Shown one piece after another: positions 1 to 64,000 of a stretch of 64,000 nt of DNA. The stretch spans positions 722 through 64,721 of the forward strand of contig JANXCQ010000003.1 in the NCBI GenBank assembly GCA_025060195.1, given 5' to 3'. This stretch comes from Gemmatales bacterium (lineage in GTDB: Bacteria > Planctomycetota > Planctomycetia > Gemmatales > HRBIN36). The position numbers and the translations under genes were made by a program. The number at the start of each line of letters is the position of its first letter. The first letter of the stretch is position 1. Below the pieces are notes generated by a model. It did not search any database. It was not told the DNA's origin and was given only the letters and a program-made list of their open reading frames with translations.

Positions 1-636
1 CTGTCTTTCGCGTTCCATGACGTCGGCAGGGATCTCATCTCGAGTTAGGGCCAACGGTTGCATGCCCGTGATGTGCATGGCAATGTCCTGGAGCACCGTG
101 GGGTCTTTGGGCGTGCCCTCGGCGAGGAGAATGGTTCCCGTACTGGCATTGAAATGGAGGTAACCTCCCACGGTGCCTCCACTGAGGCGAGCAAACCGAG
201 CGAGGCGCATATTTTCGCGAATAATCCCAATGGTTTCCTCAATCCGCTCACGGACAGTGCGGCCTCCGCCGTCCACATACGGTTGTTGCAAGAGTTCTTC
301 CACCGTTTGGGGCAGTTCGGGGGTGAGGGCCACATGCCGGGCCAAATCCTCGGTTAGCTGGATAAACGGATCGCTTTTGGCCACGGGGGCAGTTTCGCAC
401 CGCATTTCGACGATGGCTGCTACGCCGCGTTGCTGATCTAAGTAGATACCAATTCGCCCCTCCGCAGTTTCCCGCCCAGCTTTCTTGCTGCTGATGACTT
501 TGCTCTGTTCGCGAAGAATTTGAATCGCTTTCTCGAAATCTCCATTCGCTTTTTCTAATGCAGCTTTGCAATCCATCATGGGAGCGTTGGTCAAGCTCCG
601 CAACTTCATGACATCTGCGGCAGTGATCGTGGCCAT
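1..636 (-). CDS. tsf: Elongation factor Ts, N-terminal 212 codons; the 3' end runs off the window
   Basis: Absent from the ORF track because it has no stop inside the window. My minus-strand translation from the ATG at 636-634 reads MATITAADVMKLRSLTNAPMMDCKAALEKANGDFEKAIQILREQSKV..., the conserved EF-Ts UBA-like N-terminus. I checked the frame triplet by triplet and found no in-frame stop down to base 1. It lies downstream of rpsB, as in the conserved rpsB-tsf operon. Confidence 0.88.
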   Translation of the reverse strand, partial: MATITAADVMKLRSLTNAPMMDCKAALEKANGDFEKAIQILREQSKVISSKKAGRETAEGRIGIYLDQQRGVAAIVEMRCETAPVAKSDPFIQLTEDLARHVALTPELPQTVEELLQQPYVDGGGRTVRERIEETIGIIRENMRLARFARLSGGTVGGYLHFNASTGTILLAEGTPKDPTVLQDIAMHITGMQPLALTRDEIPADVMERERQ

Positions 637-841
637 ATTCCTCTCTCCGGGTATCCTGGCTGGGCAAAGCTACTTTGTATTGTTCGCGTCCTTTCAGGAC
701 ACTGCTTTCGAGCGCTCTCGGACAGTCGTTGCTCTCAGCATAAAGACTTGAGTGAAGGCCCAAGCAGGGAGAAGATGGTCAGTGCTCGGAAGTTCCCAGT
801 AGTCTTGCCCTAAAGTCTACGATGGCTCCGAAAATGATGAA

Positions 842-1606
842 TTAGGAAGCCCCCTGTACGGGCACAGGTTCCACCGATGCGGGCGCGGAGTTCGCCTCGA
901 CCTTCTCACGAAATTCTGGTGGTAAGGACGCTTTTCCTTCCAGTACTGCCTGAGCGAGCTTGCTCACGATTAGGTCGATAGAACGAATGCTATCGTCATT
1001 CCCGGGAATGGGCAAATCCACGAGGTCTGGGTCGCCATCAGTATCAATGAGCGCTACGCTCACGATGCCCATACGTCGTGCCTCGGCCACCGCCGTGTGT
1101 TCCCGCACAGGATCGACAATTACTAACGCATCTGGCAAACGTTCCATCGTGCGGATACCACGCAGGTTCCGCTCGATTTTTCGCTTCTCCCGTAGTAACG
1201 AGGCAATCATCTTCTTGCTGTAAGTCTGGAGTTGACCGTTGCGTTCCATTTCCTCGAGTTCTTCTAAACGCTGGAGGCGACTGCGAATAGTTTTGAAATT
1301 CGTCAGGGTGCCGCCTAACCAGCGCTCACTGACAAACGGCATGCCACAACGAATGGCCTCGCGTTCGATGATCTCCCGCGCCTGACGCTTGGTGCCGACA
1401 AACAGGATGATTTTGCCCTCACTTGCTGTCTTGACCAGGAACCGATATGCCCGCAACAGGCCCCGCAACGTTTCTCGCAAATCAATGATGTGGATCAAAC
1501 CGCTGCGACCGTAAATGTACGGTTTCATTTTGGGATTCCAGCGGCTGGCGCGATGGCCATAATGCACCCCCGCTTCGATTAGGTCTTTCACCTCGACAAT
1601 CGCCAC
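842..1606 (-). CDS. rpsB: 30S ribosomal protein S2
   Basis: The 254-aa ORF reads [33 protein letters not shown]..., typical of the S2 family. It has a GTG start at 1606, with AAGGAGG (revcomp of 1613-1619) 6-7 nt upstream. Confidence 0.95.
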
Positions 1607-1880
1607 GCATCTTCCTCCTTGGGCTCATGCCCGGTGAAGCGATTCGCCCCGTGTTTTCGCCAAGCCCCAGGGGATTCCCTGGAACGGCCTCGCCTTTTCC
1701 CCTTGGCGACGCACCTCGTCTTCAGCTACCTCGCAGCGCCGCCAGGACAATGGATACGTTTCCCAAGCCTGTGCCATGCGATGACAATAGCCCGACTTTT
1801 TCAAGCACAGGCAGCCAGCTTGAACACTAGGCCACAGGCCGAGCTACCCGGTTCTCGACCAAGCTGGTCGGGAGTATTTC

Positions 1881-1908
1881 ATCTTATCGGAAATCGGTTT
1901 GTCGTCAA
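1881..1908 (-). promoter_or_regulatory. Candidate sigma70-like promoter for rpsB-tsf (TTGACG-N16-TAAGAT)
   Basis: The minus strand reads TTGACG (1908-1903), a 16-nt spacer, then TAAGAT (1886-1881). This would give a leader of about 270 nt before the rpsB GTG. Sequence pattern only. Confidence 0.3.
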
Positions 1909-2753
1909 ATCGAATTAACGTGATACGCCGCTTCGTCAACGGCGGATGCCTTGTGTTTAGCTGAGCGTTCCCAGGGAACATCAGCGGTATTTGCTATAGC
2001 GAATCAAGCGCGGCTGGCAAGCGGACGATGAGGCCATTACTGCAGAACGCTGTGTCAAACTTCGACGAAGCGGGGCACGTCGGTACGCTCCTGGGTAGGC
2101 CGGTGGCTGTTGCCATGTCCGCCGTGTTAGACGTGAACTAAACGGCGCGCGTTAGTACGGTACTCCGCGAGCACAAGTAGGCACGCTGGGCGCCTGCACC
2201 AAAGTCACCCCCCGAAGCCACCCAGACCGCACTAAGTCGCGGTGGTGACCGTCCAGCCATCTGCAACACTGACCGTGCGGTGCTTCGTTAGACATGCCGC
2301 TCAACTGCGAGGCATCCGGGTACCGGCCGGGACACCATCTTGCCGCTTTCCGAGCCATCGCCCCATCGGTGCCCATCGGGCCGCGTGGGCACAATCTCGG
2401 CACCCCTAGGCAAACTCCGCGCGGCAACGCAATTTTTTATGTGTGCGGATTCGCCCCTGTTTTTACCCCCCACGGCAAGCCGAATGACCTGGTAAACTTG
2501 TTTCCTAAGTGCTGATGTGCCAAATTCTTACAATTTTTGTCTCGAACCAAGGGCGAGCGCGCGGGCATGTTGGAAAATTTGTGCAGTCCACCCCACGGCA
2601 AAATCGCGATCTTGCCGGGGTGGTGACACGCGGTTTGCCTCTGCCCCATTTCCGACCTTAGATGGAACGTTATCAACTTAGTGACATTTACCCGAATGAT
2701 TCAATTCAGCGACTTTTCCGAATACATTAGTAACATAGTCAACTTGGTGATAT

Positions 2754-2782
2754 TTGACAGACCTCCGAATTATGGCTACATT
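2754..2782 (+). promoter_or_regulatory. Candidate sigma70-like promoter (TTGACA-N17-TACATT) inside an AT-rich patch, pointing toward the tandem repeat array
   Basis: TTGACA sits at 2754-2759, followed by a 17-nt spacer and TACATT at 2777-2782. It lies in the only markedly AT-rich stretch of this region (about 2690-2900). No convincing ORF lies downstream. Confidence 0.25.
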
Positions 2783-3084
2783 TTAGCTCTGAAAAATCAT
2801 GGTATGCTCCCCGGCACCATTAGTCGGATACCCGACGGCGATTCCATTTGTTATTTTTTTTATGTCGCAAAAATCTCCCATTGGCTCGGGACGCTATATC
2901 GCTTCGCGTTTGCGATAAGCAGCCCAGGTGCGGGATGCCCAAGCGATAAAGACGATACTAGAGCGAGAGGCAGCGCCAAGAGCGCCGCAAGTTCGTTTGT
3001 GTCGTCCGGGACGCCTGACTACGAAGTCGGAACCGGAACGTTGCATCAACGCGCGTTTTTGATCCGTGCTAGGGCGAGATTTCT

Positions 3085-3390
3085 TATAGCGTAGCCTAAC
3101 GTGGCTTAGCGTAACTTGTCGTAGGCATGCAGTGTGCGAAGGGGAGAGAACACGGAAAACGCGGACGTACTTATGTCCACGACTGGTAACTTGTCGTAGG
3201 TAGGCGGTGCCCGGAGGTAAGAAAATATATAACACGCGGACGTACTTATGCGTTTATGTCTGGTAACTTCCCGTCGGGAGGCCGTGTGCGGAGGTGAGGG
3301 ACTCCATAACGCAAAGACGTACTTATGTCCACGACTGGTAACTTGTCGTAGGCAGGCGGTGCGCGGAGGGGAGTAGGGTGCGTTTGGGGC
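3085..3390. repeat. Tandem repeat, four units with a 75-77 bp period (the first unit is degenerate)
   Basis: The core GGTAACTTGTCGTAGG(C/T)AGGCGGTGC(G/C)CGGAGG recurs starting at about 3110, 3185, 3262 and 3337. The second block GACGTACTTATGTCCACGACTG recurs at 3164, 3239 (diverged) and 3316. The array ends about 8 nt from the brxL stop codon. Confidence 0.85.
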
Positions 3391-3397
3391 GGGGGGT

Positions 3398-5431
3398 TTA
3401 GGCGCTCTCGAGGGCTTTTTGCAGAGCAGCGCGGGGGTCGGAGTAGAAGATGGGGTCGATGCGTTCGACGATTTCGCTGGGCACGTCGGTGAATGCGCGT
3501 TTGTTTTCCAGGGGTAGCAAAGCGCGGCGTGCGCCGTTGTCCATGGCCACTTGGAGCGGTTCGATGAGCGAGCGTAAGGCTTTAATGGTACCTTGGATGC
3601 TCAGGTCGCCTAGCACTACCATGGCAGGTCGTACCGATTGGCGGCGCAGGGCTGAGTAAACGGCCACGACGAAGGCTACGCCGACTTCGCAGCTAGCGTG
3701 GTTCCCTAGCAGGTCAATGGCTTCGACCTGGAAATCGGTTGCGTCGAGTAGTTGGCGTATGCCGAGGAATTCCTTTTGCGTTTGCAGGTAGCTGAAGGCG
3801 CGGTCAATGGAATCCCGGAGTTTCCTGTCGGTTACGCCGACGTTGCGGAGTTTTCCGGTGCCTGCGGCACAGCCGACTTCGAGGCGGTAGAGTCCGACCT
3901 TGCCTTCGTCATCTACGGAAGCGGCATAGACCGAGCCCGGGGGTAGCGGGTCGCTGGAAATGGCCTGACAGCCGCCTTGTTCGGGAACGCCCACAAAGCG
4001 CTCCTCGCGAGTATCCTGGTCAATGAACGAGAACGAAGTTTGATGGTACTCGAAGGCGCCCATCTTTTTGAGTTGTTCTTTAACACGGCGTCGGCCTTCG
4101 AGGGCGAGTTCGAGGAGTTCCGCCAGTTCTTCTTTGGTGTATTCGCCGTGGGGATAGAGCAATTTGATCAGGCCGGAGACGGTTTTTCGCACTGCTTTGA
4201 CATCGCGTGCGTTGAGATGGCTGCCCAGGAGGAAGTAACGGTCAATGGCCTCGGTGTAGTTATGTTTGCGGAGTTCGCGTAGGGCCTCGGCCAGGTAGTC
4301 CACGACGAAGCCGTAGTGGTCGGTGAAGAATTCGACCCGCATTTTGGGAATTTCCCACCCGGGCAGGTAGAAGTGGATACGGTCGAGAAAGGCGAGGTCT
4401 TCGCGGATGACGTCGGGCATGGGCAGGAACAGGTGCGAGGTCCGTACCATGACTTCCACGGGCTGGTTGGTATTGCCGAACATGGCGATGGAGGCCATGC
4501 CTGTGAGCGAATCTTTGCCGCGGGCAAAGGTGCCGGATTCGCAGTAGGTTTTCAGAGTGGTGACGACCTCTTTGGGCATTTTTTGGAGGTCGGCGACTTC
4601 GTCGAAGGCGATGGCGTCCCAGATACCGACCAAGCCGATGCGGTTGGTGGCGATGTTATAAAACAGGTTGGCGACGGTGGTGGGGCCGGTGAGCAGGATG
4701 GCGTAGGGCGAGAGTTCCTGATAGGCGTAACTTTTGCCGGTGCCGCGTGGCCCGAGTTCGACCAGATTGTAGTTGCGTTCGCATAGGGGTATGAGGCGAA
4801 CGAGCAGGAGCATCTTGACCCGGCGGGAGAACTGGCTCGATTCCAGGCCCATGGTGCGGATCAGGAGGTCGAGCCATTCGTCGGTGGTGAAATGGCGGCG
4901 GTTTTGGCGGTATTCTTCGAGGTCGAAGGTGGCGATTTGGATCGGCTTGAGTTCATCAATCCAGAATGGGCTGCGTTTGGCCGGGCCGTGCGCTTCTGCG
5001 TCGTACTGATGGCGAAGTTCAATTTGGGCCCAGATGCCGCCTACCAGCAGCCGGTCGTATTTGCGGATGTAGTGGTCGGGAATGTGGACGTAGCGGTGGC
5101 CGAAGTTTTTCAGTTCCGCCCAGTATTTGTCGTCGTCGGAGACATAACGGACTTGGACTTTGTCAATGAAGGTGTGTCGGCCCTTGTCGCGGACGAGCGC
5201 CTGGGCTTTATTCGATTCGTCGGGCCGGACGTAGTGGGAGGCGAGGGTATTGTGCACGACGCGCATGCCTGCCTCGATAGCCACAGGGTCGTTCGTGGCG
5301 CAGTATTTTCCCAGTAGATATTCCAGCACGAACACGGGAACGTTGGCCCCGACTTTGACCTTGCGAACCAGGTCTTTGCGAACGACTTTACCGGGGAAGA
5401 CTTCGCTGACCTTTTGATCCAGTTCCGACAT
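3398..5431 (-). CDS. brxL: BREX Lon-like protease BrxL
   Basis: The intact 677-aa ORF begins MSELDQKVSEVFPGKVVRKDLVRKVKVGANVPVFVLEYLLGKYCA..., with an AAA-like core (ELGPRGTGKSY) and a Lon-protease-like C-terminus. It is the last gene of the BREX operon, starting 9 nt after the pglZ stop. Confidence 0.88.
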   Translation of the reverse strand: MSELDQKVSEVFPGKVVRKDLVRKVKVGANVPVFVLEYLLGKYCATNDPVAIEAGMRVVHNTLASHYVRPDESNKAQALVRDKGRHTFIDKVQVRYVSDDDKYWAELKNFGHRYVHIPDHYIRKYDRLLVGGIWAQIELRHQYDAEAHGPAKRSPFWIDELKPIQIATFDLEEYRQNRRHFTTDEWLDLLIRTMGLESSQFSRRVKMLLLVRLIPLCERNYNLVELGPRGTGKSYAYQELSPYAILLTGPTTVANLFYNIATNRIGLVGIWDAIAFDEVADLQKMPKEVVTTLKTYCESGTFARGKDSLTGMASIAMFGNTNQPVEVMVRTSHLFLPMPDVIREDLAFLDRIHFYLPGWEIPKMRVEFFTDHYGFVVDYLAEALRELRKHNYTEAIDRYFLLGSHLNARDVKAVRKTVSGLIKLLYPHGEYTKEELAELLELALEGRRRVKEQLKKMGAFEYHQTSFSFIDQDTREERFVGVPEQGGCQAISSDPLPPGSVYAASVDDEGKVGLYRLEVGCAAGTGKLRNVGVTDRKLRDSIDRAFSYLQTQKEFLGIRQLLDATDFQVEAIDLLGNHASCEVGVAFVVAVYSALRRQSVRPAMVVLGDLSIQGTIKALRSLIEPLQVAMDNGARRALLPLENKRAFTDVPSEIVERIDPIFYSDPRAALQKALESA

Positions 5432-5440
5432 GGCGGACTC

Positions 5441-6493
5441 CTAGATGGCAATGGCGACCTCGACGGTCAACGGGGTGGCCAGTTCCACGTGGGTGGCGCT
5501 ATCCACCAGGTGGATCGTGGCCGTGGGTTGGTTGATGTCTTCTTCGAGCATCAGGGCGATGGTGTTGGGTTCAACTTGTTGCGGATCGGCGTCGGAGAAT
5601 TTCAGGTGGACGTCGCCTGTCGCGTCGTCGAAGCCATACGAAGCGCTCACTGGTCGGGACACTACTTTTCGACCGGCGCGGATTTCGACGCGCACCTGGG
5701 GGAGTTCGGCGCCGAAGAGGCTGGATTCGGTCGCCTGGCCGGAAACGCGGACGGAGAAGAACCGCGTGGTGATCTTGGCGGCGCCGGGGGTAAGTGTCCA
5801 GGCCATGGGGCAGAATCGCGGACGTGGCTTTGCCTTGGCCGTTACTGTCAGTACCGGGATGATCATTTCCTGGGGCGAGACCCCGCCGTGGAAGTAAGCC
5901 CGATTGCCGCTTTTACAGCGAAACACGGCAAAGCCTTTGGGCGTGGCGAATTCCAGGTCGGTTTCCAGGCCGAAGCTCTGTAACGGTACGCGCCACGAGG
6001 ACGGTGCCGAAGTGCCGGCGGAACCGAGCCAAAGGCGCCGCCGCAAGTTGACCGTGGAGCCTGCGGGAGGCTCGATTTTCATGGGCTCGGTGGTTTCGTC
6101 GGCGAAAAGGTAACCGTGGTCGGCGGTGAGGATGATGATGGTGAATCCGTGCTCGACCAGGATACGGACGACGCGCCGCAGCTGAGCCAGCAAGGCGTTC
6201 ATATGCAGACGGGCTTGGGCGATGTTATCGGTTTCGCCCAGTTCGTCAATTTCCTGCGAGGTAACTACCAGGAGCGTTGCCTGGGCCAGGTCTTGTTCCC
6301 GGCGTTTATTCGGTTTGGGCAACAGTTGTTCCAATTTACAATCCCGCACGTTGCAGGACACGCGTTCGCGGATATACTGGAGACGGTCTTTACGGTCTGC
6401 GATGACTCGTGCGCCGATTTTCACGCCAAGGCGACCGTCCTTGAGCGCGACCAACCCCAGGGATTGGTGCGCTTCGGGCAGCAAGGCGGCCAT
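5441..6493 (-). CDS. pglZ: PglZ, C-terminal fragment (PglZ/alkaline-phosphatase-like domain remainder), separated from the N-terminal fragment by an in-frame TAA
   Basis: It starts MAALLPEAHQSLG... and contains LTADHGYLF (the DHG metal-ligand motif). It is in the same frame as ORF 6500-8032, since both end coordinates are 1 mod 3. Confidence 0.85.
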   Translation of the reverse strand: MAALLPEAHQSLGLVALKDGRLGVKIGARVIADRKDRLQYIRERVSCNVRDCKLEQLLPKPNKRREQDLAQATLLVVTSQEIDELGETDNIAQARLHMNALLAQLRRVVRILVEHGFTIIILTADHGYLFADETTEPMKIEPPAGSTVNLRRRLWLGSAGTSAPSSWRVPLQSFGLETDLEFATPKGFAVFRCKSGNRAYFHGGVSPQEMIIPVLTVTAKAKPRPRFCPMAWTLTPGAAKITTRFFSVRVSGQATESSLFGAELPQVRVEIRAGRKVVSRPVSASYGFDDATGDVHLKFSDADPQQVEPNTIALMLEEDINQPTATIHLVDSATHVELATPLTVEVAIAI

Positions 6494-6499
6494 ACCGAC

Positions 6500-8032
6500 T
6501 TAGGTGACCGTGGGCACGGTGGCCAAGGCGGGACGCAGTTCGACTTGGAAATCGTTTTCGAGCAAGCGGGCCAGTTCCCGTCCCATCTCGAACCGCAGGG
6601 CATCCACCCAGACGTAAGCGACTTTCTGGCCGCTTTGCAGGTGGGGTTTGACGACTTTTTCGAAAATTTCGCGTTGCTGGAGCAACGCCTTGGCGGGGAA
6701 TCTGGTCTTGTGGAGCAGGTCGAAGAACAGTTCGGCCAGCTTGGTGCCGACGGTTTCATACTCCTGGCGGGCCCGCGTGGTCAGTTTGTGCAGTTGGTCG
6801 TAGTCGTCCTCGGCGGTAAACTCGAGGTTATGGCGGCGTTGTTCGAGGTGGCGGTGACAGGTATCGAGGAGGCACCAGGGTTGGTCGGAGGCGGCGTAGG
6901 CGTGCACCAGTTCGGCGAGGCTGGACGGCGGCGATTGGAGTTGTTGGCGGATGTGGTCGGCGCAGAGAAGTAGTTCGGCGGCCACGGCTACCAACGCCCA
7001 ATACGCCTGGAGGGTCGGTTCCACTTCGGCCCAGAAACGCGAAAGCCGCCGCTGCGCTAACTCCAGCAGCTCGCGCCGCGGGCCTTCGAGCAGTTGTTGT
7101 TCGGCGTATTGGAGCAGGACTTTGTCCAGCACGGGGAAGGTTTCCAAGTGCTGACAGGCAAGCGCGGGCAGGGGGAGCCGGTGCAGTTGATACTGTTGTT
7201 CGACCTGGCGGGCCCAGGCGCTATAGCTGTCGCGATATTCCCGTTGATTCCGCCAGGCCTGGGCCAAGCGCAGACAGGCATCCCGGGCCAGCGGATTCTG
7301 GGCCACGGGCACGGAAGCTAACGTGGACGGCCAACTCTCCTTCAGACCGTGATACAGTTCGCTGAGCAACACATGGCGCGCGAAGTGTTCCCGTAACATG
7401 GTCAGCGAGACGCCGTCGCGCACCGACAGTTGGAATCGTTCGCCCAGCATCTCGCGCAGTGGTTGGACAAGTCGTTTTTCCTCGAGAGCGGCGTCGTATT
7501 TGTCGCTGGCGACGAAACGCAGGGCGACTTCCTCGGCGTCGTCGCTGCCGAAGACCGACTTGAGCAAGGCGGAGAGCGGTTTGTGGGGTGCAGCCAGGGC
7601 GTCCAGGAAAGCCAGGTCGAGTTGCTGCTGGTCGAGGCGTTCGAGCACCGCGGCCAGGTCTTTGTCGGGGAGCATGCCTTGCAACACCCGCCGGGCGAGC
7701 ACGCTGGGGCGCGTGTTGTGGGTCAGCGACGGATGCCCCGGACGCAACACGGTGCCCGCGGCTTCCAACTCAACCAGGGCATGGTGCGTATCGGCCGGGT
7801 CGCACGGTACGTACACCAGCAAGCGGGGCGGTTGTTCGTCGTTGAGCAAGGGGTCCACTTCGTAGCGCAGTTGGAAAAAGCTGTTGTTGCAGGTTACGAT
7901 CTTGGCGTCGGGCAGCGTTAGCTGGTCAACTACGGGACGATAGAACCCCTGGGGGTCGTACCAGACGACGATCCCATGCTTGTCGAGCAGTTCGGCGAGC
8001 AACTTGGTGACGTAGTCGCTGACGGCACCCAT
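6500..8032 (-). CDS. pglZ: PglZ, N-terminal fragment, ending at an in-frame TAA (6500-6502)
   Basis: It begins MGAVSDYVTKLLAELLDKHGIVVWYDPQGFY... and ends ...VAYVWVDALRFEMGRELARLL...ATVPTVT*. Reading across the stop gives TVPTVT*VGMAALLP, the conserved PxxT..GMAALLP segment of PglZ. Confidence 0.85.
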   Translation of the reverse strand: MGAVSDYVTKLLAELLDKHGIVVWYDPQGFYRPVVDQLTLPDAKIVTCNNSFFQLRYEVDPLLNDEQPPRLLVYVPCDPADTHHALVELEAAGTVLRPGHPSLTHNTRPSVLARRVLQGMLPDKDLAAVLERLDQQQLDLAFLDALAAPHKPLSALLKSVFGSDDAEEVALRFVASDKYDAALEEKRLVQPLREMLGERFQLSVRDGVSLTMLREHFARHVLLSELYHGLKESWPSTLASVPVAQNPLARDACLRLAQAWRNQREYRDSYSAWARQVEQQYQLHRLPLPALACQHLETFPVLDKVLLQYAEQQLLEGPRRELLELAQRRLSRFWAEVEPTLQAYWALVAVAAELLLCADHIRQQLQSPPSSLAELVHAYAASDQPWCLLDTCHRHLEQRRHNLEFTAEDDYDQLHKLTTRARQEYETVGTKLAELFFDLLHKTRFPAKALLQQREIFEKVVKPHLQSGQKVAYVWVDALRFEMGRELARLLENDFQVELRPALATVPTVT

Positions 8033-8069
8033 GGCTGGCTACCTGATGCGGGGCCTGGCGGTGCGCCGA

Positions 8070-11000
8070 TTACGGCGTGGCGCGGACCAGGCCTTTTTGC
8101 CGCAATTGCTGGGCGATGGACGACCACGGATACTTCCCCGCGAGCAATTCGTCCCAATATTTTTTGGCTTCCTTCCAAGGGACGAGTTCCCACAAATGGG
8201 CGATGGTGAGCACGACGCCGTCATCGCGGTCGGGGCGCAGCTGCAAGCGGGCGGCACGCTGCAATTTGTCGGCGAAGTCGCGCAGTTCGCTGAGCAAGTC
8301 TTGCTGGCGTTCCAGGTCGCGGTCCAGCCGCTTACTGACGTTGCCCGCGGCCTGGGCCTTTTGTTGTTGCAAGGCGGCGAGGCGATTTTCCTCCCGGCGG
8401 ATTTTCGGTTCGACGTAATGCAGCCTCGCTTTAAACAGCAGGTCCTCGTCGAGCTGGTGATAGTAAAGCCACAGGGCGAAGTTCCCTTTAGAAGATTGTA
8501 GCAGCCAGTAAATCGGGGCTTTGCGTCGGCTTTTGGAATAGCGGGCGAGGTGGTCGTGCCAGAAACCGCCCGGGCCGGCGCGACGGAAATATTCCCGCAG
8601 GTCGCGCACGCCCAGGGCGCGGCAGGCTTCCTGTTCGACCTGTTCGGCGGCGTCGCCCCAGAGCAGGTCAAAGACGTCGCGGACGCGGCGGACGATGTCG
8701 TCGGTATGTTCGGGGTCGTCCACCAGGATGCCGTTCCACTGAATGGCCAGCGGATAGCCGGGCGGTGTTTCGCTCAACGGCAGACCGTCTTCTCCCTGGA
8801 GCATCCCCGGCGGACACACCGGCAGCGGGTCAAACGGATCGGGCAACGGCGGCGCTGCTTTCTCCCCCGTCGCATACCGCACATCCCACCGCCCAAACAC
8901 ACACCCCACCGCGTAAGAGATAACTTCCCGTGCTCGTTTTGCCCGATCGTCTAGCTGTTTCTCGTCGCTCGCATCGCCATTATCATCATCAAACCAGCCT
9001 TGATTATGCACGGCGACAGTTATGGACAAAGCTTCCAATTGAGCTCGCTCTTGCTCGTTCAAGCCGTAGGCTTCGTAAATAATGTCGTCAATCAGTTGGG
9101 ACGGCTTACTCGGGGGCTCAGGACGAGTTTGGTAGGAGGTAAACTCGTGTGCAGTCTCGTCGTAGTTTTTGTATAGTGCGAACTTATAACACTTTTGAGC
9201 CTCCGCAACGAGAATACTCGAATACTTTCGAAGATCTGGGTAGGGGACGATTCCCAATACTCCAACTTCATAAGATTTGGCGATCATGGAAGTGCCAACA
9301 ATTAAGTCCACTAAGCAGCTAAAAGCGGATGAATTCATGAACGCTAAGGCAAGCCATAAATCCGTCTCGTTGGTGGCAAAACCGCCGCTGCCTTTGACCG
9401 AAATTATCGCTCCCGCATTGAGCACTCTCGGCCCGAACCTTTTCGAGGTGCGTTCACTCCATGTCAATCCTGGGCGAAAGTAGTAATCGGTGTTTCGAAG
9501 GCATGAATAGGGGCGTCCCGTCTCGGGGTCTCTGAAATTCCTAATTTCCTCCCCGTCGCGTTCCCAATTGATGACGAGGTGTAAGTCGGCGTAAAAGGGA
9601 CTATACTCGCCGCCCTTGGCGAAGGGCACCCAGCGTTTGCCTTCGAAGGTGCGCTGGCGGCACCATTGTTGAAAGGCCTTGAGGTCGCGGCGCCAATCGG
9701 GACCGTGGCGGGCATCGAGGATCTTCTGCGGGTCCACTTCCCACCAACAGCGAACGAAGCGAAAATCGTCGGCGGTTTGGAGCCCGACGCGCACGGTGCG
9801 GCCTTCGCTCTGGAACGGGGGCAGTTCGCGGAACAAGCGACGAATCCGCTCGGAGACCCAATAGGCGAACGGGCTGCCCGGGACCAGGCGAAATTGCTCA
9901 GGCGCCACCGGGAAGACGTCGGGGTGAGGCTGGTCGGCGAGGTAAGCGGCCCGGGCCTGGGCCAACGCCTCCGCTTTGTTCTCATGGTGCAACATGCGGA
10001 AAAACACGGTCGGCGCCGCGGACGGTGCGGCGGACGGAGTCGCTTTGGCCAAACAGTAGGCGGCAGTTTCGACCATGGCGGTGTCGAGCACGCCATAGCC
10101 CAGGTCGGCCACCACCAGGAGCCGCGCTTCCCGTAATAAAACTTCTTCCCGCCATTTCTGGAAACTGGAGAGGAAAAATCCAGTGCGGCTGGTCAGGGCG
10201 CCCAGCAGTCCGTCCGGGAGCAGACGCCGTAACGCCATTTCCACAAACGCCGCATACAGGTTATGTTTACTCCGCGGATAAGCCCGTTCCAGATAGGCCT
10301 TGAGCGCTATGGGATAGTCGCCATAGGGCGGATTCATCAGGATGACGTCGTAGCGCTGGTGGCACAATTCGACGAAAGCCAGTCCCTGGGCGGTATCCTC
10401 GGCAAAGAGCCGGCGCTGCAGACCGCGTCCGTTATCGGCCCGCTGAGCATGGGCGCGTAAGGCGGCGACGACGCGCTGCTCGGCTTGTTCAAAGAACTGG
10501 GCATCGGACAAAGCGCTCACGGCAAAGAGCCGCGGCGGCTCGGAATCCGGGGCGTCGAACATCGTCCGCTGCCACGCCCCGCCCCCCGCGAGGAATTGCC
10601 GATGCGCTTCCTGGACGGCGTCGCGGAGGTCGTCCTCGATGAGTAACAGCGGCCCCGCTTCTCCGGCCAGTTGCATCTTGTCGAACACCACTTCGACCAA
10701 CTGGCCCAACAGCTGCGGCTCCAGGCTGGCCACGAACTCGCGGAGCAACTGGCGCTCGCCCGGCATCGGTTCGGCACATACGAGATGGGAACGGGTAATC
10801 TTGGGCCGCTCGCCACTTAGGCCGAATTGCCGATACGCCCGCTGACACCGCAGCCATAACGCCAACGCCGCCACCTGAATCGCCCGCGGATCGATATCCA
10901 GGCCGTAAAGATTCTCCGCCAGGATGAGCCGGGGCAGGTCGCGATACAGCGCCGACTTGTCGGGATAGTCGCGGCGAAGAGCGGGGCCCAGGTCGGGGTC

Positions 11001-11654
11001 GTCGTGGGCCTCGTCGTAAATGTCCAACAGCAGGTCGAAGCAGTAAAGCAGGAAATGGCCGCTGCCGCACGCCGGGTCGAGGATTTTCCAGAGCCGCGGA
11101 TCCTTTTTCGGTCGCCAAGCCGACGGCGAACGGTCGGGCACGAGATAGCGGCAGCGCTCGGTCAGGCGTGTCGCCCCGTGGCGCATTTCGTACCACAATC
11201 GGCCCAGCGTGTTATCCACGAGAAACTCGACCACATAGCGGGGCGTGTAAAACTGATTGCGAAAGGCCAGTTCGTAGGCGTTGCGCGGGGCGCGACTTTC
11301 CTGGCGTGCCTGGGTGCGTAGTTCCGTGGGCGTGAAATACTGATAGACCCAGCCGAGGGTTTCGTCATGGTGCCAGACGTCGGCCAAGGCGGGGTCGTTG
11401 AGACAGGCGAGCACCTGGTCGAGAGCCCGCTGCGGCGGATACAGCCGATTGGCCGGATCGTGCGGACTGAAGAGCACGCCGATCTCTTCCGCCAGCCGCT
11501 GCGCCAGCCAGTCGAGGAAATGGCGGTAGGCGAGTTCGTGCTGGCCCGCATAAAACAGCGCGATGCGCCTCGGGATGCTCGGCGAGGTAAAGCTGAAAGC
11601 CTTCGGAATAGACGCCGCGACTGACCGCTTCGCGAAAACGCTGCCCGCCGACAT
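8070..11654 (-). CDS. pglX: BREX methyltransferase PglX (paralogue 2), main fragment downstream of a frameshift
   Basis: Family-like sequence starts around 11570 (RRIALFYAGQHELAYRHFLDWLAQ...). It carries WVYQYFTP, FYTPRYVVEFLVDNTLGRLW, the SAM motif KILDPACGSGHFLLYCF and catalytic DVILMNPPYG. The BREX-PglX C-terminus reads PIYWLLQSSKGNFALWLYYHQL...VVLTIAHLWELVPWK. Confidence 0.88.
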   Translation of the reverse strand: MSAGSVFAKRSVAASIPKAFSFTSPSIPRRIALFYAGQHELAYRHFLDWLAQRLAEEIGVLFSPHDPANRLYPPQRALDQVLACLNDPALADVWHHDETLGWVYQYFTPTELRTQARQESRAPRNAYELAFRNQFYTPRYVVEFLVDNTLGRLWYEMRHGATRLTERCRYLVPDRSPSAWRPKKDPRLWKILDPACGSGHFLLYCFDLLLDIYDEAHDDPDLGPALRRDYPDKSALYRDLPRLILAENLYGLDIDPRAIQVAALALWLRCQRAYRQFGLSGERPKITRSHLVCAEPMPGERQLLREFVASLEPQLLGQLVEVVFDKMQLAGEAGPLLLIEDDLRDAVQEAHRQFLAGGGAWQRTMFDAPDSEPPRLFAVSALSDAQFFEQAEQRVVAALRAHAQRADNGRGLQRRLFAEDTAQGLAFVELCHQRYDVILMNPPYGDYPIALKAYLERAYPRSKHNLYAAFVEMALRRLLPDGLLGALTSRTGFFLSSFQKWREEVLLREARLLVVADLGYGVLDTAMVETAAYCLAKATPSAAPSAAPTVFFRMLHHENKAEALAQARAAYLADQPHPDVFPVAPEQFRLVPGSPFAYWVSERIRRLFRELPPFQSEGRTVRVGLQTADDFRFVRCWWEVDPQKILDARHGPDWRRDLKAFQQWCRQRTFEGKRWVPFAKGGEYSPFYADLHLVINWERDGEEIRNFRDPETGRPYSCLRNTDYYFRPGLTWSERTSKRFGPRVLNAGAIISVKGSGGFATNETDLWLALAFMNSSAFSCLVDLIVGTSMIAKSYEVGVLGIVPYPDLRKYSSILVAEAQKCYKFALYKNYDETAHEFTSYQTRPEPPSKPSQLIDDIIYEAYGLNEQERAQLEALSITVAVHNQGWFDDDNGDASDEKQLDDRAKRAREVISYAVGCVFGRWDVRYATGEKAAPPLPDPFDPLPVCPPGMLQGEDGLPLSETPPGYPLAIQWNGILVDDPEHTDDIVRRVRDVFDLLWGDAAEQVEQEACRALGVRDLREYFRRAGPGGFWHDHLARYSKSRRKAPIYWLLQSSKGNFALWLYYHQLDEDLLFKARLHYVEPKIRREENRLAALQQQKAQAAGNVSKRLDRDLERQQDLLSELRDFADKLQRAARLQLRPDRDDGVVLTIAHLWELVPWKEAKKYWDELLAGKYPWSSIAQQLRQKGLVRATP

Positions 11655-11979
11655 AGACCTGGTGGACTTCCATCATCTTGTAGGCACATAAGCGGTTCAG
11701 GTGGGTGAAAGCGACTTCGCGGACGAGTTGTTCCAGGGCGTCGGCGGGAGCGAAACCGCGGGCTTGGGCATGTGCGAGGTAATCGAGCAAATCGCGGCGG
11801 GCCTGCAGTTCCTGCGGCGTCAGATGCTTGAGCCGGGCCTCCGGTTCGATATGCAGGCGGCGCGCCCGTTCCAGACGAATGCCAAAGCGGCCCTCCAGTT
11901 CCTCGCGCAGGGCCGGTTCGAGGATGCGGCGACATTGGGAGACGGCGAGCCGCAGCTGATTCCGCGTCGCCTGGTCCAT
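11365..11979 (-). CDS. pglX: PglX (paralogue 2), N-terminal fragment upstream of a frameshift; only about 11979-11575 is family-like
   Basis: The fragment reads MDQATRNQLRLAVSQCRRILEPALREELEGRFGI...VREVAFTHLNRLCAYKMMEV...EGFQLYLAEHPE. It parallels the N-terminus of paralogue 1 (...RETAFTWLNRLVAFKMLEA...NGYLLWLADH). After about 11575 the frame yields Ala/Arg/Gly-rich nonsense. Frame 0 mod 3 here versus 2 mod 3 for the main fragment. Confidence 0.8.
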   Translation of the reverse strand: MDQATRNQLRLAVSQCRRILEPALREELEGRFGIRLERARRLHIEPEARLKHLTPQELQARRDLLDYLAHAQARGFAPADALEQLVREVAFTHLNRLCAYKMMEVHQVYVGGQRFREAVSRGVYSEGFQLYLAEHPEAHRAVLCGPARTRLPPFPRLAGAAAGGRDRRALQSARSGQSAVSAAAGSRPGARLSQRPRLGRRLAP

Positions 11980-11982
11980 AGC

Positions 11983-14187
11983 CTACTCCACGATCACAGT
12001 GCATCCCTGGTCGAGATGGCGTTGCACCGTGCGGCGGAGCTGGTCGAGGAAGGCCTCGAGGTCGTGGGACGATTGGAGCCGGCGGGGTACCAGGTCGGCG
12101 AGGCGTACCCGCACCTCGCGTGTCGTCGGCGTTTCAGGCGTCAGGCATGCGCGGAGCCGTTCCAGGACCTGGTCGCGAAACCCGCGCACTGCGGCCAGGT
12201 CGGATTCCAATTGCTCTAGCGAAGTGCGTGCGGGGCGCACGCCTTGGGCGACGTCGGCACGTTCCTGGTCGCGGCCCAGACGTTCGCGGAGCGCTTGTAC
12301 CATTCGTTCGGCCTGGAGACAGTCGCGTTGGGCCAGGGCCTGGTAGTCGGCGTGGTTTTGAATGTGTTCGAGGGCCTCGCGATAGGCAGCGGCGCGGCGG
12401 TCAAACAGATCGAGAAACACGCGCTGGTACGTTTGCCAAAGCCGCTCGGTGTGCTCCTGAAGCACGTCCCATTGCTCCAGGACGCGCTCGGATTGGAGGA
12501 GGTCCTCTAACTTGCGGACGCCGGCTTGCAGCGGTGCGGCCTCGTCGCGGCGAGCCAACTGCGGCCAAATCTGCTCGACGGCCAGGCGGGCCCGCTGGAA
12601 AGTTTGTAAGTGAGCCTCGGTGAATTGGTCGCGGTAGCGCCGCAGTTCGCGGTGCAGATGCAGCAGATGTTGGCCGTGTTCGTCGAGCAGACGCACGCGG
12701 TCTTCCCCCGAGGCGTCGCTCATCCGCCGCAACAGTTGCGCGTAGTCGTCGAGCCGGCGGGCGATCGGCAGCCGGTATTGGTTGACCTGGAGGCGCAGTT
12801 GCATCAGCTGGTCGAGCGTTTCCTGAGCGAACTGCTTGGCCACGGTGGCGATGTGCGTTTCCTCGGCCCGCACTTCCTGGCCCGTGAGATGCTCCAGGAC
12901 TTGCGCCGTCTGTTTGAGCACCTGCACGTCGAGGGAGCGCCGCGGGATAAACGCGGCCTGGCGGAAATACGACGGCTTGGCAAACAGGTTCACGGCCATG
13001 GGATCGTGGGCCTCGGTGAGGCGTTGGCAGCTGGCGAGCACCTCGATTTTGCGGGCGCGGAACAACGTGGCCAGCACCAAGCGGACAATCTCGGGGTCCC
13101 AGCCATAGGGCGGTCGGCGGAAATGTTGTTCCACCTCCTTGCCCAGCAACTTCTCGCGGTTGCCGTAGCTATGTTCCGTTTCCAGGTAGCCGAGCACTTC
13201 CTTGACCAGCGGGGCCGACATGTCCAGGACGAAGTGGCCTTCTTGCTGCTTGACCAGTGCGGCCTGGGCGTCGAGCGCCCGTAACACGTGGGCGACGTCC
13301 CGCAGGTCGTGGGCCTGGAGAATCCGCTCCACCTCCGTGCCGCTGGGTTGGAACGTGGCCAGGCTCAGCTGCGGATAAATGCGGGGCACTGCGGCGGCGA
13401 GTAACCGTTTGAGCTTTTCGGAGAAACTTTTGCTCGCGGTGCCGGCGTCGTGGACCCCGCCGGGATCCTGCACGCCGCGAAACATCCCGCTCCCCTGGCT
13501 TAGCGCTTCGCTCAACTTGGTGCGCAGTTGCTGGGCCAGGTTATCCAGACGGTTCTTTTCCTCCTGGAGCAAGGCGGCTTCGACCGGGCTGAGTTGCTTC
13601 TGCGCCCGTTGTTCTTCGTAGGTTTGCACCATGCGCTGCGAGGCGTAATATTCGGCGATGAGGCGATCGATCTCCGGCGTCAGGCAGAAGACCCAGAAGA
13701 CGGCCTGTTCACGGGCGCGCTCGCGGCTTTCTTGGCGGACTTCCTCGACGCGGGTACTGAAGGCGTCGAGGTCGTCGGCCACGGCCAGGTGCAGTTCCAG
13801 TTCCCCTTCCTCGAGGAGCGGCGTATCCTCCAGCTGCACGCGGAGACGGAAGCTCCGCAGGTTCTGATAGCGATACGTTTTCAGCTCCGGTTCGCTGAAG
13901 ATGTCGCGGAGGAAGTTGCGTAACACTTCCCGCCGGTCGCGTTGCCGGGGTTCGAGATATTCCGCGCGTTTCCGTTCCCAGGTTTTTTCCTGAGCGGTCT
14001 GGAGTTTCCATCCTTCGTCGGTCTGGCGGATGAACTGGCCCTGGCTCAGGCGTTGCAGCGCCGCCTCGACTTCGCGCGCGGGCTTATTCTGCCCCACAGC
14101 ATCCACGAGGAAGGCCGCGATATTGGCAGCGGTCCGGGGAAGGTCGCGGACGAACTCCAACAGACAGATCACCTTGGCCACGCGCAA
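11983..14187 (-). CDS. brxC: BrxC (PglY-like ATPase), C-terminal fragment downstream of an in-frame TAG
   Basis: This 734-aa fragment is in the same frame as 14257-15666 (both 0 mod 3). Reading across the stop gives ...VYDLVEDNLS*ERRHDLDQIRERLSLDPQDQGWSLRVAKVICLLEFVRDLPRT.... It is a long helical region typical of the BrxC C-terminal half. Its stop lies 3 nt before the pglX start. Confidence 0.82.
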   Translation of the reverse strand: MRVAKVICLLEFVRDLPRTAANIAAFLVDAVGQNKPAREVEAALQRLSQGQFIRQTDEGWKLQTAQEKTWERKRAEYLEPRQRDRREVLRNFLRDIFSEPELKTYRYQNLRSFRLRVQLEDTPLLEEGELELHLAVADDLDAFSTRVEEVRQESRERAREQAVFWVFCLTPEIDRLIAEYYASQRMVQTYEEQRAQKQLSPVEAALLQEEKNRLDNLAQQLRTKLSEALSQGSGMFRGVQDPGGVHDAGTASKSFSEKLKRLLAAAVPRIYPQLSLATFQPSGTEVERILQAHDLRDVAHVLRALDAQAALVKQQEGHFVLDMSAPLVKEVLGYLETEHSYGNREKLLGKEVEQHFRRPPYGWDPEIVRLVLATLFRARKIEVLASCQRLTEAHDPMAVNLFAKPSYFRQAAFIPRRSLDVQVLKQTAQVLEHLTGQEVRAEETHIATVAKQFAQETLDQLMQLRLQVNQYRLPIARRLDDYAQLLRRMSDASGEDRVRLLDEHGQHLLHLHRELRRYRDQFTEAHLQTFQRARLAVEQIWPQLARRDEAAPLQAGVRKLEDLLQSERVLEQWDVLQEHTERLWQTYQRVFLDLFDRRAAAYREALEHIQNHADYQALAQRDCLQAERMVQALRERLGRDQERADVAQGVRPARTSLEQLESDLAAVRGFRDQVLERLRACLTPETPTTREVRVRLADLVPRRLQSSHDLEAFLDQLRRTVQRHLDQGCTVIVE

Positions 14188-14256
14188 CGACCAGCCCTGA
14201 TCCTGCGGGTCGAGGCTGAGCCGTTCCCGAATCTGATCCAGGTCGTGCCGACGTTC

Positions 14257-15666
14257 CTACGAAAGGTTGTCTTCGACCAGGTCGTACACCTTGTCGAGCG
14301 TGACCAGCGCGCCGATGGGCTTTTGGGCGTAGTTGGTGCGTTCGTGCACGAGCATTTCGTAGGTTTGTTTGATGATGGTGCGGTTACTGCCGCCCAGGTG
14401 CCGCGATTCGCCCAACTGTTGCCGCAATCCCGACATGATGCTGATGCACAGATCAATGTAATGCGGTGGATAGGGATAAAAGTGGGCGAACTCATCGGCG
14501 CTGAGATGGGTGTGCCGCGTGGTGCGTTCCAGGCTCAGCGCCTCATGGAGCACGCCTTCATGCTGGCGGAACAGCTCGCGCAACAGATGCTCCCCCTCGG
14601 GTTTCTTGGCCAGCACTCGTTTCGACGCCACTTCGCGAATGTCCGAAGGCGGCAAGTCCACGCGGATGCTGAAGCGGTCTTGCAACTTGGCCAATTCGAC
14701 CCGCCGCGCATCTAACGACGACACCACCTCGTCGAGCTTCTCCTGCGAGGTCACGATGATCCAGCACGGGGCGGGAATTTTGCCTTGTTTGACGAGATTT
14801 CTGCCCACCCGGCCAAACTCTTCAACGGTGGCGCGGAGGTCTTCGATTCTCTCCTCGCTGGTGGCGACGTGTTGGCCCACTTCGTCAATGATGAACACCA
14901 AAGCCTGTCCGGGGCGGCGCCGGCCCCATAACTCAAAAGTCCGTTGCACGATCTTACTGACCGAAAGCGGTTCGCGGCGTTGGCCGTGGACTTGGGCCCA
15001 GGAATCGGCCGTGGGGTACGTTTTCGGATCGAGCCGATGCAGGATGCTGCTGGTGCGGGCCAGGCGTTGCGCCCCTTTGCGGACGCGGCGCCACGGTTGC
15101 TGGTGCAACTCCAGACACAGCTGCTCCAACTCGGCCAGGCGACCTTCCGCTTCCAGTTCGATTTCCAGTTCGGCGAGGTCGAAATCCTCGGCGTAATCGA
15201 GTTCGCGGAGCAACACACGGTACATGATTTCCGCGATGCGTTGCGTCGCCAGGCGGGTGTCGCGTTCCTTGGCCACGTCGAAGAAGATCACCCCCGTACG
15301 CCACCGGGCATGGATATTATCCAACAGGTCGGCCAGTTCCGGGTCGTCCATGCGCTCTTTGAACCACTCGGCAAAGGGGCGCCCGCGGATGCGGGGATTG
15401 TGCAGAGCGTAGCCGAGATTCTTGACGAACGAGCTTTTGCCCGAGCCGAAGAAGCCCGAAACCCACACGCCGATCCCTTCGCGCAGTTCGCTCGGCGCCT
15501 CGGCCATGGCCCCGAGCAATTGCCGATAGTGCGCTCGGATACTCGGCGTGGCCACATACTCCATGATTTCCTGATAGACCGACTCCTCATCGGCCTGATC
15601 CACTTGGATGATTTCCTGGATTTTGCGAGACAGGTCGCGGGCGATGATTTCGCCGATGGTCTTCAT
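14257..15666 (-). CDS. brxC: BrxC (PglY-like P-loop ATPase), N-terminal fragment, ending at an in-frame TAG (14257-14259)
   Basis: The true start is the ATG at 15666 (MKTIGEIIARDLSRKIQEIIQVDQADEESVYQEIMEYVATPSIRAHY...). Walker A is GFFGSGKSSF. Its ATG overlaps the TGA of the upstream gene (ATGA at 15663-15666). The 721-aa ORF-track entry 14257..16422 is an artefactual upstream extension. Confidence 0.85.
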   Translation of the reverse strand: MKTIGEIIARDLSRKIQEIIQVDQADEESVYQEIMEYVATPSIRAHYRQLLGAMAEAPSELREGIGVWVSGFFGSGKSSFVKNLGYALHNPRIRGRPFAEWFKERMDDPELADLLDNIHARWRTGVIFFDVAKERDTRLATQRIAEIMYRVLLRELDYAEDFDLAELEIELEAEGRLAELEQLCLELHQQPWRRVRKGAQRLARTSSILHRLDPKTYPTADSWAQVHGQRREPLSVSKIVQRTFELWGRRRPGQALVFIIDEVGQHVATSEERIEDLRATVEEFGRVGRNLVKQGKIPAPCWIIVTSQEKLDEVVSSLDARRVELAKLQDRFSIRVDLPPSDIREVASKRVLAKKPEGEHLLRELFRQHEGVLHEALSLERTTRHTHLSADEFAHFYPYPPHYIDLCISIMSGLRQQLGESRHLGGSNRTIIKQTYEMLVHERTNYAQKPIGALVTLDKVYDLVEDNLS

Positions 15667-16646
15667 GCGGACAACCCCCGATGCAGTTGCCGACTCAGGC
15701 TCGACCATGAATAGTGTCCCTGGAGCAGTTGCTGCCAATATTTTTTGGCGTCGGGGAAGGGCACCAGTTCCCACAGCGGTGCCAGGTTCAGCGCCACGCC
15801 GTCGTTGATATCCGGCACCAGGCGCAGTTCCGCGACGCGCCGCAGCTTCTGCTGAAAGTCGCGCAGTTCTTCGAGGCGTTCCAGTTGGTTTTCGATGTCC
15901 TGGGCGAGTCGTTTGGCTTCGCGGGGCAGTCGGGAGCGGCTCTCGCGGGGCGGCAGCGTTGTGGTGCTGCCAGCGCTGGCGCTGCCGGCGTGCGACGCCT
16001 GCCACGCCGCAAAACGGGCCCGCAGTTCGGCCAAGCGCTTTTCTTCCCAGCGGCACCGCGGTTCCACCACCTTGTGCAGCACCTTGAAGAGCGTGTCCTG
16101 GTCGTAGCGTCGGGCAAAGAGCCACACGCCGAAGTTTTTCCGCCCCGACAGCAGCAACCAGTAGATCGGGCGCTTGCGATATTGCGACAGAGGGCGTTTG
16201 AAAAACGGCAGGGCCAGGTCGTCGGCCAGACGGTCGAGCACCGGACCCGGGCCACACGCCTCCGTGACTATAACTTCCGCCGCGGCTTCGCCGTGACGCC
16301 CTTCCAGGACGCGCCACACCGCTTCGGCCAGGGGACGACCCGCTTCGCAAAAGGCTTCCGCTTCCAGGACGCGGCCGACGGCCCAACTGAGCCACGCCTG
16401 GGCCAAACGCGTCCGGGTCCACGCCGCGGGAGGCGCCTCCGCTTCCTCGCTCGGTTCGTCCTCGGGCTCGGCGTCGTCATCGGCCGCGGGACGCGCCGCT
16501 AATTCCGCCTCGATGGCCCGACGGTCGCTCTCCGAGATGCCGTAGAGCCGATACACTTCCTCGTCGATTTCCCATTCGATTTCCGCCAACTGGCGATGGC
16601 GCTCGGCCACACGCTCCACGCCGTCAGGCCAAGCCGGCGGTTCCAC
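15663..16646 (-). CDS. PglX-like methyltransferase (paralogue 1, pglX'), C-terminal fragment after an in-frame TAG
   Basis: The fragment contains ...EWEIDEEVYRLYGISESDRRAIEAEL...PIYWLLLSGRKNFGVWLFARRYDQDTLFKVLHKVVEP...INDGVALNLAPLWELVPFPDAKKYW. This matches the PglX paralogue 2 C-terminus block for block. It shares the frame (2 mod 3) with 16680-17114 and 17163-19448. Confidence 0.85.
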   Translation of the reverse strand: MEPPAWPDGVERVAERHRQLAEIEWEIDEEVYRLYGISESDRRAIEAELAARPAADDDAEPEDEPSEEAEAPPAAWTRTRLAQAWLSWAVGRVLEAEAFCEAGRPLAEAVWRVLEGRHGEAAAEVIVTEACGPGPVLDRLADDLALPFFKRPLSQYRKRPIYWLLLSGRKNFGVWLFARRYDQDTLFKVLHKVVEPRCRWEEKRLAELRARFAAWQASHAGSASAGSTTTLPPRESRSRLPREAKRLAQDIENQLERLEELRDFQQKLRRVAELRLVPDINDGVALNLAPLWELVPFPDAKKYWQQLLQGHYSWSSLSRQLHRGLSA

Positions 16647-16679
16647 GAAATCCCACGTCGTTTCGTCCTCCCGACTATC

Positions 16680-17114
16680 CTACTTCGCTAACTCAATCGC
16701 TTGCTCCACCAAACGCTCCAGCTTCTCGCTCGACTGCTGCGGTATCGGCAACCGCGATAGATCCCCGACTTGAGTATTTACTGTCGGATTAACCAAGGTG
16801 ATCAGGTGATAGAACATACTGCTATTCATGACACCAAGTATTTGTGGAACATTGTCGGCAAATAGCCCTGCAGTTGCGTCGGCAAAAATAAAGCCCTCGG
16901 GCATCAGTCTAGCACTGAATCGGCTCGAGCTGACCTTGGGACACGTGATGCCGCGGCGGAAGTAGTGTTCCGTGTTCCTAACTACCCATTCCCACTTTCC
17001 GTCTAGGTATGAATAACGTTCGCAAACATAAGCTTTGATTTCGGCGCCGTCGTTTTCCCAATTCACGACATATTCCTGATTGCCATACCATCGGCGAAAC
17101 CTGCCACCTTTCAT
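16680..17114 (-). CDS. PglX-like methyltransferase (paralogue 1), middle fragment between an in-frame TGA and an in-frame TAG
   Basis: MKGGRFRRWYGNQEYVVNWENDGAEIKAY...NTEHYFRRGITC... aligns with paralogue 2 FAKGGEYSPFYADLHLVINWERDGEEIRNF...NTDYYFRPGLTW. It ends at the TAG at 16680-16682. Confidence 0.85.
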   Translation of the reverse strand: MKGGRFRRWYGNQEYVVNWENDGAEIKAYVCERYSYLDGKWEWVVRNTEHYFRRGITCPKVSSSRFSARLMPEGFIFADATAGLFADNVPQILGVMNSSMFYHLITLVNPTVNTQVGDLSRLPIPQQSSEKLERLVEQAIELAK

Positions 17115-17162
17115 GTAGGGGAACCAGCGTTTTTTCGACTGTTTGGCTTCCTCGGCGTTTTT

Positions 17163-19448
17163 TCAGTCGAAGGCGATCCGCTCTTTGCCCACCTCCCACC
17201 AGAATCGGACGAAGCGGAAGTTATCTGCCGTGGTTAACCCCGGCCGCACTGCGGCCACGTCGCCGAGTTTGGGTAAGGTCTGGAACAGGCGCCGCAGGCC
17301 GGGCGTGATCCAATACACCCAAGGACTGCCGGGAATGGCGTCGAAGTCGGCTTGACGATAACGGAACACGGCGGGGTCTAGGGCGCTGGCCTCGCTCGTG
17401 GGCGGAGCGCTGGCGCCGCTCGTAGCGGCTTGGAACGCCTGACGTAACGCGGCGAGGGCCCGTTCCAGGCGCTGGCGTTTGCTTGGCGCATCGGGTTCCT
17501 TGACCAGTCGAAAATACGTCGCGACCGCCTCGGCCCGCCGCCGCTCATCGCTCTCCTTCCGCAGCACGAGCAACGCCGTATTCACCTTCGCGCCCGCGAT
17601 TTCCTCAAACGCTTCCGTTCCGAGATGGGCTAAGGTTTCGATCACGTGTTCTTGCAGCAATTGCTGCCGCAGCCGTTCGTAACTGGAAATGAACATGAAC
17701 GATTGTTGCGTCACCATGCCGAGCCGACCGCCATCTGAGAGTAGTTGCGAACCGCGGAGCAGAAAAGCCGCATAAATGTCCGTCTTTCCCTCGGGGTAAT
17801 GTTTGGCTAAGAGGTCTTTGATCACGGGGTCGAGATTCCACGCTGTGCTATAGGGCGGATTGGTAACGACCACGTCGTAGGTCTGATCTAACAGTTGGAG
17901 CAAGCGCAGGCCTTGGACGGTCTCGCCGGCAAAGAAAGTCTGGGGGATGCCCCGTGCGTCCTGGTCGCGGGCCAATTGGTCGAGGGCGTGGCGAATCTGG
18001 GCCAGGAGCGTGTCCCAAAAGTGACGCCGCGCCGCTTCCGAGCCGAATTGTTCCCGACTCCAGCCGAATAAATCGGGGTTGCGACCCGCGCGCTCGTAGC
18101 GTTGGCGTTCTTCCTCGACCAGGGCGCGAATCCGCCGCTCCAACGGCAGCAACGAGCCCAAATACTGCGACCGCTGAAGTTCTTCCTGCAACGCGGTGAG
18201 AATCCTTTGGTAGATGGGCCGCTCGCCCAGTCCTGCCTGACGCAGGAACGTGGCTAACCGCTCGCCGTCGAGCATGTGCACGTTGGCGCAGGCTAACCGC
18301 GATTCGCGGAGCGTCCGCCCGGGAGCCAGCGTCTTGGCCTTGAGATAAAGCGCCAAAGCGGCGATCTGCACCGCCCGCAGGTCAATATCAATGCCGTGAA
18401 GATTTTGCTCCAGAATCGCCGCGGGGATGTCCTCGGGATGGTCCACCGGAGGCTGCGCCGGCCAGCCCGGTTGACCCGCCCGCGCCATTTCTTCCTGGTA
18501 CATCTCCACAAACAGGTCGAACGCCACTAACCCGAAATGCATGGTACCGCACGCGGGATCGAGTAATTTGATTTCCCGCACGCTGCGAATCGGCCGTTTC
18601 AATTCCGCAGGGGTGAGCGCCTCGGGAAGCAGATAGTCCAACTTGGAGCGCAAATTGGAATCGGGATGAAGTTGGAGCCATAAGCGACCCAACGTGTTGT
18701 GCACCAGGAAACGCACCATCCACCGCGGCGTGAAAATCTGCGTGGCCGCGGGTAAATCCTCGGCGGAGATTTTGCGTTTGTGCTTGTAAAGTTGCTCAAA
18801 GATGTGGGCCTTCTCCTCTTCGACGAAAAACTGATAGACCCAGCCGAGGGTTTCCTCATTGCCGGGCTGCCAGGCTTCGGCGAGTTGGGGTTGGTTGAGG
18901 GCGTGGGCCACCTCGCGGAGCACGGCCAAGGGGGGTGCGAAGCGGGAAGCCAGATTATCCGGGTCAAACAACACGCGAATCTCCCGAGCGAGCTGACGGC
19001 AGCAGTCGAGGAGGAAACGTAAGTAAGCAGCGTCGCGCGATTCGCCCCCGCGTTGATGCTGGAGCCAGGCGTCGCGATGGTCGGCCAGCCACAGCAGATA
19101 CCCGTTGGAGTGATCCCAGCGGGAAATGGTTTCGCGGAGCCAGCGCCGGGCCTCGAGCATCTTGAACGCGACCAGGCGGTTGAGCCAGGTGAAGGCCGTC
19201 TCCCGCAGAAATTGCCGATACGCCTGCCGCGGGGTCAGGCCGCAACGCTGCAGGTCGTCGAAATGCTTGAGCAAGGCAGCGCGTAAGGAGCGACCTTCGT
19301 CGTCGAGATGCCGCAGCGGGGCGTTGGGATCGGCCACCAGTTGGCCCGACTTTTCGTAGAGGTCGTACTGGCCTTCCAGAAGCTCCGCGACGGCGCGTTC
19401 CAACCGGGCGCGGGCGTCGAGTGCCAGTCGGCGAAGCAGTTGCCGCAC
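17163..19448 (-). CDS. PglX-like N6-adenine methyltransferase (paralogue 1), N-terminal and catalytic fragment, ending at an in-frame TGA (17163-17165)
   Basis: The fragment carries WVYQFFVEEE, IFTPRWMVRFLVHNTLGRLW, the SAM motif KLLDPACGTMHFGLVAF and catalytic DVVVTNPPYS, and ends ...ADNFRFVRFWWEVGKERIAFD*. The start is uncertain. I propose the GTG at 19448, the first start codon after the brxB stop at 19466, aligned with the paralogue 2 N-terminus. The ORF-track extension to 19928 overlaps brxB and is not credible. Confidence 0.82.
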   Translation of the reverse strand: MRQLLRRLALDARARLERAVAELLEGQYDLYEKSGQLVADPNAPLRHLDDEGRSLRAALLKHFDDLQRCGLTPRQAYRQFLRETAFTWLNRLVAFKMLEARRWLRETISRWDHSNGYLLWLADHRDAWLQHQRGGESRDAAYLRFLLDCCRQLAREIRVLFDPDNLASRFAPPLAVLREVAHALNQPQLAEAWQPGNEETLGWVYQFFVEEEKAHIFEQLYKHKRKISAEDLPAATQIFTPRWMVRFLVHNTLGRLWLQLHPDSNLRSKLDYLLPEALTPAELKRPIRSVREIKLLDPACGTMHFGLVAFDLFVEMYQEEMARAGQPGWPAQPPVDHPEDIPAAILEQNLHGIDIDLRAVQIAALALYLKAKTLAPGRTLRESRLACANVHMLDGERLATFLRQAGLGERPIYQRILTALQEELQRSQYLGSLLPLERRIRALVEEERQRYERAGRNPDLFGWSREQFGSEAARRHFWDTLLAQIRHALDQLARDQDARGIPQTFFAGETVQGLRLLQLLDQTYDVVVTNPPYSTAWNLDPVIKDLLAKHYPEGKTDIYAAFLLRGSQLLSDGGRLGMVTQQSFMFISSYERLRQQLLQEHVIETLAHLGTEAFEEIAGAKVNTALLVLRKESDERRRAEAVATYFRLVKEPDAPSKRQRLERALAALRQAFQAATSGASAPPTSEASALDPAVFRYRQADFDAIPGSPWVYWITPGLRRLFQTLPKLGDVAAVRPGLTTADNFRFVRFWWEVGKERIAFD

Positions 19449-19465
19449 TTGCGCGTCCCTGAGCG

Positions 19466-20053
19466 TTACCCGTAGATTTTCACGCGATAATTGCCCCAGG
19501 CCAGGCGGTCTTTCAGGTTCATGAGGCGCAGTCCAAAAGTGCCTTCGCGGGAACCGGGGTAGAACAAGACGGTGGGCACCTGCGTGCGGCCGTGGAGTTC
19601 GTCGAGCAACTTCGACACGGGATACAGCCCGGGCGCCAACGCCGCGACGCGGGTCAGAAACACAATGTCGCGGGCAGGATGCAGACCACTGTAGTGGCTG
19701 AGCACTAAGTCGGCCAACGGACACCAATCGCGATCCGAGAGATAACAGGTCACCTGCTCCTGGGCTGGGAGAAAGCCCCATTGGCGTTCCAATTGCACCA
19801 GGGCATCGAGTCCCTCGGACTGGGCGATGGCCTGCCAGAGCAAATCGGACATCCGCACCACGTGCACGGTTTTCTGCGCCGCTTCCAGGCGCGTCTGGAG
19901 CAACCGGAGTTCGCGCCGCAGCTGCCATTCCTCGCTCGGATCGTAGCGCAGAATGGCAAAGGGGAGATCGTGACAGACAGCAATCCGCGGAGGCACCGCT
20001 TTCAGGTCATCTTCCAGGAGCTTGAGCCGCTCGCTCAACGAGGACATGGGCAT
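19466..20053 (-). CDS. brxB: BREX protein BrxB (DUF1788 family)
   Basis: The intact 195-aa ORF has ...PFAILRYDPSEEWQLRRELRLL...VLFYPGSREGTFGLRLMNL...GNYRVKIYG, the typical size and C-terminal YPG...NYR signature of DUF1788. It is the second gene of the operon. Confidence 0.8.
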   Translation of the reverse strand: MPMSSLSERLKLLEDDLKAVPPRIAVCHDLPFAILRYDPSEEWQLRRELRLLQTRLEAAQKTVHVVRMSDLLWQAIAQSEGLDALVQLERQWGFLPAQEQVTCYLSDRDWCPLADLVLSHYSGLHPARDIVFLTRVAALAPGLYPVSKLLDELHGRTQVPTVLFYPGSREGTFGLRLMNLKDRLAWGNYRVKIYG

Positions 20054-20843
20054 ATTCCTCCAGGCTCGTCGCGGGGAACGTCAGACGCACGACACTGCCC
20101 GCGGCGTAATATTCGAGATAGCCTTCCTGATGGGCGGCAAAGAAGGCCCGTTCCACCGCATCGGGCGTCAGGAAAAACAGTTGCCAATCGGGCCGCCGTA
20201 CCAGCTGCGCCACAGCGCGATGCCGCTGGTGCAGGTAATAGGCGATGTAGGCAAAAGCCGCCAAAGGTAAATACGCCGGTTGCAGCCGTTTCTTGTTCAC
20301 CCCCTGCAGTATGCCGAAATCGCGGAGCGCCGCTAACAGTCCTTGGGCGACGCGGCGCAACGTGTATTCCGACCAGGGCCGCACCATTCGCCCCTGAGCG
20401 ACCCAGGCACGCAGCGGGCCAAGCAAATCACCCACGCTCACCTCGACCAGGCCGCATTGCGCCTGCGGTAACAGCACATGACGCACCACGTCGGCGACTA
20501 AGGGGTCGGCCTGAGCGGTGTGGAAAAACAAAATGCGGTCGAGCGCCGTCGCGGGGAGCCTCCCTTGCACCAGGATCACCAGAGCCGGCAAGACCGACGG
20601 TTCGACCAAATAGCGTTGGCGAAACACGCTCAGGATGTGCCGCAGCCGTGCCCGCGACGATTTGCCCAGCCAGTTTTGCCGCAGCACGCATTCCAGATTG
20701 GCTTGCGGACTTCGCGTCTTGTCCCAGTGCAACAGGATCGCTTTGGTCTCGGCGAGCAAGGAGCCGGCCTTGATGATTTTGCACGAATACGGCCTTTGGG
20801 CATCCTCGTGGGCGCGACGGCGCCGAGAGACTCGTGGCGGCAT
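20007..20843 (-). CDS. brxA: BREX protein BrxA (DUF1819 family)
   Basis: I chose the ATG at 20843 (MPPRVSRRRRAHEDAQRPYSCKIIKAGSLLAETKAILLHWD...), with GGAGG about 15 nt upstream. The DUF1819-like pattern includes ...PWSEYTLRRVAQGLLAALRDFGIL.... The gene overlaps brxB by 47 nt. The longer ORF-track version (to 21125) is an upstream extension. Confidence 0.72.
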   Translation of the reverse strand: MPPRVSRRRRAHEDAQRPYSCKIIKAGSLLAETKAILLHWDKTRSPQANLECVLRQNWLGKSSRARLRHILSVFRQRYLVEPSVLPALVILVQGRLPATALDRILFFHTAQADPLVADVVRHVLLPQAQCGLVEVSVGDLLGPLRAWVAQGRMVRPWSEYTLRRVAQGLLAALRDFGILQGVNKKRLQPAYLPLAAFAYIAYYLHQRHRAVAQLVRRPDWQLFFLTPDAVERAFFAAHQEGYLEYYAAGSVVRLTFPATSLEEYAHVLVERAAQAPGR

Positions 20844-21087
20844 GGTCGCTTCGACTTTGTACCTCCAAGGAAACCGCGCAGGCGAGTCGGGGCAAGCCAG
20901 TTCGCCATACCTGCGGGGATAGGACGTTCTACGGAGAAAACGCGGTGCGGAGCAGAGCCTGCTGTCGCGATGTTCCCGACTAGCGCGACGCGGCGGAAAC
21001 ATTATTATCGACGTCCATACTGCAGGCCTGTCCCACGCCGCGGCTTGCGCGTTCCGCCCAAGCAGCCAGCGAAGTGTTTCCGATCCG

Positions 21088-22410
21088 GTGGAGCATACAA
21101 TGGAGCGGAAGTCGGAGTGCGCCATGAGCGAACGAGTGGCCGTTGCCCTGGATTATGGACAAACGCAGGCACGGTTCTGGGTGTCGGAAGAGTGCCTGAC
21201 GCGCCCGATGCCACCGTGGCCGCAAGCGAACGAACTCAGCGACGTCCGCGCCGCAGTGCGGCAAGCGCTGGAGTCGCCCATCGATTTTCCGCCCCTGCGG
21301 CAAGCGCTGACGCCCGACGACGCGCTGGCCATCGTCGTCCACGAGCAATACCGTAGCCTGCCCGATTTGCTGGTGCCCTTGCTGGAACACGTCGAGCAAG
21401 CGGGGGTCTCGTTGGAGCGCGTAACGTTGCTCTGTCCGCCCCGTCTGCCGGAGGTGGCACCACCGCCGTGGCGCGAGGAATTGCCCGAGAAATGCGCGGC
21501 AATTCGTGTCGAGGAACATGAGCCGACTAACCGCGCCCGACTTTGTTACTTAGCCGGCACACGGGCAGGGCGCCGGTTGTACCTGAATCGCACTCTGGTG
21601 GAAGCGGATCAGGTGATCGTGGTCGGCCCCGCTTGTTACGATCCGGTGATGGGCTACGGAGGTGGCCGCGCCGCTTTGTTCCCCGCGTTAGCCGACGAAA
21701 CAGTGCGTCGGGAGTTTGCCCGCGGATTAGTCGAGGGACCTCCCACGATTCGGGGTAATCGTCGCCTGGAGGAATCGGGCGAAGTAAGTTGGCTGCTGGG
21801 CGTACCGTTCTGGCTGGCAGCCATCCCAGGTCGCGGCGACCGAGTTCACGCCGTCTTGGCGGGTCCCGAGGGTAGTATCGCTCCCCGCGTTTGGCAAATG
21901 CTGGAATCAGTCCAACAATATCGCTTCGCTTACCGGGCCGAAGTCGTCGTCACCGCGCTCAGTGGCGAACCGCGTTGGCTCAGTTTCGACGATTTGACCC
22001 GCGCGTTGGCCGCGGCCGCACGAGTGGTGCAACCAGGCGGCAAAATCATCGCGCTGGCTCCCATCAACGCGGCCACGCTCGGCCCCGCGGCCAGGCAATT
22101 GGGTCAATTCGACGACTTAGTCACGTTGCTAGCCCAGGCACGCCGCGACTATCTGGCCGATTGGCAAAGCATCTGGCACCTGGCTGTGGCTCAACGCCGC
22201 GCCAGTCTGTTTGTCTATGGTTCGTTGCCCGAAGAACTGGTGCTACAGATGCATGCCACGCCCATCCGTTCTCTCGAGGAAATCCAACGCATTCTCGACC
22301 ACTGTGAGTCGTGCATTTTTCTGCCGGACGGTCACCGTTCTAACCCGATCATCATGGGTACTAGGTCTGCTTACAGCCAGGCCGACCCTGACCGGACGAC
22401 AACCTCCTGA
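21088..22410 (+). CDS. LarA-like (lactate racemase N-terminal domain, DUF2088) protein
   Basis: The 440-aa ORF has ...DDALAIVVHEQYRSLPDLLVPLLEHVEQAGVSLERVTLL...GPACYDPVMGYGGG..., the DUF2088/LarA fold pattern. The start is ambiguous, with ATGs at 21088, 21100 and 21124. It is divergent from brxA. Confidence 0.55.
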   Translation: MEHTMERKSECAMSERVAVALDYGQTQARFWVSEECLTRPMPPWPQANELSDVRAAVRQALESPIDFPPLRQALTPDDALAIVVHEQYRSLPDLLVPLLEHVEQAGVSLERVTLLCPPRLPEVAPPPWREELPEKCAAIRVEEHEPTNRARLCYLAGTRAGRRLYLNRTLVEADQVIVVGPACYDPVMGYGGGRAALFPALADETVRREFARGLVEGPPTIRGNRRLEESGEVSWLLGVPFWLAAIPGRGDRVHAVLAGPEGSIAPRVWQMLESVQQYRFAYRAEVVVTALSGEPRWLSFDDLTRALAAAARVVQPGGKIIALAPINAATLGPAARQLGQFDDLVTLLAQARRDYLADWQSIWHLAVAQRRASLFVYGSLPEELVLQMHATPIRSLEEIQRILDHCESCIFLPDGHRSNPIIMGTRSAYSQADPDRTTTS

Positions 22411-22569
22411 GCGACAATGGTTAAATTCGATGCCCGCCCGTTGACTACGTCACGGACTCTTCCCACAATTATTAACAAGACTAACACCGGGTTTTCACTT
22501 AGCATAACCAATAGCAGCGTCGGGCTATGACTTCATAACCCCGACTCATCACCATCAGGGGGAATAACG

Positions 22570-23397
22570 ATGTTGGGGACCTTCACGCGCCTAAGTCGGA
22601 TCGGGCACCTAGGGCTGGTGTGCGTAGTTTGGCTCATGACCACGTCCCTCGTCTCGGCCGCGGAAGGCGAGTCGGGAGCCGATCTGGCCAGCTCCATCAT
22701 TCACTTCCTTTTTACCTCGGTTACGGGATATGTGCTGATCGGTATTTACTTCTTCTTCGTAGGCATGATGGTGTGGTTGCTCATGGACGTGCGCGGCGGC
22801 GCCATGATGCCGCCTGACCTGGTGGAAGCGATCGAAGACGGGATCGCCAAGCGGCAGTTCCGCCAAGCCTTCGAGACGGTCAAGGCAGAAAACTCGTTTT
22901 TCGCCCGGGTGATGACCGCAGGGATGGCCCGCTTGCAGCACGGTCTGGAAGAAGCGCGCGATGCTGTGCACGCCATGCTCGATAACCTCCGCTCGAAGAA
23001 AAAAGGCTTGGTGGGTTATATTGCCATCGTGGGTACGTTAGGTCCCCTCATCGGTCTGGTCGGTACGGTATCGGGAATGATTCAGAGTTTCGCGGAACTC
23101 GGCCGGGGCGGCACACCTGACCCCGCCAAGTTAGCCGACGGTATTTCGCACGCGCTCAACGCCACGCTGGTGGGTATCTTCCTATCATGCTTGGCTATCC
23201 CTGCGTACACATTCTTCAATAACCGTCTAGATCGCATCATCAACGACATAAGCCTGATGGCCGATGACCTGCTGGTGCAGATGTATTTCGCCAGCCGACA
23301 AGCTGGTGCGCCAGCGCGTCCTGGTGCCCCCGCTTCCGCGGATCAACGACCTGCCGAAGCGGCCGCTGTCCAGGCACAGCCGCGAACTCAGAGCTGA
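22570..23397 (+). CDS. MotA/TolQ/ExbB proton-channel family protein
   Basis: The 275-aa ORF has multiple TM segments and the motif IAIVGTLGPLIGLVGTVSGMIQSFAEL, typical of ExbB/TolQ. Confidence 0.8.
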   Translation: MLGTFTRLSRIGHLGLVCVVWLMTTSLVSAAEGESGADLASSIIHFLFTSVTGYVLIGIYFFFVGMMVWLLMDVRGGAMMPPDLVEAIEDGIAKRQFRQAFETVKAENSFFARVMTAGMARLQHGLEEARDAVHAMLDNLRSKKKGLVGYIAIVGTLGPLIGLVGTVSGMIQSFAELGRGGTPDPAKLADGISHALNATLVGIFLSCLAIPAYTFFNNRLDRIINDISLMADDLLVQMYFASRQAGAPARPGAPASADQRPAEAAAVQAQPRTQS

Positions 23398-23458
23398 AGC
23401 CCAGGCCCTTCCTTCAGCGTCGAACGCGGGTTAGCTTGAGTAGTAAGGAGCACGATCG

Positions 23459-24220
23459 ATGGCCGCTGCTGTCGGTTCCGAAGAACGCTTGGAACTGAAC
23501 CTGACCCCGTTGCTCGACGTCGTCCTGCAACTGATTATGTTCTTTATGATGTGCGTGAACTTCGTCATGGATCAGGTCGACCCCAATGTGCAGCTGCCTT
23601 CTTCCGTGTCGGCTCGCGAGTTACAGCCAAAGACCGATATTCAGGTGATCGTGATCAACATGGAAGTAGTCCGCAAAGATGTGATCGGCCCCGATGGTTT
23701 GCCCAAGCGGGACCCGAAAACCGGGCGCGTCGAACGCATGCCCATCACGCCGCGAACGACCAAAGTTTCCATTCTGACCTACCGCCAACGCAGCGAGGGC
23801 CGAATGACGGAAGAAGAGCGCCGCAACCTCGATCCGAAGATCGTCTTCCTGGTAGAGCAAGCCACTGATACCGATCTGCAAAATGTCAGCGAATATCTGC
23901 TAAGCATCGGCTATTTGCCTAAGGATAATCATCAACGACCCGAACCCGACCAGATCAAAGTGTTGCCCGAAGGTAGTGGCATGGTGGTAGCGCAGCGTTT
24001 CTTGGCGAACATCGCTCGGGCCATCGAAGTTACCGACCCGAAAAAAGTTACCAAGCTGGAAGGGGGCCGACGGATCATTGACGTACCCGTGATTTTGCGT
24101 GCCGACCGCGATGCACTCTATGGCACGGTTGTTCACCTGATCGCCCAGTGCAATTTCGAGGGTTTTAAGAAAGTGGATCTGCGAGCCACTATCCAGCAAC
24201 AAAAGCCGGATGGTGGCTAG
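23459..24220 (+). CDS. ExbD/TolR-like biopolymer transport protein, with a long periplasmic insertion
   Basis: The N-terminal LNLTPLLDVVLQLIMFFMM is an ExbD-type TM helix. At 253 aa it is clearly longer than my recollection of typical ExbD (about 130-150 aa). Confidence 0.65.
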   Translation: MAAAVGSEERLELNLTPLLDVVLQLIMFFMMCVNFVMDQVDPNVQLPSSVSARELQPKTDIQVIVINMEVVRKDVIGPDGLPKRDPKTGRVERMPITPRTTKVSILTYRQRSEGRMTEEERRNLDPKIVFLVEQATDTDLQNVSEYLLSIGYLPKDNHQRPEPDQIKVLPEGSGMVVAQRFLANIARAIEVTDPKKVTKLEGGRRIIDVPVILRADRDALYGTVVHLIAQCNFEGFKKVDLRATIQQQKPDGG

Positions 24221-24244
24221 CAGGCTCAGGTAAGGTAAACAATT

Positions 24245-24808
24245 ATGGCCAATCGCCGACGCGCCCTGGGCAGTGAGATGTCCTTTGACAGTACGGCGGT
24301 CTTCATCACGCCGTTCCTGGACATGGCCTTCCAGATCCTCACATTTTTCGTTTTCACTTACAATCCGACGGCTATGGAGGGACAGTTCACCATTGCCTTA
24401 GCGGCGGGAGAAAGTGGTGGCGAGACGAAGCCCGTCGCTAATCCGCAGGTCTCGCCCGTTGAAACGAAAACCAAACCGCACATTATCGTCATTGCTCGCA
24501 CCCGGGCAGAAGGGAAGTTGGACGCCCTGGAAATTATCCACGGCGGCGGCGAGCGCATTATTGTCAAACCTCCAGCCGCGGAAAGTGACGTCGGGGTAGA
24601 GTTTTATCTCGCAGGGCTGAACAATGCCTTGGCTTCGTTGAAAAAGACCTACACGACTGAGGACCGCGTTGTGCTGCGGGCAAGTTTGCGCATGCCTTGG
24701 GGCTTAGCCATGCAGTTAATGGACGCTTGTCGCCGCTACCAACCCGAAGGAAAAACCGAGCCGGAAGACCTTTTCCCCAAAGTCGAGTTGGATTTACTGC
24801 ATCAATAA
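24245..24808 (+). CDS. ExbD/TolR-like protein (second copy)
   Basis: The N-terminal FITPFLDMAFQILTFFVFTY is an ExbD-like TM helix. The 187-aa ORF lies in the same cluster. Confidence 0.55.
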   Translation: MANRRRALGSEMSFDSTAVFITPFLDMAFQILTFFVFTYNPTAMEGQFTIALAAGESGGETKPVANPQVSPVETKTKPHIIVIARTRAEGKLDALEIIHGGGERIIVKPPAAESDVGVEFYLAGLNNALASLKKTYTTEDRVVLRASLRMPWGLAMQLMDACRRYQPEGKTEPEDLFPKVELDLLHQ

Positions 24809-24867
24809 ACGCCCCCACCTACAGGCGCGCAGGGAGTCATTTGGCGCGGGAAATAAGGACGAACCAG

Positions 24868-26205
24868 ATGTCCCGAACACCGTTGCCCGAACCGTCAAGC
24901 GGTTTTCGTCCGGGCGACTTAGTGCGCCTCGCCTTAGCGATTTCGTTTTTAGTGCTGATAGTGCTCGCCATAGTACGCTTCCGTAATCCTGCCACGTGGC
25001 ATTGGGTACGAAATATCCGGAGCGGCGATTCGGCGGCTCAGATCTTCCACAACAAAGAAGAAGCGCAAGCGCCGGTACCCGGCGAGCCTGCCGAGAGTGC
25101 TAGCCCGTCGAAGCCAGCCGTGGAAATTTTCGAGTTGGGTCAGTTCGGACTGGCCTTAGCGGGTGCCACCGTGACGCTGACACAAACTTGGGCGGTGCAG
25201 CCTCTGGCGGTTTCGCTTTTGTCCCTCGATGCGCTAGCCTACGCCACGCCCATTCTCGATGCGCCCCTAGGGAGCGGACCCACGAAGCCGAGCCGACTTC
25301 GTTATGTACTTCCGCCCGATCGCGAACTGCTGCGCGGTGCTCAGGACCGCGAAGGTTTCCTGGTCGAACCTCGGGAGCTCGCCGACAATTTTGTCTTTCG
25401 CCGTGCACGTCTTGATGCCGATGCGCGGTATCATCTTATTAGTCTAGTGCTGGAACAGGCCCGCGCGAACCGGGAAGGTTTTCTCCAACTGCTGCGGCAA
25501 GACGCGCTATGGAACGTGCCCTACGAATTGCTTTGCGATAAGCCACATCGCTATCGCGGAGAAGTGATCGGCATGCAGGGCACGTTGGTCTGGGTCAAAC
25601 GTTTCCCCCTGGAGCGTGGCGGCAGCGGCAACTTGCCCGAATACATATATCACGGCGTTCTGGAGCAGGGCGGCTCGCGTCATCGCCCGGTATGGTTGCT
25701 TTTCACCCACCTACCTGACAACATGCCGCCGGAAAAAGACTGGCCCCGCCTGTTTATTCATAACGCGACGTTTATTGGGTATTATCTCAAGGTCGTAGGT
25801 ATCGAGCCGCCCGTCGAACCGCCGCGCTCTCGGGCATCCACGAAACCGCAACCCGCGCGGCTCTATTTTCCAGTTTTGGTTGGCTACACGGTCGAGTTGC
25901 CTCCGCCGCCTCCGGGCGAAGACTGGATCAGCCTGCTGCTCCTGGTAACCACGATTGTCGGCGGCATCGTATTAGTTTCGGCCCTAGCCTTGTACATCTA
26001 CTACCGCAGCGAACGACGGTATCTGGAAAAGGTAGCCCAAGTGCGGGAACGTGCAGCCCAACGCGGTCCAGTGGTTGCCGAACCACGTGGCTTGGAGTCG
26101 AGCAACTTTTTCCTGGACAACGGGGAAGCCAATATCAACAGTAACGCACCCCAGCCCGATAACTCTCCACCTTCCTCTCCCAACGGCAGTTCTCCGCAAA
26201 GCTAA
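24868..26205 (+). CDS. Hypothetical membrane protein, co-oriented with the exbB-exbD-exbD cluster
   Basis: The ATG at 24868 (MSRTPLPEPSSGFRPGDLVRLALAISFLVLIVLAIV...) is preferred over the ORF-track start at 24697, which overlaps the preceding gene. There are an N-terminal TM and a C-terminal TM (LLLLVTTIVGGIVLVSALALYIYY). No family recognised. Confidence 0.5.
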   Translation: MSRTPLPEPSSGFRPGDLVRLALAISFLVLIVLAIVRFRNPATWHWVRNIRSGDSAAQIFHNKEEAQAPVPGEPAESASPSKPAVEIFELGQFGLALAGATVTLTQTWAVQPLAVSLLSLDALAYATPILDAPLGSGPTKPSRLRYVLPPDRELLRGAQDREGFLVEPRELADNFVFRRARLDADARYHLISLVLEQARANREGFLQLLRQDALWNVPYELLCDKPHRYRGEVIGMQGTLVWVKRFPLERGGSGNLPEYIYHGVLEQGGSRHRPVWLLFTHLPDNMPPEKDWPRLFIHNATFIGYYLKVVGIEPPVEPPRSRASTKPQPARLYFPVLVGYTVELPPPPPGEDWISLLLLVTTIVGGIVLVSALALYIYYRSERRYLEKVAQVRERAAQRGPVVAEPRGLESSNFFLDNGEANINSNAPQPDNSPPSSPNGSSPQS

Positions 26206-26285
26206 CTGTTTCCTGGTCGCCGAGCCACAGCGAAACCATGAACAAGTTCAGTCCGTATCGGACGAAGTCTTGACAACAATTCACG

Positions 26286-28367
26286 ATGAGGCACCAAAGC
26301 GGGGCCATGCGCGATTGGCAGCAACAATTTCTCCAGGTGGTGGACCGCGATGAAGCGGAACGGCGGTTCCGTGCGGTATTGGATAAACGTCCGCGCGGTG
26401 AGGAACGAGTACTTTTAGGCGAAGCGCTGGGCCGTGTGCTCAGTCGCGATGTTACCGCGCCGATTGACGTGCCGGGCTTCGACCGCGCTAATGTGGACGG
26501 CTTTGCCGTGCGCGCCGCTGACACGTTTGGTGCCGAAGAGATCAAACCCGTTCGCCTCCGCTGGACAGGCGAAACCATAGTACCCGGTCGCCAGCCACGA
26601 CTCAGCATCGAACCCGGCACGGCCAGCGCCATTGCCACGGGCGCCATGCTCCCCCGCGGCGCTGATGCCGTGGTCATGGTGGAAGTCACGGGCTTCGAGC
26701 AAAGCGGAGATACCGGCTGGATCATTGTCCGTCGAGCGGTTACCCCAGGAAGCAACGTCACCATGGCGGGCACAGACATCGGCCAAGGCGAAGTAGTCCT
26801 GCGGCGCGGGGAAATGCTGACCGCCCGTGAAACTGCTGTGCTCGCCGCGTTGGGTATTGACCAAGTGTGGGTAGTGCGCCGACCGCGGGTCGCTATTCTC
26901 TCCACGGGAGATGAACTCGTGGCGCCGGGCCAGCAGTTACAGCCCGGTCAGATTTACGACAGTAACGCCACCATGCTTGCCGATGCCGTGCGTGAAAACG
27001 GCGGCGAGCCGACCGTTTTAGGTATCGTCCCCGATGACCCGACTGCGCTGCGCCACGCTTTGACCAAGGCACTCCAATGGGACCTGGTGCTGCTTTCCGG
27101 CGGAACGTCGAAAGGCGCCGGCGACTTGTGCTATCAGGTGGTTGCCGAGCTCGGGCCGCCCGGAATCCTCGTGCATGGCGTGGCACTGAAGCCTGGTAAA
27201 CCATTATGTCTAGCCGTTGTCGGGCAGACGCCCATCGTCATCCTGCCCGGATTTCCGACCTCGGCGATTTTCACCTTCTATGAATTTGTCGCACCCGTCA
27301 TCCGCGAGTGGGCAGGTTTCGCGTTGGAGCCACACGGCACATTACGCGCTCGGCTGCCGCTGCGCATGCAATCGGAGCGGGGCCGCACCGAATACGTGCT
27401 CGTGAATCTGGTCGAAATTACCGAGACCGGCTTTGCTCGATCTGTACGCCAAACGCTGCCGACGTCGCCAGCACCGTCGGAGACCACGTCCCCGTTTCCG
27501 GCCGATCTAATCACTGCGCCAATGGCCACTTCTTCCGTGCGCTACACGGCCTATCCCATCGGCAAAGGCTCCGGCTCAGTCACAGCGTTCAGTCGGGCCG
27601 ACGGTTTCATCGTGATCCCCAAGGACACCGAGATGCTCGAAGCGGGCGAGATCGTCGAGGTGCGGCTCTTAGGTCGCGAAATCCGCCCCGCGGACTTGGT
27701 GGTGATCGGCAGTCATTGCGTCGGTTTGGATTATCTTCTGGGTCGGCTCCAAGAACAAGGTTGGCGTAGCAAGACGTTAGCCGTCGGTAGCATGGGCGGC
27801 TTGGCCGCGGCGCAACGCGGCGAATGTGATGTCGCCGGCATTCACTTGCTCGACGAGAAAACAGGCGATTATAATCGGCCGTTTGTGACTGACGATTTGG
27901 CTTGGCTGCCTGGTTACGGTCGGCTGCAGGGCATCGCGTTTCGTCGCGGCGATCCGCGATTCAGTGGCCAAGCAGTTGCAGAAGCCGTGCGTCGTGCTCT
28001 GGCGGATCCGCAGTGTATTCTCGTGAATCGCAATCGAGGCAGTGGCACCCGCATTCTGATCGACCAGCTACTCCAAGGGGCACGACCTCCCGGCTACATG
28101 ACCGAAGCCCGTTCGCATCACGCGGTCGCCGCGGCTATTGCCCAGGGACGGGCCGATTGGGGCGTGTGTATCGAACACGTCGCCCGTGAGCATGGCCTGG
28201 ACTTTCTTCCTGTGCAACACGAATGGTTCGACTTCGTCGTGCCTAAATCCCGCTTGGCACGACCAGCGGTTCAGGCGTTTCAGCAGTTGTTACGACAACC
28301 CGAGGTGCATACCGCCCTGCGCAGCTTTGGCTTCGTCGTGCGTCCAGAACTAACGGAAGGCCCATAA
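26286..28367 (+). CDS. moeA: Molybdopterin molybdenumtransferase MoeA fused to a C-terminal periplasmic-binding-protein-like domain
   Basis: MoeA blocks are present: ...DVPGFDRANVDGFAVRA..., ...ILSTGDELV.PG......GQIYDSN..., ...DLVLLSGGTSKGAGD.... The C-terminal ~270 aa resembles the PBP-like domain seen in MoeA fusions (DLVVIGSHCVGLDYL...VAGIHLLD...). Confidence 0.8.
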   Translation: MRHQSGAMRDWQQQFLQVVDRDEAERRFRAVLDKRPRGEERVLLGEALGRVLSRDVTAPIDVPGFDRANVDGFAVRAADTFGAEEIKPVRLRWTGETIVPGRQPRLSIEPGTASAIATGAMLPRGADAVVMVEVTGFEQSGDTGWIIVRRAVTPGSNVTMAGTDIGQGEVVLRRGEMLTARETAVLAALGIDQVWVVRRPRVAILSTGDELVAPGQQLQPGQIYDSNATMLADAVRENGGEPTVLGIVPDDPTALRHALTKALQWDLVLLSGGTSKGAGDLCYQVVAELGPPGILVHGVALKPGKPLCLAVVGQTPIVILPGFPTSAIFTFYEFVAPVIREWAGFALEPHGTLRARLPLRMQSERGRTEYVLVNLVEITETGFARSVRQTLPTSPAPSETTSPFPADLITAPMATSSVRYTAYPIGKGSGSVTAFSRADGFIVIPKDTEMLEAGEIVEVRLLGREIRPADLVVIGSHCVGLDYLLGRLQEQGWRSKTLAVGSMGGLAAAQRGECDVAGIHLLDEKTGDYNRPFVTDDLAWLPGYGRLQGIAFRRGDPRFSGQAVAEAVRRALADPQCILVNRNRGSGTRILIDQLLQGARPPGYMTEARSHHAVAAAIAQGRADWGVCIEHVAREHGLDFLPVQHEWFDFVVPKSRLARPAVQAFQQLLRQPEVHTALRSFGFVVRPELTEGP

Positions 28368-28386
28368 CTGAGCGTCGCCAAATTCA

Positions 28387-28878
28387 TCAAGTGCTCTGAA
28401 TCAAGGAGAGTCTCCGATGTTGCAGGCATCGCTCGCGCAGGGCCGACGTGAGCGTATCGAGGGCCGCTTTCTTTGTCTTGCAGCCGCGATGACCGAGTTG
28501 CTCCGCAAGCGCCAAGGCTTCGTCTTTCGACAGTTCTTTGTCTAGCTGCCGACGAGTAATCTCTATCTGGGTGATGGCAAAATCTTCATCAAACAGTCGG
28601 CTTTCTAATTCCCGAATCCGTTGTAACGCTTGGTCAATCTTATTGTGATCCACAGATTTCGCGGTTGGCTTGCGGGACGTGGCTGCGGTGATGACCCCGG
28701 TACGGTGATACTCTTCGGCCCGTGCTAAAAACTCAGCCCATTGGGCGATCGTCCAGGAATCGAACGGGGCCAGAGCGGTAGCTGCGCGCTCGAGGTCCTG
28801 GGCTACCGCCTTGGCACCGCTACTCCGCAGCACCTCGGCCAGACCGTTAAGGTATTGTCGCAGTGCGCCGACGTGCAC
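28387..28878 (-). CDS. Hypothetical helical protein, overlapping the stop of the upstream ParA-like gene by 32 nt
   Basis: A 163-aa ORF with no recognisable family. It is co-oriented with 28847-30394 and overlaps it. Confidence 0.4.
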   Translation of the reverse strand: MHVGALRQYLNGLAEVLRSSGAKAVAQDLERAATALAPFDSWTIAQWAEFLARAEEYHRTGVITAATSRKPTAKSVDHNKIDQALQRIRELESRLFDEDFAITQIEITRRQLDKELSKDEALALAEQLGHRGCKTKKAALDTLTSALRERCLQHRRLSLIQST

Positions 28879-30394
28879 GCTCCAGCTCCGCCATTTTGCC
28901 CAGCAGTTGATTAGCTATGTCGCGAAAATAATCGGACAAGTTGGCGTAGCGTGGCGCGAAAAACGTTTCCATACTCGCGCCCGCAAACTGGGAACTTTCG
29001 GGCACTCCCTCAGTCAGGACGAACACCTCCTTACCCCAGATTTCCGCACACGTCGTGGGGAGTACCTCGAGAATACGCTGCTGAATCCCGATGGGCTTAT
29101 CACTCCGGCGACGCACGAAAGTCGGCACCACTGCCAAGACTTCCAAATGCGGACATAGCGGTGGAACTTCGTCCTCGTCCGACCCGCTGGCGCTTTTCGC
29201 CCGCTGACTGAGTACCTGCAAGGTGCGCAGCACATGGTAAACGCCGTTGGCAGAGAGCCGATCCAGCTTGGTGGGAATCACGACATAATCGCAACAACAT
29301 AGCGCATTGATGCAGGCAGTGCTCAGGCGGGGCGGGCAATCCAATAATACGTAATCGTAAAACTGTTCCACTTGCGGCTCGTGCAACACCTGCAGCAGGA
29401 TCTGCCGAACGTCTATTTCCAGGTGTCGCGACAACCACCTCGACAGTAGCATCGATTCGACCTGATGCAAGTCATCGCTCGCGGCAACCACGTGGTAAAT
29501 CCCCTGGCTGTTTTCGCTCTCGAAAATCGGAGAGGGCACGGCGCGTCGTTGCAGTTCGGCAAAACTCGGTGCAGGCTGCCGAAAAAGTTGACTGATGAAT
29601 AACTCGTCATCTATTTCGGGGTATTGGTCGCCTAAGCACAGTGAGGATAACGAGCCTTGAAAGTCGAGGTCGAGGAGCAACGCGCGTTTCTTGAGTTCCC
29701 ACAGCGCAGCCCCGAGGAAGGCGGTCAAAGTGGTCTTCCCGACGCCGCCCTTGAGGTTCACGAAGGCGAGTATCCGCGTCTTGCGTTTCCTGGCGGGGAC
29801 GAAGGCGGGTTGCTTGGGTAACGGTCGGCTCTGCCAGATGCGGCCGTCAAATTCTTCGATGCTAATCCGTGCATCCAGTTCCTGGCGCAACTGATCGCGT
29901 TCCTGTTTGATGCGCTCCAATTGGGAGCAGTATTGTTCGAGAATCTGCTCGTAGCGCTCGCGCTGTTGTTCGAGTTGGTCGGTCAGTTGGGAACTGTTCT
30001 GTTGCTGGCGCTGGCAAGCCGATTGCCAACGCTGAATTTCCGACAGCGCTTGACGCAATTCTTCCCTAATGCTGGCCAATTCGCGGGAACGTGCTTCCAG
30101 GGACTCGCGTAACACTGCCGACTCCTGGCGCAATCGGGCTTCCGTTTCGCGCAGTCCGCGATTTTCGGTGCGCAGATCGGCGGCCTGGGCGCGCAATTCC
30201 TGGTGCTCCCGCTCGAGTTGCTCTAAACGCAGGCGGAGAGCCAACTGGGTGTCATCCACGCGTGGCGAACGAAACCACCACCAAAGCCAAATCAGGATCG
30301 CCTCTGCTACCAGCGTCCCCACAACAAAAGCGGCTATCGCTTCCGGATGATTCCTGACCCACTCCGTCAACAACCGCCAGATTTCCACGAGCAT
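28847..30394 (-). CDS. Membrane-anchored coiled-coil ParA/MinD-family ATPase
   Basis: The ATG at 30394 (MLVEIWRLL...) has GGGAGG 7 nt upstream. The protein has a TM segment (AFVVGTLVAEAILIWLWWWF), about 150 aa of heptad-like Q/E/R/L-rich sequence, then the deviant Walker A ILAFVNLKGGVGKTTLTAFLG and ...YVLLDCPP.... Confidence 0.7.
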   Translation of the reverse strand: MLVEIWRLLTEWVRNHPEAIAAFVVGTLVAEAILIWLWWWFRSPRVDDTQLALRLRLEQLEREHQELRAQAADLRTENRGLRETEARLRQESAVLRESLEARSRELASIREELRQALSEIQRWQSACQRQQQNSSQLTDQLEQQRERYEQILEQYCSQLERIKQERDQLRQELDARISIEEFDGRIWQSRPLPKQPAFVPARKRKTRILAFVNLKGGVGKTTLTAFLGAALWELKKRALLLDLDFQGSLSSLCLGDQYPEIDDELFISQLFRQPAPSFAELQRRAVPSPIFESENSQGIYHVVAASDDLHQVESMLLSRWLSRHLEIDVRQILLQVLHEPQVEQFYDYVLLDCPPRLSTACINALCCCDYVVIPTKLDRLSANGVYHVLRTLQVLSQRAKSASGSDEDEVPPLCPHLEVLAVVPTFVRRRSDKPIGIQQRILEVLPTTCAEIWGKEVFVLTEGVPESSQFAGASMETFFAPRYANLSDYFRDIANQLLGKMAELERARRRTATIP

Positions 30395-30540
30395 ACGTGC
30401 ACCTCCCTCGGCCTTACCGGGCACGTCAACTATTATGGTAAACCTTGCAAGGCAGGACAACCGTTCGCCGCGCCTTAGGTAGGCTCAGAAAAGCTCACCA
30501 CATGGGCAAACGGGTCAGTCAAGTGGGTGCCTGCGGCAGA

Positions 30541-31893
30541 CTAGCGCAGCACGTTTTCCGGAAGGTTCAAAGTGCCGCGTTGGATGGCTCCCTGGCGAAT
30601 GATGAAGAAGCGTAAGGGCTGGAATTGGGCCCGGTCGGGATGGCGCAGCACATAGGCGATGTTCTCATAGCTCAGCGTTTCCCAAATATGCAGACCGACC
30701 AGGATGTCGCCCGGCTGGATGCCCGCCCGTTCGCTCGGCGAATTGGACGCCACAGCAACGACGGTCAGGCCGCCCCGCAAACTGGCCTGGACCCGCTGCA
30801 CTTGCTCCGGCGGGGCCGGAACTAAGCGCAGCCCGAGCACACGCCACACCACTTCGGTAAGACCGCTCTCCAGCGGCGTGGGTTGCACGACCAAGTTCGC
30901 GGAAAATTCCTCGCTGCCGCGGCGCCATTTGAGAGGCAACGAGTCGCCCGGACGCACCTCGAGCAGAGCCCGTTGCCAATCGAGGTTGTGCAAGATGGGC
31001 CAGCCGTTGAGTTCTAATATGACATCGCCTGGTTGCAGTCCCGCCCGAGCGGCCGGGCTGTCCGCTTCGACACGGTCCACGACCGCCCAACGCCGCACCG
31101 GACCATGGGGATCGCTCACATCTACACAATTCCGCAACCGCAGGCCGACATGGATTTCTGGGGAGCGCAGCCCGGCGAACAGATCGCTGGCCACCTCCAG
31201 AACGTGGTCCACCGGCAGAGCGAAGGCGATGCCCTGGGCCCCCGCGCGAATCGCCACATTAACGCCCACTAGTTCCCCTTCAATGTTGAGTAATGGCCCG
31301 CCCGAGTTGCCTGGATTGATGCTGGCATCAGTTTGAATCAGGTTCTTGTAAACCAGGTCGCGGTTCAGGGTGACATTGCGTCCTAAGGCGCTGATCACGC
31401 CCACGGTGATGCTCTGCTCGTAACCAAACGCGTTCCCAATGGCGATGACTGTCTCGCCCAGCATCAGATCGCTGGAGGTGCCCAACGGAATGGTCGGTAG
31501 AGGACGGGATGGGGAGATCTTCAGCAATGCCAAGTCGTTGTCCCGGTCGCGAGCCACCAGTTGGGCGGTATGCTGGGTACCGTCCGCCAGGGTCACGCGA
31601 ATAGCACTGACCTCCTCGACGACATGATAGTTAGTGAGGATGTAACCGCGTGGGTCGAGAATGATGCCGGTGCCCATGCCATTGGAGCGGGGCGCAGGTA
31701 ACGGCTGGCCCCAATCCTCGGTGCCCGTATAGCGCACTGGCCGTTCGCTGCGAATACTCACCACTGCAGGACGCGCCCGCTCCACGGCCTTCACAATAGC
31801 GGTGCGTCGCGCCGCTGTACCGCTCCAAACCACACCACAAACTTCGATTAACGTCATCCCGCACAAGATGCTGCTCATCAGCTGCCGCGCCAT
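30541..31893 (-). CDS. HtrA/DegP-family serine protease with two PDZ-like domains
   Basis: ILTNYHVV, DLALLKI and TDASINPGNSGGPLLN form the S1C catalytic triad context. C-terminal GLQPGDVILELNG and GIQPGDILVGL are PDZ motifs. Confidence 0.88.
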   Translation of the reverse strand: MARQLMSSILCGMTLIEVCGVVWSGTAARRTAIVKAVERARPAVVSIRSERPVRYTGTEDWGQPLPAPRSNGMGTGIILDPRGYILTNYHVVEEVSAIRVTLADGTQHTAQLVARDRDNDLALLKISPSRPLPTIPLGTSSDLMLGETVIAIGNAFGYEQSITVGVISALGRNVTLNRDLVYKNLIQTDASINPGNSGGPLLNIEGELVGVNVAIRAGAQGIAFALPVDHVLEVASDLFAGLRSPEIHVGLRLRNCVDVSDPHGPVRRWAVVDRVEADSPAARAGLQPGDVILELNGWPILHNLDWQRALLEVRPGDSLPLKWRRGSEEFSANLVVQPTPLESGLTEVVWRVLGLRLVPAPPEQVQRVQASLRGGLTVVAVASNSPSERAGIQPGDILVGLHIWETLSYENIAYVLRHPDRAQFQPLRFFIIRQGAIQRGTLNLPENVLR

Positions 31894-32137
31894 GGTGCAG
31901 TGATCCTCAGGCTTGGGTGCAAAGCTGCGCGCTGGGAGGCTAGTCGGATTTCGGCAATTTCCTGCCTAAACTAAAATCATTGCGTCGTGAGCTAGGGAAG
32001 CTGGTGAAAACTTACTTCGCAGGATGCGAAACTTGCGGCTTACCAAGAATGTAACGGTGCTGTCGCGGCACGCAAATGTAACGCGACGACAGCATGGAAC
32101 CTTCAGGAACCGATGTCCACGTTCGGGAGTATTGCTC

Positions 32138-32455
32138 ATGTCGGAGCCGACTCGCCGGCAGAAACTCGAAGCGCTGCTGACTGAGGAGCCGAACGATCCG
32201 TTCCTCAAATATGCTCTAGCTATGGAATGTGCTGCCCAAGGCGACGTGCCCGCAGCGGTTGACTGGTTCGAGCGGCTTGTCCGCGAGCATCCCGAGTATA
32301 TCCCCGCGTATCACCAATACGGAAAAATGCTGCTGCAGCTTGGCCACCAGGAGCAGGCACAAGCGATTCTGCAACGGGGAATCCGCGAGGCGCTTCGCTC
32401 GGGCGATACCCATGCTGCCGAGGAAATGGAAGCGCTCCTCACCGGCTTGGCTTAG
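32138..32455 (+). CDS. Small TPR-like repeat protein
   Basis: ATG at 32138: MSEPTRRQKLEALLTEEPNDPFLKYALAMECAAQGDVPAAVDWFERLVREHPEYIPAYHQYGKMLLQLG.... Confidence 0.55.
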   Translation: MSEPTRRQKLEALLTEEPNDPFLKYALAMECAAQGDVPAAVDWFERLVREHPEYIPAYHQYGKMLLQLGHQEQAQAILQRGIREALRSGDTHAAEEMEALLTGLA

Positions 32456-32470
32456 CGGTGACTCGCTTGG

Positions 32471-34678
32471 TTACTGGTGCCATTCGCCCGTAAACGGCTT
32501 GTAAAAGCTTTTCCACTCGCGTTCATACCAGACTGGCATCGAGGGGATACCTTCCTGACCGAGCGCATCGACCGCCACGATGTGGTATCGCCGGGTCGCT
32601 TTCCCGGCGGTCGCATCGGTAAAGGTCGCTTCCTGGATCGGTTCTGGGGTGAGACGCGAAACTGGCGGCGCCCCGAATCGGCTGTCTATGCGATACACAC
32701 GGTAACCGCGAAGTCCTCGTTCCGGGTTCTTGGCCCATTTCAGATCGCACTGACCGTTGCGCTCGCGGCTGAACACCCATTGGGGAGCCGAGGGAATGGT
32801 GAGAAAATAGGGCGAGGGACCACTTTCCACTCCCAAGGCATTGACGGCCCGTACTCGGTAGGCATAGACCGCCCAGGGATAGGGCTTGCCCTCAGGATTG
32901 ATCTCCTCTTTATAAAAGCGGCGTTCCCAGAGTGGCGGGTCAGCAATCTTTATCGGCTTGGTTAAGTCCACGCGGTCGGTAAAGCGAGTAGCAGTCAAAG
33001 GCTTCTCCGTCAAACGCTGGAATGGCCCAATGCGATGCACCGCGGCCACTGCAGTCGTCGGCAATGGTGCCACCGAGTTGCGGACCCGCACCAATTGATC
33101 ATCGCTATAGACCTCCACGACTGCCCGCTCGACGTGGTAGCCGATGACGTCCTCCGCGCTTTCCGGCGGTGCCCAATTCAGTTCCACTTGTTGTGGCCCG
33201 AGCACTGAGACGGTAACCTCCTCAACGATACGAGGCTGAGTTCGCCCTTTGTTACTGGCCACAGCACCCTCGGCAAGAGCACCGGCCTGGGTCTCGGCAC
33301 GGACGAAATAATAATAAATCTGCCCTTTTTGCACGGTGCGATCCTCAAAGCGACATTCATTGCCCGGCACTTCGGCAATGCGTTGGTACTTGGCCTCCCA
33401 GGGACGCGGACCCTCACCGCGGAAAATACCCCATCGCGCCGGGGGCTCGGCTGCCGTGTTTTGCCAGGTGAGAATAGCTGATTGCTGGGTCGTCACCACT
33501 TTCAGCACCGGGGCGGTTGGCCGTGCGGCCTGAGCTGGCGTATCGCCATAGCGGTAGGTCCAGATTTGTTGCTCGGCCGGTCCATGAGGCGGATGGGTGC
33601 GGTTTTCCAAGATAGCTAGTCCGTGATCGGGCAGGAACGTCAGCAAGCGAGCGCGATTGCCGCTAGGATCAGGCTCACGGGGTGGATTCATTTTCGTCCA
33701 TTGGCGTTTTCCAGTATCGAACGCCCAGGTTTCCAATCGCGATTTCGCTTCCTCTCCTTTCCCTTCACTGACTTTGATCACGGCGATGACGACGCGATTG
33801 ATGGGATCGTAAGTCAGCACAGCATCATTGCGATCCGTGGGAGGCATGGTCGAAGGTTTCAGGTCGATCCAGCGATTGGCCACCAAATCGTAGGCCCAAG
33901 TATGAGGATCGTTACTGAACTGAGAACCGAAGAGTATGTGCACCCGGTGAGCCGCATCGTAAGTCATGTTGCCTCCGCTGCGAAAGGCAGGTTGTTCCGG
34001 AGGCCGCTGCCAAGTCCAGGTATTGGTGTACAGGTCGTAAACCAGAGTTCCTTCGGTGTTACCTTCCCCGCCAAACACCACAATTACTTCGTGCTCGCTG
34101 TCCCAGGAAGCACAACGAAGCGGACTAAGTCGCGGTTCGGGACACGGCCGCATATCGCGCCAATGATTGCGGGCCAGCTCATATGTCCAGACACTGGTAT
34201 TCTTCAAATAAATCTCGCGGAACCATTGCCAACCGTGGCTGCCACTGAACGCGGGGAAGCGGACGAAGCGCCGGGCTGCCTCATCGAACACGTTTTGCTG
34301 GGCACAACAAACTCCTGGCGGAGCGTCGTTAGGTTCTTTGAGTGTCCACCGCGCTGTTACTGGATCAAACGTCCAAGTCTCACTGTGCTGCTCGCCCCCG
34401 CCGCCTTGATTATGTCCGCCCCAGCGAATGAGCACTTTAGCGTAACGATCATAGGCCCACGAAGCCTCATAACCGAGTCGCGGAGATGGCGGTGCGTCCG
34501 GCAGCGGACTGCGTTTGACCCAAGTGTTGGCTGGCTGGGTCAGGCGCTCTCCAACCTGCGCCGACACTACCACGCAACAAGACAGCCAGATCGTTATCGT
34601 CGCGTACCTGACTGACCGTGCCCGTGGATAATACATGATTCGCCCCCTTTGTGGTACCGTGGTGCTCAAAGACATCAC
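32471..34678 (-). CDS. Secreted Kelch/beta-propeller repeat protein with fibronectin-III-like C-terminal domains
   Basis: The 735-aa ORF has a signal-like N-terminus and repeated W-rich propeller blades (...VFGG...W.Y...N.W...). The C-terminal modules are FN3-like (...GYHVERAVV..., ...GYRVYRID...). Confidence 0.6.
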   Translation of the reverse strand: MMSLSTTVPQRGRIMYYPRARSVRYATITIWLSCCVVVSAQVGERLTQPANTWVKRSPLPDAPPSPRLGYEASWAYDRYAKVLIRWGGHNQGGGGEQHSETWTFDPVTARWTLKEPNDAPPGVCCAQQNVFDEAARRFVRFPAFSGSHGWQWFREIYLKNTSVWTYELARNHWRDMRPCPEPRLSPLRCASWDSEHEVIVVFGGEGNTEGTLVYDLYTNTWTWQRPPEQPAFRSGGNMTYDAAHRVHILFGSQFSNDPHTWAYDLVANRWIDLKPSTMPPTDRNDAVLTYDPINRVVIAVIKVSEGKGEEAKSRLETWAFDTGKRQWTKMNPPREPDPSGNRARLLTFLPDHGLAILENRTHPPHGPAEQQIWTYRYGDTPAQAARPTAPVLKVVTTQQSAILTWQNTAAEPPARWGIFRGEGPRPWEAKYQRIAEVPGNECRFEDRTVQKGQIYYYFVRAETQAGALAEGAVASNKGRTQPRIVEEVTVSVLGPQQVELNWAPPESAEDVIGYHVERAVVEVYSDDQLVRVRNSVAPLPTTAVAAVHRIGPFQRLTEKPLTATRFTDRVDLTKPIKIADPPLWERRFYKEEINPEGKPYPWAVYAYRVRAVNALGVESGPSPYFLTIPSAPQWVFSRERNGQCDLKWAKNPERGLRGYRVYRIDSRFGAPPVSRLTPEPIQEATFTDATAGKATRRYHIVAVDALGQEGIPSMPVWYEREWKSFYKPFTGEWHQ

Positions 34679-35153
34679 CTACTGGGATAAAAAACGCCAG
34701 CCACAACGGCCAGGCCAAAGCCTCCGTGCTAACTGCCCGTGCCTTAACCCGAACTTCGATGTATCTCACCTCTGCCGAAACACACTTACATTGTGTTTTC
34801 GACTAATATCAATAAGCCCGCCAATTCGTAATGCCGTTGGCGCGACAGGGTAAACTAACCCTTTGGAGAAACCAGGGTCGTCCTCCTGAGGTCTTCGCCA
34901 ACGCTCGGACATGAGGGGGACGTTTAAGGTTCCGGCGAGAATGCCTCCATGGTAACGCGTTTTAGCACCGCACCTTGCTGTCAGGACTTTGTTACCCAAC
35001 TGTGGCGAGCGTCATGATTGGTCTACGAAAACTAGCGGGGTCGAGCAAGGCCCGACTATGGGCATACTCAGCAGCCACGTTCACCAATGTCAACTTTTGT
35101 GCACGAGCGGTATGGCCACGTAAACTTGGACGTAGTCGTATGATGGTCCCAAT

Positions 35154-36167
35154 TTATTCAATGCTATCAGTAGGCTTGATTCTGGTACCGTCGTTGCGGA
35201 TCATGATGGCGGCCAACGTCTCCGGAGCAACCGTGTAGCGAATCCTGCGCAGGGACCGATCGGCGAAGACCGCCAACATAGCCTCCCGACTGGCGGAGCC
35301 CATAGCGAAATCGGGCACGGGATTGTCACCATCGGGAGCGGGCTGCAAGTTGCCATCTTCGGGATGGTAACGCACAATGGTATCGTTGCCCCAACCGTCC
35401 ACGAAACTCCAGTCATCATTGGGCGGATTCTTGCCGATGCGGCTCGTCTGCATTCGCTTGGTGATGAGGAGCAGCGTGTTGCTCGTGCCATCGGGAACGC
35501 CTCCGTCCAGAGACACGACGCGGCGCTGCTCACCCTGATACCATGCCGAGCTGCGGATTACCATGCCCGAGGCGGTAAAGTCGTCATAAGGCGGGACGTA
35601 GTTACGTAACATCGGATCGCGCACATTCTTCATCGGCCCCGTTACGCCGCCGTTGCCGGCATAATCAATCCCGGCCATGCGTAGCCCTTTTTCATTCTTT
35701 TCATTAGCTTCAGGCTTACGGCGCAACGGGCAGAAGTAAGTCGGGACGACCGTTTGGCGCACCTGGTCATCGTCAGGAGTACGCCAAAGCTGCTCCAGTT
35801 CGAGATAGGGCAATAATTGGTAAGCCCAGCCCCATTCTTGCAGTACGGGACCAGCCGGTTGGGCACCGCCAACCAGCTTCCCGCCAAGCGGGGGATTGCG
35901 TTCCGGCTTGTTGCCCCCGACAAGGAAAGCGCGGCCTTGTTCGGCGTTGCCGCCACCCGTGGGAAAAAAGTCGTAATCGTTGTGCAGAGTATGGAAGGCC
36001 ATAGCCAGTTGGCGCAACTGGTTGGCAGATTGTATTTCCAGCTTGGTCAGGCGGACTTGCTGAAGGCCCCTAACTCCAGTAGGCGCAAGGAACAAAAAGA
36101 GTCCCAGCAAAACCAGCCCATCGCGACGCGATAGACCCCGACGAGCATTTCGACGACCGTACTGCAT
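35154..36167 (-). CDS. DUF1559 (H-X9-DG) pseudopilin-like protein, planctomycete-typical
   Basis: LQQVRLTKLEIQSANQLRQLAMAFHTLHNDYDFFP resembles the DUF1559 N-terminal block. DGTSNTLLLITKRM is the H-X9-DG-type motif. The classical prepilin leader is diverged. Confidence 0.65.
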   Translation of the reverse strand: MQYGRRNARRGLSRRDGLVLLGLFLFLAPTGVRGLQQVRLTKLEIQSANQLRQLAMAFHTLHNDYDFFPTGGGNAEQGRAFLVGGNKPERNPPLGGKLVGGAQPAGPVLQEWGWAYQLLPYLELEQLWRTPDDDQVRQTVVPTYFCPLRRKPEANEKNEKGLRMAGIDYAGNGGVTGPMKNVRDPMLRNYVPPYDDFTASGMVIRSSAWYQGEQRRVVSLDGGVPDGTSNTLLLITKRMQTSRIGKNPPNDDWSFVDGWGNDTIVRYHPEDGNLQPAPDGDNPVPDFAMGSASREAMLAVFADRSLRRIRYTVAPETLAAIMIRNDGTRIKPTDSIE

Positions 36168-36230
36168 GGTTAGACCCTCTTAGAGTAAGCGTGGCGACCT
36201 GAGCGGCCCCCGCGAGCCGTTAGGAATTAA

Positions 36231-36343
36231 ACTAATTTCGGCGAACGAGGCGTCAAGGGGCGTAATGCTGGATCATTCATGTTTTTCCAACAACCTGACT
36301 TAGCGACTAATTTCGGCGAATGACCCGTCAAGGGGCGTAATGG
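36231..36343. repeat. 37-bp direct repeat in two copies, starts 76 bp apart, upstream of the DUF1559 gene
   Basis: Copy 1 is 36231-36267, ACTAATTTCGGCGAACGAGGCGTCAAGGGGCGTAATG. Copy 2 is 36307-36343, ACTAATTTCGGCGAATGACCCGTCAAGGGGCGTAATG. They match at 34/37 positions. On the minus strand each copy contains TTGACG. Confidence 0.8.
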
Positions 36344-36392
36344 CCCCCTGCGAGTCTGGTACATGGAAAACAAAACAGCGCGGCTCGGCTGA

Positions 36393-37211
36393 TCAACGGG
36401 CCGGGTGTGCGTTGCTCAGGCGTTGCAACACTGCGGAAACAGCGGTGGTCTCAGAATCGGCCACTGCTTCGATTTCCCGTTGGCAGTGCGGAGAGTTCCC
36501 CGCCAAGACGCAGATGAAACGCCAGCGGCCATCTGTGAGTCTTTCCAATTTGTGCGAAATGACGCCGCAGTGTTGGCAAAGAGTTTGCCAGGTCGACCAG
36601 TCGAGCTCGGCATAAGAACCGACTAATCTCCCCGACTCTGCCGGAGCATTTGCCGATGCAGGGACACCAACCTGGGCCTGAGGGCGGTTGTGCCGAAACG
36701 GGTCGGGCTTAACGGTATCGGCGCGTTGCGACGTTGTTTCTGGAATCAGGCCTAGTGCTTCCGGCGGTGGCAGCGTAAGCAGCGGTGAACTAGATGGGCC
36801 CTGGTCGTCGAGCTGTCCGCGTACAATCCTGGGCGTTTGAGGGTCGGGCGACTGCCTGTGTTGCGGGTTGAGCGGTGTCGTAAGCCCGGCCTGGCGCGGA
36901 GGAGCCGCCGGTACATTAGCTGTCGTGGCACAGCTTCTGTTTTGCGAGACTGAGCCAATAACTTGCGACGAATGCAATCTGTTTGCGGTCGGATCGGCCA
37001 GAGACCGATTTGAGCCGTCGGCTGATGGCGCGGTCGGGCGCGGAAGCAACATCTCCGGCATCGGCGGAAGATACGGACCTGGCCGAGAGTTATTACGCCG
37101 CCCGTTCGAGGCAGGGGGCACGTTGCGCGGCACGGTGGCGGGAACGCGGGGCAGTGCGTTAGTAGCCCCAGCGTGTGGGATTATCGCGGATGGCATGATC
37201 GAAGCCGGCAC
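36393..37211 (-). CDS. Hypothetical Pro-rich protein with a Cys-containing C-terminal domain
   Basis: The 272-aa ORF has a low-complexity P/S/A-rich N-terminal two thirds. The C-terminus reads ...WQTLCQHCGVISHKLERLTDGRWRFICVLAGNSPHCQREIEA.... No family recognised. Confidence 0.4.
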   Translation of the reverse strand: MPASIMPSAIIPHAGATNALPRVPATVPRNVPPASNGRRNNSRPGPYLPPMPEMLLPRPTAPSADGSNRSLADPTANRLHSSQVIGSVSQNRSCATTANVPAAPPRQAGLTTPLNPQHRQSPDPQTPRIVRGQLDDQGPSSSPLLTLPPPEALGLIPETTSQRADTVKPDPFRHNRPQAQVGVPASANAPAESGRLVGSYAELDWSTWQTLCQHCGVISHKLERLTDGRWRFICVLAGNSPHCQREIEAVADSETTAVSAVLQRLSNAHPAR

Positions 37212-37751
37212 CCGGCCGGCGGGAATCGAACTCGGCCCTCAGGTTCCGCCACTGCATTCCAATGGGGGAAATTGTGCAAAGATTGGATGGGAAAGACCCG
37301 TCACCAGCCATAGCCACCAGCATGAAGTTCTTGGCATCCGACCAGCGCCTCCTCGGGCTTGGAGCGGGAGTGGCTCCCACATAGCAGACTCCAACGGTCT
37401 TAGGAAGGCCAAATTGGCGAACACACTGCAAAAGCTAACCAAGGACTTAACTGCGAGGATCTTTTGTCGGGTGGTGAGGCCCAGTTCCCCATGGGCACAT
37501 CGAGCCCAGTGAGGCTCAGATGGTTCCTCCGCTGTTGGAGCAGCTAGCCTGTGCGAAAATATCAGGTCAGCGCTTACTTTGCGGGGTGAAAGTCATATAG
37601 TTTCCTTACCGAAAATAATGCCTGGGGAAAAGAACACGAAAAACTTAGCGGGGTCCTCGCCCACGATTTTGGTAACGCAGCAAGGGCCAGGGAAGTGTGC
37701 GTGATATCCTTGAAGAAAACGCTGAGCAGGTCTCGGGCGCTCAGTTGCTGA

Positions 37752-38234
37752 ATGGGTGCAGCCATGCCGTTGCTTCATCGAAATCTGCGGCGGGAAAAAG
37801 TCGGGCAGTTGACCGACCTGAAAAATCCGTTGGCGCTTCCGCCTCAGGCCAGCGTACGCGAAGCGGTACGCTGCATGCAAGAAAAGCGTACGGGTTGTGT
37901 GTTGGTCTGTGAGGGAGAAAAATTGGTGGGCATTTTTACAGAACGCGACTTGTTGCGCCGTGTGCTGGCCCTGGGCAAACCCCTGAGCCTGGCGTTGCGC
38001 GAATGTATGACCCCGAACCCGGTTACGGTGCGGGAATCAGAAACCATCGGCACGGCGTTACGCCGCATGCAACAAGGAGGTTATCGGCATTTGCCCGTGA
38101 TCTCCGAGGCGGGCACTCCCATCGCCATTCTTTCGATCAAACGCATCATTCGCTACATAGCCGAACATATGCCCGAACTGGTGTACAATCAACCTCCCGA
38201 TCCTCATCAAGTCCAACGGGAATACGGAGGCTGA
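37752..38234 (+). CDS. CBS-domain pair protein
   Basis: ...VREAVRCMQEKRTGCVLVCEGEKLVGIFTERDLLRRV... and ...IGTALRRMQQGGYRHLPVISEAGTPIAILSIKRIIRYI... form two CBS motifs. Confidence 0.8.
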   Translation: MGAAMPLLHRNLRREKVGQLTDLKNPLALPPQASVREAVRCMQEKRTGCVLVCEGEKLVGIFTERDLLRRVLALGKPLSLALRECMTPNPVTVRESETIGTALRRMQQGGYRHLPVISEAGTPIAILSIKRIIRYIAEHMPELVYNQPPDPHQVQREYGG

Positions 38235-38362
38235 CACGCCGATATTTTGCTTCTGCATGCACCATTTCACTTACCGAACCGATGCATAGGATTACTTAGA
38301 CGAGAACCAATAAGCCGACAACGCCCTTGTCGGTTCCTTATTTAGCAAGGAGCTCTCAAGCC

Positions 38363-40243
38363 ATGAGCGCAACTGCCGCTGCCATGACGATGGCAAGTCC
38401 AAGTAAGCAAAGGCGCATCGAGGAAAGGCCCGAGGTGGTAATCCGCTTCGCCGGCGATTCGGGCGATGGTATGCAGTTGGCAGGGACCCAGTTCAGCAAT
38501 GTCTCCGCAGTGGTCGGCAATGACATCAGTACCCTGCCGGATTTTCCAGCGGAAATTCGCGCGCCCGCCGGTTCTTTAGCCGGCGTCAGTGGCTATCAGA
38601 TCCATTTCAGCAGTTACGACATTTATACACCCGGCGACCGCGTCCATGCGCTCGTGGCCATGAATCCCGCCGCGCTCAAAACCAACATTAAAGACCTCGA
38701 AGAGGGCGGTATTCTGATCGTCAACTCCGATGCATTCACCACCAGCGATCTGCAGAAGGCGGGATATAAGACCAATCCCCTGGAAGACGGGAGCCTGAAA
38801 AAGTATCGATTGGTAGCTGTGCCCATCACCAAGCTCAATCGAGAAGCGCTGAGCGATTTGAAGCTGAGTCCGCGCGAGGTAGATCGTTGCCGCAATTTCT
38901 TCGTCCTGGGGCTGGTGTACTGGCTTTATGAGCGACCTCTGGAACCAACGCTGCGCTGGATCAAGGAAAAGTTCGCGCGTAACCCCGCCGTGATGGAAGC
39001 GAATATCCGAGCCCTGAAGGCGGGCTACAGCTACGGCGAAACCTTGGAGGAACTGCCGGTTCAATATCGCGTGCCCAAGGCGAAAATCCCTCCAGGTCGC
39101 TACCGCAAAATCACAGGCAACGAGGCCACCGCTCTGGGATTGGTCACCGCAGCGCAATTGGCCGGTAAGACTCTGGTCTATTGCAGCTATCCGATCACAC
39201 CCGCCAGCGACATTTTGCACACCCTGGCTGAGATGCGCCGTTATGGCGTGCTAACTATTCAGGCCGAAGATGAGATAGCGGCCGTCGGCGCCGCCATTGG
39301 AGCTTCCTTCGGTGGAGCACTGGGCGTGACTGGCACGAGTGGCCCTGGGCTGTGTCTCAAATCCGAAGCCATCAACCTCGCGGTCATGGCCGAACTGCCT
39401 GTGGTGATTATTGACGTGCAGCGCGCTGGCCCAAGTACGGGCATGCCGACGAAGACGGAACAGGCCGACCTGTTACAGGCGCTCTTCGGCCGCAACGGCG
39501 AGTCGCCCGTGGTGGTAGTAGCGCCTGCCTCGCCGGCTGAATGCTTTACCATGATCATCGAAGCCATCCGTCTGGCCGTCAGTTATATGACGCCCGTGTT
39601 CTTTATGTCGGACGGGTACCTGGCCAACTCCGCGGAGCCTTGGCCGATCCCAAAGGTGGAACAGTTGCCCAAAATTGAAATTCAGCATCCGACGGAGCCT
39701 AACGAAGACGGCCAATTTATGCCGTATAAACGCGATCATCGTCTGGTGCGCCCCTGGGCCTTGCCCGGCACGCCCGGCTTAGAACATCGCATCGGTGGTT
39801 TGGAAAAAGAAGACGTGACCGGCAATGTCAGTTATGATCCGCTCAATCATGAGCATATGGTGCGCACACGGGCTCAGAAGGTGGCCAACATTGCGGACGA
39901 AATTCCGCCTCTCAGTGTGGTCGGCCCGGAAACCGGCGATTTGCTCGTGATCAGTTGGGGCAGCACCTACGGAGCGATCATAGCGGCCGTCGAACGCGCT
40001 CAACGCAAAGGCTTGAGTGTGGCCTGTGCGCAGTTGCGTTATCTCAACCCGATGCCGAAAAACACGGGCGAAGTTTTGCGCCGGTATAAGCGAGTGCTCG
40101 TTCCTGAGCTGAACCTGGGCCATTTGCGGCTGCTGCTTCAGGGACGTTACCTGGTCGAATGTATCGGACTCAATAAAGTCCAGGGCCGACCTTTCCTGGT
40201 AAGCGAAATCGAGGAAAAAATTCACGAACTGCTTCATGTGTAA
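38363..40243 (+). CDS. korA: 2-oxoacid (2-oxoglutarate):ferredoxin oxidoreductase, alpha subunit (fused gamma-alpha type)
   Basis: The ATG at 38363 follows AAGGAG (38347-38352). Family blocks include [17 protein letters not shown], ...[16 protein letters not shown]...YPITPASD... and ...[15 protein letters not shown].... Confidence 0.85.
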
Positions 40244-40309
40244 TTCCAGCTTTCTGGGCATGCCCGCAAGCAACGACTTCGGGCGTGCTTGCTTCTTATG
40301 AGGATAGCC

Positions 40310-41362
40310 ATGCCTGCTGCATCACTACCAACTCTCACGCCGAAAGATTTTGCCAGTGACCAGGACGTGCGCTGGTGCCCCGGCTGCGGGGATTATTCCA
40401 TTTTGGCGCAGATGAAGAAGGTCTGCGCATCCTTAGGCATCCCCCGCGAAAGATTCGTGTTTATTTCCGGCATCGGCTGCTCCAGTCGCTTTCCGTATTA
40501 CATGAATACCTACGGCTTCCACACCATCCACGGACGCGCTCCCACCTTTGCGACAGGTTTGAAGGTAGCACGTCCGGATTTGCTCGTTTGGGTGATCACG
40601 GGAGACGGCGACGGTCTCTCCATTGGCGGCAATCACTTGCTCCACGCGCTCCGACGCAACGTGGACATCAAAATTATCTTGTTCAATAACGAAATCTACG
40701 GCCTGACCAAGGGACAGTACTCTCCGACCTCGCGTCTGGGCACGCGCACCAAATCCAGCCCCCTGGGTTCGTTTGAAAATCCCATTCGCCCAATCACCAT
40801 TGCCCTAGCGGCCGAAGCTACCTTCGTCGCCCGCACGATTGACGTGGACGTCAACCACCTAACCGAGACGCTTCGCCGCGCGGCTTTCCATAAGGGGTCA
40901 GCTTTCGTTGAGGTGTATCAGAACTGTAAGGTTTTCAATGATGGCGTGTTTGAATACACGACAGATAAAGAAGTGAAGTCGGACAACGTGCTTTACCTGG
41001 AACACGGCAAGCCCCTGATTTTCGGCAAAAATCGCGATAAGGGCATCCGCCTGAATGGCCTAGAACCGGAAGTCGTGGAACTCGGCAAAGGAGTGAGTGT
41101 GGACGACTTGATCATCCATGATGAGAAGGCCGCCGAACCCACGCTCGCTTTTGTTCTGAGCCGGATGTATTATCCGCAATTTCCTGAACCCGTTGGGGTC
41201 TTCCGCGCCATCGAAAGACCGACCTTCGAAGATTTGCTCAACCGTCAAGTCGAGGACGCGATCAAGGCCAAAGGTCGAGGCAAGCTCGAAGAGCTTTTCC
41301 AGAGCGAGGACATTTGGGAGGTCGAGGAAGCTGAGGCTAACGGTCCGACCGCCCTGGACTGA
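40310..41362 (+). CDS. korB: 2-oxoacid:ferredoxin oxidoreductase, beta subunit (TPP-binding)
   Basis: The protein carries WCPGCGDYSIL, GIGCSSRFPYYMNTYGFHTIHGRA, GDGDGLSIGGNHLLHALRRN and NNEIYGLTKGQ. I chose the ATG at 40310 (GAGGA 5 nt upstream). The ORF track starts at 40289. Confidence 0.88.
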   Translation: MPAASLPTLTPKDFASDQDVRWCPGCGDYSILAQMKKVCASLGIPRERFVFISGIGCSSRFPYYMNTYGFHTIHGRAPTFATGLKVARPDLLVWVITGDGDGLSIGGNHLLHALRRNVDIKIILFNNEIYGLTKGQYSPTSRLGTRTKSSPLGSFENPIRPITIALAAEATFVARTIDVDVNHLTETLRRAAFHKGSAFVEVYQNCKVFNDGVFEYTTDKEVKSDNVLYLEHGKPLIFGKNRDKGIRLNGLEPEVVELGKGVSVDDLIIHDEKAAEPTLAFVLSRMYYPQFPEPVGVFRAIERPTFEDLLNRQVEDAIKAKGRGKLEELFQSEDIWEVEEAEANGPTALD

Positions 41363-41529
41363 TTTGAGCGCTGGTTCCAGTTAGGCGGTACCCTCCTTGC
41401 GTCCGCAGGAAACTGCGATACAGTCGAGCATCGGGCCGGAACGCGAAGTTCGACCCAGAGATGCGCAGCCAGGGTATCCAAGCCGCGCCAAGTAAGCGCG
41501 GCCGACACGCTGAAGGGAGAATAGAAAAA

Positions 41530-42036
41530 ATGATTTGTCCGGTATGCGGTTCCGACAATTTGCCCGGGGAAGAAGTCTGCGTATCGTGTTGGCAACCGTT
41601 GACGCCGCTGGATGAGCCACAACCCCAGGACGAACTCAGCGAAGCTTTAATGCACACGGAAGTGCGGGAACTGCGTCCACAGAAACCGATTACCGTTCTG
41701 CCCACGACTCCGGTTCGCGAAGCCATCCGCCTCCTGGTGGACTATAGCATAGGCGCTGTGCTGGTCGCGAACGAAGAGGGGCACTTGGTGGGCATTTTCA
41801 GCGAGCGGGATCTTCTGATGCGTGTGGTCGGCTTCTTCGAGCAGTTTGACAATCTCCCGGTCGGCTGGTTCATGACGCCGAATCCCGAAGTGGTGAAGCC
41901 AGACCACCCCGTGTTGTTCGCGGTGCACAAAATGGATGCGGGTGATTACCGACACCTCCCCGTGGTGCGCGATCAGAAACCCCTGGGAATGATCTCCGCC
42001 CGCGATATCTTGCGTTTCGTCGCTAACTATGTCTAG
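41530..42036 (+). CDS. Zinc-ribbon plus CBS-domain pair protein
   Basis: From the ATG at 41530, MICPVCGSDNLPGEEVCVSCWQ has CxxC...CxxC spacing. Two CBS motifs follow (...VLVANEEGHLVGIFSERDLLMRV..., ...YRHLPVVRDQKPLGMISARDILRFV). Confidence 0.75.
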   Translation: MICPVCGSDNLPGEEVCVSCWQPLTPLDEPQPQDELSEALMHTEVRELRPQKPITVLPTTPVREAIRLLVDYSIGAVLVANEEGHLVGIFSERDLLMRVVGFFEQFDNLPVGWFMTPNPEVVKPDHPVLFAVHKMDAGDYRHLPVVRDQKPLGMISARDILRFVANYV

Positions 42037-42781
42037 CCCGGCCATGTCCGAGGCAACGGACCAACTCATGGTTTGGCCTTCGATCGCGCAGCGTCTCGTC
42101 GTAGAAAGCCTGGATAGTGGCGTGCACCGGGTGTTAGCGGTATGTGGCCCCTATCGACTGATTCACGTGCTCAATGCCGCGACCGTGGAGGAACCTGTTG
42201 GGGTGACTTTTCTCGCACATTCCGCTGCGGAGGATTTTCCCGTTTGGCAAAGCCCAGGCCAAGATCGTTCTGACCTAGCCCCCGAGACAGTGCATCGGGA
42301 GGCGTTAGCGCTCGGCCCCCTATATCGGGAAGCTGACGGGGCCTGGTTGCCGTTGGCAGGCCTCCCAGCAACTTGGTTCGATGCCACGCTCGAGGTGCTA
42401 CGGGAGAATGGGGAATCTTTGTCCTGGGCGACGGAGTCGAAAGTTTACGGTGGACCAATTTTGCTCGAATCCCTCACGCTCACCCCGCAAGCCCTCGATT
42501 ATTCCTGCGGCTTGCGCTGGACGATTCCCGGTTTCGCTCTGCAACTGCCGCTCTGGCTTACTGATGGTCAGCGCAGCGCTCGGCCACAACTTCAGGGTCC
42601 GGAGTTACGTGTGCACACTCCGGTATGGACGCTAGTCGCGGAGTGTCTGGAGCCTGAGGATGCTTCGTGGTCACTAGATACCTCAAGTGTCTCGCGAGGT
42701 ACAGTGCAGTATGCCCGCGCGCTGTTGCAGTCTCGTGCTGCAGTTTGTTATCGCGTGCGTCTGCGAGTAACCTGTCCCTGA
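42029..42781 (+). CDS. Hypothetical protein
   Basis: The 250-aa ORF overlaps the preceding gene by 8 nt. No family recognised. Confidence 0.4.
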   Translation: MSSPAMSEATDQLMVWPSIAQRLVVESLDSGVHRVLAVCGPYRLIHVLNAATVEEPVGVTFLAHSAAEDFPVWQSPGQDRSDLAPETVHREALALGPLYREADGAWLPLAGLPATWFDATLEVLRENGESLSWATESKVYGGPILLESLTLTPQALDYSCGLRWTIPGFALQLPLWLTDGQRSARPQLQGPELRVHTPVWTLVAECLEPEDASWSLDTSSVSRGTVQYARALLQSRAAVCYRVRLRVTCP

Positions 42782-43077
42782 AAGTTTTTGCCCTCTCGGA
42801 GCTTTCCGTTGATTGGCCAGTCTCCGCGCATTGTCGCGGACCGATTTTTCGACCTGGCTCGATTCACACTTCGGCAGGTCTATCATCGGCCTGGTGTTGC
42901 ACCCGATTCGCCTTATCCGCTATCAGCTTCGCTGGACTCTGGTACTTGTGGTGCACAGTACGGCCCGACTTCTAAACAAGCGATGGACCTTGCGCGTCAG
43001 AATTTGGACTAGGGCTACAATGAATAGGGCCAATACGTAAGAAACTTGGGCCTCGAGACTATCTTAAGCAGAGCACC

Positions 43078-45021
43078 ATGCCACGCGAGTTGATTCTCGG
43101 AACGGCGGGGCACATTGACCACGGCAAGACCTCGCTGATCAAAGCGCTGACAGGAATTGATTGCGACCGTTTGCCCGAAGAAAAAGCGCGCGGCATCACC
43201 ATAGACATCGGCTTTGCGCATCTGGATTTGGGGGAATATCGGTTGGGCATCGTAGATGTGCCGGGACATGAGCGGTTCATTAAGAACATGCTTGCGGGGG
43301 CCACTGGGATTGACTTAGCGTTGTTAGTGGTAGCGGCGGATGATTCCGTCATGCCCCAGACGCGGGAACACTTGGAGATTTTGCAACTCTTGGGACTGAA
43401 ACATGGCGTCATCGCCATTACTAAAGCCGACTTAGCCGATAGCACGACACGCGATTTGGTCGCCTTGGAAGTACGTGAACTGGTGCAGGGCACCTTCCTG
43501 GAAAATGCCCCTCTGGTGTTTACCTCGGTGCGTACGGGCGAAGGTCTGGAGCAGTTGAAACAAGCCCTACGCCAGGTGTGTGCCAATGTCGAGGAACGTC
43601 CTGGAGAAGACATATTTCGTTTGGCCATCGATCGCTCTTTCGCCGTTGCAGGCCATGGCACCGTGGTAACTGGTTCGGTCACCAGCGGCCGCCTGCGCGT
43701 CGGCGAGGAAGTGGAATGGTTGCCCGTCGGTGAAAGGTTGCGAGTCCGCGGGCTCCACCATCACGACCAACCTGTCGAAGAAGTGCACCGCGGCATGCGG
43801 GCAGCCATCAATTTAGCGGGCGTTAAGCATGAGCAAATTCACCGCGGCCAGGAGTTGGCGACGCCAGGCTTCTTACGGCCGAGCCGCGTTCTCACCGTGC
43901 GGTTGCATGCTTTGCCCGACCTGCCTCATCCCATCAAACATCGGGCCGAAGTGCGGGTGCACCTGGGCACTGCCGAGATCATGGGGGTGTTGTCCTTACT
44001 CGACTGCGACCGTTTAGCGGCAGGACAATGGTGCCTGGCCCAAATCTTTCTGCGGGAGCCAACCGTCGCACGGTGGGGCCAACCGCTCATCGTGCGTGAT
44101 CCATCGGCCACACACACCTTGGGCGGCGGCCAAGTATTACAACCCGTCGCCCAAAAACTCCGCCGCAGCCGACTTGATACCCTGGAACGTTTGGAGACGC
44201 TCGGGCGCGGTAATGCGGACGAGCGTGCCGACGTCGTGGCCTGGTTTGCCAGTTGGTCGGGCATTCGCCCCACCGAATTAGTGCAGCTAGCAGGCTTGAC
44301 TTTAGATAAGGTGGAACCAACGGTAGCACAACTGTTGGCTCGAGGCCGACTCATTCAGCTGTCTCTTGGGGCGGGCAGAACTGTTTTGCTCCAGGGCGAG
44401 GTTTTCGAAGAGTTAGCGCAACGTCTCCTAGCCGTGCTTGACCGCTGGCATGCCGAGTATCCCCTGGTGGCCACGCACGACCGCAGGAAATTGGAAGCGC
44501 AGCTCAGCTATGTCGGCGACGAGGCCCTGGTGCATGCGGTAACCGAAACGCTGCTAGCTCGGGGTCAACTGGTGGGGGACGCGCGTCGCGTGGCACGCGC
44601 CGATTTCAAACCGAAATTATCGGCCGCACAACGCAAGCTCAAGGAACGCATCGTGCAGGCCTATCGCGAGGCACGCTTTCAGCCGCCATTACTGAGCGAT
44701 TTTGTCCCAGAAGCCGGAGGGCAAGCCGGTGCGTTGAAAGATCTCTTTGAGGTGTGCGTCGCTGAGGGAGAATTAGTCCATATCGCTGATGAACTTTATT
44801 TACACGCGGAACACGAACAGGCGATGCGACACATGTTGCGCGAGAAACTTCAACAAGGTCGGGGGCTAACCGTCGCCGAAATTCGCGACTTGTTGCAGAC
44901 GACGCGGAAGTTTGCCGTTCCCCTGTGCGAATACCTAGACCGGCAAGGCTTTACACGCCGCGAAGGCGACTTGCGCTTCCTGGCGGATACTTCCCCAGCC
45001 GCTTCCCAACCTACCCGGTAA
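43078..45021 (+). CDS. selB: Selenocysteine-specific translation elongation factor SelB
   Basis: The G-domain reads [49 protein letters not shown]...[31 protein letters not shown]...TKADL. It has a long winged-helix C-terminus and sits directly upstream of selA. Confidence 0.88.
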
Positions 45022-45027
45022 GGCCTA

Positions 45028-46455
45028 ATGAAGCACGAGCCAGCCGCGATGACCCAGAATCCATACCGCCAACTTCCCGCAGTTCACGAAGTGCTCAGTT
45101 GGCCTGAAGTGCAAGCGCTGTTACGCGAGCACGTGGCCGATCTGGTCACGGAAGCGGTGCGTCAGGAAATAGCGGCGCTACGCGCGCGCATCCGTCAAGG
45201 CGAGGCACTACATTGGGATACAGAGAGGGCCGCCCTGGCTCTACGCATTCACCACCGTCTCCAGCAGGCCGACCGCCCTCTCCTGCGTCCCGTCATTAAC
45301 GCCACGGGCATCCTGCTGCATACCAACCTGGGTCGTGCGCCGTTAGCGGCCAGCGCAGTCGAAGCGGTCTGTGAGGCAGCTCGGGGTTACGTCAACCTCG
45401 AAATGGACCTGGTCACGGGCGAACGCTCCAGTCGACAAGACATCGTGCGGCACTGGCTCACGCGGTTGCTCCGAGCCGAATCGGCCACCGCCGTTAATAA
45501 CAATGCGGCGGCGACCGTACTGGTATTACGTGCCCTGGCTCAGGGACGTGAGGTCATCGTATCGCGCGGGGAATTAGTAGAAATCGGAGGCAGTTTCCGC
45601 TTGCCCGAAATCATGCAAGCCAGCGGCGCTAGCCTGCGGGAAGTCGGCACCACTAACATCACGCGCCTCCAGGATTACGCCCAGGCCATCACGCCGCAGA
45701 CTGCTTTGATCCTTCGAGTACATCGCAGTAATTTTGTGATTCGAGGACACACCCACAAACCCAGCTTGGCCGAACTGGCGCAGCTCGCGCACCAGCATGG
45801 ACTTTGGTTGATCGATGACATCGGCAGTGGGGCATTATTCGATTATTCCCGCTGGGGCTTTCGCGAGGAGCCTTCGCCTTTGGAGAGTTTGCAACTCGGC
45901 GCCGACCTTGTGTTGTTCAGTGGCGATAAGCTTCTGGGTGGCCCCCAAGCGGGGATCATTGCGGGTCGGCGGGAACTGGTGCAACGCATCGAGAGGGATC
46001 CGCTGATGCGCGCGTTGCGCCTGGACAAAATGACTCTCGCCGCGCTCGAAGCCACATTACGCTTGTACCTCGACCCAGAACGGGCGCTTCGGGAAGTACC
46101 TTTGTTACGTTTACTCAACCAATCTCTCGAGGAACTGCGCCGTCGGGCCAGGACCGTAGCCCATGACTTGCGTGCTGGCACTACCTTGCTTACCCACATC
46201 GAGGTTCGAGAAGACCGTGTGGCCGTGGGAGGCGGTTCCCTGCCGGAGCAAACGCTGCCGACGGTGGTCATCGCCCTGAAATCGGACCAGCTTAGCGATG
46301 CCCAACTGGCTCAACGACTACGCACCGCACAGCCCCCGGTCATTCCGCGCATTCAAGACGGTTTGGTCTTGCTCGACCTCCGCAGCGTTTTTCCCGAACA
46401 AGACGCGGCCTTGGTAAAGTCCGTATTATGCGCTTGCCGTTCGCCTTCTGATTGA
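45028..46455 (+). CDS. selA: L-seryl-tRNA(Sec) selenium transferase SelA
   Basis: ...VINATGILLHTNLGRAPL..., ...YVNLEMDLVTGERSSR..., ...NNNAAATVLVLRAL..., ...SGDKLLGGPQAGII.G... (PLP-lysine context). Confidence 0.88.
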   Translation: MKHEPAAMTQNPYRQLPAVHEVLSWPEVQALLREHVADLVTEAVRQEIAALRARIRQGEALHWDTERAALALRIHHRLQQADRPLLRPVINATGILLHTNLGRAPLAASAVEAVCEAARGYVNLEMDLVTGERSSRQDIVRHWLTRLLRAESATAVNNNAAATVLVLRALAQGREVIVSRGELVEIGGSFRLPEIMQASGASLREVGTTNITRLQDYAQAITPQTALILRVHRSNFVIRGHTHKPSLAELAQLAHQHGLWLIDDIGSGALFDYSRWGFREEPSPLESLQLGADLVLFSGDKLLGGPQAGIIAGRRELVQRIERDPLMRALRLDKMTLAALEATLRLYLDPERALREVPLLRLLNQSLEELRRRARTVAHDLRAGTTLLTHIEVREDRVAVGGGSLPEQTLPTVVIALKSDQLSDAQLAQRLRTAQPPVIPRIQDGLVLLDLRSVFPEQDAALVKSVLCACRSPSD

Positions 46456-46470
46456 TTGGTCTGCGTCCTC

Positions 46471-46503
46471 CTGCCCACTTCGGCCGCGGGGCAGTGTCTT
46501 CTT
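46471..46503 (+). terminator. Possible hairpin terminator after selA
   Basis: CTGCCC (46471-46476) pairs with GGGCAG (46489-46494) around a 12-nt loop, followed by TGTCTTCTT. The stem is weak and the T-tract imperfect. Confidence 0.25.
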
Positions 46504-46821
46504 ACGCAGTTGCCGCTCGCCTTTGGAGTGAGGACACTAAGCACGCCACAGTGGAAGGTCATACCATGGGGGGAAGGAAAAGTAGTTGAATACCGATGAT
46601 AGTTCATGGTTTCGTCGGACGATTTACGAACCGTCGTATTGTCCCAGGAATTAGTCCATACCATCTGCCGCTGATTCGGCATCGTCGCTCTAGTAACATT
46701 TTTCGCGAAAGTACGCGCCGAGCAACATAAACAGCTTTCGTCCATTAACAATTGCTACTATGACGATAAAATTCATAATGAAACGTAATATTTGCGACAA
46801 AGGCTTCAAGGTGAGCAAGTA

Positions 46822-47253
46822 ATGAGAATTTCGACGCGAGCGGAATATGCTTGCCTAGCCGCTTTAGAATTAGCCAATCGGTACGAGTCAGGCCATCCAG
46901 TTTCGCTCAAAGCGATTTCCGAGCTCCATGGGATTTCGAGCAGGTATTTGGTACAAATAATGGTACAGCTGCGAGCCGCGGGTTTGGTGCAAAGTGCACG
47001 CGGCTCTAGCGGCGGATTTCAGTTAGCCCGACCGCCCGAACAGATTAGCCTGCTGGAAATTTTCACAGCCATCGACGGGCCTTGGCCGGAAGAATACAAA
47101 TTGGCCGCTCCGTCCAAGACCCCAGCCGCCGAGGCACTTGCGTCTGTCCTTAGCTCTTTACTCGCACGCCAGCGCGACTTCTTAGACAGCATTTCCCTGG
47201 CAGAACTCGCCCAACATGCTCGCAAATCACCGGCGGACATGTATTTTATATGA
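46822..47253 (+). CDS. Rrf2-family transcriptional regulator
   Basis: From the ATG at 46822, MRISTRAEYACLAALELANRYESGHPVSLKAISELHGISSRYLVQIMVQLRAAGLVQSARGSSGGFQLARP is the canonical Rrf2 wHTH. The ORF-track start at 46792 is TTG. Confidence 0.85.
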   Translation: MRISTRAEYACLAALELANRYESGHPVSLKAISELHGISSRYLVQIMVQLRAAGLVQSARGSSGGFQLARPPEQISLLEIFTAIDGPWPEEYKLAAPSKTPAAEALASVLSSLLARQRDFLDSISLAELAQHARKSPADMYFI

Positions 47254-47361
47254 TCCGCATCCAACTCATTGAGTAGGCACAAGTTTTTTCGTTTATCCAG
47301 GCTTCCTAACATTCGACGCGATGGATTGAATTAGCTCGGCAGACTCAAGAAAGGAGTGCGT

Positions 47362-48567
47362 ATGAATGCGGCGCTGACGTCGCAAGACCATGCAGTAAAC
47401 TTTCCCATTCCGCCGCACGGTGGCCAATTGGTCAATCGCTTGGCCTGCGAAGAGGAGCGCACCGAATGGCTCGCGCGCTTGCCCGAGTTACCGCGAATTA
47501 CCGTGCGCCTGCGGGAGCGTTGTGACTTGGAAATGTTGGCTATCGGGGCATATAGCCCGCTAACGGGTTTTCTCACGCGTGCCGACTACGACCGCGTGGT
47601 AACGGAAATGCGACTGGCTAACGGTTTATTGTGGAGCATTCCCATCACGCTCGGGGTTGCGCGTTCCCAAGCGGATCAGTTGCGCGAGGGGCAAGCCATT
47701 GCCCTGTTCGATGAGCAGGGCGACCCGCTAGCCATTCTCCACCTCCAGGAGAAATTTATTCCTGACAAGCGCCGCGAAGCTCTGGAAGTTTATCGCACCG
47801 ACGACTTGGCTCATCCTGGCGTGGAGTACATCTACCAGCAGGGGGAAGTATTGCTGGGAGGGCCGATCACAGCACTGCAACGGCCGCGCCACGAACTTTA
47901 TCCTGAATGGCATCACACTCCCGCCCAACTGCGGACTATGTTCCGACAGCGTGGTTGGCGCCGAATCGTTGCTTTCCAGACCCGCAATCCAATCCATCGC
48001 GCTCACGAATATTTGACGAAATGTGCGCTGGAGGTGGTAGATGGCTTGCTGATTCATCCGCTCGTCGGGGAAACGAAAGGAGACGATGTCCCCGCGTCGA
48101 TCCGCGTGCGAAGTTACGTCGCCATTTTAGAGCGCTATTATCCGCGAGATCGGGTAATTCTGAGTTTGTGGGGCGCAAGCATGCGTTACGCTGGACCGCG
48201 GGAGGCCGTCCATCATGCTTTGGTGCGGAAAAACTACGGCTGCACTCATTTCATTGTCGGCCGGGATCATGCTGGTGTAGGTAAGTATTACGGCACGTAC
48301 GACGCTCAGCGCATTTTTGACGACATTCCGCCCCAGGACCTCGGCATCACGCCGTTATTCTTTGAGCACACCTTTTACTGTCGCAACTGTGGCATGGCGT
48401 CGTACAAAACTTGTCCTTGCCCGCCGGAGAACCATCTGATGCTGAGTGGCACTCAGGTGCGAGCGATGTTAGCACGCGGCGAGTGCCCACCGCCCGAATA
48501 CACCCGCGCCGAAGTGGCGCAAATTCTCATCGAGGGCTATCGCCAGATGCTCCAAGGGGCGGCTTGA
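47362..48567 (+). CDS. sat: Sulfate adenylyltransferase (ATP sulfurylase)
   Basis: ...VAFQTRNPIHRAHEYL..., ...LIHPLVGETKGDD..., ...HFIVGRDHAGVG.YYG.YDAQ.... The ATG at 47362 lies 5 nt after AAGGAG (47351-47356). Confidence 0.88.
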   Translation: MNAALTSQDHAVNFPIPPHGGQLVNRLACEEERTEWLARLPELPRITVRLRERCDLEMLAIGAYSPLTGFLTRADYDRVVTEMRLANGLLWSIPITLGVARSQADQLREGQAIALFDEQGDPLAILHLQEKFIPDKRREALEVYRTDDLAHPGVEYIYQQGEVLLGGPITALQRPRHELYPEWHHTPAQLRTMFRQRGWRRIVAFQTRNPIHRAHEYLTKCALEVVDGLLIHPLVGETKGDDVPASIRVRSYVAILERYYPRDRVILSLWGASMRYAGPREAVHHALVRKNYGCTHFIVGRDHAGVGKYYGTYDAQRIFDDIPPQDLGITPLFFEHTFYCRNCGMASYKTCPCPPENHLMLSGTQVRAMLARGECPPPEYTRAEVAQILIEGYRQMLQGAA

Positions 48568-48570
48568 CAA

Positions 48571-48587
48571 CAGGCGAAAATCGCCTG
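48571..48587. terminator. Perfect 6-bp hairpin between the convergent sat and aminotransferase genes
   Basis: CAGGCG AAAAT CGCCTG. It has no flanking U-tract, so its function is uncertain. Confidence 0.25.
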
Positions 48588-48661
48588 GCACGATTAGTCA
48601 TGACCACCGAGCTGCGCGCCGCGTACGTGCTCCTGATGAGCCGAAGCAATGGTCGGCGTTT

Positions 48662-49510
48662 TCACAAAGCGTCCACCAGTTGCCGATAAGCGCGTTGCAG
48701 ACTCCGCGTGATGGGCCCCGGCTGCCCGTTGCCGATGACTTGATTATCCACCTGAACGATGGGTAGAATCTCCGAAGTGGTGCCCGTGAGAAAGAGTTCG
48801 GTCACGTGAGGCAGGTCGGCTACCCGGAAAACGCGCTCTTCGACCGCCACGCCTTGTTGGCGGGCCAAGCGCAGCACGAGTGCACGGGTAATGCCGGGCA
48901 GGATGTTTGGCGCTGCTGGCGCGGTGAGGAGTTTTCCCCCCAGCACGGCAAAACAGCTCGTTCGCGACCCCTCCAGCAACGTGCCGTCCGGCAGATAAAG
49001 CAAGGCTTCATAGGCGCCTGCCTCGCGGGCCGCTTGTGCCGCTAGCACATTGGGCAAGAGATTGGTGCTCTTTATGTCGCAGCGCTGCCAACGCCAGTCG
49101 GGATGCGTAATCACGCGCACGCCATGCTCACGCTGCGCTTCGAGGTGATCGTGAAATTCCTCGACATAAAAAAACTCCAGCGGCACGGGATGCTCAGGAA
49201 ACACATGATGGCGGGACACGTCGCTGCCGCGAGTGATTTGGATGTAAACAATCGCCTCCTGAAATCCGTGCTCACGAATCACTCGTAGCACGCGCTGTCG
49301 CAGGCCATCGAAGTCCGTATAGGGCAGACGTATTGCGTCCAGACTGCGACGCAAGCGCGCTAAATGCTCCTCAAATAGGAAGGGCTTACCACGGTAGACG
49401 CGAATTACCTCGTAGACGGCATCGCCAAACAGAAAGCCGCGATCCAGCGCTGGTACCCGCGCTTCCGCTAAAGGCAAGCATTCTCCGTTGATGGAAGCAA
49501 TCGCTCGCAT
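48662..49510 (-). CDS. Class IV (D-amino-acid/branched-chain) aminotransferase
   Basis: ...LDRGFLFGDAVYEVIRVY.GKPF.FEEHL.RL..S..., ...IKSTNLLPNVLA.Q.A.E.GA.EAL..., ...LPGITR.... Confidence 0.82.
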   Translation of the reverse strand: MRAIASINGECLPLAEARVPALDRGFLFGDAVYEVIRVYRGKPFLFEEHLARLRRSLDAIRLPYTDFDGLRQRVLRVIREHGFQEAIVYIQITRGSDVSRHHVFPEHPVPLEFFYVEEFHDHLEAQREHGVRVITHPDWRWQRCDIKSTNLLPNVLAAQAAREAGAYEALLYLPDGTLLEGSRTSCFAVLGGKLLTAPAAPNILPGITRALVLRLARQQGVAVEERVFRVADLPHVTELFLTGTTSEILPIVQVDNQVIGNGQPGPITRSLQRAYRQLVDAL

Positions 49511-49513
49511 GGC

Positions 49514-50542
49514 TTGTGTGATTATACGATGATTAGCGAAGGCAAGTATAAGACCGATGAGGCAACGAGTATGTCCGAGAAGGAGAGCAAATTAGGGCCG
49601 TCTGCACCGATCACTAGCGTACAACCTGGAGGCGGTTGGTGCATGGCTCTGGAACTGGCCTGGGCTCGCTGGCGCCGGACCTGGTTGCGGTGGTTCCGAC
49701 CCGGCTACGTCGCACGCATGCAGGACCGCCGCCTCGGTGCCTGTCCTAACTGTTGCCATGATGTAGTAGATGCCCGCGATTTGAAGTATTTTCGCAACGT
49801 CTGTGGTTTTCGTTTCGGGGAAGAAGACCGCTATACCCGTCCCGACCGATTCGGCCTAGCTCCCTTGGGACATGCGGAAGTGCTGGTGAGCGCGTTGCTG
49901 GGCAGTAGTGTCATCGCCCTGACAGTGGTCGGCTGGTATTTCTGGAATTGGCCGACCTGGCTCAGCCTGAGCATCGCAGCAGTAGCGTTCCTGGCGGCTA
50001 TGCAGGCGGTGTTTTTTTTCCGCGACCCGGAGCGCCAAATTCCTCAGCAGCCCGGAATCTTGGTTAGTCCCGCAGATGGCTTGGTGACCCACATGGACGT
50101 GGTACCCTGTGCGGATTTTCCCGAAGGTCGAGCCTTGCGCCTCAGCATTTTCCTTTCGGTTTTTGATGTACACGTGAATCGTGCTCCCTGCGGGGGTCGA
50201 GTGATTGCGCGGCATTACTTCCCAGGTCGCTTTGGCAACGCGCTACGGGAAAGCGTGGCCGAGGGAAATGAGCAGTTTTGGACGGACTTGGAAGAATCGG
50301 AGACCGGGCAACGCATACGGATCAAGCAAATCGCTGGGGCCATCGCGCGGCGGATTGTGAATTGGTTGCGCGAGTGGGAGACCGTCGCCCGCGGACAGCG
50401 GATCGGTCTGATTAAGTTTGGTTCCCGCACCGACCTGTTAGTGCCGCTGGACGGCGGTTGGGAGCCTTGCGTCGAACCTGGGCAACGCGTTTACGGAGGC
50501 ACGACGATCGTGTTTCGGCGCAGCGCTTCGAACTCGACGTGA
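49514..50542 (+). CDS. psd: Phosphatidylserine decarboxylase-family protein with an N-terminal Cys-rich/TM extension
   Basis: The C-terminal half reads ...FFFRDPER...SPADG.V.......LSIFLSVFDVHVNRAPCGG...IKFGSRTDLLVP. The N-terminal extension contains GACPNCCHDVV...NVCGFRFG and two TM segments. The start codon is uncertain. Confidence 0.7.
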   Translation: MCDYTMISEGKYKTDEATSMSEKESKLGPSAPITSVQPGGGWCMALELAWARWRRTWLRWFRPGYVARMQDRRLGACPNCCHDVVDARDLKYFRNVCGFRFGEEDRYTRPDRFGLAPLGHAEVLVSALLGSSVIALTVVGWYFWNWPTWLSLSIAAVAFLAAMQAVFFFRDPERQIPQQPGILVSPADGLVTHMDVVPCADFPEGRALRLSIFLSVFDVHVNRAPCGGRVIARHYFPGRFGNALRESVAEGNEQFWTDLEESETGQRIRIKQIAGAIARRIVNWLREWETVARGQRIGLIKFGSRTDLLVPLDGGWEPCVEPGQRVYGGTTIVFRRSASNST

Positions 50543-50774
50543 AGGAAGTGGAACTACAATCGGCCTTGCGATTTTATCGGCGCGAAGGTTTAGTAGCGCT
50601 CGGAAAACCCTATCCCATGATTGGTAGAAGCCGCCAATGCCGACGCGGCCGTGCCGAGCAACTCTGGCCTCGAAAGGTGCGTCGCCGCTGGGCCCGACCC
50701 CATGCAGCTAAGTGCCTCCCTTCGCTGCGCAAGGCGGAGGAGCTTACGCGTTGAACTGAGGGGAAGGCTAAACA

Positions 50775-53700
50775 ATGGGACGCAAGCTACTCTTCCGCGG
50801 CTTATTAGTGGCAGCGCTGGCCGCACTAGGATGGCTAGCATGGACAATTTGGTCATGGACTGACCCGGATAAACTGCGGCGGGAAGTCTTGGCCTTGCTC
50901 ATGACACGCTTTCCCGACGCGGAAGTTCGTGTCGCACGGGTTCAACTCGATGGCTTGGACAGCGTGTTGCTGGAACGAGTAGAGTTGCACCCGCGGGGCG
51001 AATCTCCCGGGACCACGCCATTAGAAATTGGCCGCAGCTCCGTACGTCTGGATCGCTTAGCGCTGGCGCGTGGAGCGATCTTACCCGCAGAGATTGTTCT
51101 CGAGCAGTGCACCCTCCATGTGCGTCGACGACGGGACGGCTCATGGCAATATCCGCCACTCACATTGCAGGTAGACCCAGCAGGCGTCGGTTTGGCCTTA
51201 GTACGAATAGCGCAGGCCAAGGTGATTTTTGAGGATGAGATTCTCGATGAACGAGTCGTTTGGGAAATCGAACGGGCGGAGGCATCGCGCCCGTTTGGCG
51301 CCGATTGGCATTTTCAAGCGCGGGGCCTGCTCGACTGGGGCGGCCGATTGTCCGTGACGGGCCAGTGGCGACCGAATCGTTTGCCACAACAAGACCACGC
51401 CACGCCCGCGCTCGCCCTAAGTTGGCAGCTCGCCGACGTCCCTTTGCAGCCCGGGGGACTAGCTCGATTGACACGTTGGACTGGGCTTGGAGTACTGTCG
51501 GATGTTCAAGCCTCGGGATGGTTGTCTTTGAAGGGCCATTGGCAAACAGGCGCCGCGTTGTGGGACCAACCTATAGAAATCGAGTTGCGCGATGTGTGTG
51601 TCAATCACCGCAAGCTACCAGAGGCAATTTTTGGATTATCCGGACGATTCCGTTACGACAAGGGCCAGCTCTTGTGGCAGGACGTTCAAGGAAAGTGGCT
51701 AGGCGCGGCGTTGACGTGCCGGGGCCTTTGGCCGACAAGCAACAGCCTCGACGATGCAGAACTGGAAGTGTCGTTGCAATCGGTGTCGGTAAATTCGGCA
51801 CTCTACGACAAGCTGCCCGCCTCCTTGGCAAAACTCTGTCGCGAATTTGCCGCTGAAGGCCTCGCCCACCTGCATCTGCGTTGGAAGCGGATCCAGGGAC
51901 ATCCTCACGTGCACCTGACCGCACGAGTGCAAAACCTCAGTATGGCCTTTGAAGACTTTCCCTATCCCATTAGGCGAGTAAGCGGGCAGTTGGAATATCG
52001 CGATGTTCCGCACGAGCCCCCCTTGCTCCAAGTCCGACTTACAGGCTGGGCGCAGGAAAGTAAAGTGCAATTGGAAGGCGAGGCCTTCGGTCCCGGACTC
52101 AAGCTGGGAAATCCCTGGCGCTGCGGTTTACGGTTGGATTTGGAGAGCGAGAGCGTGCCCATCGACGAAATGCTGCTGCAAGCGTTGCCCGGACGCACTC
52201 AGCTGGTCGTGCGGGAGTTTCGTCCTCGCGGCCGGGTTCGAGTGCGTGCCCAGATTCGCCGCGCCGCGGGCAGCGCGGAGCAACCCCACCCTCCCACCTT
52301 CACGCACATCCAAGCACATATTGAACAGGGCCAGATCTGCTATAAGCGCCTGCCGTACCCATTACAACAAGTGCAAGGCATCGTGGAAGTGGATTTACCT
52401 GCAGAAACCTGGCGCGCTGTGGGTTTTAGTGGTCGCTACCAGGATGGATTGTTTTTTGCCCACGCCCAAGGCGAGCCGACACCACGCGGGGAAAAAGTTT
52501 CCCTGACGTTGCAGGGGCAACGGGTATTGCTGAATGAGGAACTCCGGCAAGCTTTGCCTGCTCCCGTCCGAACTCTTTGGGACGAACTGCGTCCCACCGG
52601 GCGTGTGGATTTTTCGGCCAAACTGGAATGGGTCGGGGAACAAGCGCCTCAGGTGGATGTCACTGTGGCAGCCAGGGGCCAGTGTGCCGTGCAACCCCGC
52701 TTCTTTCCTTATCGCCTCGAAGAACTCACTGGAACCGTACGTTACACGCCGGCACAGGCAGTTTTCACGGTCCTGCGCGCGCGGCACGGGCCCAGCCAGA
52801 TTTTCATCGGACGCGATCAAATCGGCGGACTATTGCGTCTGCGCGACGACGGGAGTTGGCAATTAGAACTATACCAAATCCGTGGCGATCCGCTGCATGT
52901 AGATAAGGACTTGCTCGCGGCGTTGCCCGAGGGCGTGCGGAGTGTCTTAGAGACGCTGCGCCCTGACCAGCCGATCCGCGTGGTCTTCGACCTGTACGCC
53001 GACAGCGCCCGGGGCCAACAGGTGCAAAGCCTGCGCTGGAGCGGCCACGCTAGTTTTGCCCGATGTACCTGGCACTGTGGTATCCCCTTGCGGGAAGCGA
53101 CGGGATACGTGGCGCTGCAAGGAACGTGGCAACCAGGACGCCTCAAAGCGCTGGGACAGGTACAGCTTCAGGAAGTGAACGTGTTAGGTTTGCCCCTGCG
53201 GGAAGTCGCCTCCGCAATGCAAATTCGCGAGGATAGCGTGTACTTTCCCGGGATTCGCGGCAAGTTATTCGGGGGACAAATCTTCGGCCCGCTCCGCTAC
53301 GACTTCGCCCCGCGGCGTGAGTTCCGCCTCGACTTGACCGTGGCGCAAGTGGACCTGCAAGCCCTGGCGCGACAGAGCTTAGGTCGTCATGGTCAAGCAC
53401 AGGGTAAAGTGCAAGGGCGCATCATTGTTAGTGGCCAGCCCGGAGATTGGCGCACCCTGACTGGGCGGGGCAGCCTAAGCATCACCGACGGCCACATCTA
53501 CGACCTGCCTCCGTTTCTCAATTTACTCAACCTGTTAGCGGGCCAGTTACCGAACGATGCAGTATTTCACGAAGTGCAAACCCGTTTCACTTTGGAAGGC
53601 CAACGGGTTCACTTCAGCCGCATTGAGTTTCTCGGAAACGCTCTGACCTTACGGGGGCAAGGCTCGATGCGCGTGGATGGCCAAGAACTGGACTTAGAAA

Positions 53701-53915
53701 TGTATGCCCTGCTGTGGGGACGGAGTTTACCCTTGCTGCCGCCGGGAATCGACCGCATCCCTCCATTGATTAGCCGACAGTTGTGGAAGATTTACATGCG
53801 GGGCAGCCTGGACCAAGTGGTCATCACACGCGAGCCAGTGCCCTTAGTCGGTGAAACCTTGCGGTTACTTTGGCAACTCGGCCCCGGGCGTCTGCAAGAG
53901 GAGAATTTCGATTAA
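50775..53915 (+). CDS. Large (1046 aa) N-terminally anchored AsmA/TamB-like envelope protein
   Basis: The N-terminal TM is LLFRGLLVAALAALGWLAWTIW. A long beta-rich sequence follows with a repetitive V.L.G.... pattern and no enzymatic motifs. The family call is tentative. Confidence 0.45.
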   Translation: MGRKLLFRGLLVAALAALGWLAWTIWSWTDPDKLRREVLALLMTRFPDAEVRVARVQLDGLDSVLLERVELHPRGESPGTTPLEIGRSSVRLDRLALARGAILPAEIVLEQCTLHVRRRRDGSWQYPPLTLQVDPAGVGLALVRIAQAKVIFEDEILDERVVWEIERAEASRPFGADWHFQARGLLDWGGRLSVTGQWRPNRLPQQDHATPALALSWQLADVPLQPGGLARLTRWTGLGVLSDVQASGWLSLKGHWQTGAALWDQPIEIELRDVCVNHRKLPEAIFGLSGRFRYDKGQLLWQDVQGKWLGAALTCRGLWPTSNSLDDAELEVSLQSVSVNSALYDKLPASLAKLCREFAAEGLAHLHLRWKRIQGHPHVHLTARVQNLSMAFEDFPYPIRRVSGQLEYRDVPHEPPLLQVRLTGWAQESKVQLEGEAFGPGLKLGNPWRCGLRLDLESESVPIDEMLLQALPGRTQLVVREFRPRGRVRVRAQIRRAAGSAEQPHPPTFTHIQAHIEQGQICYKRLPYPLQQVQGIVEVDLPAETWRAVGFSGRYQDGLFFAHAQGEPTPRGEKVSLTLQGQRVLLNEELRQALPAPVRTLWDELRPTGRVDFSAKLEWVGEQAPQVDVTVAARGQCAVQPRFFPYRLEELTGTVRYTPAQAVFTVLRARHGPSQIFIGRDQIGGLLRLRDDGSWQLELYQIRGDPLHVDKDLLAALPEGVRSVLETLRPDQPIRVVFDLYADSARGQQVQSLRWSGHASFARCTWHCGIPLREATGYVALQGTWQPGRLKALGQVQLQEVNVLGLPLREVASAMQIREDSVYFPGIRGKLFGGQIFGPLRYDFAPRREFRLDLTVAQVDLQALARQSLGRHGQAQGKVQGRIIVSGQPGDWRTLTGRGSLSITDGHIYDLPPFLNLLNLLAGQLPNDAVFHEVQTRFTLEGQRVHFSRIEFLGNALTLRGQGSMRVDGQELDLEMYALLWGRSLPLLPPGIDRIPPLISRQLWKIYMRGSLDQVVITREPVPLVGETLRLLWQLGPGRLQEENFD

Positions 53916-53924
53916 TGCGGTAGC

Positions 53925-54356
53925 TCACGAGCGAGGCACCACGGAAAGGATTTCGATCTCCAGATGGAGGGTCTGCTCGGCTAGAGGATGATTTGCGTCC
54001 AAAATGGCGACGTTACCGGTGATCTCTTTTACCCAGAAGCGTATGCGCTGATTGCCCATCTGCGCGCTGAGGCGGTCGCCCACTTGTACCCCTTCGGGTA
54101 AGTCGGCCAGCGGGACTTCCCATTCCAACTGTGGATCGCGGTAACCATAGGCCTTCTCGGGTGGTATCGTGATGAAGCGCCGTTCGCCTTCTTCCATGCC
54201 AATCACCGCCTCCGACAGACCCTCTATCACCTCGTCGCTGCCGGCAGTAAATTCCAGCGGCTCACTGCCGATGGACGTGCTGAACACCATTCCATTGGCC
54301 AGCCGACCGGTGTAATGAATCTTGACCAAGTCGCCGGCGTGAATTTTCCCGGCCAT
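53925..54356 (-). CDS. FKBP-type peptidyl-prolyl isomerase (SlyD-like)
   Basis: From the ATG at 54356 (GAGGAG 7 nt upstream): MAGKIHAGDLVKIHYTGRLANGMVFSTS...PLEFTAGSDEVIEGLSEAVIGMEEGE...IPPEKAYG. Confidence 0.82.
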   Translation of the reverse strand: MAGKIHAGDLVKIHYTGRLANGMVFSTSIGSEPLEFTAGSDEVIEGLSEAVIGMEEGERRFITIPPEKAYGYRDPQLEWEVPLADLPEGVQVGDRLSAQMGNQRIRFWVKEITGNVAILDANHPLAEQTLHLEIEILSVVPRS

Positions 54357-54918
54357 CACGATTCTCCTCATATGCCCCCTGGGCGTCAGTCTCGGCGCCA
54401 GGGCAGGCGTTCCCCGGCTGACACACTCTTAGGAAACGGCAACCCAGCCGGCAGCGGCTCACCGTTTCTGCTTCGAGCCGACTTGCGCTCACAACACAGC
54501 GACGACGCTCTTTCGGTTCCTCACAGGACAAACCGCATCGTTCGTGACGCTCACTTCCTTCGGCTGATGCGGCACAGCCTGATTGGCGGCAACCGCTAGC
54601 TCGTTCTCTCTGTGCAAGAGCGCGGAGTTGACTCTGAGGTAGTGTAACCTTGCGGAACGATTGCGGCAAGTAGGCATACCTCTGTCAGCTACGCGCACGG
54701 TTGTCATGTACACACATTTTCTTTCGCGAGTCGGTTGTGCGCGGTTCTGATTACTGCTAAGCCATGTCGTGCCGGCAACCCTGGCCACTCGCGAGACCCG
54801 ACGACATTTCCAGCAACTTTTCTTCTTCGTAGATATAAGCCCGAATCCCAACCAACAAGTAAAAAACGATTCAATTAGGCCCGAGATTTTGGGCCCGATA
54901 CGGACGGAGCACTAAAGC

Positions 54919-56454
54919 ATGAGCGTTTATTTGGGTATCGACATCGGAACCAGCGGGACAAAAACGGTCGTTTGCCGGGAGGATGGTACGATCTTGGCGA
55001 CCGCGAATGCCGAACATCCGTCGTACTATCCTCAGCCCGGTTGGTCGGAACAGGAACCGGCAGACTGGTGGCACAGCACCGTGAGCAGCGTCAGGCAGGC
55101 GCTGGCGCGTGCGGGCGTGGCCGGCCGCGAGGTGCGCGGTATCGGCTTGAGCGGCCAAATGCATGGTTCGGTATTCCTGGATGGGCAGGGAAACGTATTG
55201 CGGCGGGCCATTTTGTGGAATGACCAGCGCACCGCAGAGCAGTGTGAGCAAATCGAGCATGCCGTGGGCGGGCGCGAACGCCTCATCCAACTCGTGAGTA
55301 ATCCTGCGTTCACCGGCTTCACCGCACCGAAGATTCTCTGGGTTCGACAACATGAACCTCACATTTACGAACGCACCCGCAAAATCCTGCTGCCAAAAGA
55401 CTACATTCGTTATCGCCTCACAGGCGAGTTCGTCACTGAGGTCTCCGATGCCTCAGGCACGCTCTTGTTAGATGTCGCAGGCCGACGGTGGTGTCGGGCG
55501 ATCCTGGAAAAGCTGCAAATCGATGAAGAGTTATTACCTCGATGTGTCGAATCTCAGGAAATTACGGGCTATTTGACCCCAGCAGCAGGCAACGAACTCG
55601 GCCTACCCGCGGGGGTGCCGGTAGTCGGCGGTGCTGGCGACCAAGCCGCGGGAGCAGTCGGTAACGGGGTCGTTCGCGCGGGCATTCTCAGCGCCACCAT
55701 GGGCACCAGCGGCGTCATCTTTGCCCATAGCGACTGCGTGCAGACCGATCCCCAAGGCCGCGTCCACACTATGTGCCATGCGGTCAAAGGTGCCTGGCAC
55801 CTGATGGGCGTAGTACTCAGTGCAGGCGGTAGTCTGCAATGGTTTCGTAATCACTTCGCGACGCAAGAGATTCGCTTAGCGGCTGAACGGCAGGTGGATG
55901 CTTACGATCTGATCCTCGCCCTCGCCGAGCAGGCCCCTCCGGGGGCCGAGGGGCTATTCTTTTTGCCGCACTTGACCGGTGAGCGGCATCCTTACTCCGA
56001 TCCGTTGGCCCGCGGCGCCTGGATAGGGTTGACGGTACGTCATGGCTGGCGGCATTTGGCTCGTGCTGTGGTCGAGGGAGCCACGTTTGCCTTGCGCGAC
56101 TGTTTGTCGGTGATGATCGAAATGGGGCTGGAGCCGAAGCAGATTCGTCTTTCTGGCGGCGGCGCGCGTAGTGCGTTCTGGCGCCGCTTGCAGGCCGATA
56201 TCTACGGCCATAAGGTCGCCTTGATCAACGCTACCGAAGGCCCAGCATGTGGCGTGGCTTTGTTGGCCATGGTCGGCACTGGTGCTTACGCTTCCGTTCC
56301 CGAAGCTTGTGACGCTGTCATTCGCGTTACCGAAGAAATATCCCCCTGTCCCGAACGTAAGGCATTCTATGAACGGTGTTACGCCACCTACCGCCAACTT
56401 TACCCAGCTTTGCGCCACTTGTTTCCTCAATTAGCCCGTTTGGTGCATTCCTAA
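54919..56454 (+). CDS. xylB: Xylulokinase (FGGY carbohydrate kinase)
   Basis: MSVYLGIDIGTSGTKTVV...GWSEQEP.DWW...IGLSGQMHG.VFLD...LWNDQRT.... Confidence 0.85.
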   Translation: MSVYLGIDIGTSGTKTVVCREDGTILATANAEHPSYYPQPGWSEQEPADWWHSTVSSVRQALARAGVAGREVRGIGLSGQMHGSVFLDGQGNVLRRAILWNDQRTAEQCEQIEHAVGGRERLIQLVSNPAFTGFTAPKILWVRQHEPHIYERTRKILLPKDYIRYRLTGEFVTEVSDASGTLLLDVAGRRWCRAILEKLQIDEELLPRCVESQEITGYLTPAAGNELGLPAGVPVVGGAGDQAAGAVGNGVVRAGILSATMGTSGVIFAHSDCVQTDPQGRVHTMCHAVKGAWHLMGVVLSAGGSLQWFRNHFATQEIRLAAERQVDAYDLILALAEQAPPGAEGLFFLPHLTGERHPYSDPLARGAWIGLTVRHGWRHLARAVVEGATFALRDCLSVMIEMGLEPKQIRLSGGGARSAFWRRLQADIYGHKVALINATEGPACGVALLAMVGTGAYASVPEACDAVIRVTEEISPCPERKAFYERCYATYRQLYPALRHLFPQLARLVHS

Positions 56455-56487
56455 GATCAACTTTGCTAAGTTGATTCGCTTCTTTTC
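56455..56487 (+). terminator. Rho-independent terminator candidate after xylB
   Basis: GATCAACT (56455-56462), loop TTGCTA, AGTTGATT (56469-56476), giving 7 bp plus one G.U pair. CGCTTCTTTTC follows. Confidence 0.5.
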
Positions 56488-56609
56488 ATGATATTTCGCC
56501 AGTTTTGCTCATCGTGAGATTGACGCGCAAATTTCCTAAGCTAAAATGCATTGACGAGCGGAAATCAGCTATTGGTGCCTAAACATATCCAGCAACAGGA
56601 GGAGACAGC

Positions 56610-57287
56610 ATGTATAGTGTCGTGCTTCTGACCGCGATGGCCACAACGCAAGTGAACGCTCCCAGTTGGTTTTGGCATCATCGGTGGTTTGCGTGCCATG
56701 GTTGGTGCTCCGGCTGGTGCCATGGCTGGTGTGCGGGTTGGTGCAGTGGTTGGTGCAGCGGCTGGTGTGCGGGCTATTGCCACGGCGCATATTACGTGCC
56801 AGTAATTCCCGTGGTCTATGCTGGTCATGGTTGCTACGGTGGGCCGGTCGCGACTTGTTTTGGTTGTCACGGTTGCTATGGCACCACGCCTCCAGGTTCT
56901 TATTACACGCCGCCTTCCCGACAAGTGGAAACCATTCCAGCTCCGCCGCGGGAGGTGAAGCCTGATTCTAAACCCATGGAGAAGGCTGAGCCAGAAAAGC
57001 CTGCCTTAGCGCCAAACCGGGCGCGGTTAATCGTTGAGCTGCCGGCAGATGCTACGTTGTATGTGGATGACCAACCCATTCGATCCCCAGCTAAGTCGGT
57101 GCGCACCTTTGTGACGCCCTCCTTGGAACCAGACCAAACTTATTACTACATCCTTAGAGCCGAAGTGGTGCGTAACGGTCAGCGCTACGAGGAAAGCCGG
57201 CGCGTGATTGTGCGTGCCAATCGGGAGATTCGCGTGGTCTTTCCCGATCCGGAGTCAGCTACTGTACGGACGGTTTCCACGCAATAA
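56610..57287 (+). CDS. Planctomycete TIGR03000-type protein with an N-terminal Cys/Trp/Gly-rich repeat
   Basis: A signal-like N-terminus is followed by the (GWCx)n tract and the C-terminal block ...ARLIVELPADATLYVDDQPIRS...RTFVTPSLEPDQTYYYILRAEVVRNGQ...RVIVRANREIRVVF, which resembles TIGR03000. Confidence 0.7.
   Translation: MYSVVLLTAMATTQVNAPSWFWHHRWFACHGWCSGWCHGWCAGWCSGWCSGWCAGYCHGAYYVPVIPVVYAGHGCYGGPVATCFGCHGCYGTTPPGSYYTPPSRQVETIPAPPREVKPDSKPMEKAEPEKPALAPNRARLIVELPADATLYVDDQPIRSPAKSVRTFVTPSLEPDQTYYYILRAEVVRNGQRYEESRRVIVRANREIRVVFPDPESATVRTVSTQ
56700..56783 (+). repeat. In-frame 12-bp coding tandem repeat in seven copies, encoding GWC(S/H/A)
   Basis: ggttggtgctcc ggctggtgccat ggctggtgtgcg ggttggtgcagt ggttggtgcagc ggctggtgtgcg ggctattgccac translates to GWCS GWCH GWCA GWCS GWCS GWCA GYCH. 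Confidence 0.85.
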
Positions 57288-57484
57288 ACGTTGCTTCTCC
57301 GCATCTGCATAAACGATTCAACCCCACTTGCCTGGGGTAACAAACGCTGCACGACAGTAGTTAGCTAGTCGCGCGAGGCAAATTGGATAAGCAAGGCGCG
57401 CCGGTGGATGCGCTTTGTTTATTTTATGGGCGTAGCTGTTCGAAGCTGCCAGCTAGGGAAAATACCGCACGGCTAATTTCCGTC

Positions 57485-58816
57485 CTACTGTAATCGGCGT
57501 GCGATTTCGTTTTCCAACTGAGCCAGTTGGTGGAAATCGAAGCCCTCACACCGCCACAAAATATTCCCGCGGCTATCAACAAGGATGAGGGTAGGAAAAC
57601 TTTGCACTGCAAATTGCTGTTTGACGGGACAGGTATCGCCGCTGCCAAGCAGGATACGGTAGTTCAGGCCCAAGCGTTGCCGAATGAAATTCACCCGTTG
57701 CTGCTGCTCTGACAAAGTTCCCTCTTCATAGGCGATACCGATGATCTGCAAGCCTTGTGGACCGTAACGGCGCTGCAAGTCCGTCAAGTGGGGCAAGGAA
57801 TTCAAACAAGGCCGACACCACGTCCCCCAGAAATCTAACAAGGTCAGCCGCGCCGGTGCTTCCCGAAATCGGAATGGTTGGCCAGCCAGATCATATAACG
57901 CAAAGTCTTCTACTTTATTGGCCACCACTCGACAACTGGGCACGGGGAACGAAGATGAGGGAACAGCAGCGGAACCGGAGGACGCCGCTCCTGGCCAAGG
58001 TACCGGATTTGCGAGTTGTGCTAAAGGGGGATTATGCACGCTCGCCTTATCTGGATGGCGGAACTGCGACGACGAGTCGTGGCCACGCAAGCTGGGGGCA
58101 GGAACCACCAGAGGGGGTGCTGTCGCTGGAGAAGGCGATCGGTTCAAATCAGAGGCAGGCGGTTCGGCAGGTTTGTCTGACTTAGGCGAGCGCAGGGCCG
58201 CAGGTGTCCAGGCGCGGTCGTTGGGCGGGGCAGGCGTATGCCAACTTTGGGGGCCTGCCGAGGAGGACGGAGTCTCGCCGTTGCGTTGTGCCGAGTTGGT
58301 AGTGGGTGCAGCCGGCTGGCTTTCCTGGAGGTTTTCCCGCACGATGATGGTTACTAAAACATTGGGCGGGGTCGCGTAGGTAACGCCCGTAAGTGTCACC
58401 TCGCCGACACGCGCCCGGGCGAGTAGTTTATAGCGTTGCCCCGGCGTCAACCCCTGGATCACGAAATAGCCCTGATAATCAGTTTGTACTTCGCGTGGCG
58501 GCTCGCCCCCATCTGCCAAGCTCACTTGAATCAGCGAGTAAGGCCGACGTTGGTAGTAAGCATCTATCACTTGTCCCGCCAGAATGCCGTTGCCCCGTTG
58601 CGATATAGTGCGAGCTGGGGCTTCGGGCGCTGGGGTCAACGGTTCTCCTGGCGAGATCAGGGTCGTCGTTTGTTCAGGGGGGTTACGCCCGCCTCGGCCA
58701 AGAGTCGGCCAAGGCCAGTTCTTTGAATTGAGTGCGGCACAACTGGAAACGGCTAGCACGACCAAAATCCCCAGCAGGCACAAGCGACGCACATCGGTTC
58801 CCTCATGCAGGTCCAC
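57485..58816 (-). CDS. Secreted TlpA-like thioredoxin-fold protein with an N-terminal carboxypeptidase-regulatory-like domain
   Basis: The C-terminal LTLLDFWGTWCRPCLNSLPHL... carries the WCxxC redox motif. The N-terminal ...GQVIDAYYQRRP...GYFVIQGLTPGQRYKL... is CarboxypepD_reg-like. Confidence 0.72.
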   Translation of the reverse strand: MDLHEGTDVRRLCLLGILVVLAVSSCAALNSKNWPWPTLGRGGRNPPEQTTTLISPGEPLTPAPEAPARTISQRGNGILAGQVIDAYYQRRPYSLIQVSLADGGEPPREVQTDYQGYFVIQGLTPGQRYKLLARARVGEVTLTGVTYATPPNVLVTIIVRENLQESQPAAPTTNSAQRNGETPSSSAGPQSWHTPAPPNDRAWTPAALRSPKSDKPAEPPASDLNRSPSPATAPPLVVPAPSLRGHDSSSQFRHPDKASVHNPPLAQLANPVPWPGAASSGSAAVPSSSFPVPSCRVVANKVEDFALYDLAGQPFRFREAPARLTLLDFWGTWCRPCLNSLPHLTDLQRRYGPQGLQIIGIAYEEGTLSEQQQRVNFIRQRLGLNYRILLGSGDTCPVKQQFAVQSFPTLILVDSRGNILWRCEGFDFHQLAQLENEIARRLQ

Positions 58817-59126
58817 CGAACTCGCTGGCGAGCGTCACGGCCCGCCTGGGAAATAATTCCCTCGTTCAATCCTTACCGACGCCGAGTAAGATGCAAGTCG
58901 TCGCAGTGCGATCGACCGAGCCCATAGCTCCCGACGAGCGATCAATACGGCCCATGGCATAAGGTTTGCGCCCCCTGGCGACTCGGCTCTTTTCCTGCCA
59001 TCGGCAATTTCCTACATGAGTATCATGCCAGACGGCACTGCGTCGCCACCTAACCCTAACGGACGTAGCGACTATACTCAGAATTCACTGCGGATATGTC
59101 GCGCCAATTTTATGAGGAGGAAACCC

Positions 59127-59579
59127 ATGACGCCATGGTTACGCCAAGCGCTCCTTGCAGGTATAGCTTTTGTGGCTGGCGTCTTGGTCACGCGCTTATG
59201 GCCATCGGCGGAACGTGGCCCGCTGGACGACCGGCTCTACGCGCAAGAACAACAGCCTGCGACTTGGTTAGTCCACAACGTTTATTTTTCCTTGAAGGAC
59301 AACACGCCCCAAGCTCGCGCCCAGTTGGTGGAGGCGTGCCACAAGTATCTCTCAGGGCATGAAGGCACTGTCTTCTACGCCGCTGGGATTCTAGCCGAGG
59401 ACCTGAACCGACCGGTCAACGACCGTGATTTCGACGTGGCTCTGCATATTGTCTTCAAAGATAAAGCGGCCCACGACCGCTACCAGGAGCACCCGCGTCA
59501 TAAAAAATTTATCGAAGAAAACGAACGGCTATGGAAAAAGGTGCGCGTTTTTGATTCGTATGCTTCTCCGAAACGCTGA
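59127..59579 (+). CDS. Dabb (stress-responsive alpha/beta barrel) domain protein with an N-terminal anchor
   Basis: The ATG at 59127 (GAGGAGG 6 nt upstream) begins MTPWLRQALLAGIAFVAGVLVTRLW.... The Dabb block reads ...VHNVYFSLKDNTPQARAQLVEACHKYLSGHEG...DFDVALHIVFKDKAAHDRYQEHPRHKKFI. Confidence 0.7.
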   Translation: MTPWLRQALLAGIAFVAGVLVTRLWPSAERGPLDDRLYAQEQQPATWLVHNVYFSLKDNTPQARAQLVEACHKYLSGHEGTVFYAAGILAEDLNRPVNDRDFDVALHIVFKDKAAHDRYQEHPRHKKFIEENERLWKKVRVFDSYASPKR

Positions 59580-59581
59580 CA

Positions 59582-60562
59582 CTACTCGCCTGGACGACGC
59601 GGTCGCTGATCGATGATTTCGATCTGGTAATTATTCCCCACACGCCGCACGCGGAAGATGGTGATTAGCTGGCGTTTGTCGATCTCCTCTTCCGTCAGGC
59701 CGCGATATTTCAATTCGCGCTCGGCCAAGGCGCGCTCCAGTTCGACGGGGAAAAACACAAAGGCGCGCTTGGGGGTAAAATCCAGGTTCAGTGCGTGGGC
59801 TAAGGCCGCCACCGATTGTGGATTGTCGTCGGTCCAGTGGATCAGGCGTCGGCTCAGAGCGCTAAGCGCATCCTGCCCCTCCAGGGTTGGTTTAAGATTG
59901 CGGTTGCCCAGTTCTCGGTAGAACAAATACAGCCCGTCGGGACGCGGAATGACCAGGATGGCCTGCAGTTCAATCAGACGGTTGAGATATTCTCGGGAAC
60001 TCGCATAGGGCATGACCATCTTCCAGCGATGCATGCGTCGCGCACGGACAGTTTGGACGCCCGGACCAACGCCCGAGCCGATCCCCGGCCCGGTACCACT
60101 GCCGAGGCCACCCCCGGTACCGGGACCGCCGCGCCCCACATCGCCAGGTTTGCCTTGGGGTCTGTTGGGCGGAGGCTGCTCGGGCGGCTTATCTGGGATA
60201 ACCGTTTCAGGTGGATTCACTTCGGGCGGTTTGTCCGCCGGTTTCTCCGGCACTTGGGGCTGGTCCACAATCGGCGAATCCTCAACGGCGTCGGGCGGAC
60301 TGTTATCCCCCTCACCACCACCCCCTGCATCTACGACATCCAGCTCAGGCGGCGGTGGGTTGTATGACCACAGTCCGCATCCGCCATATGCCGCTAACAC
60401 TGCAAATCCCAAAATCAGAAATAGATGCAGTAACACTGCCGAACCTAATGACAGGGGCAGCTCATGATGGGCCGAGTATTTCAGATACATCGGCTCTTCA
60501 TGGAGATACACAGGCATTGCCTGACTTCGCCTCGACTCGGTTGTTCGCGCCATTCCCGCCAT
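59582..60562 (-). CDS. Hypothetical membrane protein: TM segment, Pro/Gly-rich linker and a C-terminal globular domain
   Basis: The 326-aa ORF has a TM (VLLHLFLILGFAVLAAY) and a linker (PPPPELD...EKPADKPPEVNPPETVIPDKPPEQPPPNRP...GPGTGGGLGSGTGPG). Its ~150-aa C-terminal domain is not recognised. The start is uncertain. Confidence 0.45.
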   Translation of the reverse strand: MAGMARTTESRRSQAMPVYLHEEPMYLKYSAHHELPLSLGSAVLLHLFLILGFAVLAAYGGCGLWSYNPPPPELDVVDAGGGGEGDNSPPDAVEDSPIVDQPQVPEKPADKPPEVNPPETVIPDKPPEQPPPNRPQGKPGDVGRGGPGTGGGLGSGTGPGIGSGVGPGVQTVRARRMHRWKMVMPYASSREYLNRLIELQAILVIPRPDGLYLFYRELGNRNLKPTLEGQDALSALSRRLIHWTDDNPQSVAALAHALNLDFTPKRAFVFFPVELERALAERELKYRGLTEEEIDKRQLITIFRVRRVGNNYQIEIIDQRPRRPGE

Positions 60563-60818
60563 GCCTGCTTCCTCACCGTCGGGGATCTACTACGCTACCC
60601 CGCTTCAGCAATTCTTACTATGCGTCAGATTTGCCACCCCTCAGTCTAACTCTCTCCTTGTCATTGTTACCACTTTCCCGAGGAGAGGCAAGCGACTCTC
60701 CAGCGAAATGGTACTATGCAGGAGCCGGGCGTCGAATTTCACTACGGGACACCGAGCCTGGGTACAGTCTCGCGGACCTCGGCACTCTGCGTAACGAACT
60801 AAGAGAGGTGGCGGCGGT

Positions 60819-61439
60819 TTATGTCGAATATCGCGCAAGGAAGTGCGGCAAGAGTGTCTCCACGGCACGGCGGACGTACTTACTGAGTATGTCCAACTCC
60901 ACATTTACCAGGTCGCCGACACGACGCACGCCGAGCGTGGTATGGGCCAACGTGTACGGAATGAGCATTACGCTGAAACGATCGGAATGCACTTCCACCA
61001 GCGTCAGGCTTACTCCGTCCAACGCGATCGAGCCTTTGGGCACCATGTAAGCAAGCAGCTCCTGGGAGCAGCCTAGCCAGAGCAAGTCGAATTGTTCCTG
61101 GTGTTGCCGCGACAGAACCGTGGCCAAGCCATCGACATGTCCTTGCACCCAATGACCGCCCAAAGTATCGCCCAGGCGCAACGGCAATTCGAGATTCACC
61201 ATGTCCCCGACTTGCAGGCGGGCCAGGTTAGTGCGCGACAAAGTTTCGGGACCCAGATCAAAATGGCAACGCCCTTCCTCGAGATGAACCACGGTCAGGC
61301 ACACGCCGTTGACTGCAAGGCTCTCGCCCAGCCCGACTGGACGCGCTAACGCCTCGTGGCTGATGACCAGCCGCTTGCCCGCACCAACGTCATGAATTGC
61401 GCTGACCGTTCCCAGGTATTGAATGATTCCCGTAAACAT
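60819..61439 (-). CDS. ribE: Riboflavin synthase, alpha chain
   Basis: MFTGIIQYLGTV.....G..L.I......GESLAVNGVCLTV...HFDLGPETL..TNL..L..GD.VNLE..., with a duplicated lumazine-binding repeat (GSIALDGVSLTLVEV...). Confidence 0.9.
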   Translation of the reverse strand: MFTGIIQYLGTVSAIHDVGAGKRLVISHEALARPVGLGESLAVNGVCLTVVHLEEGRCHFDLGPETLSRTNLARLQVGDMVNLELPLRLGDTLGGHWVQGHVDGLATVLSRQHQEQFDLLWLGCSQELLAYMVPKGSIALDGVSLTLVEVHSDRFSVMLIPYTLAHTTLGVRRVGDLVNVELDILSKYVRRAVETLLPHFLARYST

Positions 61440-61554
61440 GTTGAAGTATACAGGCCTTATCGTGTTTCAATCGCTGAGACTGGCCGCCATGATCCGAGCC
61501 TACTACGTTAACGTTTAGCATATACGCGAAGTTTTCGAACCAGGAGTGTAACGT

Positions 61555-62544
61555 ATGTCTGCGGAGCGGCCTGACCAAACGCGCGTTCCCGATGCGCTCC
61601 TGGCAAGTGTTTCCAGCGCTATTGCTCGCTCTGACACCGAAGCGTCGCAGGCATCGCCAGCCGAGGATCGCATTGCGGCTCCCGCTCGCGATAATTGTGG
61701 GGCCAGGGAAGGCGGTAAGCCTCAGGCGAAGCAGGTCGGCGTCTTGTCTGAGAGATTGCCAAGCGAAGCCGCTCGGACGAGCGCGCCAACGCCCGCGCAG
61801 CAGGAGCCTGGGCCCGTGCCAGCGCGGCGATGGTGGTTACTGCTACTTCTGGGTTTGACATTTCTTCTCTTGAGCGTAGTGATATTCCCCCTAGTTTGGC
61901 TCATGGTCTCTGGCAGAGCAGATTTGGCACGCGCAATTTCTGCTGATGATGCTTACGAGCCGGGCTGGCGTTATCGCGACTTGGTCGCTTCCATTAGGCT
62001 GGTGCCTGAAGCCGAAAACGGTTGGCCCGTTGTCGAAGGACTAGCGCGCTCTTGGCCACCACCTCCGAACGTGCGCTTAACAAAATCTTCTGAGTGGCTG
62101 AAAGAAATCTATGGGATTCATTGGCATGGAGGGCTCCCGCTGCCTGGCTACCTAAGTGCATTTCCTTCAGCCATAGTCGCCAGTGGGCGTTGTGTATGGC
62201 ACGAGCGTTTGCCCACGGATGTCGCGAAGGAGTTGGAAGAAATCATGGCCGCTGCCCCGCACGTTTGGCCGGCCCTGCAATATTTGTCTCACTTTCCTGG
62301 GCTACAATGCCCCGTACCCGGTAGTGTCCCAGAAATTGACGCTCATCCCAGACTCTCACCTGCCAATCATTTGGGAATCGCCTTTTGTCTGGCGGTCTTG
62401 TGCCTGGAATGGCACCTGCAACACGGTCGCTTTCAGGATGCAGAGCGCTGTCTGCATGTGTTATGCCTCATGGAGTCAGCGTATTGCGATCGGGCGTTTT
62501 GCCTTCCTTGGCGTAATTGGTCTGAATTTTGGGCCGTACCTTGA
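61555..62544 (+). CDS. Hypothetical membrane-anchored protein
   Basis: The 329-aa ORF has a TM (WWLLLLLGLTFLLLSVVIFPLVWLMV). No family recognised. It ends at a TGA that is in frame with the next ORF. Confidence 0.4.
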   Translation: MSAERPDQTRVPDALLASVSSAIARSDTEASQASPAEDRIAAPARDNCGAREGGKPQAKQVGVLSERLPSEAARTSAPTPAQQEPGPVPARRWWLLLLLGLTFLLLSVVIFPLVWLMVSGRADLARAISADDAYEPGWRYRDLVASIRLVPEAENGWPVVEGLARSWPPPPNVRLTKSSEWLKEIYGIHWHGGLPLPGYLSAFPSAIVASGRCVWHERLPTDVAKELEEIMAAAPHVWPALQYLSHFPGLQCPVPGSVPEIDAHPRLSPANHLGIAFCLAVLCLEWHLQHGRFQDAERCLHVLCLMESAYCDRAFCLPWRNWSEFWAVP

Positions 62545-62547
62545 GCC

Positions 62548-63291
62548 GTGGAGCGTGTACTCGCCTTTACCGAGTTAGCACCGCCCACTTTGCATCGCCT
62601 GGCCAGCGTTGCCCAGCAATGGGAGAATTACTCTCCAATAGTTGAGGATCTTCGGGCCGCACGCGCGTTATATCACGAATATTTCACAGCGTTTGAACGA
62701 GGCGACCCAAGATATTTTGGCTTTCTTTTGTCGAGTTACCGTGCTCCGTTCAGTATTGAGGCTCTAGTCATGAATTTGCTTGAAAGGTGTCGATGGGTGT
62801 TGCTGAAATGCTCGGCCCACAAGGTGCATGCACGGGTGTTGCGGTATTACTTAGAGTGGCAGCAATGGGCGCAGCAGGCGTGGGATTCGACCATGGGTCG
62901 CAGTGCACCAGGCCCGTTGCCTTCGGTACCTGTGCGGACGTGGTACGAGGAGCTTTGGGACATCAGATGGCCCTATATGCCTGCTTCGATTGATAACGAC
63001 CTGCGCCGCTTGCTTTATTTACGACTACTGCGCTCGGCAATCGCTGCGGAGTTATTCCGCAAGGAGCACGGTCGTTGGCCCAGTCATTTAGGCGAATTAG
63101 TGCCTGACTATCTCAACGAGTTGCCCTGCGATCTGTACAACGCGCCCAACCCGCTCTTGTTACGACGCACGGCCGAGGGAATCGTCATTTACTCCGTGGG
63201 CGAAAACGGCACCGATGATGGTGGCGATCCCGTGCGCGATTACACGTTCTTTCTCTATGATGTCGAGTATCGTTGGGCACACCGACGTTGA
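62548..63291 (+). CDS. Hypothetical protein with a pseudopilin-like C-terminal G-x-DG motif
   Basis: The 247-aa ORF has a GTG start one codon after the preceding TGA, in the same frame (both starts are 1 mod 3). The C-terminal ...IVIYSVGENGTDDGGDPVRD... recalls the type II secretion pseudopilin tail. Confidence 0.4.
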   Translation: MERVLAFTELAPPTLHRLASVAQQWENYSPIVEDLRAARALYHEYFTAFERGDPRYFGFLLSSYRAPFSIEALVMNLLERCRWVLLKCSAHKVHARVLRYYLEWQQWAQQAWDSTMGRSAPGPLPSVPVRTWYEELWDIRWPYMPASIDNDLRRLLYLRLLRSAIAAELFRKEHGRWPSHLGELVPDYLNELPCDLYNAPNPLLLRRTAEGIVIYSVGENGTDDGGDPVRDYTFFLYDVEYRWAHRR

Positions 63292-63419
63292 CCAGAATTG
63301 ATCGATGACTGCGCCCGGCAACTGTGCGGCGCTGGGTCGGTACACAGTTCTTTCATCCATCTCAGGCTGGCAATCCAGGTATCTCAACTATTCGCCTGGA
63401 AGCAAACAACCCTTCAATT

Positions 63420-64000
63420 TCAGTTTTCAGCCCGTCGGCGGATTTGCATCTGTTGGCGGATCTGTTCTTGTTGCAGACGGCGTAATTCCTCGAGAGTTTT
63501 GAGCACTTGCTCAAATTTCTCGCGGTCGAATCCGGGACCGTCCTGATTGAGGTCGCGAATTTGCTGTTGCAAACGTTGCCGCACTTGCTGTAGTTGGGGC
63601 AAGTCTTCGACTTTGGCGTTTTGCTTTTTGTCATTCTGAGGAACGGCCTCGGCAGGTTGAAGTTTTGGCGGTAAGGGCTGGACGGGAGGAGCAATTTTTG
63701 GCACTGCGGGCGGTTGTTCTGGGGCGGGTTGAACAGGAATAACTGGTAGAGGTTGAATCTGAATCTTGGGAATAGCTGGAGGTGGGGCGATAGGTAGCGG
63801 TTGCACCGGCAGCGGTACTATGGGCACCGGTTGCGCGTTAGGCGGTTGGATGACACGGATTGGCGGCCTGGGGCCTGCTGGAGGAGCCGATGTATCATTC
63901 TTATTCGTACTTTGGCCAGACCCCGCGGGACTATAGTCTGCTTCTCGAGAATCAGCCACTTCAAACACGACGCGGAAATTGCCTGCACGCAATTCCACCG
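63420..64000 (-). CDS. Hypothetical Pro-rich protein, probably partial at the window edge
   Basis: The ORF is open to within 2 nt of the window end. It has repetitive QP(L/V)P(I/V) segments and a Q/R-rich helical C-terminus. Confidence 0.35.
   Translation of the reverse strand, partial: VELRAGNFRVVFEVADSREADYSPAGSGQSTNKNDTSAPPAGPRPPIRVIQPPNAQPVPIVPLPVQPLPIAPPPAIPKIQIQPLPVIPVQPAPEQPPAVPKIAPPVQPLPPKLQPAEAVPQNDKKQNAKVEDLPQLQQVRQRLQQQIRDLNQDGPGFDREKFEQVLKTLEELRRLQQEQIRQQMQIRRRAEN

Follow-up and report, generated by a model that had tools for sequence, protein, structure and literature searches.

A BREX type 1 operon ends with brxL, and immediately downstream of that gene lies a non-coding array of four head-to-tail units of 75–77 bp each, at positions 3099–3376 of the window (the whole 64,000-nucleotide, or 64-kb, stretch of DNA from an uncultured Gemmatales planctomycete analysed here). 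The array is a confirmed, real tandem repeat, and it is most likely a bacterial intergenic tandem repeat, an orphan minisatellite. We consider it reasonably probable that this minisatellite is lineage-specific and presumably neutral, that it arose by slippage or unequal recombination, and that it serves at most as the 3′ UTR or termination zone of brxL.

Architecture of the four-unit array

The initial annotation had described a four-unit tandem repeat of about 76 bp, and Tandem Repeats Finder (TRF), repeat finding and a profile built from the units agreed with it in both period and phase. TRF called 3111–3373 with a period of 75, 3.5 copies, 73% matches and a score of 277; repeat finding returned four copies with spacings of 75, 77 and 75, a period that is therefore not a constant multiple of 3; and the profile HMM placed the units at 3099–3162, 3164–3237, 3239–3313 and 3317–3376. 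An 18-nt core, CTGGTAACTTGTCGTAGG, occurred four times at no more than three mismatches, against 0.04 occurrences expected by chance. Alignment of the units runs over the whole unit length, with pairwise identities of 62–78% and indels, and the blocks GTAACTT, CGT.GG and ACGT are invariant in all four. Furthermore, the match fraction was higher at a lag of 152 (0.596) than at a lag of 75 (0.475), revealing a 2 × 2 higher-order repeat. Repeat homology stops at 3376 on one side; on the other, no signal of the 75/77 periodicity was found left of 3099, so the array does not extend leftward of about that position.

The four units differ in how much of the pattern they retain. Unit 1 (3099–3163) is partial: it keeps an intact right half, but only a degenerate version of the left motif (TAACGTGGCTTAG vs GACGTACTTATG) and nothing of the 11-nt left hairpin arm, in keeping with the earlier description of a unit reduced to its 3′ half. 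Unit 2 (3164–3239) carries an intact 53-nt core, GACGTACTTATGTCCACGACTGGTAACTTGTCGTAGGYAGGCGGTGCSCGGAGG, at 3164–3216, with an inverted repeat (CCACGAC at 3177–3183 and the GTCGTGG-complement at 3193–3199) that gives a 7-bp hairpin on the minus strand. Unit 3 (3240–3315), which had been described as diverged, is indeed diverged and is also 2 nt longer; the 7-bp hairpin is gone and a small plus-strand hairpin, CUUCCC-GUC-GGGAGG, is found at 3267–3281. Unit 4 (3316–3376) holds the core at 3316–3368, followed by flanking sequence in place of the variable tail. The array is separated from the brxL stop codon by a G-rich, non-repeat spacer of 21 nt (3377–3397); with homology ending at 3376, the distance of about 8 nt originally given between the array and the last BREX gene has to be corrected to this value.

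Conservation within the 152-bp period is uneven. The cores of units 2 and 4 are identical at 51 of 53 positions (96%), which substantiates the near-identity claimed for these two units over that stretch, whereas the neighbouring segments (3111–3163 vs 3263–3315) agree at 34 of 53 (64%), a contrast with a Fisher p value of 4e-5. The inter-unit tails of approximately 20 nt are diverged homologues, with units 1 and 2 identical at 12 of 21 positions by a by-eye count. There are accordingly no unique spacers, and the initial annotation was right that this is not a CRISPR array. CRISPR arrays are likewise periodic direct repeats near defence genes, but they consist of conserved repeats of 23–47 nt and unique spacers of similar length, whereas the segments between cores are homologous here; the period and repeat length are also wrong for such an array, and no cas genes were found by Pfam among the main ORFs of the 64-kb window.

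The array did not arise in assembly: two independent k=31 contigs (run SRR15826899) enter it from opposite sides, those of brxL and rpsB, carry unit-4-specific and unit-1-specific bases, and reproduce the unit 1/unit 2 side and the unit 4/brxL side base for base. Each contig ends 30 nt into a 37-nt stretch common to units 2 and 4 (contig L002 ends at 3323 and contig L004 starts at 3193). These breaks follow from the identity that units 2 and 4 share there, and the array accounts for short-read assemblies of this organism breaking directly after brxL. That the breaks fall inside the array could be taken to suggest a loop collapsed or expanded by the assembler, but all four units differ, each junction is unique, and the assembled order is the sole walk that uses all junctions, with uncertainty confined to the copy number of the inner loop. 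We regard an artefact as scarcely conceivable; the inner unit-2/unit-3 loop could have a higher copy number than assembled. The MAG and the SRR15826899 contig differ at four single bases (5650, 10367, 10922 and 13121) over 12.1 kb of the BREX operon, none of them in the covered parts of the array; these differences represent strain-level variation in the sample.

The BREX locus and the rpsB–brxL spacer

Pfam matches to BrxL_N, BrxL_ATPase and Lon_C on 3398–5431 (minus) supported the placement of the array after brxL, whose stop codon occupies 3398–3400. The BREX type 1 operon extends from there up to brxA at about 20843–21125. Within it, pglZ (5441–8032, minus) is one frame with a single in-frame TAA at codon 511 (about 6500–6502, motif PTVT*VGMAALLP), and brxC (11983–16422, minus) is one frame with a single in-frame TAG at codon 722 (about 14257–14259). 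Both genes are split to the same sizes in an independent short-read assembly, pglZ into 510 + 350 aa, and the N-terminal part of brxC is also split by gene callers. Without readthrough of the two stops, the BREX system probably does not function.

In addition to the full-length pglX (8070–11654), an extra, incomplete pglX lies between brxB and brxC at 16680–19928 (minus), in two ORFs and without the C-terminal part: the ORF at 17163–19928 corresponds to positions 5–690 of the 1174 in the PglX profile, and the ORF at 16680–17114 to positions 710–851. A second BREX locus or a specificity swap may have left this extra gene behind. Decay of the host locus is evident in the stops in pglZ and brxC and the extra truncated pglX, and this fits relaxed constraint; in a defence island that is decaying, neutral repeat growth beside the final gene is unsurprising.

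BrxL itself is highly conserved and has no close relative here, its best match being 80% identical. Matches at about this level come from several phyla, and the island was therefore acquired horizontally. In the region that encodes the closest BrxL, another gene begins 23 nt past brxL. The association of the array with BREX implied by its position was not upheld elsewhere: no array follows brxL in four other BREX loci, and the array is therefore not a BREX component. The spacers downstream of brxL in the Isosphaeraceae and Planctomicrobium loci contained no tandem repeat and no unit match, and a full-text literature search for repeats after brxL found nothing.

On the left of the array, rpsB (842–1606) and tsf lie on the same strand as the BREX operon. 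The NCBI record has no gene calls in 1607–3397, the 1.8 kb between rpsB and brxL, and the ORFs of this interval, on both strands, gave no Pfam or PADLOC matches. The sole gene called in the spacer, from a short-read contig, is a 132-aa ORF within 2681–3094 without a homologue. A hidden gene in the form of the 137-aa ORF at 2681–3094 was rejected, its only matches among 1.84 billion representatives being its own copy and one low-complexity protein.

The part of the spacer between the long rpsB upstream region and the array (2660–3098) is non-coding and AT-richer (47–53% GC), and contains a plus-strand promoter-like site at 2754–2782 (10/12 matches) and terminator-like hairpins at 3039–3060 (plus) and 2891–2876 (minus). 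The promoter-like site had been noted in the initial annotation and is present, but the convergent transcription of the array proposed from it was not supported: the region holds two promoter-like sites against 0.9 expected, and the terminator-like hairpin at 3039–3060 intervenes between site and array on the same strand. A structured RNA at 2788–3062, from the promoter-like site to the array, was also rejected, with no significant fold on either the plus strand (z = −1.47) or the minus strand (z = −0.59). In the AT-richer patch at 2660–2790 (47–49% GC), inspection by eye picked out three similar 17-nt motifs (TCAACTTAGTGACATTT, about 2672; TCAATTCAGCGACTTTT, about 2700; TCAACTTGGTGATATTT, about 2740), and the third of them adjoins the promoter-like site. 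A short-read contig from a second sample (SRR15826900) ends at 2663. As evidence of an island boundary this end is weak, the contig being only 3 kb with its other end in the adjacent rpsB–tsf pair, so that low coverage is as likely a cause as a strain boundary.

In Gemmatales relatives whose RpsB is 85–90% identical, BREX is absent and another gene lies upstream of rpsB; all that they have in common with the window is a 110-nt element located 200–310 nt upstream of rpsB. To judge from this comparison, the array is not ancestral intergenic sequence of the rpsB region. The shared element (approximately 110 nt, 1806–1916) is 78% identical to the equivalent position in another Gemmatales MAG (L010, 6338–6448); it holds a promoter-like site at 1908–1881 (minus) and an 11-bp hairpin at 1851–1875, and has no Rfam match. 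The relatives also have 860–890 nt of non-coding DNA upstream of rpsB, and the element could be a promoter from which rpsB is transcribed with a long leader.

Related copies, RNA structure and candidate functions

We searched for the unit beyond the array. A degenerate pattern fitting all four units gave two isolated matches among 185,579 species-representative genomes (one genome per species), in a Chitinophagaceae MAG and a Porphyromonas MAG, where about one match is expected by chance by our own estimate; in both, the similarity did not extend past the pattern. Two patterns representing the right and left unit halves had 0 matches in JGI metagenome contigs, and two patterns had 0 matches in viral contigs. 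Blastn of 2640–3400 against plasmids and phages returned nothing, and the unit profile had no match over the fetched comparison loci. Within this genome, no further unit copy was found on either strand of the window and of 9 kb beyond its left edge (about 73 kb).

The initial annotation had not recognised the unit as a known element, and neither did Rfam, which gave 0 matches on the window at the gathering threshold and one chance-level match at E < 10, to a human lncRNA model (E = 6.9). ARAGORN found 0 tRNA genes in the 64-kb window. This includes tRNA-Sec, despite the adjacent selB and selA genes (selenocysteine elongation factor and synthase) at 43078–46455 (plus). A tRNA-derived or att-site array, suggested by the 76-bp period, was rejected, with no tRNA, Rfam match, integrase or border repeat in evidence: Pfam and ORF scans of the window revealed no integrase, and the longest direct match between 2400–3400 and 20700–21400 was 10 bp (E = 0.5). 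The recombination scar at the island border that had been offered as one possible role is likewise unsupported, with no att-like repeat at the other BREX border. Elsewhere in the window, a tandem repeat of 12/24/36 nt (56693–56775, consensus GGTTGGTGCACCGGCTGGTGCAACGGCTGGTGTGCG) lies inside an ORF without a Pfam match (56610–57287), and is presumably a coding peptide repeat.

Could the array be the visible cluster of a dispersed REP/BIME/MITE-like family, spread genome-wide in this Gemmatales species and unrelated to BREX? The genome coverage of our search, about 73 kb, leaves space for such a family, and short-read contigs break off at the array, as is usual at repeats. Those breaks, however, are fully accounted for by the identity of units 2 and 4; the covered part of the genome held no second copy on either strand; the units have neither terminal inverted repeats nor target duplications; and no match was present in the loci of relatives or in any collection scanned. 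We therefore give the dispersed family, which the initial annotation had named as the alternative, a slim chance.

RNA folding was evaluated on both strands. The whole array folded no better than dinucleotide shuffles (z = +0.78 and +0.40 on the two strands), and no single unit on either strand was better than its shuffles (z from −0.97 to +0.89). The 7-bp hairpin with one G.U pair that the initial annotation had proposed for the BREX-sense strand is part of the minimum-energy folds of units 2 and 4, but a function based on it was not supported: it is found in 2 of the 4 units only, and there is no fold excess over shuffles on either strand. Units 1 and 3 lack the 7-bp hairpin, and RNAalifold found no helix common to the units on the BREX-sense strand. 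The plus strand has a 6-bp hairpin with a 3-base loop, CUUGUC-GUA-GGCAGG, that is common to the units (3190–3204, 3267–3281 and 3342–3356) and, because of its G.U pairs, is specific to the strand antisense to BREX. The unit 3 variant, CUUCCC-GUC-GGGAGG, keeps its pairing through one G-C to C-G double change and one change from wobble to Watson-Crick; with four sequences, this is no more than a hint.

The composition of the array is strongly skewed. Its plus strand contains 112 G and 61 C, a skew of 0.295 that places it among the highest 0.8% of 313-nt windows, the skew being a property of one unit copied four times and not four independent observations. The BREX-sense strand has a C/G ratio of 1.84, so that RNA from it would be unstructured, rich in C and poor in G, a composition known from Rho loading (rut) sites. 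At the unit 2/unit 1 junction an intrinsic-terminator-like site was found at 3181–3160 (minus), with a 7-bp stem, CGTGGAC/GTCCGCG, containing five G-C pairs and one G.U pair and with UUUUCC behind it; the 5′ arm of this stem and the 3′ arm of the 7-bp hairpin overlap. The site is the only one of its kind inside the array, among 6 terminator-like sites in the region (2.3 ± 1.7 expected).

These features allow the proposal that the array is a selected 3′ end element of the BREX operon, its minus-strand RNA acting as a terminator or mRNA stabiliser: the C-rich tract would load Rho, the junction hairpin and U-run would terminate transcription, and the hairpins of units 2 and 4 would block 3′ exonucleases. 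The array is well placed for this, 21 nt past the brxL stop codon and read on the sense strand; the rut-like composition comes without excess structure, the terminator-like site lies on the appropriate strand (minus), the hairpin present in the folds of units 2 and 4 belongs to the core conserved at 96%, and Rho is encoded in relatives. Like rut regions and intrinsic terminators, the array stands just past the last stop codon, with a C-rich, G-poor, weakly structured sense RNA and one hairpin followed by a U-run. Rut sites, however, are not normally tandem repeats, and termination within the array is here predicted from sequence only. Moreover, units 1 and 3 lack the hairpin and the fold energies equal those of shuffles, terminator-like sites exceed expectation in the region as a whole with only one of them within the array, the skew was copied with the unit and is hence not independent, nothing comparable exists at the other BREX loci, and the operon to be served has nonsense codons itself. 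We hold such an element to be unlikely, with an appreciable residual probability.

A DNA array that binds protein, iteron-like or centromere-like in the manner of sopC, appears improbable. A dimeric protein might bind each good unit at CACGAC-N9-GTCGTR, which is an inverted repeat, or at direct half-sites, GTAcTTatGTC and GTAACTTGTC. Evenly spaced direct repeats, some with a short inverted repeat, are indeed what sopC centromeres and iteron arrays look like, and the regular 75–77 bp spacing, the inverted repeat in units 2 and 4 with its 96% conserved 53-nt core and the invariant blocks GTAACTT, CGT.GG and ACGT all agree with this proposal. The known arrays, however, adjoin parAB/sopAB or rep and have the palindrome in every unit, whereas the palindrome here has been lost from two of the four. 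No replication, partition, recombinase or regulator gene adjoins the array, the sole ParA-like gene being about 25 kb away (28847–30460), and no ORF of 1607–3397 has a homologue; the iterons suggested in the initial annotation thus find no partner. Nor was an extra copy of the core present near the BREX promoter or elsewhere in the window.

Even less probable, in our assessment, is a repetitive regulatory RNA, either an antitoxin array of the type III toxin-antitoxin kind or a tandem sRNA or protein-sponge RNA, possibly read from the plus strand, antisense to the end of brxL. The resemblance lies in direct, non-coding tandem repeats in a phage-defence setting, which recall ToxI, CptI and TenpI; GGAGG occurs 4 times against 0.7 expected, unit 3 retains its small plus-strand hairpin via a double change, and a plus-strand promoter-like site is located upstream. 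The known antitoxin arrays differ, however, in having units of 34–45 nt and pseudoknots and in standing directly upstream of a same-strand toxin gene of the ToxN/AbiQ family, none of which applies here. The present unit is twice as long, without an internal half-period; no toxin gene lies on either side; there is no structure signal and there are no homologues; and the terminator-like site at 3039–3060 precedes the array on the plus strand. The enrichment of GGA is mild (10 vs 6.6 ± 1.9 expected), and the copies are not independent. A type III toxin-antitoxin system proper was rejected on the missing toxin ORF, the unit of 75–77 nt and the absent fold signal, with brxL on the strand opposite to a plus-strand reading. 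A CsrA/RsmA sponge was rejected on the same GGA count and on 0 occurrences of AGGA. Mini-ORFs in the units (MSTTGNLS*, seen by eye in units 2 and 4) were dismissed as well: the frame is lost in unit 3, and GGAGG lies about 29 nt upstream, too far for an RBS.

Origin and meaning of the array

We return to the neutral minisatellite. On this account, a piece of about 76 bp from the spacer after brxL would have been duplicated through replication slippage or unequal recombination; the two copies would have diverged, the resulting pair of 152 bp would then have been duplicated, and the copies would have decayed ever since. The near-identical cores of units 2 and 4 would be put down most simply to a short, recent patch of conversion or duplication. 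The array would have no dedicated sequence-specific function. Should transcription read through past the brxL stop codon, the array would form the 3′ untranslated region of the operon, and its C-rich, G-poor, poorly structured RNA, together with the unit 2/1 junction hairpin and U-run, might make it a zone where transcription ends.

The neutral reading draws its support from the minisatellite-type architecture, the lack of relatives, of structural constraint and of a partner gene, and the decaying host locus. A tandem unit within the 10–100 bp range, beyond chance, was found in a non-coding location, as in minisatellites. The array likewise resembles bacterial VNTR loci (e.g., those of the MIRU type, 40–100 bp) in its intergenic head-to-tail units, imperfect copies, small indels and higher-order duplication, and furthermore in having no coding capacity, being species-specific and breaking short-read assemblies. 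It differs from MIRU-type units, which are scattered over many loci of one genome and often coupled in translation to the neighbouring genes, in having one known locus in one resolved assembly.

Some observations sit less easily with neutrality. The uneven conservation (51/53 vs 34/53) is not predicted by a single neutral block duplication, and it fits selection on the core no less than a conversion patch; unit 3 retains the plus-strand hairpin through the G-C to C-G double change; and neutrality is argued from absence, with about 73 kb of the genome covered. There is accordingly a small chance that the 53-nt core is a selected cis element of an undescribed kind at the 3′ end of the BREX operon, and the array a duplicated functional module rather than junk. 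Such a core might be a docking site for a protein, an RNA module for termination or stability of the brxL message, or an antisense transcript.

As a probably neutral minisatellite, the array has little general meaning for BREX, since it is not common to other BREX loci. It could be of practical use as a strain marker, if its copy number varies. If it is true that the core is selected, the array would give a first clue to a new cis element located where a defence operon ends.

What the first reader, a model, noticed from the sequence alone, without database searches (positions are those of the whole stretch)
3398..20843. BREX type-1-like operon with two divergent PglX methyltransferase paralogues (brxA-brxB-pglX'-brxC-pglX-pglZ-brxL)
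The sequence shows all six type-1 BREX hallmark families in canonical order on the minus strand. In addition, an extra PglX-like gene of about 1260 codons (15663-19448) sits between brxB and brxC.

The extra gene is integrated into the operon. Its TGA overlaps the brxC ATG (ATGA at 15663-15666), and it begins about 17 nt after the brxB stop.

Both paralogues keep a SAM-binding motif (LDPACGTMHF versus LDPACGSGHF) and a catalytic NPPY motif (TNPPYS versus MNPPYG). They also share PglX-specific N-terminal blocks (AFTWLNRLVAFKMLE versus AFTHLNRLCAYKMME) and C-terminal blocks (PIYWLL..., ...LWELVP...KKYW).

In the stretches I aligned by eye, roughly half the residues match. This was not computed, but it argues against a recent tandem duplication.

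Established knowledge describes type 1 BREX as brxA-brxB-brxC-pglX-pglZ-brxL with a single pglX that sets the modification motif. I infer that a two-methyltransferase BREX could mark or discriminate two motifs, or that one paralogue could have become a non-catalytic specificity subunit. I do not know of this arrangement as a described subtype.
Basis: partly seen in the sequence, partly recalled or inferred. Interest (0 to 1): 0.8.

Follow-up and report, generated by a model that had tools for sequence, protein, structure and literature searches.

The report
Decayed BREX operon with two methyltransferases
This is a type 1 BREX phage-defence operon carrying two very different copies of its DNA-marking enzyme PglX, a layout that recurs intact in other bacteria but has not been described, and in this genome the operon is dead (four premature stop codons and one frameshift).

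Summary
On the minus strand lie brxA, brxB, pglX-1, brxC, pglX-2, pglZ and brxL, and profile searches assign every gene to its BREX family. Both PglX genes pass NCBI's curated BREX-1 PglX cut-off (801 and 754 bits; cut-off 500).

The two copies are 32% identical (BLAST) and belong to two deep PglX lineages. Each lineage is the only PglX in many canonical loci, so this is not a recent duplication or an embedded type IIG enzyme.

- pglX-1 has in-frame TGA and TAG.
- brxC has an in-frame TAG.
- pglZ has an in-frame TAA.
- pglX-2 has a 1-nt frameshift.

All four stops fall where homologues carry an amino acid. Independent assemblies of two sequencing runs reproduce the lesions they cover; the pglZ site lies outside them.

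The layout is not unique. I found it with all visible genes uninterrupted in one metagenome contig and six species-representative genomes, mostly Chloroflexota. Other two-PglX layouts also exist. Both copies keep the SAM-binding and NPPY/F motifs, and they diverge in parallel, which suggests stable co-inheritance.

Inferred mechanism: two specificity and methylation subunits share one BrxABC/PglZ/BrxL scaffold and mark two motifs. The two-methyltransferase type V BREX of Haloarcula hispanica is the experimental precedent. Verdict: a new variant of a known kind, of moderate interest.

The parts
20007..20843 (-). brxA (278 codons, intact)
   Evidence: PADLOC BrxA PDLC02445, 132 bits. Same boundaries as the gene called in the public record.
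19466..20053 (-). brxB (193-195 codons, intact; overlaps the end of brxA)
   Evidence: PADLOC BrxB PDLC02459, 100 bits.
15663..19448 (-). pglX-1, the extra PglX between brxB and brxC. It belongs to the 'DPACGTMHF / NPPY' lineage. It is a pseudogene with an in-frame TGA at 17163-17165 and an in-frame TAG at 16680-16682. Its stop overlaps the brxC start (ATGA).
   Evidence: NCBIfam NF033452 BREX-1 PglX, 800.9 bits (cut-off 500). PADLOC PglX, 649 bits. The TGA replaces a Cys and the TAG mostly a Gln in the 12 homologues aligned. The public record calls three fragments of 761, 144 and 327 aa.
11983..15666 (-). brxC (1227 codons). Pseudogene with an in-frame TAG at 14257-14259.
   Evidence: PADLOC BrxC PDLC02476, 716 bits over the full length. 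Homologues have Ser, Asn or Thr at the stop position. The public record calls two fragments.
8070..11979 (-). pglX-2, the PglX in the canonical position between brxC and pglZ. It belongs to the 'DPACGSGHF' lineage. It is a pseudogene: a 1-nt insertion near 11551 separates the N-terminal ORF 11365-11979 from ORF 8070-11654.
   Evidence: NCBIfam NF033452, 753.5 bits. Frames shown. The public record calls fragments of 204 and 1137 aa.
5441..8032 (-). pglZ (863 codons). Pseudogene with an in-frame TAA at 6500-6502.
   Evidence: PADLOC PglZ PDLC02559, 362 bits. 59 of 94 homologues have Glu at the stop position.
3398..5431 (-). brxL (677 codons, intact)
   Evidence: PADLOC BrxL PDLC02506, 957 bits, full length. 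76-79% identical to BrxL of other loci.

Best explanation
The region is a chromosomal type 1 BREX operon of a variant architecture, brxA-brxB-pglX1-brxC-pglX2-pglZ-brxL. It carries two full-length PglX methyltransferase and specificity subunits from two anciently separated PglX lineages.

In intact relatives the most likely mechanism is that each PglX assembles with the single shared set of BrxB, BrxC and PglZ (and BrxL for exclusion). Each recognises its own non-palindromic motif through its own target-recognition domain. Host DNA is then marked at two motifs, and incoming DNA must carry both marks to escape.

In this Gemmatales genome the operon is inactivated and decaying. Both pglX copies, brxC and pglZ carry disabling mutations.

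Shown:
- gene identities, order and junctions
- the lesions and their reproducibility
- recurrence of the layout, intact, in other genomes
- conservation of the catalytic motifs in both lineages

Inferred:
- that both enzymes are active
- that they use different motifs
- that they share one scaffold
For: Family assignment. Both PglX copies score above the curated BREX-1 PglX cut-off. Their nearest solved relatives are Salmonella PglX (8C45) and E. coli BrxX (9EWZ).

Two lineages: the copies are 32% identical and fall in two deep clades of a neighbour-joining tree of 117 PglX sequences. Each lineage is the only PglX in canonical A-B-C-X-Z-L loci. For lineage 1 see L002 and L160-L162. For lineage 2 see most of 80 metagenome loci.

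Shared scaffold: the window's BrxC, PglZ and BrxL are about equally similar to those of loci that use either lineage.

Recurrence, intact: the layout A-B-X1-C-X2 occurs in L001 and in L014, L015, L029, L032, L040 and L042, with uninterrupted reading frames as far as each contig reaches.

Catalytic motifs: motifs I and IV are conserved in both copies of nearly all of these loci. The motif I pattern was not matched in the X2 genes of L015 and L042.

Co-inheritance: the two copies diverge in parallel among the two-PglX loci (X1 52-60% identity, N-terminal half of X2 57-65%).

Integration: pglX1 overlaps the brxC start as ATGA, and L001 has a 1-nt overlap at the same junction.

Decay here:
- Four stops fall where homologues carry an amino acid, and there is a 1-nt frameshift.
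- X1 and X2 deviate at 38 and 55 columns that are otherwise invariant, against 5-30 and 3-20 for homologues.
- The lesions in pglX1, brxC and pglX2 are also present in Logan assemblies of SRR15826899 and SRR15826900.

Precedent: the Haloarcula hispanica type V BREX has two methyltransferases that modify GTAYCCG and GACCCC independently, and both are needed for defence.
Against: - There is no methylome or expression data, so activity and motif specificity of either enzyme are untested.
- This copy cannot be assayed without repair.
- The survey is biased. Loci were retrieved through two peptide patterns per query and capped at 80 per scan, so the frequencies are not population estimates.
- The neighbour-joining tree has no support values.
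- Loci with pglX between brxB and brxC but no second pglX exist (L046, L067). The extra position therefore does not always mean two enzymes.
- L001 and L162 share neighbourhood and scaffold (88-95% identity) but differ in PglX content. PglX genes are therefore exchanged fairly freely, which also fits a turnover model.
Confidence: 0.72

Rival explanations
1. The two-PglX state is a transient intermediate of PglX replacement. A newly acquired pglX module coexists briefly with the old one before one is lost, so there is no selected two-motif function.
For: L001 (two PglX) and L162 (one PglX) sit in the same chromosomal neighbourhood with 88-95% identical BrxA, BrxB, BrxC and PglZ but different PglX content. 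Loci of the form A-B-X1-C-Z-L, lacking the second copy, exist (L046, L067). Scaffold proteins pair with either lineage. In the window both copies are dying.
Against: The same layout is intact in at least seven divergent loci. In the Chloroflexota group both X1 and the N-terminal half of X2 form matching clusters with parallel divergence of 52-65% identity. That implies long co-inheritance rather than a brief overlap.
Confidence: 0.15
2. One paralogue has become a non-catalytic specificity or regulatory subunit. This was the first reader's alternative, and it resembles what has been suggested for the second methyltransferase of Lacticaseibacillus paracasei Zhang.
For: In L. paracasei Zhang, 6mA is lost only when pglX is inactivated, and the second methyltransferase is thought to be regulatory (PMC10164179). 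Lineage 1 has Met in place of the second Gly of the GxG SAM loop (DPACGTMHF).
Against: DPACGTMHF and NPPY are invariant in lineage 1, including members that are the only PglX of canonical loci (L002, L003, L160-L162). Lineage 2 keeps DPACGSGHF and NPPF/Y. Motifs I and IV are retained in both copies of nearly all two-PglX loci.
Confidence: 0.07
3. The extra gene is an unrelated type IIG/IIL restriction-modification enzyme (MmeI-like) that landed inside the BREX operon, as other defence genes do.
For: PADLOC's type IIG model PDLC03600 scores 587 bits on it, close to the best PglX model at 649 bits. Unrelated defence genes embedded in BREX loci are known, for example brxU and nucS.
Against: It scores 801 bits on the curated BREX-1 PglX model (cut-off 500), and that alignment starts at model position 1 and protein residue 5. 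There is therefore no room for an added N-terminal nuclease domain. Its closest full-length relatives (60-67% identity) are the PglX of BREX-1 loci.
Confidence: 0.02
4. The in-frame stops are not lesions. They could be sequencing or assembly errors, or recoded codons (selenocysteine at TGA, or a reassigned stop), in which case the operon is functional.
For: The TGA in pglX-1 replaces a Cys that is invariant in the homologues aligned. The window encodes SelB and SelA at 43024-46455.
Against: Three different stop codons are involved, and all three also end ordinary genes in the window. The 74 nt from the TGA onward fold no better than shuffled sequence (z = +0.5). A frameshift is also present. 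The lesions recur in two independent run assemblies at 99.95-99.97% identity. Substitutions at conserved columns are in excess.
Confidence: 0.02
5. It is a phase-variable pglX shufflon: a second, usually partial pglX copy plus a recombinase and inverted repeats that swap specificity domains, as reported for some type 1 loci.
For: From my own recollection, duplicated pglX next to a recombinase was noted in the original BREX survey (Goldfarb et al. 2015). That paper is not held here.
Against: Both copies are full length, on the same strand and separated by brxC. There is no recombinase in the operon. The only DNA-level matches between the copies are short direct repeats at conserved motifs (89 nt at 71% identity, 35 nt at 94%), and there are no inverted repeats between them.
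Confidence: 0.01

Closest known systems
Canonical type 1 BREX (brxA-brxB-brxC-pglX-pglZ-brxL; E. coli HS, Salmonella, Acinetobacter, Bacillus cereus)
   Same: All six families are present on one strand with tight or overlapping junctions. BrxL is 76-79% identical to BrxL of ordinary loci. Both PglX copies match the curated BREX-1 PglX model.
   Different: There are two PglX genes instead of one. The additional one sits between brxB and brxC. In this genome four of the seven genes are disrupted.
Haloarcula hispanica type V BREX with BrxX1 and BrxX2 (bioRxiv 10.64898/2026.04.28.721311)
   Same: One BREX locus carries two full-length methyltransferases. In that system each modifies its own motif independently and both are needed for full defence. 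This is the best functional model for intact relatives of this locus.
   Different: That system is archaeal and has two BrxC proteins, BrxHII instead of BrxL, and the layout ...brxC2-nucS-brxX1-brxZ-brxX2. Its two enzymes are 53% identical and make m4C. Here there is one brxC, brxL is present, the two PglX copies are 32% identical, and they belong to the N6-adenine BREX-1 family.
Lacticaseibacillus casei/paracasei Zhang type 1 BREX with a 'second methyltransferase' (PMC10164179; Hui et al. 2022, cited there)
   Same: It is a type 1 BREX cassette annotated with two methyltransferase genes.
   Different: There, only pglX is responsible for 6mA and the second gene is thought to be regulatory. Here both copies are full-length PglX with intact catalytic motifs (apart from the lesions). 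They come from lineages that each act alone elsewhere, and they are separated by brxC.
Type I restriction-modification systems with several specificity (hsdS) genes; type IIL enzymes such as MmeI
   Same: The logic of one machinery serving several specificity modules applies. The PglX fold and target-recognition domain are related to MmeI-type enzymes.
   Different: In PglX the target-recognition domain is part of the methyltransferase itself, so the whole 1260-1300-residue enzyme is duplicated. There is no nuclease domain, because the N-terminus aligns to the PglX model from position 1.

Membership tests
BREX type 1 | All six families (BrxA, BrxB, BrxC, PglX, PglZ, BrxL) are present in one cluster | tested here: met
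   PADLOC HMM hits for every gene, E-values from 3e-29 to 0.
BREX type 1 | Canonical gene order with a single pglX between brxC and pglZ | tested here: not met
   There are two pglX genes: one between brxB and brxC (15663-19448) and one between brxC and pglZ (8070-11979).
BREX type 1 | Intact reading frames, so that the system can function | tested here: not met
   In-frame stops in pglX-1 (two), brxC and pglZ, and a frameshift in pglX-2. The lesions in pglX-1, brxC and pglX-2 were reproduced in independent assemblies.
BREX type 1 | Site-specific N6-adenine methylation of a non-palindromic motif and phage exclusion | not testable with these tools
   This needs a methylome and phage assays.
BREX-1 PglX (NCBIfam NF033452) | Score above the curated cut-off of 500 bits | tested here: met
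   pglX-1 scores 800.9 bits and pglX-2 scores 753.5 bits. The BREX-5, BREX-6 and BREX-2 PglX models all score below their own cut-offs.
BREX-1 PglX (NCBIfam NF033452) | SAM-binding motif I and catalytic motif IV (NPPY/F) | tested here: met
   DPACGTMHF and NPPY in pglX-1; DPACGSGHF and NPPY in pglX-2. Both motifs are conserved in both lineages across nearly all two-PglX loci; the motif I pattern was not matched in the X2 genes of L015 and L042.
Type IIG/IIL restriction-modification enzyme (MmeI-like) | N-terminal PD-(D/E)xK nuclease domain fused to the methyltransferase | tested here: not met
   The PglX model aligns from model position 1 at protein residue 5. Residues 74 onward align to the same residues of E. 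coli BrxX, so no extra N-terminal domain is present. The nuclease motif itself was not searched for.
Phase-variable pglX shufflon | A recombinase gene and inverted repeats between the pglX copies | tested here: not met
   No inverted repeats between the copies. No additional gene lies within the operon.
BREX type 5 (two-methyltransferase H. hispanica type) | Two brxC/pglY genes and the helicase brxHII in place of brxL | tested here: not met
   There is one brxC and a full-length brxL. The BREX-5 PglX model scores 288-306 bits against a cut-off of 900.

The most novel reading that the evidence does not exclude
brxA-brxB-pglX1-brxC-pglX2-pglZ-brxL could be a distinct, stably inherited sub-type of type 1 BREX. 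It would be spread mainly in Chloroflexota and also in Planctomycetota and other phyla. In it, two PglX lineages would be obligate partners on one scaffold, for example by marking two motifs with both marks required for 'self'. In many members the second PglX is itself split into a methyltransferase half and a recognition half. This would be a modular, multi-specificity BREX that the current classification does not name.
Probability: 0.3. Interest if true: 0.6.

Novelty: new variant of a known kind. Interest (0 to 1): 0.42.

Why it matters
BREX specificity is thought to be set by one PglX per system. A recurrent architecture with two PglX enzymes on one scaffold would mean that type 1 BREX can multiplex recognition motifs. 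That would raise the barrier to phage escape by site loss or by acquiring a single methylation.

It also offers natural material for studying how PglX docks onto BrxB, BrxC and PglZ, because two proteins only 32% identical would have to fit the same partners. The evidence that pglX modules move between otherwise conserved scaffolds bears on how BREX specificity evolves.

This particular copy is an example of a defence system being lost by point mutations. It is of no direct experimental use unless repaired. The intact L001-type or Chloroflexota loci would be the ones to clone.

Tried and rejected
- **Stop-codon reassignment.** Rejected. The four internal stops are TGA, TAG, TAG and TAA, and all three codons also end normal genes.
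- **More broken genes elsewhere in the window.** Two other same-frame ORF pairs (38300-41362 and 43024-46455) looked like broken genes. They are simply adjacent genes: the two subunits of a 2-oxoacid:ferredoxin oxidoreductase, and SelB and SelA.
- **Selenocysteine at the TGA that replaces a conserved Cys.** There is no hairpin downstream.
- **Assembly error.** Rejected, because two independent run assemblies carry the same lesions.
- **Shufflon or inverted repeats.** None found.
- **Phase-variable tract at the frameshift.** The insertion lies in CGCGCTG, not in a homopolymer.
- **Literature.** Goldfarb et al. 2015 could not be retrieved by DOI or by PMC id. The large 2026 BREX survey (PMC12839542) has no text on two PglX genes in type 1, and its supplementary neighbourhood file is not held as usable text.
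- **Plasmid search.** It gave only distant hits of about 30% identity or less. It did show an annotated haloarchaeal plasmid with two pglX genes in yet another layout.
- **Rfam search of the repeat array downstream of brxL.** No match.


Full report
**1. What is in the sequence**

Between 3398 and 20843 the minus strand carries seven collinear genes. PADLOC profile HMMs assign them as follows:

| Gene | Coordinates | Score (bits) |
|---|---|---|
| brxA | 20007-20843 | 132 |
| brxB | 19466-20053 | 100 |
| PglX-like gene | 15663-19448 | 649 |
| brxC | 11983-15666 | 716 |
| second PglX | 8070-11979 | 1168 |
| pglZ | 5441-8032 | 362 |
| brxL | 3398-5431 | 957 |

The stop of the extra gene overlaps the brxC start as ATGA at 15663-15666. 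Its GTG start lies 17 nt after the brxB stop. The flanks are housekeeping genes: ribosomal protein S2 on one side, and a Lar_N-domain gene plus ExbB and ExbD on the other. The operon is therefore chromosomal.

The window is 100% identical to contig JAVQSM010000001.1 of a Gemmatales (Planctomycetota) metagenome-assembled genome, GCA_033581835.1.

**2. The locus is broken**

- The extra PglX frame contains an in-frame TGA (17163-17165) and an in-frame TAG (16680-16682).
- brxC contains an in-frame TAG (14257-14259).
- pglZ contains an in-frame TAA (6500-6502).
- The PglX in the canonical position is frameshifted. Its first 204 codons (11365-11979) are in a different frame from the rest (8070-11654). 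A single inserted base in the context CGCGCTG near 11551 accounts for this.

The stops are not a recoding signal. Three different stop codons are involved, and all three end ordinary genes in the window. Each stop replaces a residue found in homologues:

| Lesion | Residue in homologues |
|---|---|
| pglX-1 TGA | Cys, invariant in the 12 aligned |
| pglX-1 TAG | mostly Gln |
| brxC TAG | Ser, Asn or Thr |
| pglZ TAA | Glu in 59 of 94 |

I considered selenocysteine because the TGA replaces Cys and the window encodes SelB and SelA. The RNA downstream of the TGA folds no better than shuffled sequence (z = +0.5).

The lesions in pglX-1, brxC and pglX-2 are not assembler artefacts. Logan assemblies of two sequencing runs (SRR15826899 and SRR15826900) are 99.95-99.97% identical to the window, and their gene calls show the same fragments. 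Those loci stop short of the pglZ site, so that lesion is not independently confirmed.

Both PglX copies also show an excess of substitutions at columns that are invariant in their relatives. The counts are 38 and 55, against 5-30 and 3-20 for the homologues. This fits relaxed selection.

brxA, brxB and brxL are still open. Two other same-frame ORF pairs in the window that looked like broken genes are just neighbouring genes.

**3. What the two PglX genes are**

Both pass NCBI's curated BREX-1 PglX model NF033452, with 800.9 and 753.5 bits against a cut-off of 500. Both fail the BREX-2, BREX-5 and BREX-6 PglX models. The alignment starts at model position 1, so there is no extra N-terminal nuclease domain of the type IIL kind. 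The nearest solved structures to pglX-1 are Salmonella PglX (8C45) and E. coli BrxX (9EWZ).

The two copies are 32% identical by BLASTP over their full length (E = 2e-161), or 39% of gap-free columns in a global alignment. By region, identity runs from 33% (methyltransferase domain) to 46% (C-terminal domain).

In a neighbour-joining tree of 117 PglX sequences they fall in two deep clades (no support values).

- **Lineage 1**, the extra copy, has DPACGTMHF and NPPY.
- **Lineage 2**, the copy in the canonical position, has DPACGSGHF and usually NPPF.

Each lineage is the sole PglX of many canonical brxA-brxB-brxC-pglX-pglZ-brxL loci. For lineage 1 the examples are L002 (60% identical) and L160-L162 (63-65%). 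For lineage 2 the examples are nearly all of 80 metagenome loci. So this is not a recent duplication, and neither lineage is inherently an accessory one.

**4. The layout recurs elsewhere and is intact there**

The closest full-length relative of the extra copy is P0001, at 67% identity. It lies in a metagenome contig (L001) with the order brxA-brxB-pglX1-brxC-(small gene)-pglX2-(toxin-antitoxin pair)-pglZ. All visible genes are open, and the pglX1 and brxC genes overlap by 1 nt.

I scanned one genome per GTDB species with a lineage-1 profile and obtained 77 loci. I mapped gene order with tblastn using the window's proteins.

- In 41 loci the PglX follows brxC.
- In 19 loci it lies between brxB and brxC.
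- The region beyond brxC is visible in 8 of those 19.
  - Six carry a second, lineage-2 PglX after brxC: L014, L015, L029, L032, L040 and L042, mostly Chloroflexota.
  - Two go straight to pglZ-brxL: L046 and L067.
- Other loci with PglX after brxB come from Binatia, Aminicenantes, Sedimenticola and Ktedonobacteria.

They are not frequencies.

Other two-PglX layouts also exist:
- brxC-pglX2-pglX1-pglZ (L119 and L120).
- Tandem lineage-2 pairs that are 48-61% identical (L086 and L136).
- An annotated haloarchaeal plasmid with pglX-brxE-brxA-brxB-brxC-pglX.

In the Chloroflexota loci the second PglX is split into an N-terminal (methyltransferase) ORF and a C-terminal (recognition) ORF. The split falls at about the same point in each, but the junctions differ. 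This matches PADLOC's separate half-length PglX models, PDLC02526 and PDLC02532.

**5. Evidence bearing on mechanism**

- Motifs I and IV are retained in both copies of nearly all two-PglX loci. The pattern search missed motif I in the second PglX of L015 and L042.
- Scaffold proteins of the window are about equally close to those of loci using either lineage: BrxC about 51%, PglZ 48-51%, BrxL 76-79%. Both PglX types evidently work with the same kind of scaffold.
- Within the Chloroflexota group, lineage-1 copies and the N-terminal halves of lineage-2 copies form matching clusters. Their divergence is parallel, at 52-60% and 57-65% identity. The recognition halves are more variable, and their best hits are often PglX of single-PglX loci. 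This pattern points to long co-inheritance of the pair with diversifying recognition domains. It argues against a fleeting replacement intermediate.
- On the other side, L001 and L162 share their chromosomal neighbourhood and scaffolds that are 88-95% identical, yet L162 has one lineage-1 PglX in the canonical position. PglX modules are therefore gained, moved and lost on a short time scale as well.

I infer that each PglX forms its own BrxB-BrxC-PglX-PglZ complex and marks its own motif, so two motifs define 'self'. The requirement for a BrxBCXZ complex comes from work on E. coli BREX (PMC11842806). Independent action of two methyltransferases in one BREX locus has been shown for the type V system of Haloarcula hispanica.

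**6. Comparison with what is known**

The locus meets the compositional definition of type 1 BREX. It fails the single-pglX gene-order feature, and in this genome it fails functional integrity.

It is not the type V system, because it has one brxC and has brxL. It is not the recombinase-driven pglX shufflon, because there is no recombinase and there are no inverted repeats.

Two-methyltransferase BREX is known in H. hispanica (type V) and in L. paracasei Zhang, where the second enzyme does not methylate. I found no description of pglX between brxB and brxC, or of paired PglX lineages in type 1, in the searchable literature. That includes a 2026 survey of about 21,500 assemblies. Goldfarb et al. 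2015 is not held, so an earlier mention cannot be excluded.

**7. Verdict**

- **Observation:** real, but the genes are pseudogenes.
- **Interpretation:** partly supported.
- **Novelty:** a new variant of a known kind. The architecture is recurrent and apparently unnamed, and there is a functional precedent in another BREX type.
- **Interest:** moderate. It lies mostly in the intact relatives rather than in this decayed copy.

Noticed in passing
window 3111-3402: A tandem array of about 3.5-4 copies of a 75-nt unit (GTAACTTGTCGTAGGCAGGCGGTGCGCGGAGG...GACGTACTTATG) lies immediately downstream of the brxL stop, on the intergenic side towards rpsB. It has no Rfam match.
   Followed up: partly
window 43024-46455 and 38300-41362: SelB and SelA (selenocysteine machinery) are adjacent and in the same frame. 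So are the two subunits of a 2-oxoacid:ferredoxin oxidoreductase. At first both pairs looked like genes interrupted by stops, but they are separate genes.
   Followed up: partly
L015 18381-22557; L040 19166-23701; L032 10711-14050; L014 17588-22556: In the Chloroflexota two-PglX loci the second PglX is encoded as two ORFs: an N-terminal methyltransferase half and a C-terminal recognition half. The split point is similar in each locus but the junctions differ, so this looks like a natural split-PglX form rather than decay.
   Followed up: partly
L001 versus L162: Two metagenome contigs share the same upstream genes (HTH regulator, metallo-beta-lactamase, TfoX_N) and have 88-95% identical BrxA, BrxB, BrxC and PglZ. 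One has pglX1 before brxC plus pglX2, and the other has a single pglX1 after brxC (71% identical to the first). This is evidence that pglX is exchanged as a module on a conserved scaffold.
   Followed up: partly
L001 17378-17755 and 21800-22422; L160-L162; L015 17675-18502: Small accessory genes are embedded next to pglX in related BREX loci. They include PhdYeFM/PIN and DUF433/DUF5615 toxin-antitoxin pairs, a 23S_rRNA_IVP four-helix protein, a PDDEXK_3 protein and a RiboL-PSP HEPN protein. The window locus has none.
   Followed up: no
window 17163, 14257, 6500, 16680: The codons most likely to have preceded the four nonsense mutations imply C-to-A (TGC to TGA; TCG to TAG), G-to-T (GAA to TAA) and C-to-T (CAG to TAG) changes. 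Three of the four are the G:C to T:A type typical of oxidative damage. The sample is far too small to draw a conclusion.
   Followed up: no
L166 (Halobaculum halobium plasmid NZ_CP126160.1, record 77598-95319): This annotated RefSeq locus has the order pglX-brxE-brxA-brxB-brxC-pglX-...-pglZ. It is another two-PglX BREX layout, with one copy upstream of the whole operon.
   Followed up: no
L053 2909-8140; L054 6622-12731: The lineage-1 PglX after brxB is interrupted by 1.4-2.3 kb of unmatched DNA in two Chloroflexota contigs. This may be an insertion element or intron inside pglX.
   Followed up: no

Follow-up and report, generated by a model that had tools for sequence, protein, structure and literature searches.

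Interrupted reading frames in a type-1 BREX operon of an uncultured Gemmatales bacterium: probable fixed pseudogenisation of a defence island

The minus strand of the 64,000-nucleotide window analysed here (the whole stretch of DNA under study) carries, between positions 3398 and 20843, a type-1 BREX operon that includes one additional methyltransferase gene, in a member of the Gemmatales (Planctomycetota). Four of its genes, pglZ, brxC, pglX' and pglX, are broken, by premature stops at four positions and by a single frameshift. This raises the question of whether the operon has been lost, is recorded incorrectly, or is still expressed by an unusual route. A reading of the sequence alone had offered three answers: repeated nonsense inactivation of a costly or autotoxic system; sequencing, assembly or population-consensus artefacts; and expression as split subunits, by read-through or by reinitiation. 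On the evidence below, we assign a probability of about 0.7 to fixed pseudogenisation followed by neutral decay (approximately 0.7% divergence), with loss of BREX function.

PADLOC and Pfam searches resolved seven genes on one strand in the order brxA-brxB-pglX'-brxC-pglX-pglZ-brxL, with all six type-1 signature genes (brxA, brxB, brxC, pglX, pglZ, brxL) in a single cluster and in canonical order. Three genes are intact, as previously claimed, and their matches span the PADLOC profiles from end to end. These are brxA (20007-20843, minus strand; 278 aa; BrxA profile PDLC02445, E = 6.6e-39, profile positions 3-260 of 262), brxB (19466-20047, minus strand; 193-195 aa; BrxB profile PDLC02459, positions 6-203 of 203), whose ATG is preceded by the Shine-Dalgarno (SD)-like motif GGAGG, and brxL (3398-5431, minus strand; BrxL profile PDLC02506, E = 9.5e-289, positions 6-678 of 680), which encodes a 677-aa Lon-like protein with the Pfam domains BrxL_N, BrxL_ATPase and Lon_C.

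The remaining four genes lie on the same strand in pieces. The additional gene, pglX' (15663-19448), is spread over three ORFs matching PADLOC PglX profiles PDLC02521/02527 and the Pfam families Eco57I and N6_Mtase; it encodes a second PglX-type N6-adenine methyltransferase, located between brxB and brxC, that retains the NPPY motif and is a paralogue only about 30% identical to the canonical PglX. The brxC gene (11983-15666; 1227 codons), whose ATG overlaps the pglX' stop (ATGA), falls into two ORFs (BrxC profile PDLC02476, positions 6-461 and 482-1179 of 1180) and retains the Walker A motif GSGKS. The canonical pglX (8070-11979; about 1300 codons; PglX profile PDLC02527) occupies its usual place after brxC and is frameshifted, and pglZ (5441-8032; 863 codons) is divided into two ORFs (PglZ profile PDLC02559, positions 2-515 and 517-847 of 860). 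The ORF coordinates and frames first reported for these genes were all reproduced, and the catalytic motifs are intact in genes that are otherwise well preserved. Judged by its sequence, the locus is type-1 BREX by descent and not a functional member of the group, because the reading frames of brxC, pglX, pglX' and pglZ are interrupted.

The earlier observation that family-typical sequence continues on both sides of every break was borne out, as each piece is matched by Pfam or PADLOC profiles and the orthologue alignments are continuous. The two PglZ profile pieces abut at the lesion, as do those of PglX (positions 3-132 in the upstream frame and 133-1266 of 1332 in the downstream frame). About 20 profile positions are missing between the BrxC pieces; nonetheless, tblastn alignments to orthologues run continuously over the brxC site, and those of pglX' pass through both of its stops. 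Comparison of orthologues, which had been proposed as a check, revealed sense codons at every stop site among sequences of at most 70% identity to the window, and no orthologue was split at any lesion site as judged from tblastn alignments and homologue lengths.

The pglZ stop, TAA at 6500-6502 (minus strand, codon 511), stands where 31 of 34 orthologues encode Glu (GAA/GAG). It directly follows the metal-binding Thr in the motif PT[IV]T-E-[IV]GMAALLP, a residue that corresponds in alignment to T538 of E. fergusonii PglZ, whose mutation abolishes nuclease activity and lowers defence about 1000-fold (PMC12205998). The stop cuts the catalytic domain, dividing one active site between two fragments. 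All 119 other PglZ homologues among the matches listed are full length (860-901 aa), and alignments to the PDB PglZ chains 9nv3_C and 9zn5_B extend over the stop. In brxC, the stop is TAG at 14257-14259 (minus strand, codon 470), where each of the 78 orthologue alignments shows Asn, Ser or Thr (motif NLS[NST]E[KR]R). The first pglX' stop, TGA at 17163-17165 (minus strand, codon 762), lies at a less uniform site: among 60 alignments, 14 carry Cys (TGC/TGT), 25 a gap and 21 other residues; all 35 ungapped alignments have a sense codon, and Cys is found in most of the closest relatives. The second, TAG at 16680-16682 (minus strand, codon 923), falls at a variable residue that is Q in the closest relative and K, S, L or W elsewhere. 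The +1 frameshift in pglX lies within the non-repetitive stretch GAGGCGCATCGCGCTG (11556-11571, minus strand), with the change at about 11562-11565, where orthologues read YLAEHPE[DE]E-RLF.TGQ over the junction; a 1-nt insertion is its most likely cause.

The codons of the orthologues bear on how the stops arose. The suggestion that each stop is one transition away from CAA, CAG, CGA or TGG fails at two sites at least: judged by the orthologues, the pglZ TAA replaced a Glu codon (GAA/GAG) and the pglX' TGA a Cys codon (TGY), and each of these changes is a transversion. A C-to-T transition or base-editing-like signature was rejected on the same ground. The ratio of four nonsense lesions to one frameshift is rich in nonsense changes relative to bacterial pseudogene surveys, with a P of about 0.05 by rough estimate, which weighs against the favoured reading.

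That the interruptions could be sequencing, assembly or consensus artefacts is a natural concern, as the source is a metagenome-assembled genome (MAG). Four assemblies were available, comprising two MAG depositions and the Logan assemblies of two sequencing runs, with the second MAG known from its identical protein fragments alone. Identical split ORFs occur in the two GenBank depositions, each tested fragment being represented by two protein accessions. Logan contig SRR15826899_1951 spans the operon from end to end, and each of the five lesions is present in it, with 6 SNPs and no indels relative to the window and an identical sequence at the pglX frameshift, while contig SRR15826900_9649 carries the pglZ stop at the DNA level. 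Across the BREX contigs that were aligned, 3-6 SNPs separate the assemblies from the window; the split ORFs recur in four assemblies that are distinguishable elsewhere, and no split gene was found in the roughly 46 kb around BREX. The lesions are genuine and common to every sampled assembly of the population; recurrence in two MAGs and two independent Logan assemblies effectively refutes an artefactual origin and leaves it extremely improbable.

The breaks are also specific to BREX within the window. About 30 non-BREX genes have Pfam matches consistent with intact genes, none of them apparently split, in agreement with the initial impression that the neighbours are mostly intact, and the probability that all five lesions would fall in BREX under a uniform spread over coding DNA is about 0.004.

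A different possibility is that the genes are still expressed, through fragments that reassemble, through stop read-through or suppression (selenocysteine at TGA, or host or phage suppressor tRNAs), or through ribosomal frameshifting. Several features seem to invite it: Cys stands opposite the pglX' TGA in most of the closest orthologues, and the window also encodes selA and selB; start codons follow every stop within 2-23 codons, the restart positions given earlier (2, 23, 16 and 11 codons past the stops) being correct; and a stable hairpin begins 11 nt past the pglZ TAA (z = -2.6). Each was set against further evidence. Selenocysteine decoding of the pglX' TGA was rejected, with no SECIS-like fold found 3' of the codon (MFE -12.9 kcal/mol, z = +0.40; 126 of 200 shuffled sequences fold at least as well) and no Rfam match, and a further in-frame stop, TAG, interrupts pglX'. 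The hairpin is not specific to the lesion, because intact orthologues with GAA/GAG at the pglZ site reach similar z-scores, and it was discarded as a read-through signal. No SD-like motif precedes the restart codons, whereas GGAG(G) precedes three of the operon's seven real starts, those of brxB, pglX and brxL. No suppressor or other tRNA and no Rfam element was found in the window.

Programmed frameshifting and phase variation were likewise rejected. Tandem Repeats Finder detected no homopolymer or tandem repeat at the pglX frameshift, and no slippery motif is present there; no inverted repeats join pglX and pglX', with just three weak inverted pairs of 18-22 nt detected, and no recombinase ORF occurs in 2500-22500. 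To rescue three types of stop codon and a frameshift, several independent mechanisms would be needed, and, as was recognised at the outset, the use of all three stop codons means that no single codon reassignment explains the pattern. With orthologues unsplit at all these sites and the PglZ active site divided between two fragments, the proposal of split subunits, read-through or reinitiation did not hold, and continued expression of the genes is very unlikely. The more elaborate version, an operon held in a "safety-on" state whose stops are read through upon arrival of a suppressor (phage suppressor tRNAs, or selenocysteine at TGA) or whose fragments reassemble, would describe a costly BREX machine armed only conditionally; we regard it as extremely improbable. 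The pattern is most likely ordinary gene decay and not a new mode of gene expression.

What the lesions would do to the system can be gauged from studied relatives. A functional type-1 BREX system excludes phages and places N6-methyladenine at a 6-bp non-palindromic motif of host DNA. Restriction needs all BREX genes, and methylation needs BrxA, BrxB, BrxC and PglZ (PMC9122589). BrxC, PglX and PglZ are each required for both restriction and host methylation in other type-1 systems, so any single lesion should abolish the system, and the BREX locus is almost certainly non-functional, as far as its reading frames allow a judgement. The favoured course of events would begin with the horizontal acquisition, by an uncultured Gemmatales bacterium, of a type-1 BREX island with two PglX methyltransferases. 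A first lesion would have knocked out BREX, such that selection no longer maintained the operon, and further random lesions would then have collected roughly in proportion to gene length. On this account, four long genes were hit and three short ones spared by chance, because later lesions scale with gene length. Computed expectations are compatible with such a course: the number of lesions and their spread over the operon are reproduced by a single inactivating hit with subsequent neutral decay, and four nonsense hits imply about 90-110 substitutions, corresponding to 0.65-0.78% neutral divergence.

The contrast between interrupted large genes and intact small ones, which had first drawn attention to the locus, stands as an observation and is not significant. 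When lesions are placed by length, the probability that the small genes are spared is 0.33-0.37 and the probability that all four large genes are hit is 0.11, as expected from random hits proportional to length. Selection could nevertheless have shaped the pattern by stepwise disarmament, in which an initial knockout, in pglZ or brxC for instance, produced a harmful partial BREX system and each later knockout was favoured. All four long enzymatic genes, both methyltransferases included, were hit, which at P = 0.11 fits this scenario slightly better than chance, and the BREX genes are otherwise well preserved with intact catalytic motifs. Harmful partial states are documented in the literature: deletion of PglZ or BrxB slows growth, and in the Streptomyces Pgl system PglX and PglZ act as toxin and antitoxin (PMC9122589), and the Salmonella StySA laboratory lineage carries mutations in brxC and pglZ (PMC9009780). 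Against it, random placement accounts for the pattern without selection, the two stops in pglX' cannot both have been necessary, and a BrxC substitution at an invariant site, described below, points to ongoing drift. We therefore consider stepwise disarmament possible but unlikely. Of the original proposal of nonsense inactivation, the part that survives is that the lesions are genuine and present in every assembly; its cause, repeated selection against a costly or autotoxic system, is unsupported, as a single hit with neutral decay suffices. Loss of function and neutral accumulation, as opposed to selection, are what we infer.

Signs of relaxed constraint were sought in the genes themselves. 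The haplotype in SRR15826899 carries BrxC F849C at a position that is Phe in all 74 orthologues. A first conserved-column test was confounded, because the window PglZ is an outgroup to a tight cluster, and a pruned set was used afterwards. For changes at otherwise invariant columns, the window BrxC ranks first and PglX' second, with PglX and PglZ unremarkable; this weak and non-uniform excess may hint at relaxed constraint. SNP density between samples is 0.30-0.42 per kb in BREX and 0.23-0.29 per kb in the flanks, which is not clearly higher in BREX, and the seven BREX SNPs, a very small number, have a nonsynonymous to synonymous ratio of 3:4. Searches for a close intact relative yielded, among 5.8 billion protein clusters, only the PglZ fragment itself followed by a match of 53% identity; for BrxC, the best N-terminal match was 70%, and a scan of genome contigs likewise reached a maximum of 70% identity. 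The 90%-identity clusters tested were singletons, and the exact pattern around the pglZ stop returned nothing from JGI metagenomes. The locus could distinguish BREX loss by drift from selection against toxic partial complexes, should a closely related intact copy come to light.

If the favoured reading is correct, the locus is a clean natural case of a large defence island lost through multiple, fixed hits in a phylum that has received little study. It also calls for caution, as homology-based defence-system finders would score it as a complete BREX. In GenBank, the fragments are named as ordinary proteins, with the N-terminal PglZ fragment labelled "hypothetical protein" and the N-terminal pglX' fragment "PglX". 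The two-methyltransferase gene order is of minor interest for BREX classification.

Several known systems resemble parts of this locus. Bacterial selenoprotein genes share an in-frame TGA opposite Cys in orthologues, with selA and selB nearby; in contrast, pglX' has a second stop, TAG, and no SECIS-like hairpin, and a Cys codon is one step from TGA. Disrupted pglX genes are frequent in genomes, according to Goldfarb 2015 as summarised in PMC9122589, and phase-variable pglX is exemplified by G-tract slippage in the Streptomyces coelicolor Pgl system and by inversion shufflons in Lacticaseibacillus (PMC9122589, PMC9881135). The likeness is an interrupted BREX methyltransferase gene that recurs in genomes, but the present locus lacks a homopolymer or simple repeat at the frameshift, as well as inverted repeats and a recombinase, the point nonsense lesions are not readily reversible, and brxC and pglZ are hit too. 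Five double-methyltransferase loci in Chloroflexota MAGs (L071, L073, L074, L079 and L082) share the order brxA-brxB-pglX'-brxC-pglX at only 40-53% identity to the window; their pglX is often interrupted around residue ~650 by the insertion of other genes (WD40, TPR, NB-ARC, HicB-like), whereas the lesions here are point lesions. The type-1 BREX systems of B. cereus H3081.97, E. coli HS, Acinetobacter NEB394 and Salmonella StySA are alike in their six genes, gene order, shared strand and overlapping or close junctions, and the present operon differs in its extra pglX' between brxB and brxC and in disabling lesions in four of seven genes. In Salmonella LT2 StySA (PMC9009780), several BREX genes were likewise inactivated in one lineage, with toxic partial states discussed as a possible driver; StySA is a mutagenised laboratory lineage, whereas the Gemmatales operon comes from a natural population and bears five lesions, both methyltransferases included.

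The window sequence is part of JAVQSM010000001.1 (394 kb), from MAG GCA_033581835.1, labelled Gemmatales bacterium (Planctomycetota); adding 56946 to a window position gives the position on that contig. Pfam and PADLOC assigned strong scores to all seven genes of the minus-strand BREX operon: brxA (20843..20007), brxB (20047..19466), the PglX-type methyltransferase gene pglX' (19448..15663), brxC (15666..11983), pglX, the second methyltransferase gene in canonical position (11979..8070), pglZ (8032..5441) and brxL (5431..3398). In brxA, brxB and brxL the profiles are covered end to end, in agreement with the sequence-only reading that these genes are intact. Gene junctions are tight, as in the ATGA overlap between the pglX' stop and the brxC start, and pglX' and pglX, separated by brxC, share only ~30% identity. 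GC3 reaches 0.67–0.79 in most of the island vs about 0.55–0.65 for the majority of flanking genes, a contrast that points to horizontal acquisition. Within a 1.8-kb brxL-rpsB stretch without a called gene, a ~75-nt unit whose ends are conserved (GTAACTTGTCGTAGG...GACGTACTTATG) occurs in four tandem copies directly 3' of brxL (3111-3402); these repeats have no Rfam match, and none of the related loci that were fetched contains their conserved 15-nt end.

Translation in the previously proposed frames matched exactly, yielding four stops and one frameshift, all on the minus strand. The stops are TAA at pglZ codon 511 (6500-6502), TAG at brxC codon 470 (14257-14259), and TGA and TAG at pglX' codons 762 (17163-17165) and 923 (16680-16682). 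In pglX, a +1 frame change at about 11562-11565, within GAGGCGCATCGCGCTG, where orthologues read YLAEHPE[DE]E-RLF.TGQ, would most simply be a 1-nt insertion. The PADLOC profiles of the fragments meet at the lesion in PglZ (2-515, 517-847) and PglX (3-132, 133-1266); in BrxC (6-461, 482-1179) about 20 positions between them are unaligned, and tblastn alignments with orthologues run uninterrupted through the site. As had been proposed, the lesions are point interruptions in genes otherwise full-length.

The suggestion that the interruptions are artefacts of sequencing, assembly or consensus did not hold. Exact-protein look-up recovered identical split ORFs in Logan assemblies of two runs, on contigs SRR15826899_1951 (21 kb, whole operon) and SRR15826900_9649. 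The DNA of the former differs from the window by 6 substitutions and 0 indels, none at a lesion, so all five lesions are present there; the latter spans only 3897-11032, differs by 3 substitutions and 0 indels, again none at a lesion, and confirms the pglZ stop. GenBank holds two protein accessions for each fragment tested (MCS716635x and MDW79930xx series), indicating two MAG depositions. Because the split ORFs are common to these independent assemblies, an artefact of a single assembler or consensus is excluded, and the five lesions are real. Between-sample diversity is about 0.02–0.04% in BREX and flanking DNA alike, and the lesions are older than this slight diversity. Elsewhere at about 0.1–0.3 SNP per kb, variation has a local hotspot at 34199-34591, where six SNPs relative to the SRR15826900 assembly crowd ~400 nt of a Kelch/fn3 repeat protein gene (32471-34678).

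For orthologue comparison, a BrxC N-terminal fragment was scanned against 185,579 species-representative genomes, yielding 80 loci (<=70% identity, many phyla; L-numbers below), to which the repaired proteins were aligned by tblastn. The pglZ-511 site is Glu (GAA/GAG) in 31/34, within PT[IV]T-E-[IV]GMAALLP, and brxC-470 is Asn, Ser or Thr in 78/78. At pglX'-762, 14 of the 60 alignments show Cys (TGC/TGT), most of the closest relatives among them, and 25 are gapped; pglX'-923 is variable, the closest relative having Gln. The Glu and Cys codons imply that at least two stops arose by transversion (GAA to TAA; TGY to TGA), contrary to the transition origin previously envisaged. In a search over 5.8 billion protein clusters, all 119 other PglZ homologues listed measure 860–901 aa, the nearest at 53% identity. 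Neither these nor the aligned loci include a relative split at the lesion sites, and an intact allele of near-identical sequence is not on record. Other MAGs carry clean single nonsense codons in brxC (L060, L083) or pglX (L023), and many frame breaks occur in several loci that, judging by their names, come from long-read assemblies (L018, L028, L042, L063); isolated disruption of BREX is thus no rarity among public assemblies.

Expression as split subunits, or by read-through or reinitiation, had also been considered, and the evidence is against it. Alignment to the solved PglZ structures 9nv3_C and 9zn5_B (motif PSYTQLGMAALLP) places the pglZ TAA directly 3' of the codon for the metal-binding Thr, equivalent to E. 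fergusonii PglZ T538; when T538 is mutated, nuclease activity is lost and defence falls about 1000-fold (PMC12205998). The corresponding His motif (FHGG) is encoded in the downstream fragment, so a single active site is divided over two ORFs. A stable hairpin 3' of this TAA (z=-2.6) is not lesion-specific, as intact orthologues reach similar z at the same place. Selenocysteine decoding of the pglX' TGA would fit its alignment with Cys and the presence of selA and selB, but no SECIS-like fold occurs in the following 71 nt (z=+0.40), and pglX' has a second stop anyway. The selB and selA genes adjoin (43078-46455), the selA ATG lying in frame two codons past the selB stop, and the organism probably uses selenocysteine. 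The window contains no tRNA genes, tRNA-Sec included, and no Rfam families at gathering or permissive thresholds. GGAG(G)-like motifs precede three real starts (brxB, pglX, brxL) and none of the restart codons downstream of lesions. With no slippery or repeated sequence at the pglX frameshift and no inverted-repeat or recombinase system in the region, the lesions are not of a reversible, phase-variable type.

Disruption is concentrated in the operon. In a Pfam scan of forty further ORFs across the window, about 30 had matches fitting intact genes, including ribosomal protein S2, MoeA, an HtrA-like protease, two POR subunits, SelB, SelA, ATP sulfurylase and an FGGY kinase, and no adjoining pair held complementary halves of one family. 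This supports the earlier view of intact neighbours; against roughly 35 kb of such coding DNA, all five lesions would fall inside the 17.4-kb operon by chance with P about 0.004.

In the BREX systems studied, restriction and methylation need each of BrxC, PglX and PglZ (PMC9122589), so any single lesion should kill the system. A first lesion would inactivate BREX, and the remaining operon would then drift. The codon make-up of the four long genes is such that 3.7–4.5% of random substitutions make stops; four stops thus imply about 90–110 substitutions in 14 kb, or 0.65–0.78% divergence, which would be small enough for the genes to still look well preserved. The 4:1 ratio of nonsense to frameshift lesions is mildly nonsense-rich relative to pseudogene surveys (a rough estimate of P≈0.05), unusual under decay or selection. 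Weak signs fit relaxed constraint: BrxC F849C, present in one of the sampled haplotypes, alters a residue that is Phe in 74/74 orthologues, and, after the comparison set had been pruned so that branch lengths were comparable, the window's BrxC (12/159) and PglX' (7/110) placed first and second by changes at columns that are otherwise invariant, while PglZ (7/85) and PglX (1/91) do not stand out. Alternatively, a selected cascade of knockouts, driven by harmful partial BREX states, could account for the hits across the four enzymatic genes. PglZ or BrxB deletion slows growth, and PglX/PglZ of the Streptomyces Pgl system act as toxin and antitoxin (PMC9122589); for a Salmonella laboratory lineage with brxC and pglZ both mutated, the authors raise the possibility of ensuing selection for mutations that inactivate (PMC9009780). 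The contrast between large genes hit and small genes spared, as first described, is present, but under length-proportional placement it is unremarkable: the three short genes (3.5 kb) would expect about one hit (zero hits, P = 0.33–0.37), and the chance that every one of the four long genes takes a hit is P = 0.11. The locus is best explained by ordinary pseudogenisation of a defence island.

Five Chloroflexota MAG loci (L071, L073, L074, L079, L082) share the order brxA-brxB-pglX'-brxC-pglX. In L058, L078, L080 and L087 the pglX' clade precedes brxC and no pglX was detected downstream of brxC (two of the contigs end near brxC), and in other loci this clade is the sole methyltransferase in either position. 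A description of the two-methyltransferase layout was not found in the BREX diversity paper PMC12839542. Kilobase inserts split pglX near residue ~650, perhaps the methyltransferase/specificity-domain boundary, in L071 (16545-20720), L079 (14980-21020), L011 and L082. The L071 insert encodes a 1222-aa WD40-repeat protein and that of L079 HicB-like, TPR and NB-ARC/STAND-like ORFs; from these two, the inserts may be defence genes nested in split pglX. Gene content and order place the window locus in type-1 BREX, but its four long ORFs are interrupted, and it appears to be a relic of such a system rather than one that works. Disrupted BREX genes, pglX above all, have been noted since the first description of the system (Goldfarb 2015, as cited in PMC9122589), and the present locus is a further example of this known disruption.

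Follow-up and report, generated by a model that had tools for sequence, protein, structure and literature searches.

The window (the whole stretch of 64,000 nucleotides analysed here, from a metagenome-assembled genome of the Gemmatales) carries a type 1 BREX operon on its minus strand, in the order brxA, brxB, upstream pglX, brxC, downstream pglX, pglZ and brxL. The complete type 1 gene set (brxA, brxB, brxC, pglX, pglZ and brxL) lies in one co-oriented cluster, with an extra pglX between brxB and brxC. Not all of these core genes are intact. The operon holds five disabling mutations in four genes (pglZ, brxC and both pglX copies), and three genes are whole. Of the latter, brxL (3398-5431, minus strand; 677 aa) scores 957 bits against the PADLOC BrxL profile and 1056 bits against NCBIfam TIGR02653 (cut-off 628), and is 79% identical to its counterpart in a related operon on JGI contig Ga0484961_0001099 (L006) across residues 1-672. 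Likewise, brxB (19466-20053, minus strand; 195 aa) matches the Pfam BrxB family and is 67% identical to L006 BrxB over 195/195 residues. The third, brxA (20007-20843, minus strand; about 278 aa), is recognized by both Pfam and PADLOC BrxA models, and residues 1-271 of L006 BrxA align to 20843-20031; a longer brxA reading frame of 372 aa proved to be a spurious 5′ extension.

The lesion in pglZ is an in-frame TAA at 6500-6502 (minus strand), flanked as ACG GTC ACC TAA GTC GGT ATG. When 8032-5441 (minus strand) is translated as a whole, it gives a single frame with one internal stop (...ATVPTVT*VGMAALLPEA...), at codon 511 of 863. The stop leaves two fragments. The 5′ fragment (6503-8032; 510 codons) encodes the N-terminal and central domains, followed by the start of the alkaline-phosphatase-like domain with the Asp of VDALR and the Thr of PTVT. 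The 3′ fragment (5441-6493, or 5444-6493 without its own stop; 350 codons plus stop) encodes the rest of the catalytic domain (TADHG, and His715 in HGG) and a C-terminal beta-barrel region. It opens at the conserved Met of GMAALLP, an ATG at 6491-6493 that lies 6 nt past the stop; the interval 6494-6502 used in the original prediction is the TAA plus the two codons preceding this ATG. The 510-aa protein of the 5′ fragment is identical to an annotated protein of the Gemmatales MAG GCA_033581835.1 (contig JAVQSM010000001.1).

Profile searches show that the two fragments belong to one gene. Against the PADLOC PglZ models, the 5′ fragment scores 182 bits (positions 8-504 of 840 in PDLC02561) and the 3′ fragment 177 bits (positions 519-847 of 860 in PDLC02559), and on both profiles the matched stretches adjoin: 8-504 and 508-799 on PDLC02561, 2-515 and 519-847 on PDLC02559. 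The Pfam PglZ domain PF08665 (179 positions) is divided in the same way, with positions 1-44 on the 5′ fragment and 93-176 on the 3′ fragment. The stop cuts through the domain, and this is why each fragment alone falls just below the Pfam cut-off (21.4 and 24.7 bits against 25). The rejoined protein reaches at best 231 bits against the NCBIfam PglZ models (cut-off 400), and 162 bits against TIGR02687 (cut-off 270); full-length homologs of 860-901 aa are 52-53% identical to it over 100% of its length. By profile models this is a PglZ, but one that lacks a single uninterrupted catalytic-domain polypeptide. The claim that an in-frame TAA splits PglZ between its catalytic motifs is borne out by the translation and the adjoining matches, and the blocks assigned to each side (WVDALRFE and PTVT on the N-terminal fragment, LTADHGYLF on the C-terminal one) are present in the conceptual translation.

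The residue lost to the stop, the object of a check suggested with the original prediction, can be read from alignment. The stop immediately follows the codon of the catalytic Thr (T510) and stands in a column that is Glu in 119/119 of the closest homologs, within the motif P-T-[IV]-T-E-[IM]-G-M-A-A-L-L-P. Judging from these codons, a single-base GAA>TAA change would most simply account for its origin. The same column is occupied by Gln or Thr in solved PglZ structures (PSYT-Q-LGMAALLP in 9nv3_C and PSYT-T-LGMASLLP in 9zn5_B). The Met of GMAALLP after the stop had been called conserved, and it is Met in all 119 homologs.

[quoted passage not shown] Alignment with PDB PglZ chains equates T510 and H715 (in YFHGG) with T538 and H741 of Escherichia fergusonii PglZ, and the spacing from Thr to His is 205 residues here against 203 in E. 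fergusonii and in 9nv3_C (T519/H722). In the PorX model, T510 falls at profile position 267, which corresponds to PorX T272 after a 5-residue difference between protein and model length. In E. fergusonii PglZ, T538 and H741 belong to the metal site, and nuclease activity is lost or lowered when they are mutated; the T538A substitution abolishes both phosphodiesterase and nuclease activity and lowers defence about 1000-fold (PMC12205998). According to the conceptual translation and the PDB alignment, the whole metal-site set is still encoded in the window (the VDALR Asp, the T538-equivalent Thr, the Asp-His of TADHG and the H741-equivalent His). The VDALR Asp and T510 of PTVT lie upstream of the stop, and the TADHG Asp-His and H715 of HGG downstream of it. 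Since T510 and H715 map to the essential T538 and H741, the cut falls within the catalytic domain (Pfam position 44 of 179). Missing from the N-terminal product is some three quarters of the alkaline-phosphatase-like domain (Pfam positions 45-179 of 179), and with it the metal-site residues of TADHG and HGG. With T510 and H715 on opposite sides, the stop does separate motifs of one active site, as had been proposed.

The split active-site anatomy of the original prediction stands; what it missed is that brxC and the two pglX genes carry lesions as well. The brxC gene (11983-15666, minus strand; 1227 codons) is collinear with residues 1-1222 of L006 BrxC, and at 14257-14259 (codon 470) an in-frame TAG breaks it. 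The homologous proteins run as one chain for 1215-1240 aa, and 115/120 have Asn in the TAG column. The upstream pglX, or pglX2 (15663-19448, minus strand; 1261 codons, with the NPPY motif), shares 67% identity with an intact L006 PglX of 1223 aa and carries two stops: a TGA at 17163-17165 (codon 762), where 80/107 homologs have Cys, and, in a variable column, a TAG at 16680-16682 (codon 923). The downstream pglX (8070-11979, minus strand) is frameshifted near 11548-11565. A tblastn search with the intact 1310-aa L006 PglX, together with a reading of the junction in three frames, puts the opening ~138 codons in frame -2 (11946-11545) and the remainder in frame -3 (11633-8079), and the body of the gene scores 711 bits against the NCBIfam BREX-1 PglX model. 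The view that the operon has stops only and no frameshifts was overturned by the tblastn searches with L006 proteins that revealed this lesion.

An unusual feature of the layout is its pair of full-length pglX genes (8070-19448 in the window; 6330-18052 in L006): the first stands between brxB and brxC, and the second follows brxC, in the canonical slot. In two relatives with a single pglX (L007 and L009), it is the ortholog of the upstream copy that sits in the canonical slot. The stop codon of the upstream pglX overlaps the start of brxC (ATGA, 15663-15666), and the same junction occurs in L006, which suggests that the extra methyltransferase is translationally coupled to brxC. The BREX diversity survey PMC12839542 gave no text match for a split/pseudogenised PglZ or for two pglX copies.

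Elsewhere in the window no interrupted gene was demonstrated. The same-frame neighbours found there, such as PFOR alpha/beta and SelB/SelA, are ordinary separate genes, and on that ground window-wide recoding was rejected. A pair of ORFs at 61555-63291 (plus strand; 329 and 247 aa) shares one frame with only a TGA and one codon between them. The pair, a possible single gene with an in-frame TGA, has no Pfam or NCBIfam match, and similarity to the sole related metagenome contig is confined to the final ~70 residues.

How might a PglZ cut at this place still work? One possibility is a functional two-piece enzyme, in which translation terminates at the TAA, reinitiates at the ATG two codons on, and the halves reassemble into an active protein. 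Some features are compatible with it: the distance of 6 nt from stop to ATG suits termination-reinitiation, motifs are kept in both halves, and brxL downstream is intact. The break itself, however, is not at a domain boundary: it falls at Pfam position 44 of 179, within the catalytic domain, and it deletes the invariant Glu. The ATG had been described as a ready-made restart codon, a description that does not hold up well. A GGAG/AGGA-type Shine-Dalgarno motif precedes most real starts of the operon (brxC is an exception), but none precedes the ATG at 6493, and its Met is the ancestral, invariant residue of the motif. Moreover, with brxC and the two pglX genes disabled, a working PglZ would have no use here.

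Homologs speak against a natural two-piece PglZ as well. All 119 closest homologs are single chains of 860-901 aa, and none (0/119) is split at the position of the stop. We also searched the 3′-fragment protein against 1.84 billion representative proteins and inspected the best 150 representatives for short starts. Most are proteins of 850-900 aa matched at about residues 510-860. Five are short (342-363 aa; P0391, P0403, P0461, P0483 and P0492, at loci L091-L095) and start at the GMAALLP Met or at most 2 residues from it. All five lie at the ends of contigs of 1.2-1.8 kb with the frame open to the edge, and where upstream sequence is present it reads through with a sense codon (e.g. SVPSITEVGMAALLP and FPSITKVGMAALMP). 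We rejected them as natural split genes; they are contig-end truncations. No genuine split PglZ was present among the best 150 of the 1.84 billion representatives. A common and conserved two-gene split at this same position, the observation that would have counted most against an abnormal break, was found neither in the homologs nor in these 150 representatives. Catalogue entries for a 'PglZ' of 342-363 aa starting near the GMAALLP Met risk being mistaken for natural split genes. Taken with the features of the stop itself, we regard a functional two-piece PglZ as very improbable.

A second possibility is that the stops are decoded, through programmed read-through or recoding, for which suppressor tRNAs, selenocysteine insertion at TGA, or suppressors that a phage supplies and that thereby turn defence on might serve. 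The lesions are indeed mostly in-frame stops (four against one frameshift), and the TGA of pglX2 stands at a Cys column (80/107 homologs) in a window that also contains selA and selB. Yet all three stop codons (TAA, TAG and TGA) are used across the operon's lesions. Three stop types plus a frameshift mean that no single reassignment accounts for the locus. With Cys as the usual counterpart of the pglX2 TGA, and with selB and selA side by side at 43078-46455 (plus strand), selenocysteine was tested directly. No SECIS-like hairpin follows this TGA: the 69 nt from the TGA fold with z = +0.94, and 173/200 shuffles fold at least as well. The window contains no tRNA genes, tRNA-Sec included, and no Rfam matches. 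We rejected selenocysteine at this TGA on the lack of a SECIS-like structure and of an Rfam match; the signature of a selenoprotein or recoded stop (a single reassigned stop codon, with a SECIS element 3′ of the UGA) is absent. From a Cys codon, TGY>TGA is a one-step nonsense route.

The other stops give no better sign of decoding. Among the four stop contexts, no downstream fold significantly beats its shuffles; the best is that of the TAA (z = -1.66, with 14/200 shuffles at least as good). A GC-rich hairpin (GCGCACCAAUCCC...GGGGUUGGUCGCGC) lies at 6436-6475 (minus strand), about 30-60 nt past the TAA, and folds barely better than shuffles, for which reason we did not count it as a signal. 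In E. coli, UAA terminates efficiently when a G follows it. Single-nucleotide differences in the broken genes, discussed below, are mostly nonsynonymous, which also counts against decoding. As an explanation of the locus, read-through or recoding has in our view only a few chances in a hundred. The options implied by the original prediction (reassembly, read-through or reinitiation yielding a working enzyme) find no support, with the invariant Glu removed and the partner genes broken.

A more speculative version would hold that the operon is silent but recoverable. The excess of stops over frameshifts (4:1) would then not be chance, and the genes would be expressed when suppression rises (e.g. 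by phage-borne suppressor tRNAs), or would yield split subunits by reinitiation. We consider this a very long shot.

Least probable of all is that the stop is a sequencing, assembly or binning artefact with GAA or another sense codon as the true reading: the source is a metagenome-assembled genome, but four stops and a frameshift are identical in the MAG and in two separate runs differing at 5-7 SNPs, and random errors are not expected to cluster in a single operon. The identical pglZ TAA is found in the NCBI MAG contig and in the Logan assemblies of SRR15826899 and SRR15826900, the latter a hot-spring metagenome of project PRJNA761511 (PMC13172421). A sense codon at this position, which the original prediction had allowed for, occurs in none of the three assemblies. 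The Logan contigs differ from the window by 5 and 7 SNPs with zero indels, and all four operon stops and the frameshift recur in the MAG and in both of them. The pglZ stop is real and not an assembly artefact. As the TAA is carried by assemblies that differ in SNPs, it is common to slightly different strains of a natural population.

We therefore take the pglZ TAA, with a probability of roughly 0.9, to be a loss-of-function nonsense mutation in a recently pseudogenised type 1 BREX operon of a hot-spring Gemmatales population. It is the five lesions across four operon genes that lead us to read PglZ as dead: pglZ is a dead gene, and not a naturally split or recoded enzyme. The TAA in pglZ, most simply a changed GAA (Glu) codon, ends translation directly behind the catalytic Thr, and the other four lesions independently disable the ATPase (brxC) and both methyltransferases (the pglX copies). 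BREX methylation needs PglZ, BrxC and PglX (and also brxB), and restriction generally needs all six proteins (PMC13326643, PMC9009780). With these genes broken, neither methylation nor phage restriction should be able to operate, and the intact brxA, brxB and brxL would be leftovers that are still unhit. The lesions are probably recent relative to the age of the lineage, yet older than the diversity among the sampled strains.

Several lines of evidence bear on this timing. In the broken genes, about 3.4-4.1% of random single-base changes would create a stop, and by estimate the four stops would accompany ~100 neutral substitutions across some 13.6 kb (~0.7% divergence). That so little divergence suffices for four stops fits a recent death. 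Among the three assemblies, the broken genes show 5 nonsynonymous and 2 synonymous SNPs, against 0 nonsynonymous and 3 synonymous in brxL plus the pglX body, a contrast over 10 sites that is not significant on its own. One of these differences lies at 14270 in brxC, 4 codons before the TAG, where the window encodes Asp and 120/120 BrxC homologs have Gly. A strain variant (L003, from SRR15826900) retains the ancestral Gly, and the Asp is derived and segregating. Small as the numbers are, the SNP pattern points to relaxed constraint after inactivation.

Longer decay is a different matter. Residues invariant in their families have been lost at 17/150 positions in PglZ and 26/251 in BrxC, which might be taken as proof of a long decay. 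That argument was withdrawn, as the intact brxL is proportionally as diverged. The BREX proteins of the window lie uniformly farther from those of three relatives (L006, L007 and L009) than the relatives' proteins lie from one another, by a distance ratio of about 2.2 for intact brxL and about 1.9-2.0 for brxC and pglZ. Given that brxL is equally diverged, the losses of invariant residues reflect a deep lineage and not long decay. Nor was a uniform mutational signature established: GAA>TAA and TGY>TGA would both be G:C>T:A changes, and just two of the four ancestral codons can be inferred. Four nonsense mutations to one frameshift is nonsense-heavy for neutral decay, and this counts against the pseudogene explanation. 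Exact-pattern scans of metagenome and genome collections gave no matches for an ancestral allele. When the adjacent rpsB was used to look for a sister genome, the best match reached only 70% identity, and no BREX genes stood beside rpsB in 80 loci.

Read as a pseudogenised operon, the locus is a routine instance of defence-system loss, and its practical value lies in annotation. In the MAG, a pseudogene label is due to both PglZ-domain ORFs, both BrxC ORFs and all four PglX fragments, and surveys of defence systems should leave the genome out of their BREX-positive count. Only decoding of the stops, which is very unlikely, would make the locus truly interesting.

The comparison with known systems leads to the same place. 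The E. fergusonii/Salmonella PglZ (BrxZ; PDB 9nv3 and 9zn5; PMC12205998) has the same domain order and the motifs VDALR, P-[ST]-x-T, TADHG and HGG, and type 1 BREX PglZ occupies the same operon slot, between pglX and brxL, as in the window. What sets the window gene apart is its interruption by TAA one codon past the catalytic Thr, at a residue that is Glu in its own clade and Gln/Thr in the structures. Closest in layout is L006, which has the same order (brxA-brxB-pglX-brxC-pglX-pglZ-brxL, including the pglX/brxC overlap), is the closest relative with two pglX genes, and encodes the closest homologs of several of the window's BREX proteins. Unlike in the window, every BREX gene of L006 is intact, and identity between the two is just 52-79%. 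L006 and L009 (16920-17566) also carry a Phd/YefM-PIN toxin-antitoxin pair between pglX and pglZ, and L006 has a 23S-rRNA-IVP family gene after brxC (these additions to L006 lie at 13707-14084 and 18129-18751); all are absent from the window operon.

The nearest precedent for the lesions themselves is the StySA BREX system of the Salmonella laboratory strain ER3625, whose silencing traces to the mutant alleles pglZu and brxCu; the pglZ mutations there include a premature stop, which was polar on brxL (PMC9009780). The two cases differ in several respects. ER3625 has a laboratory history and retains wild-type pglX, whereas the window represents a natural hot-spring population with lesions in both pglX copies. 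The premature stop of pglZ is close to the C-terminus in ER3625 but mid-domain in the window. The Gemmatales operon shows silencing of the ER3625 type, in a wild population and further advanced, with nothing outside known biology.
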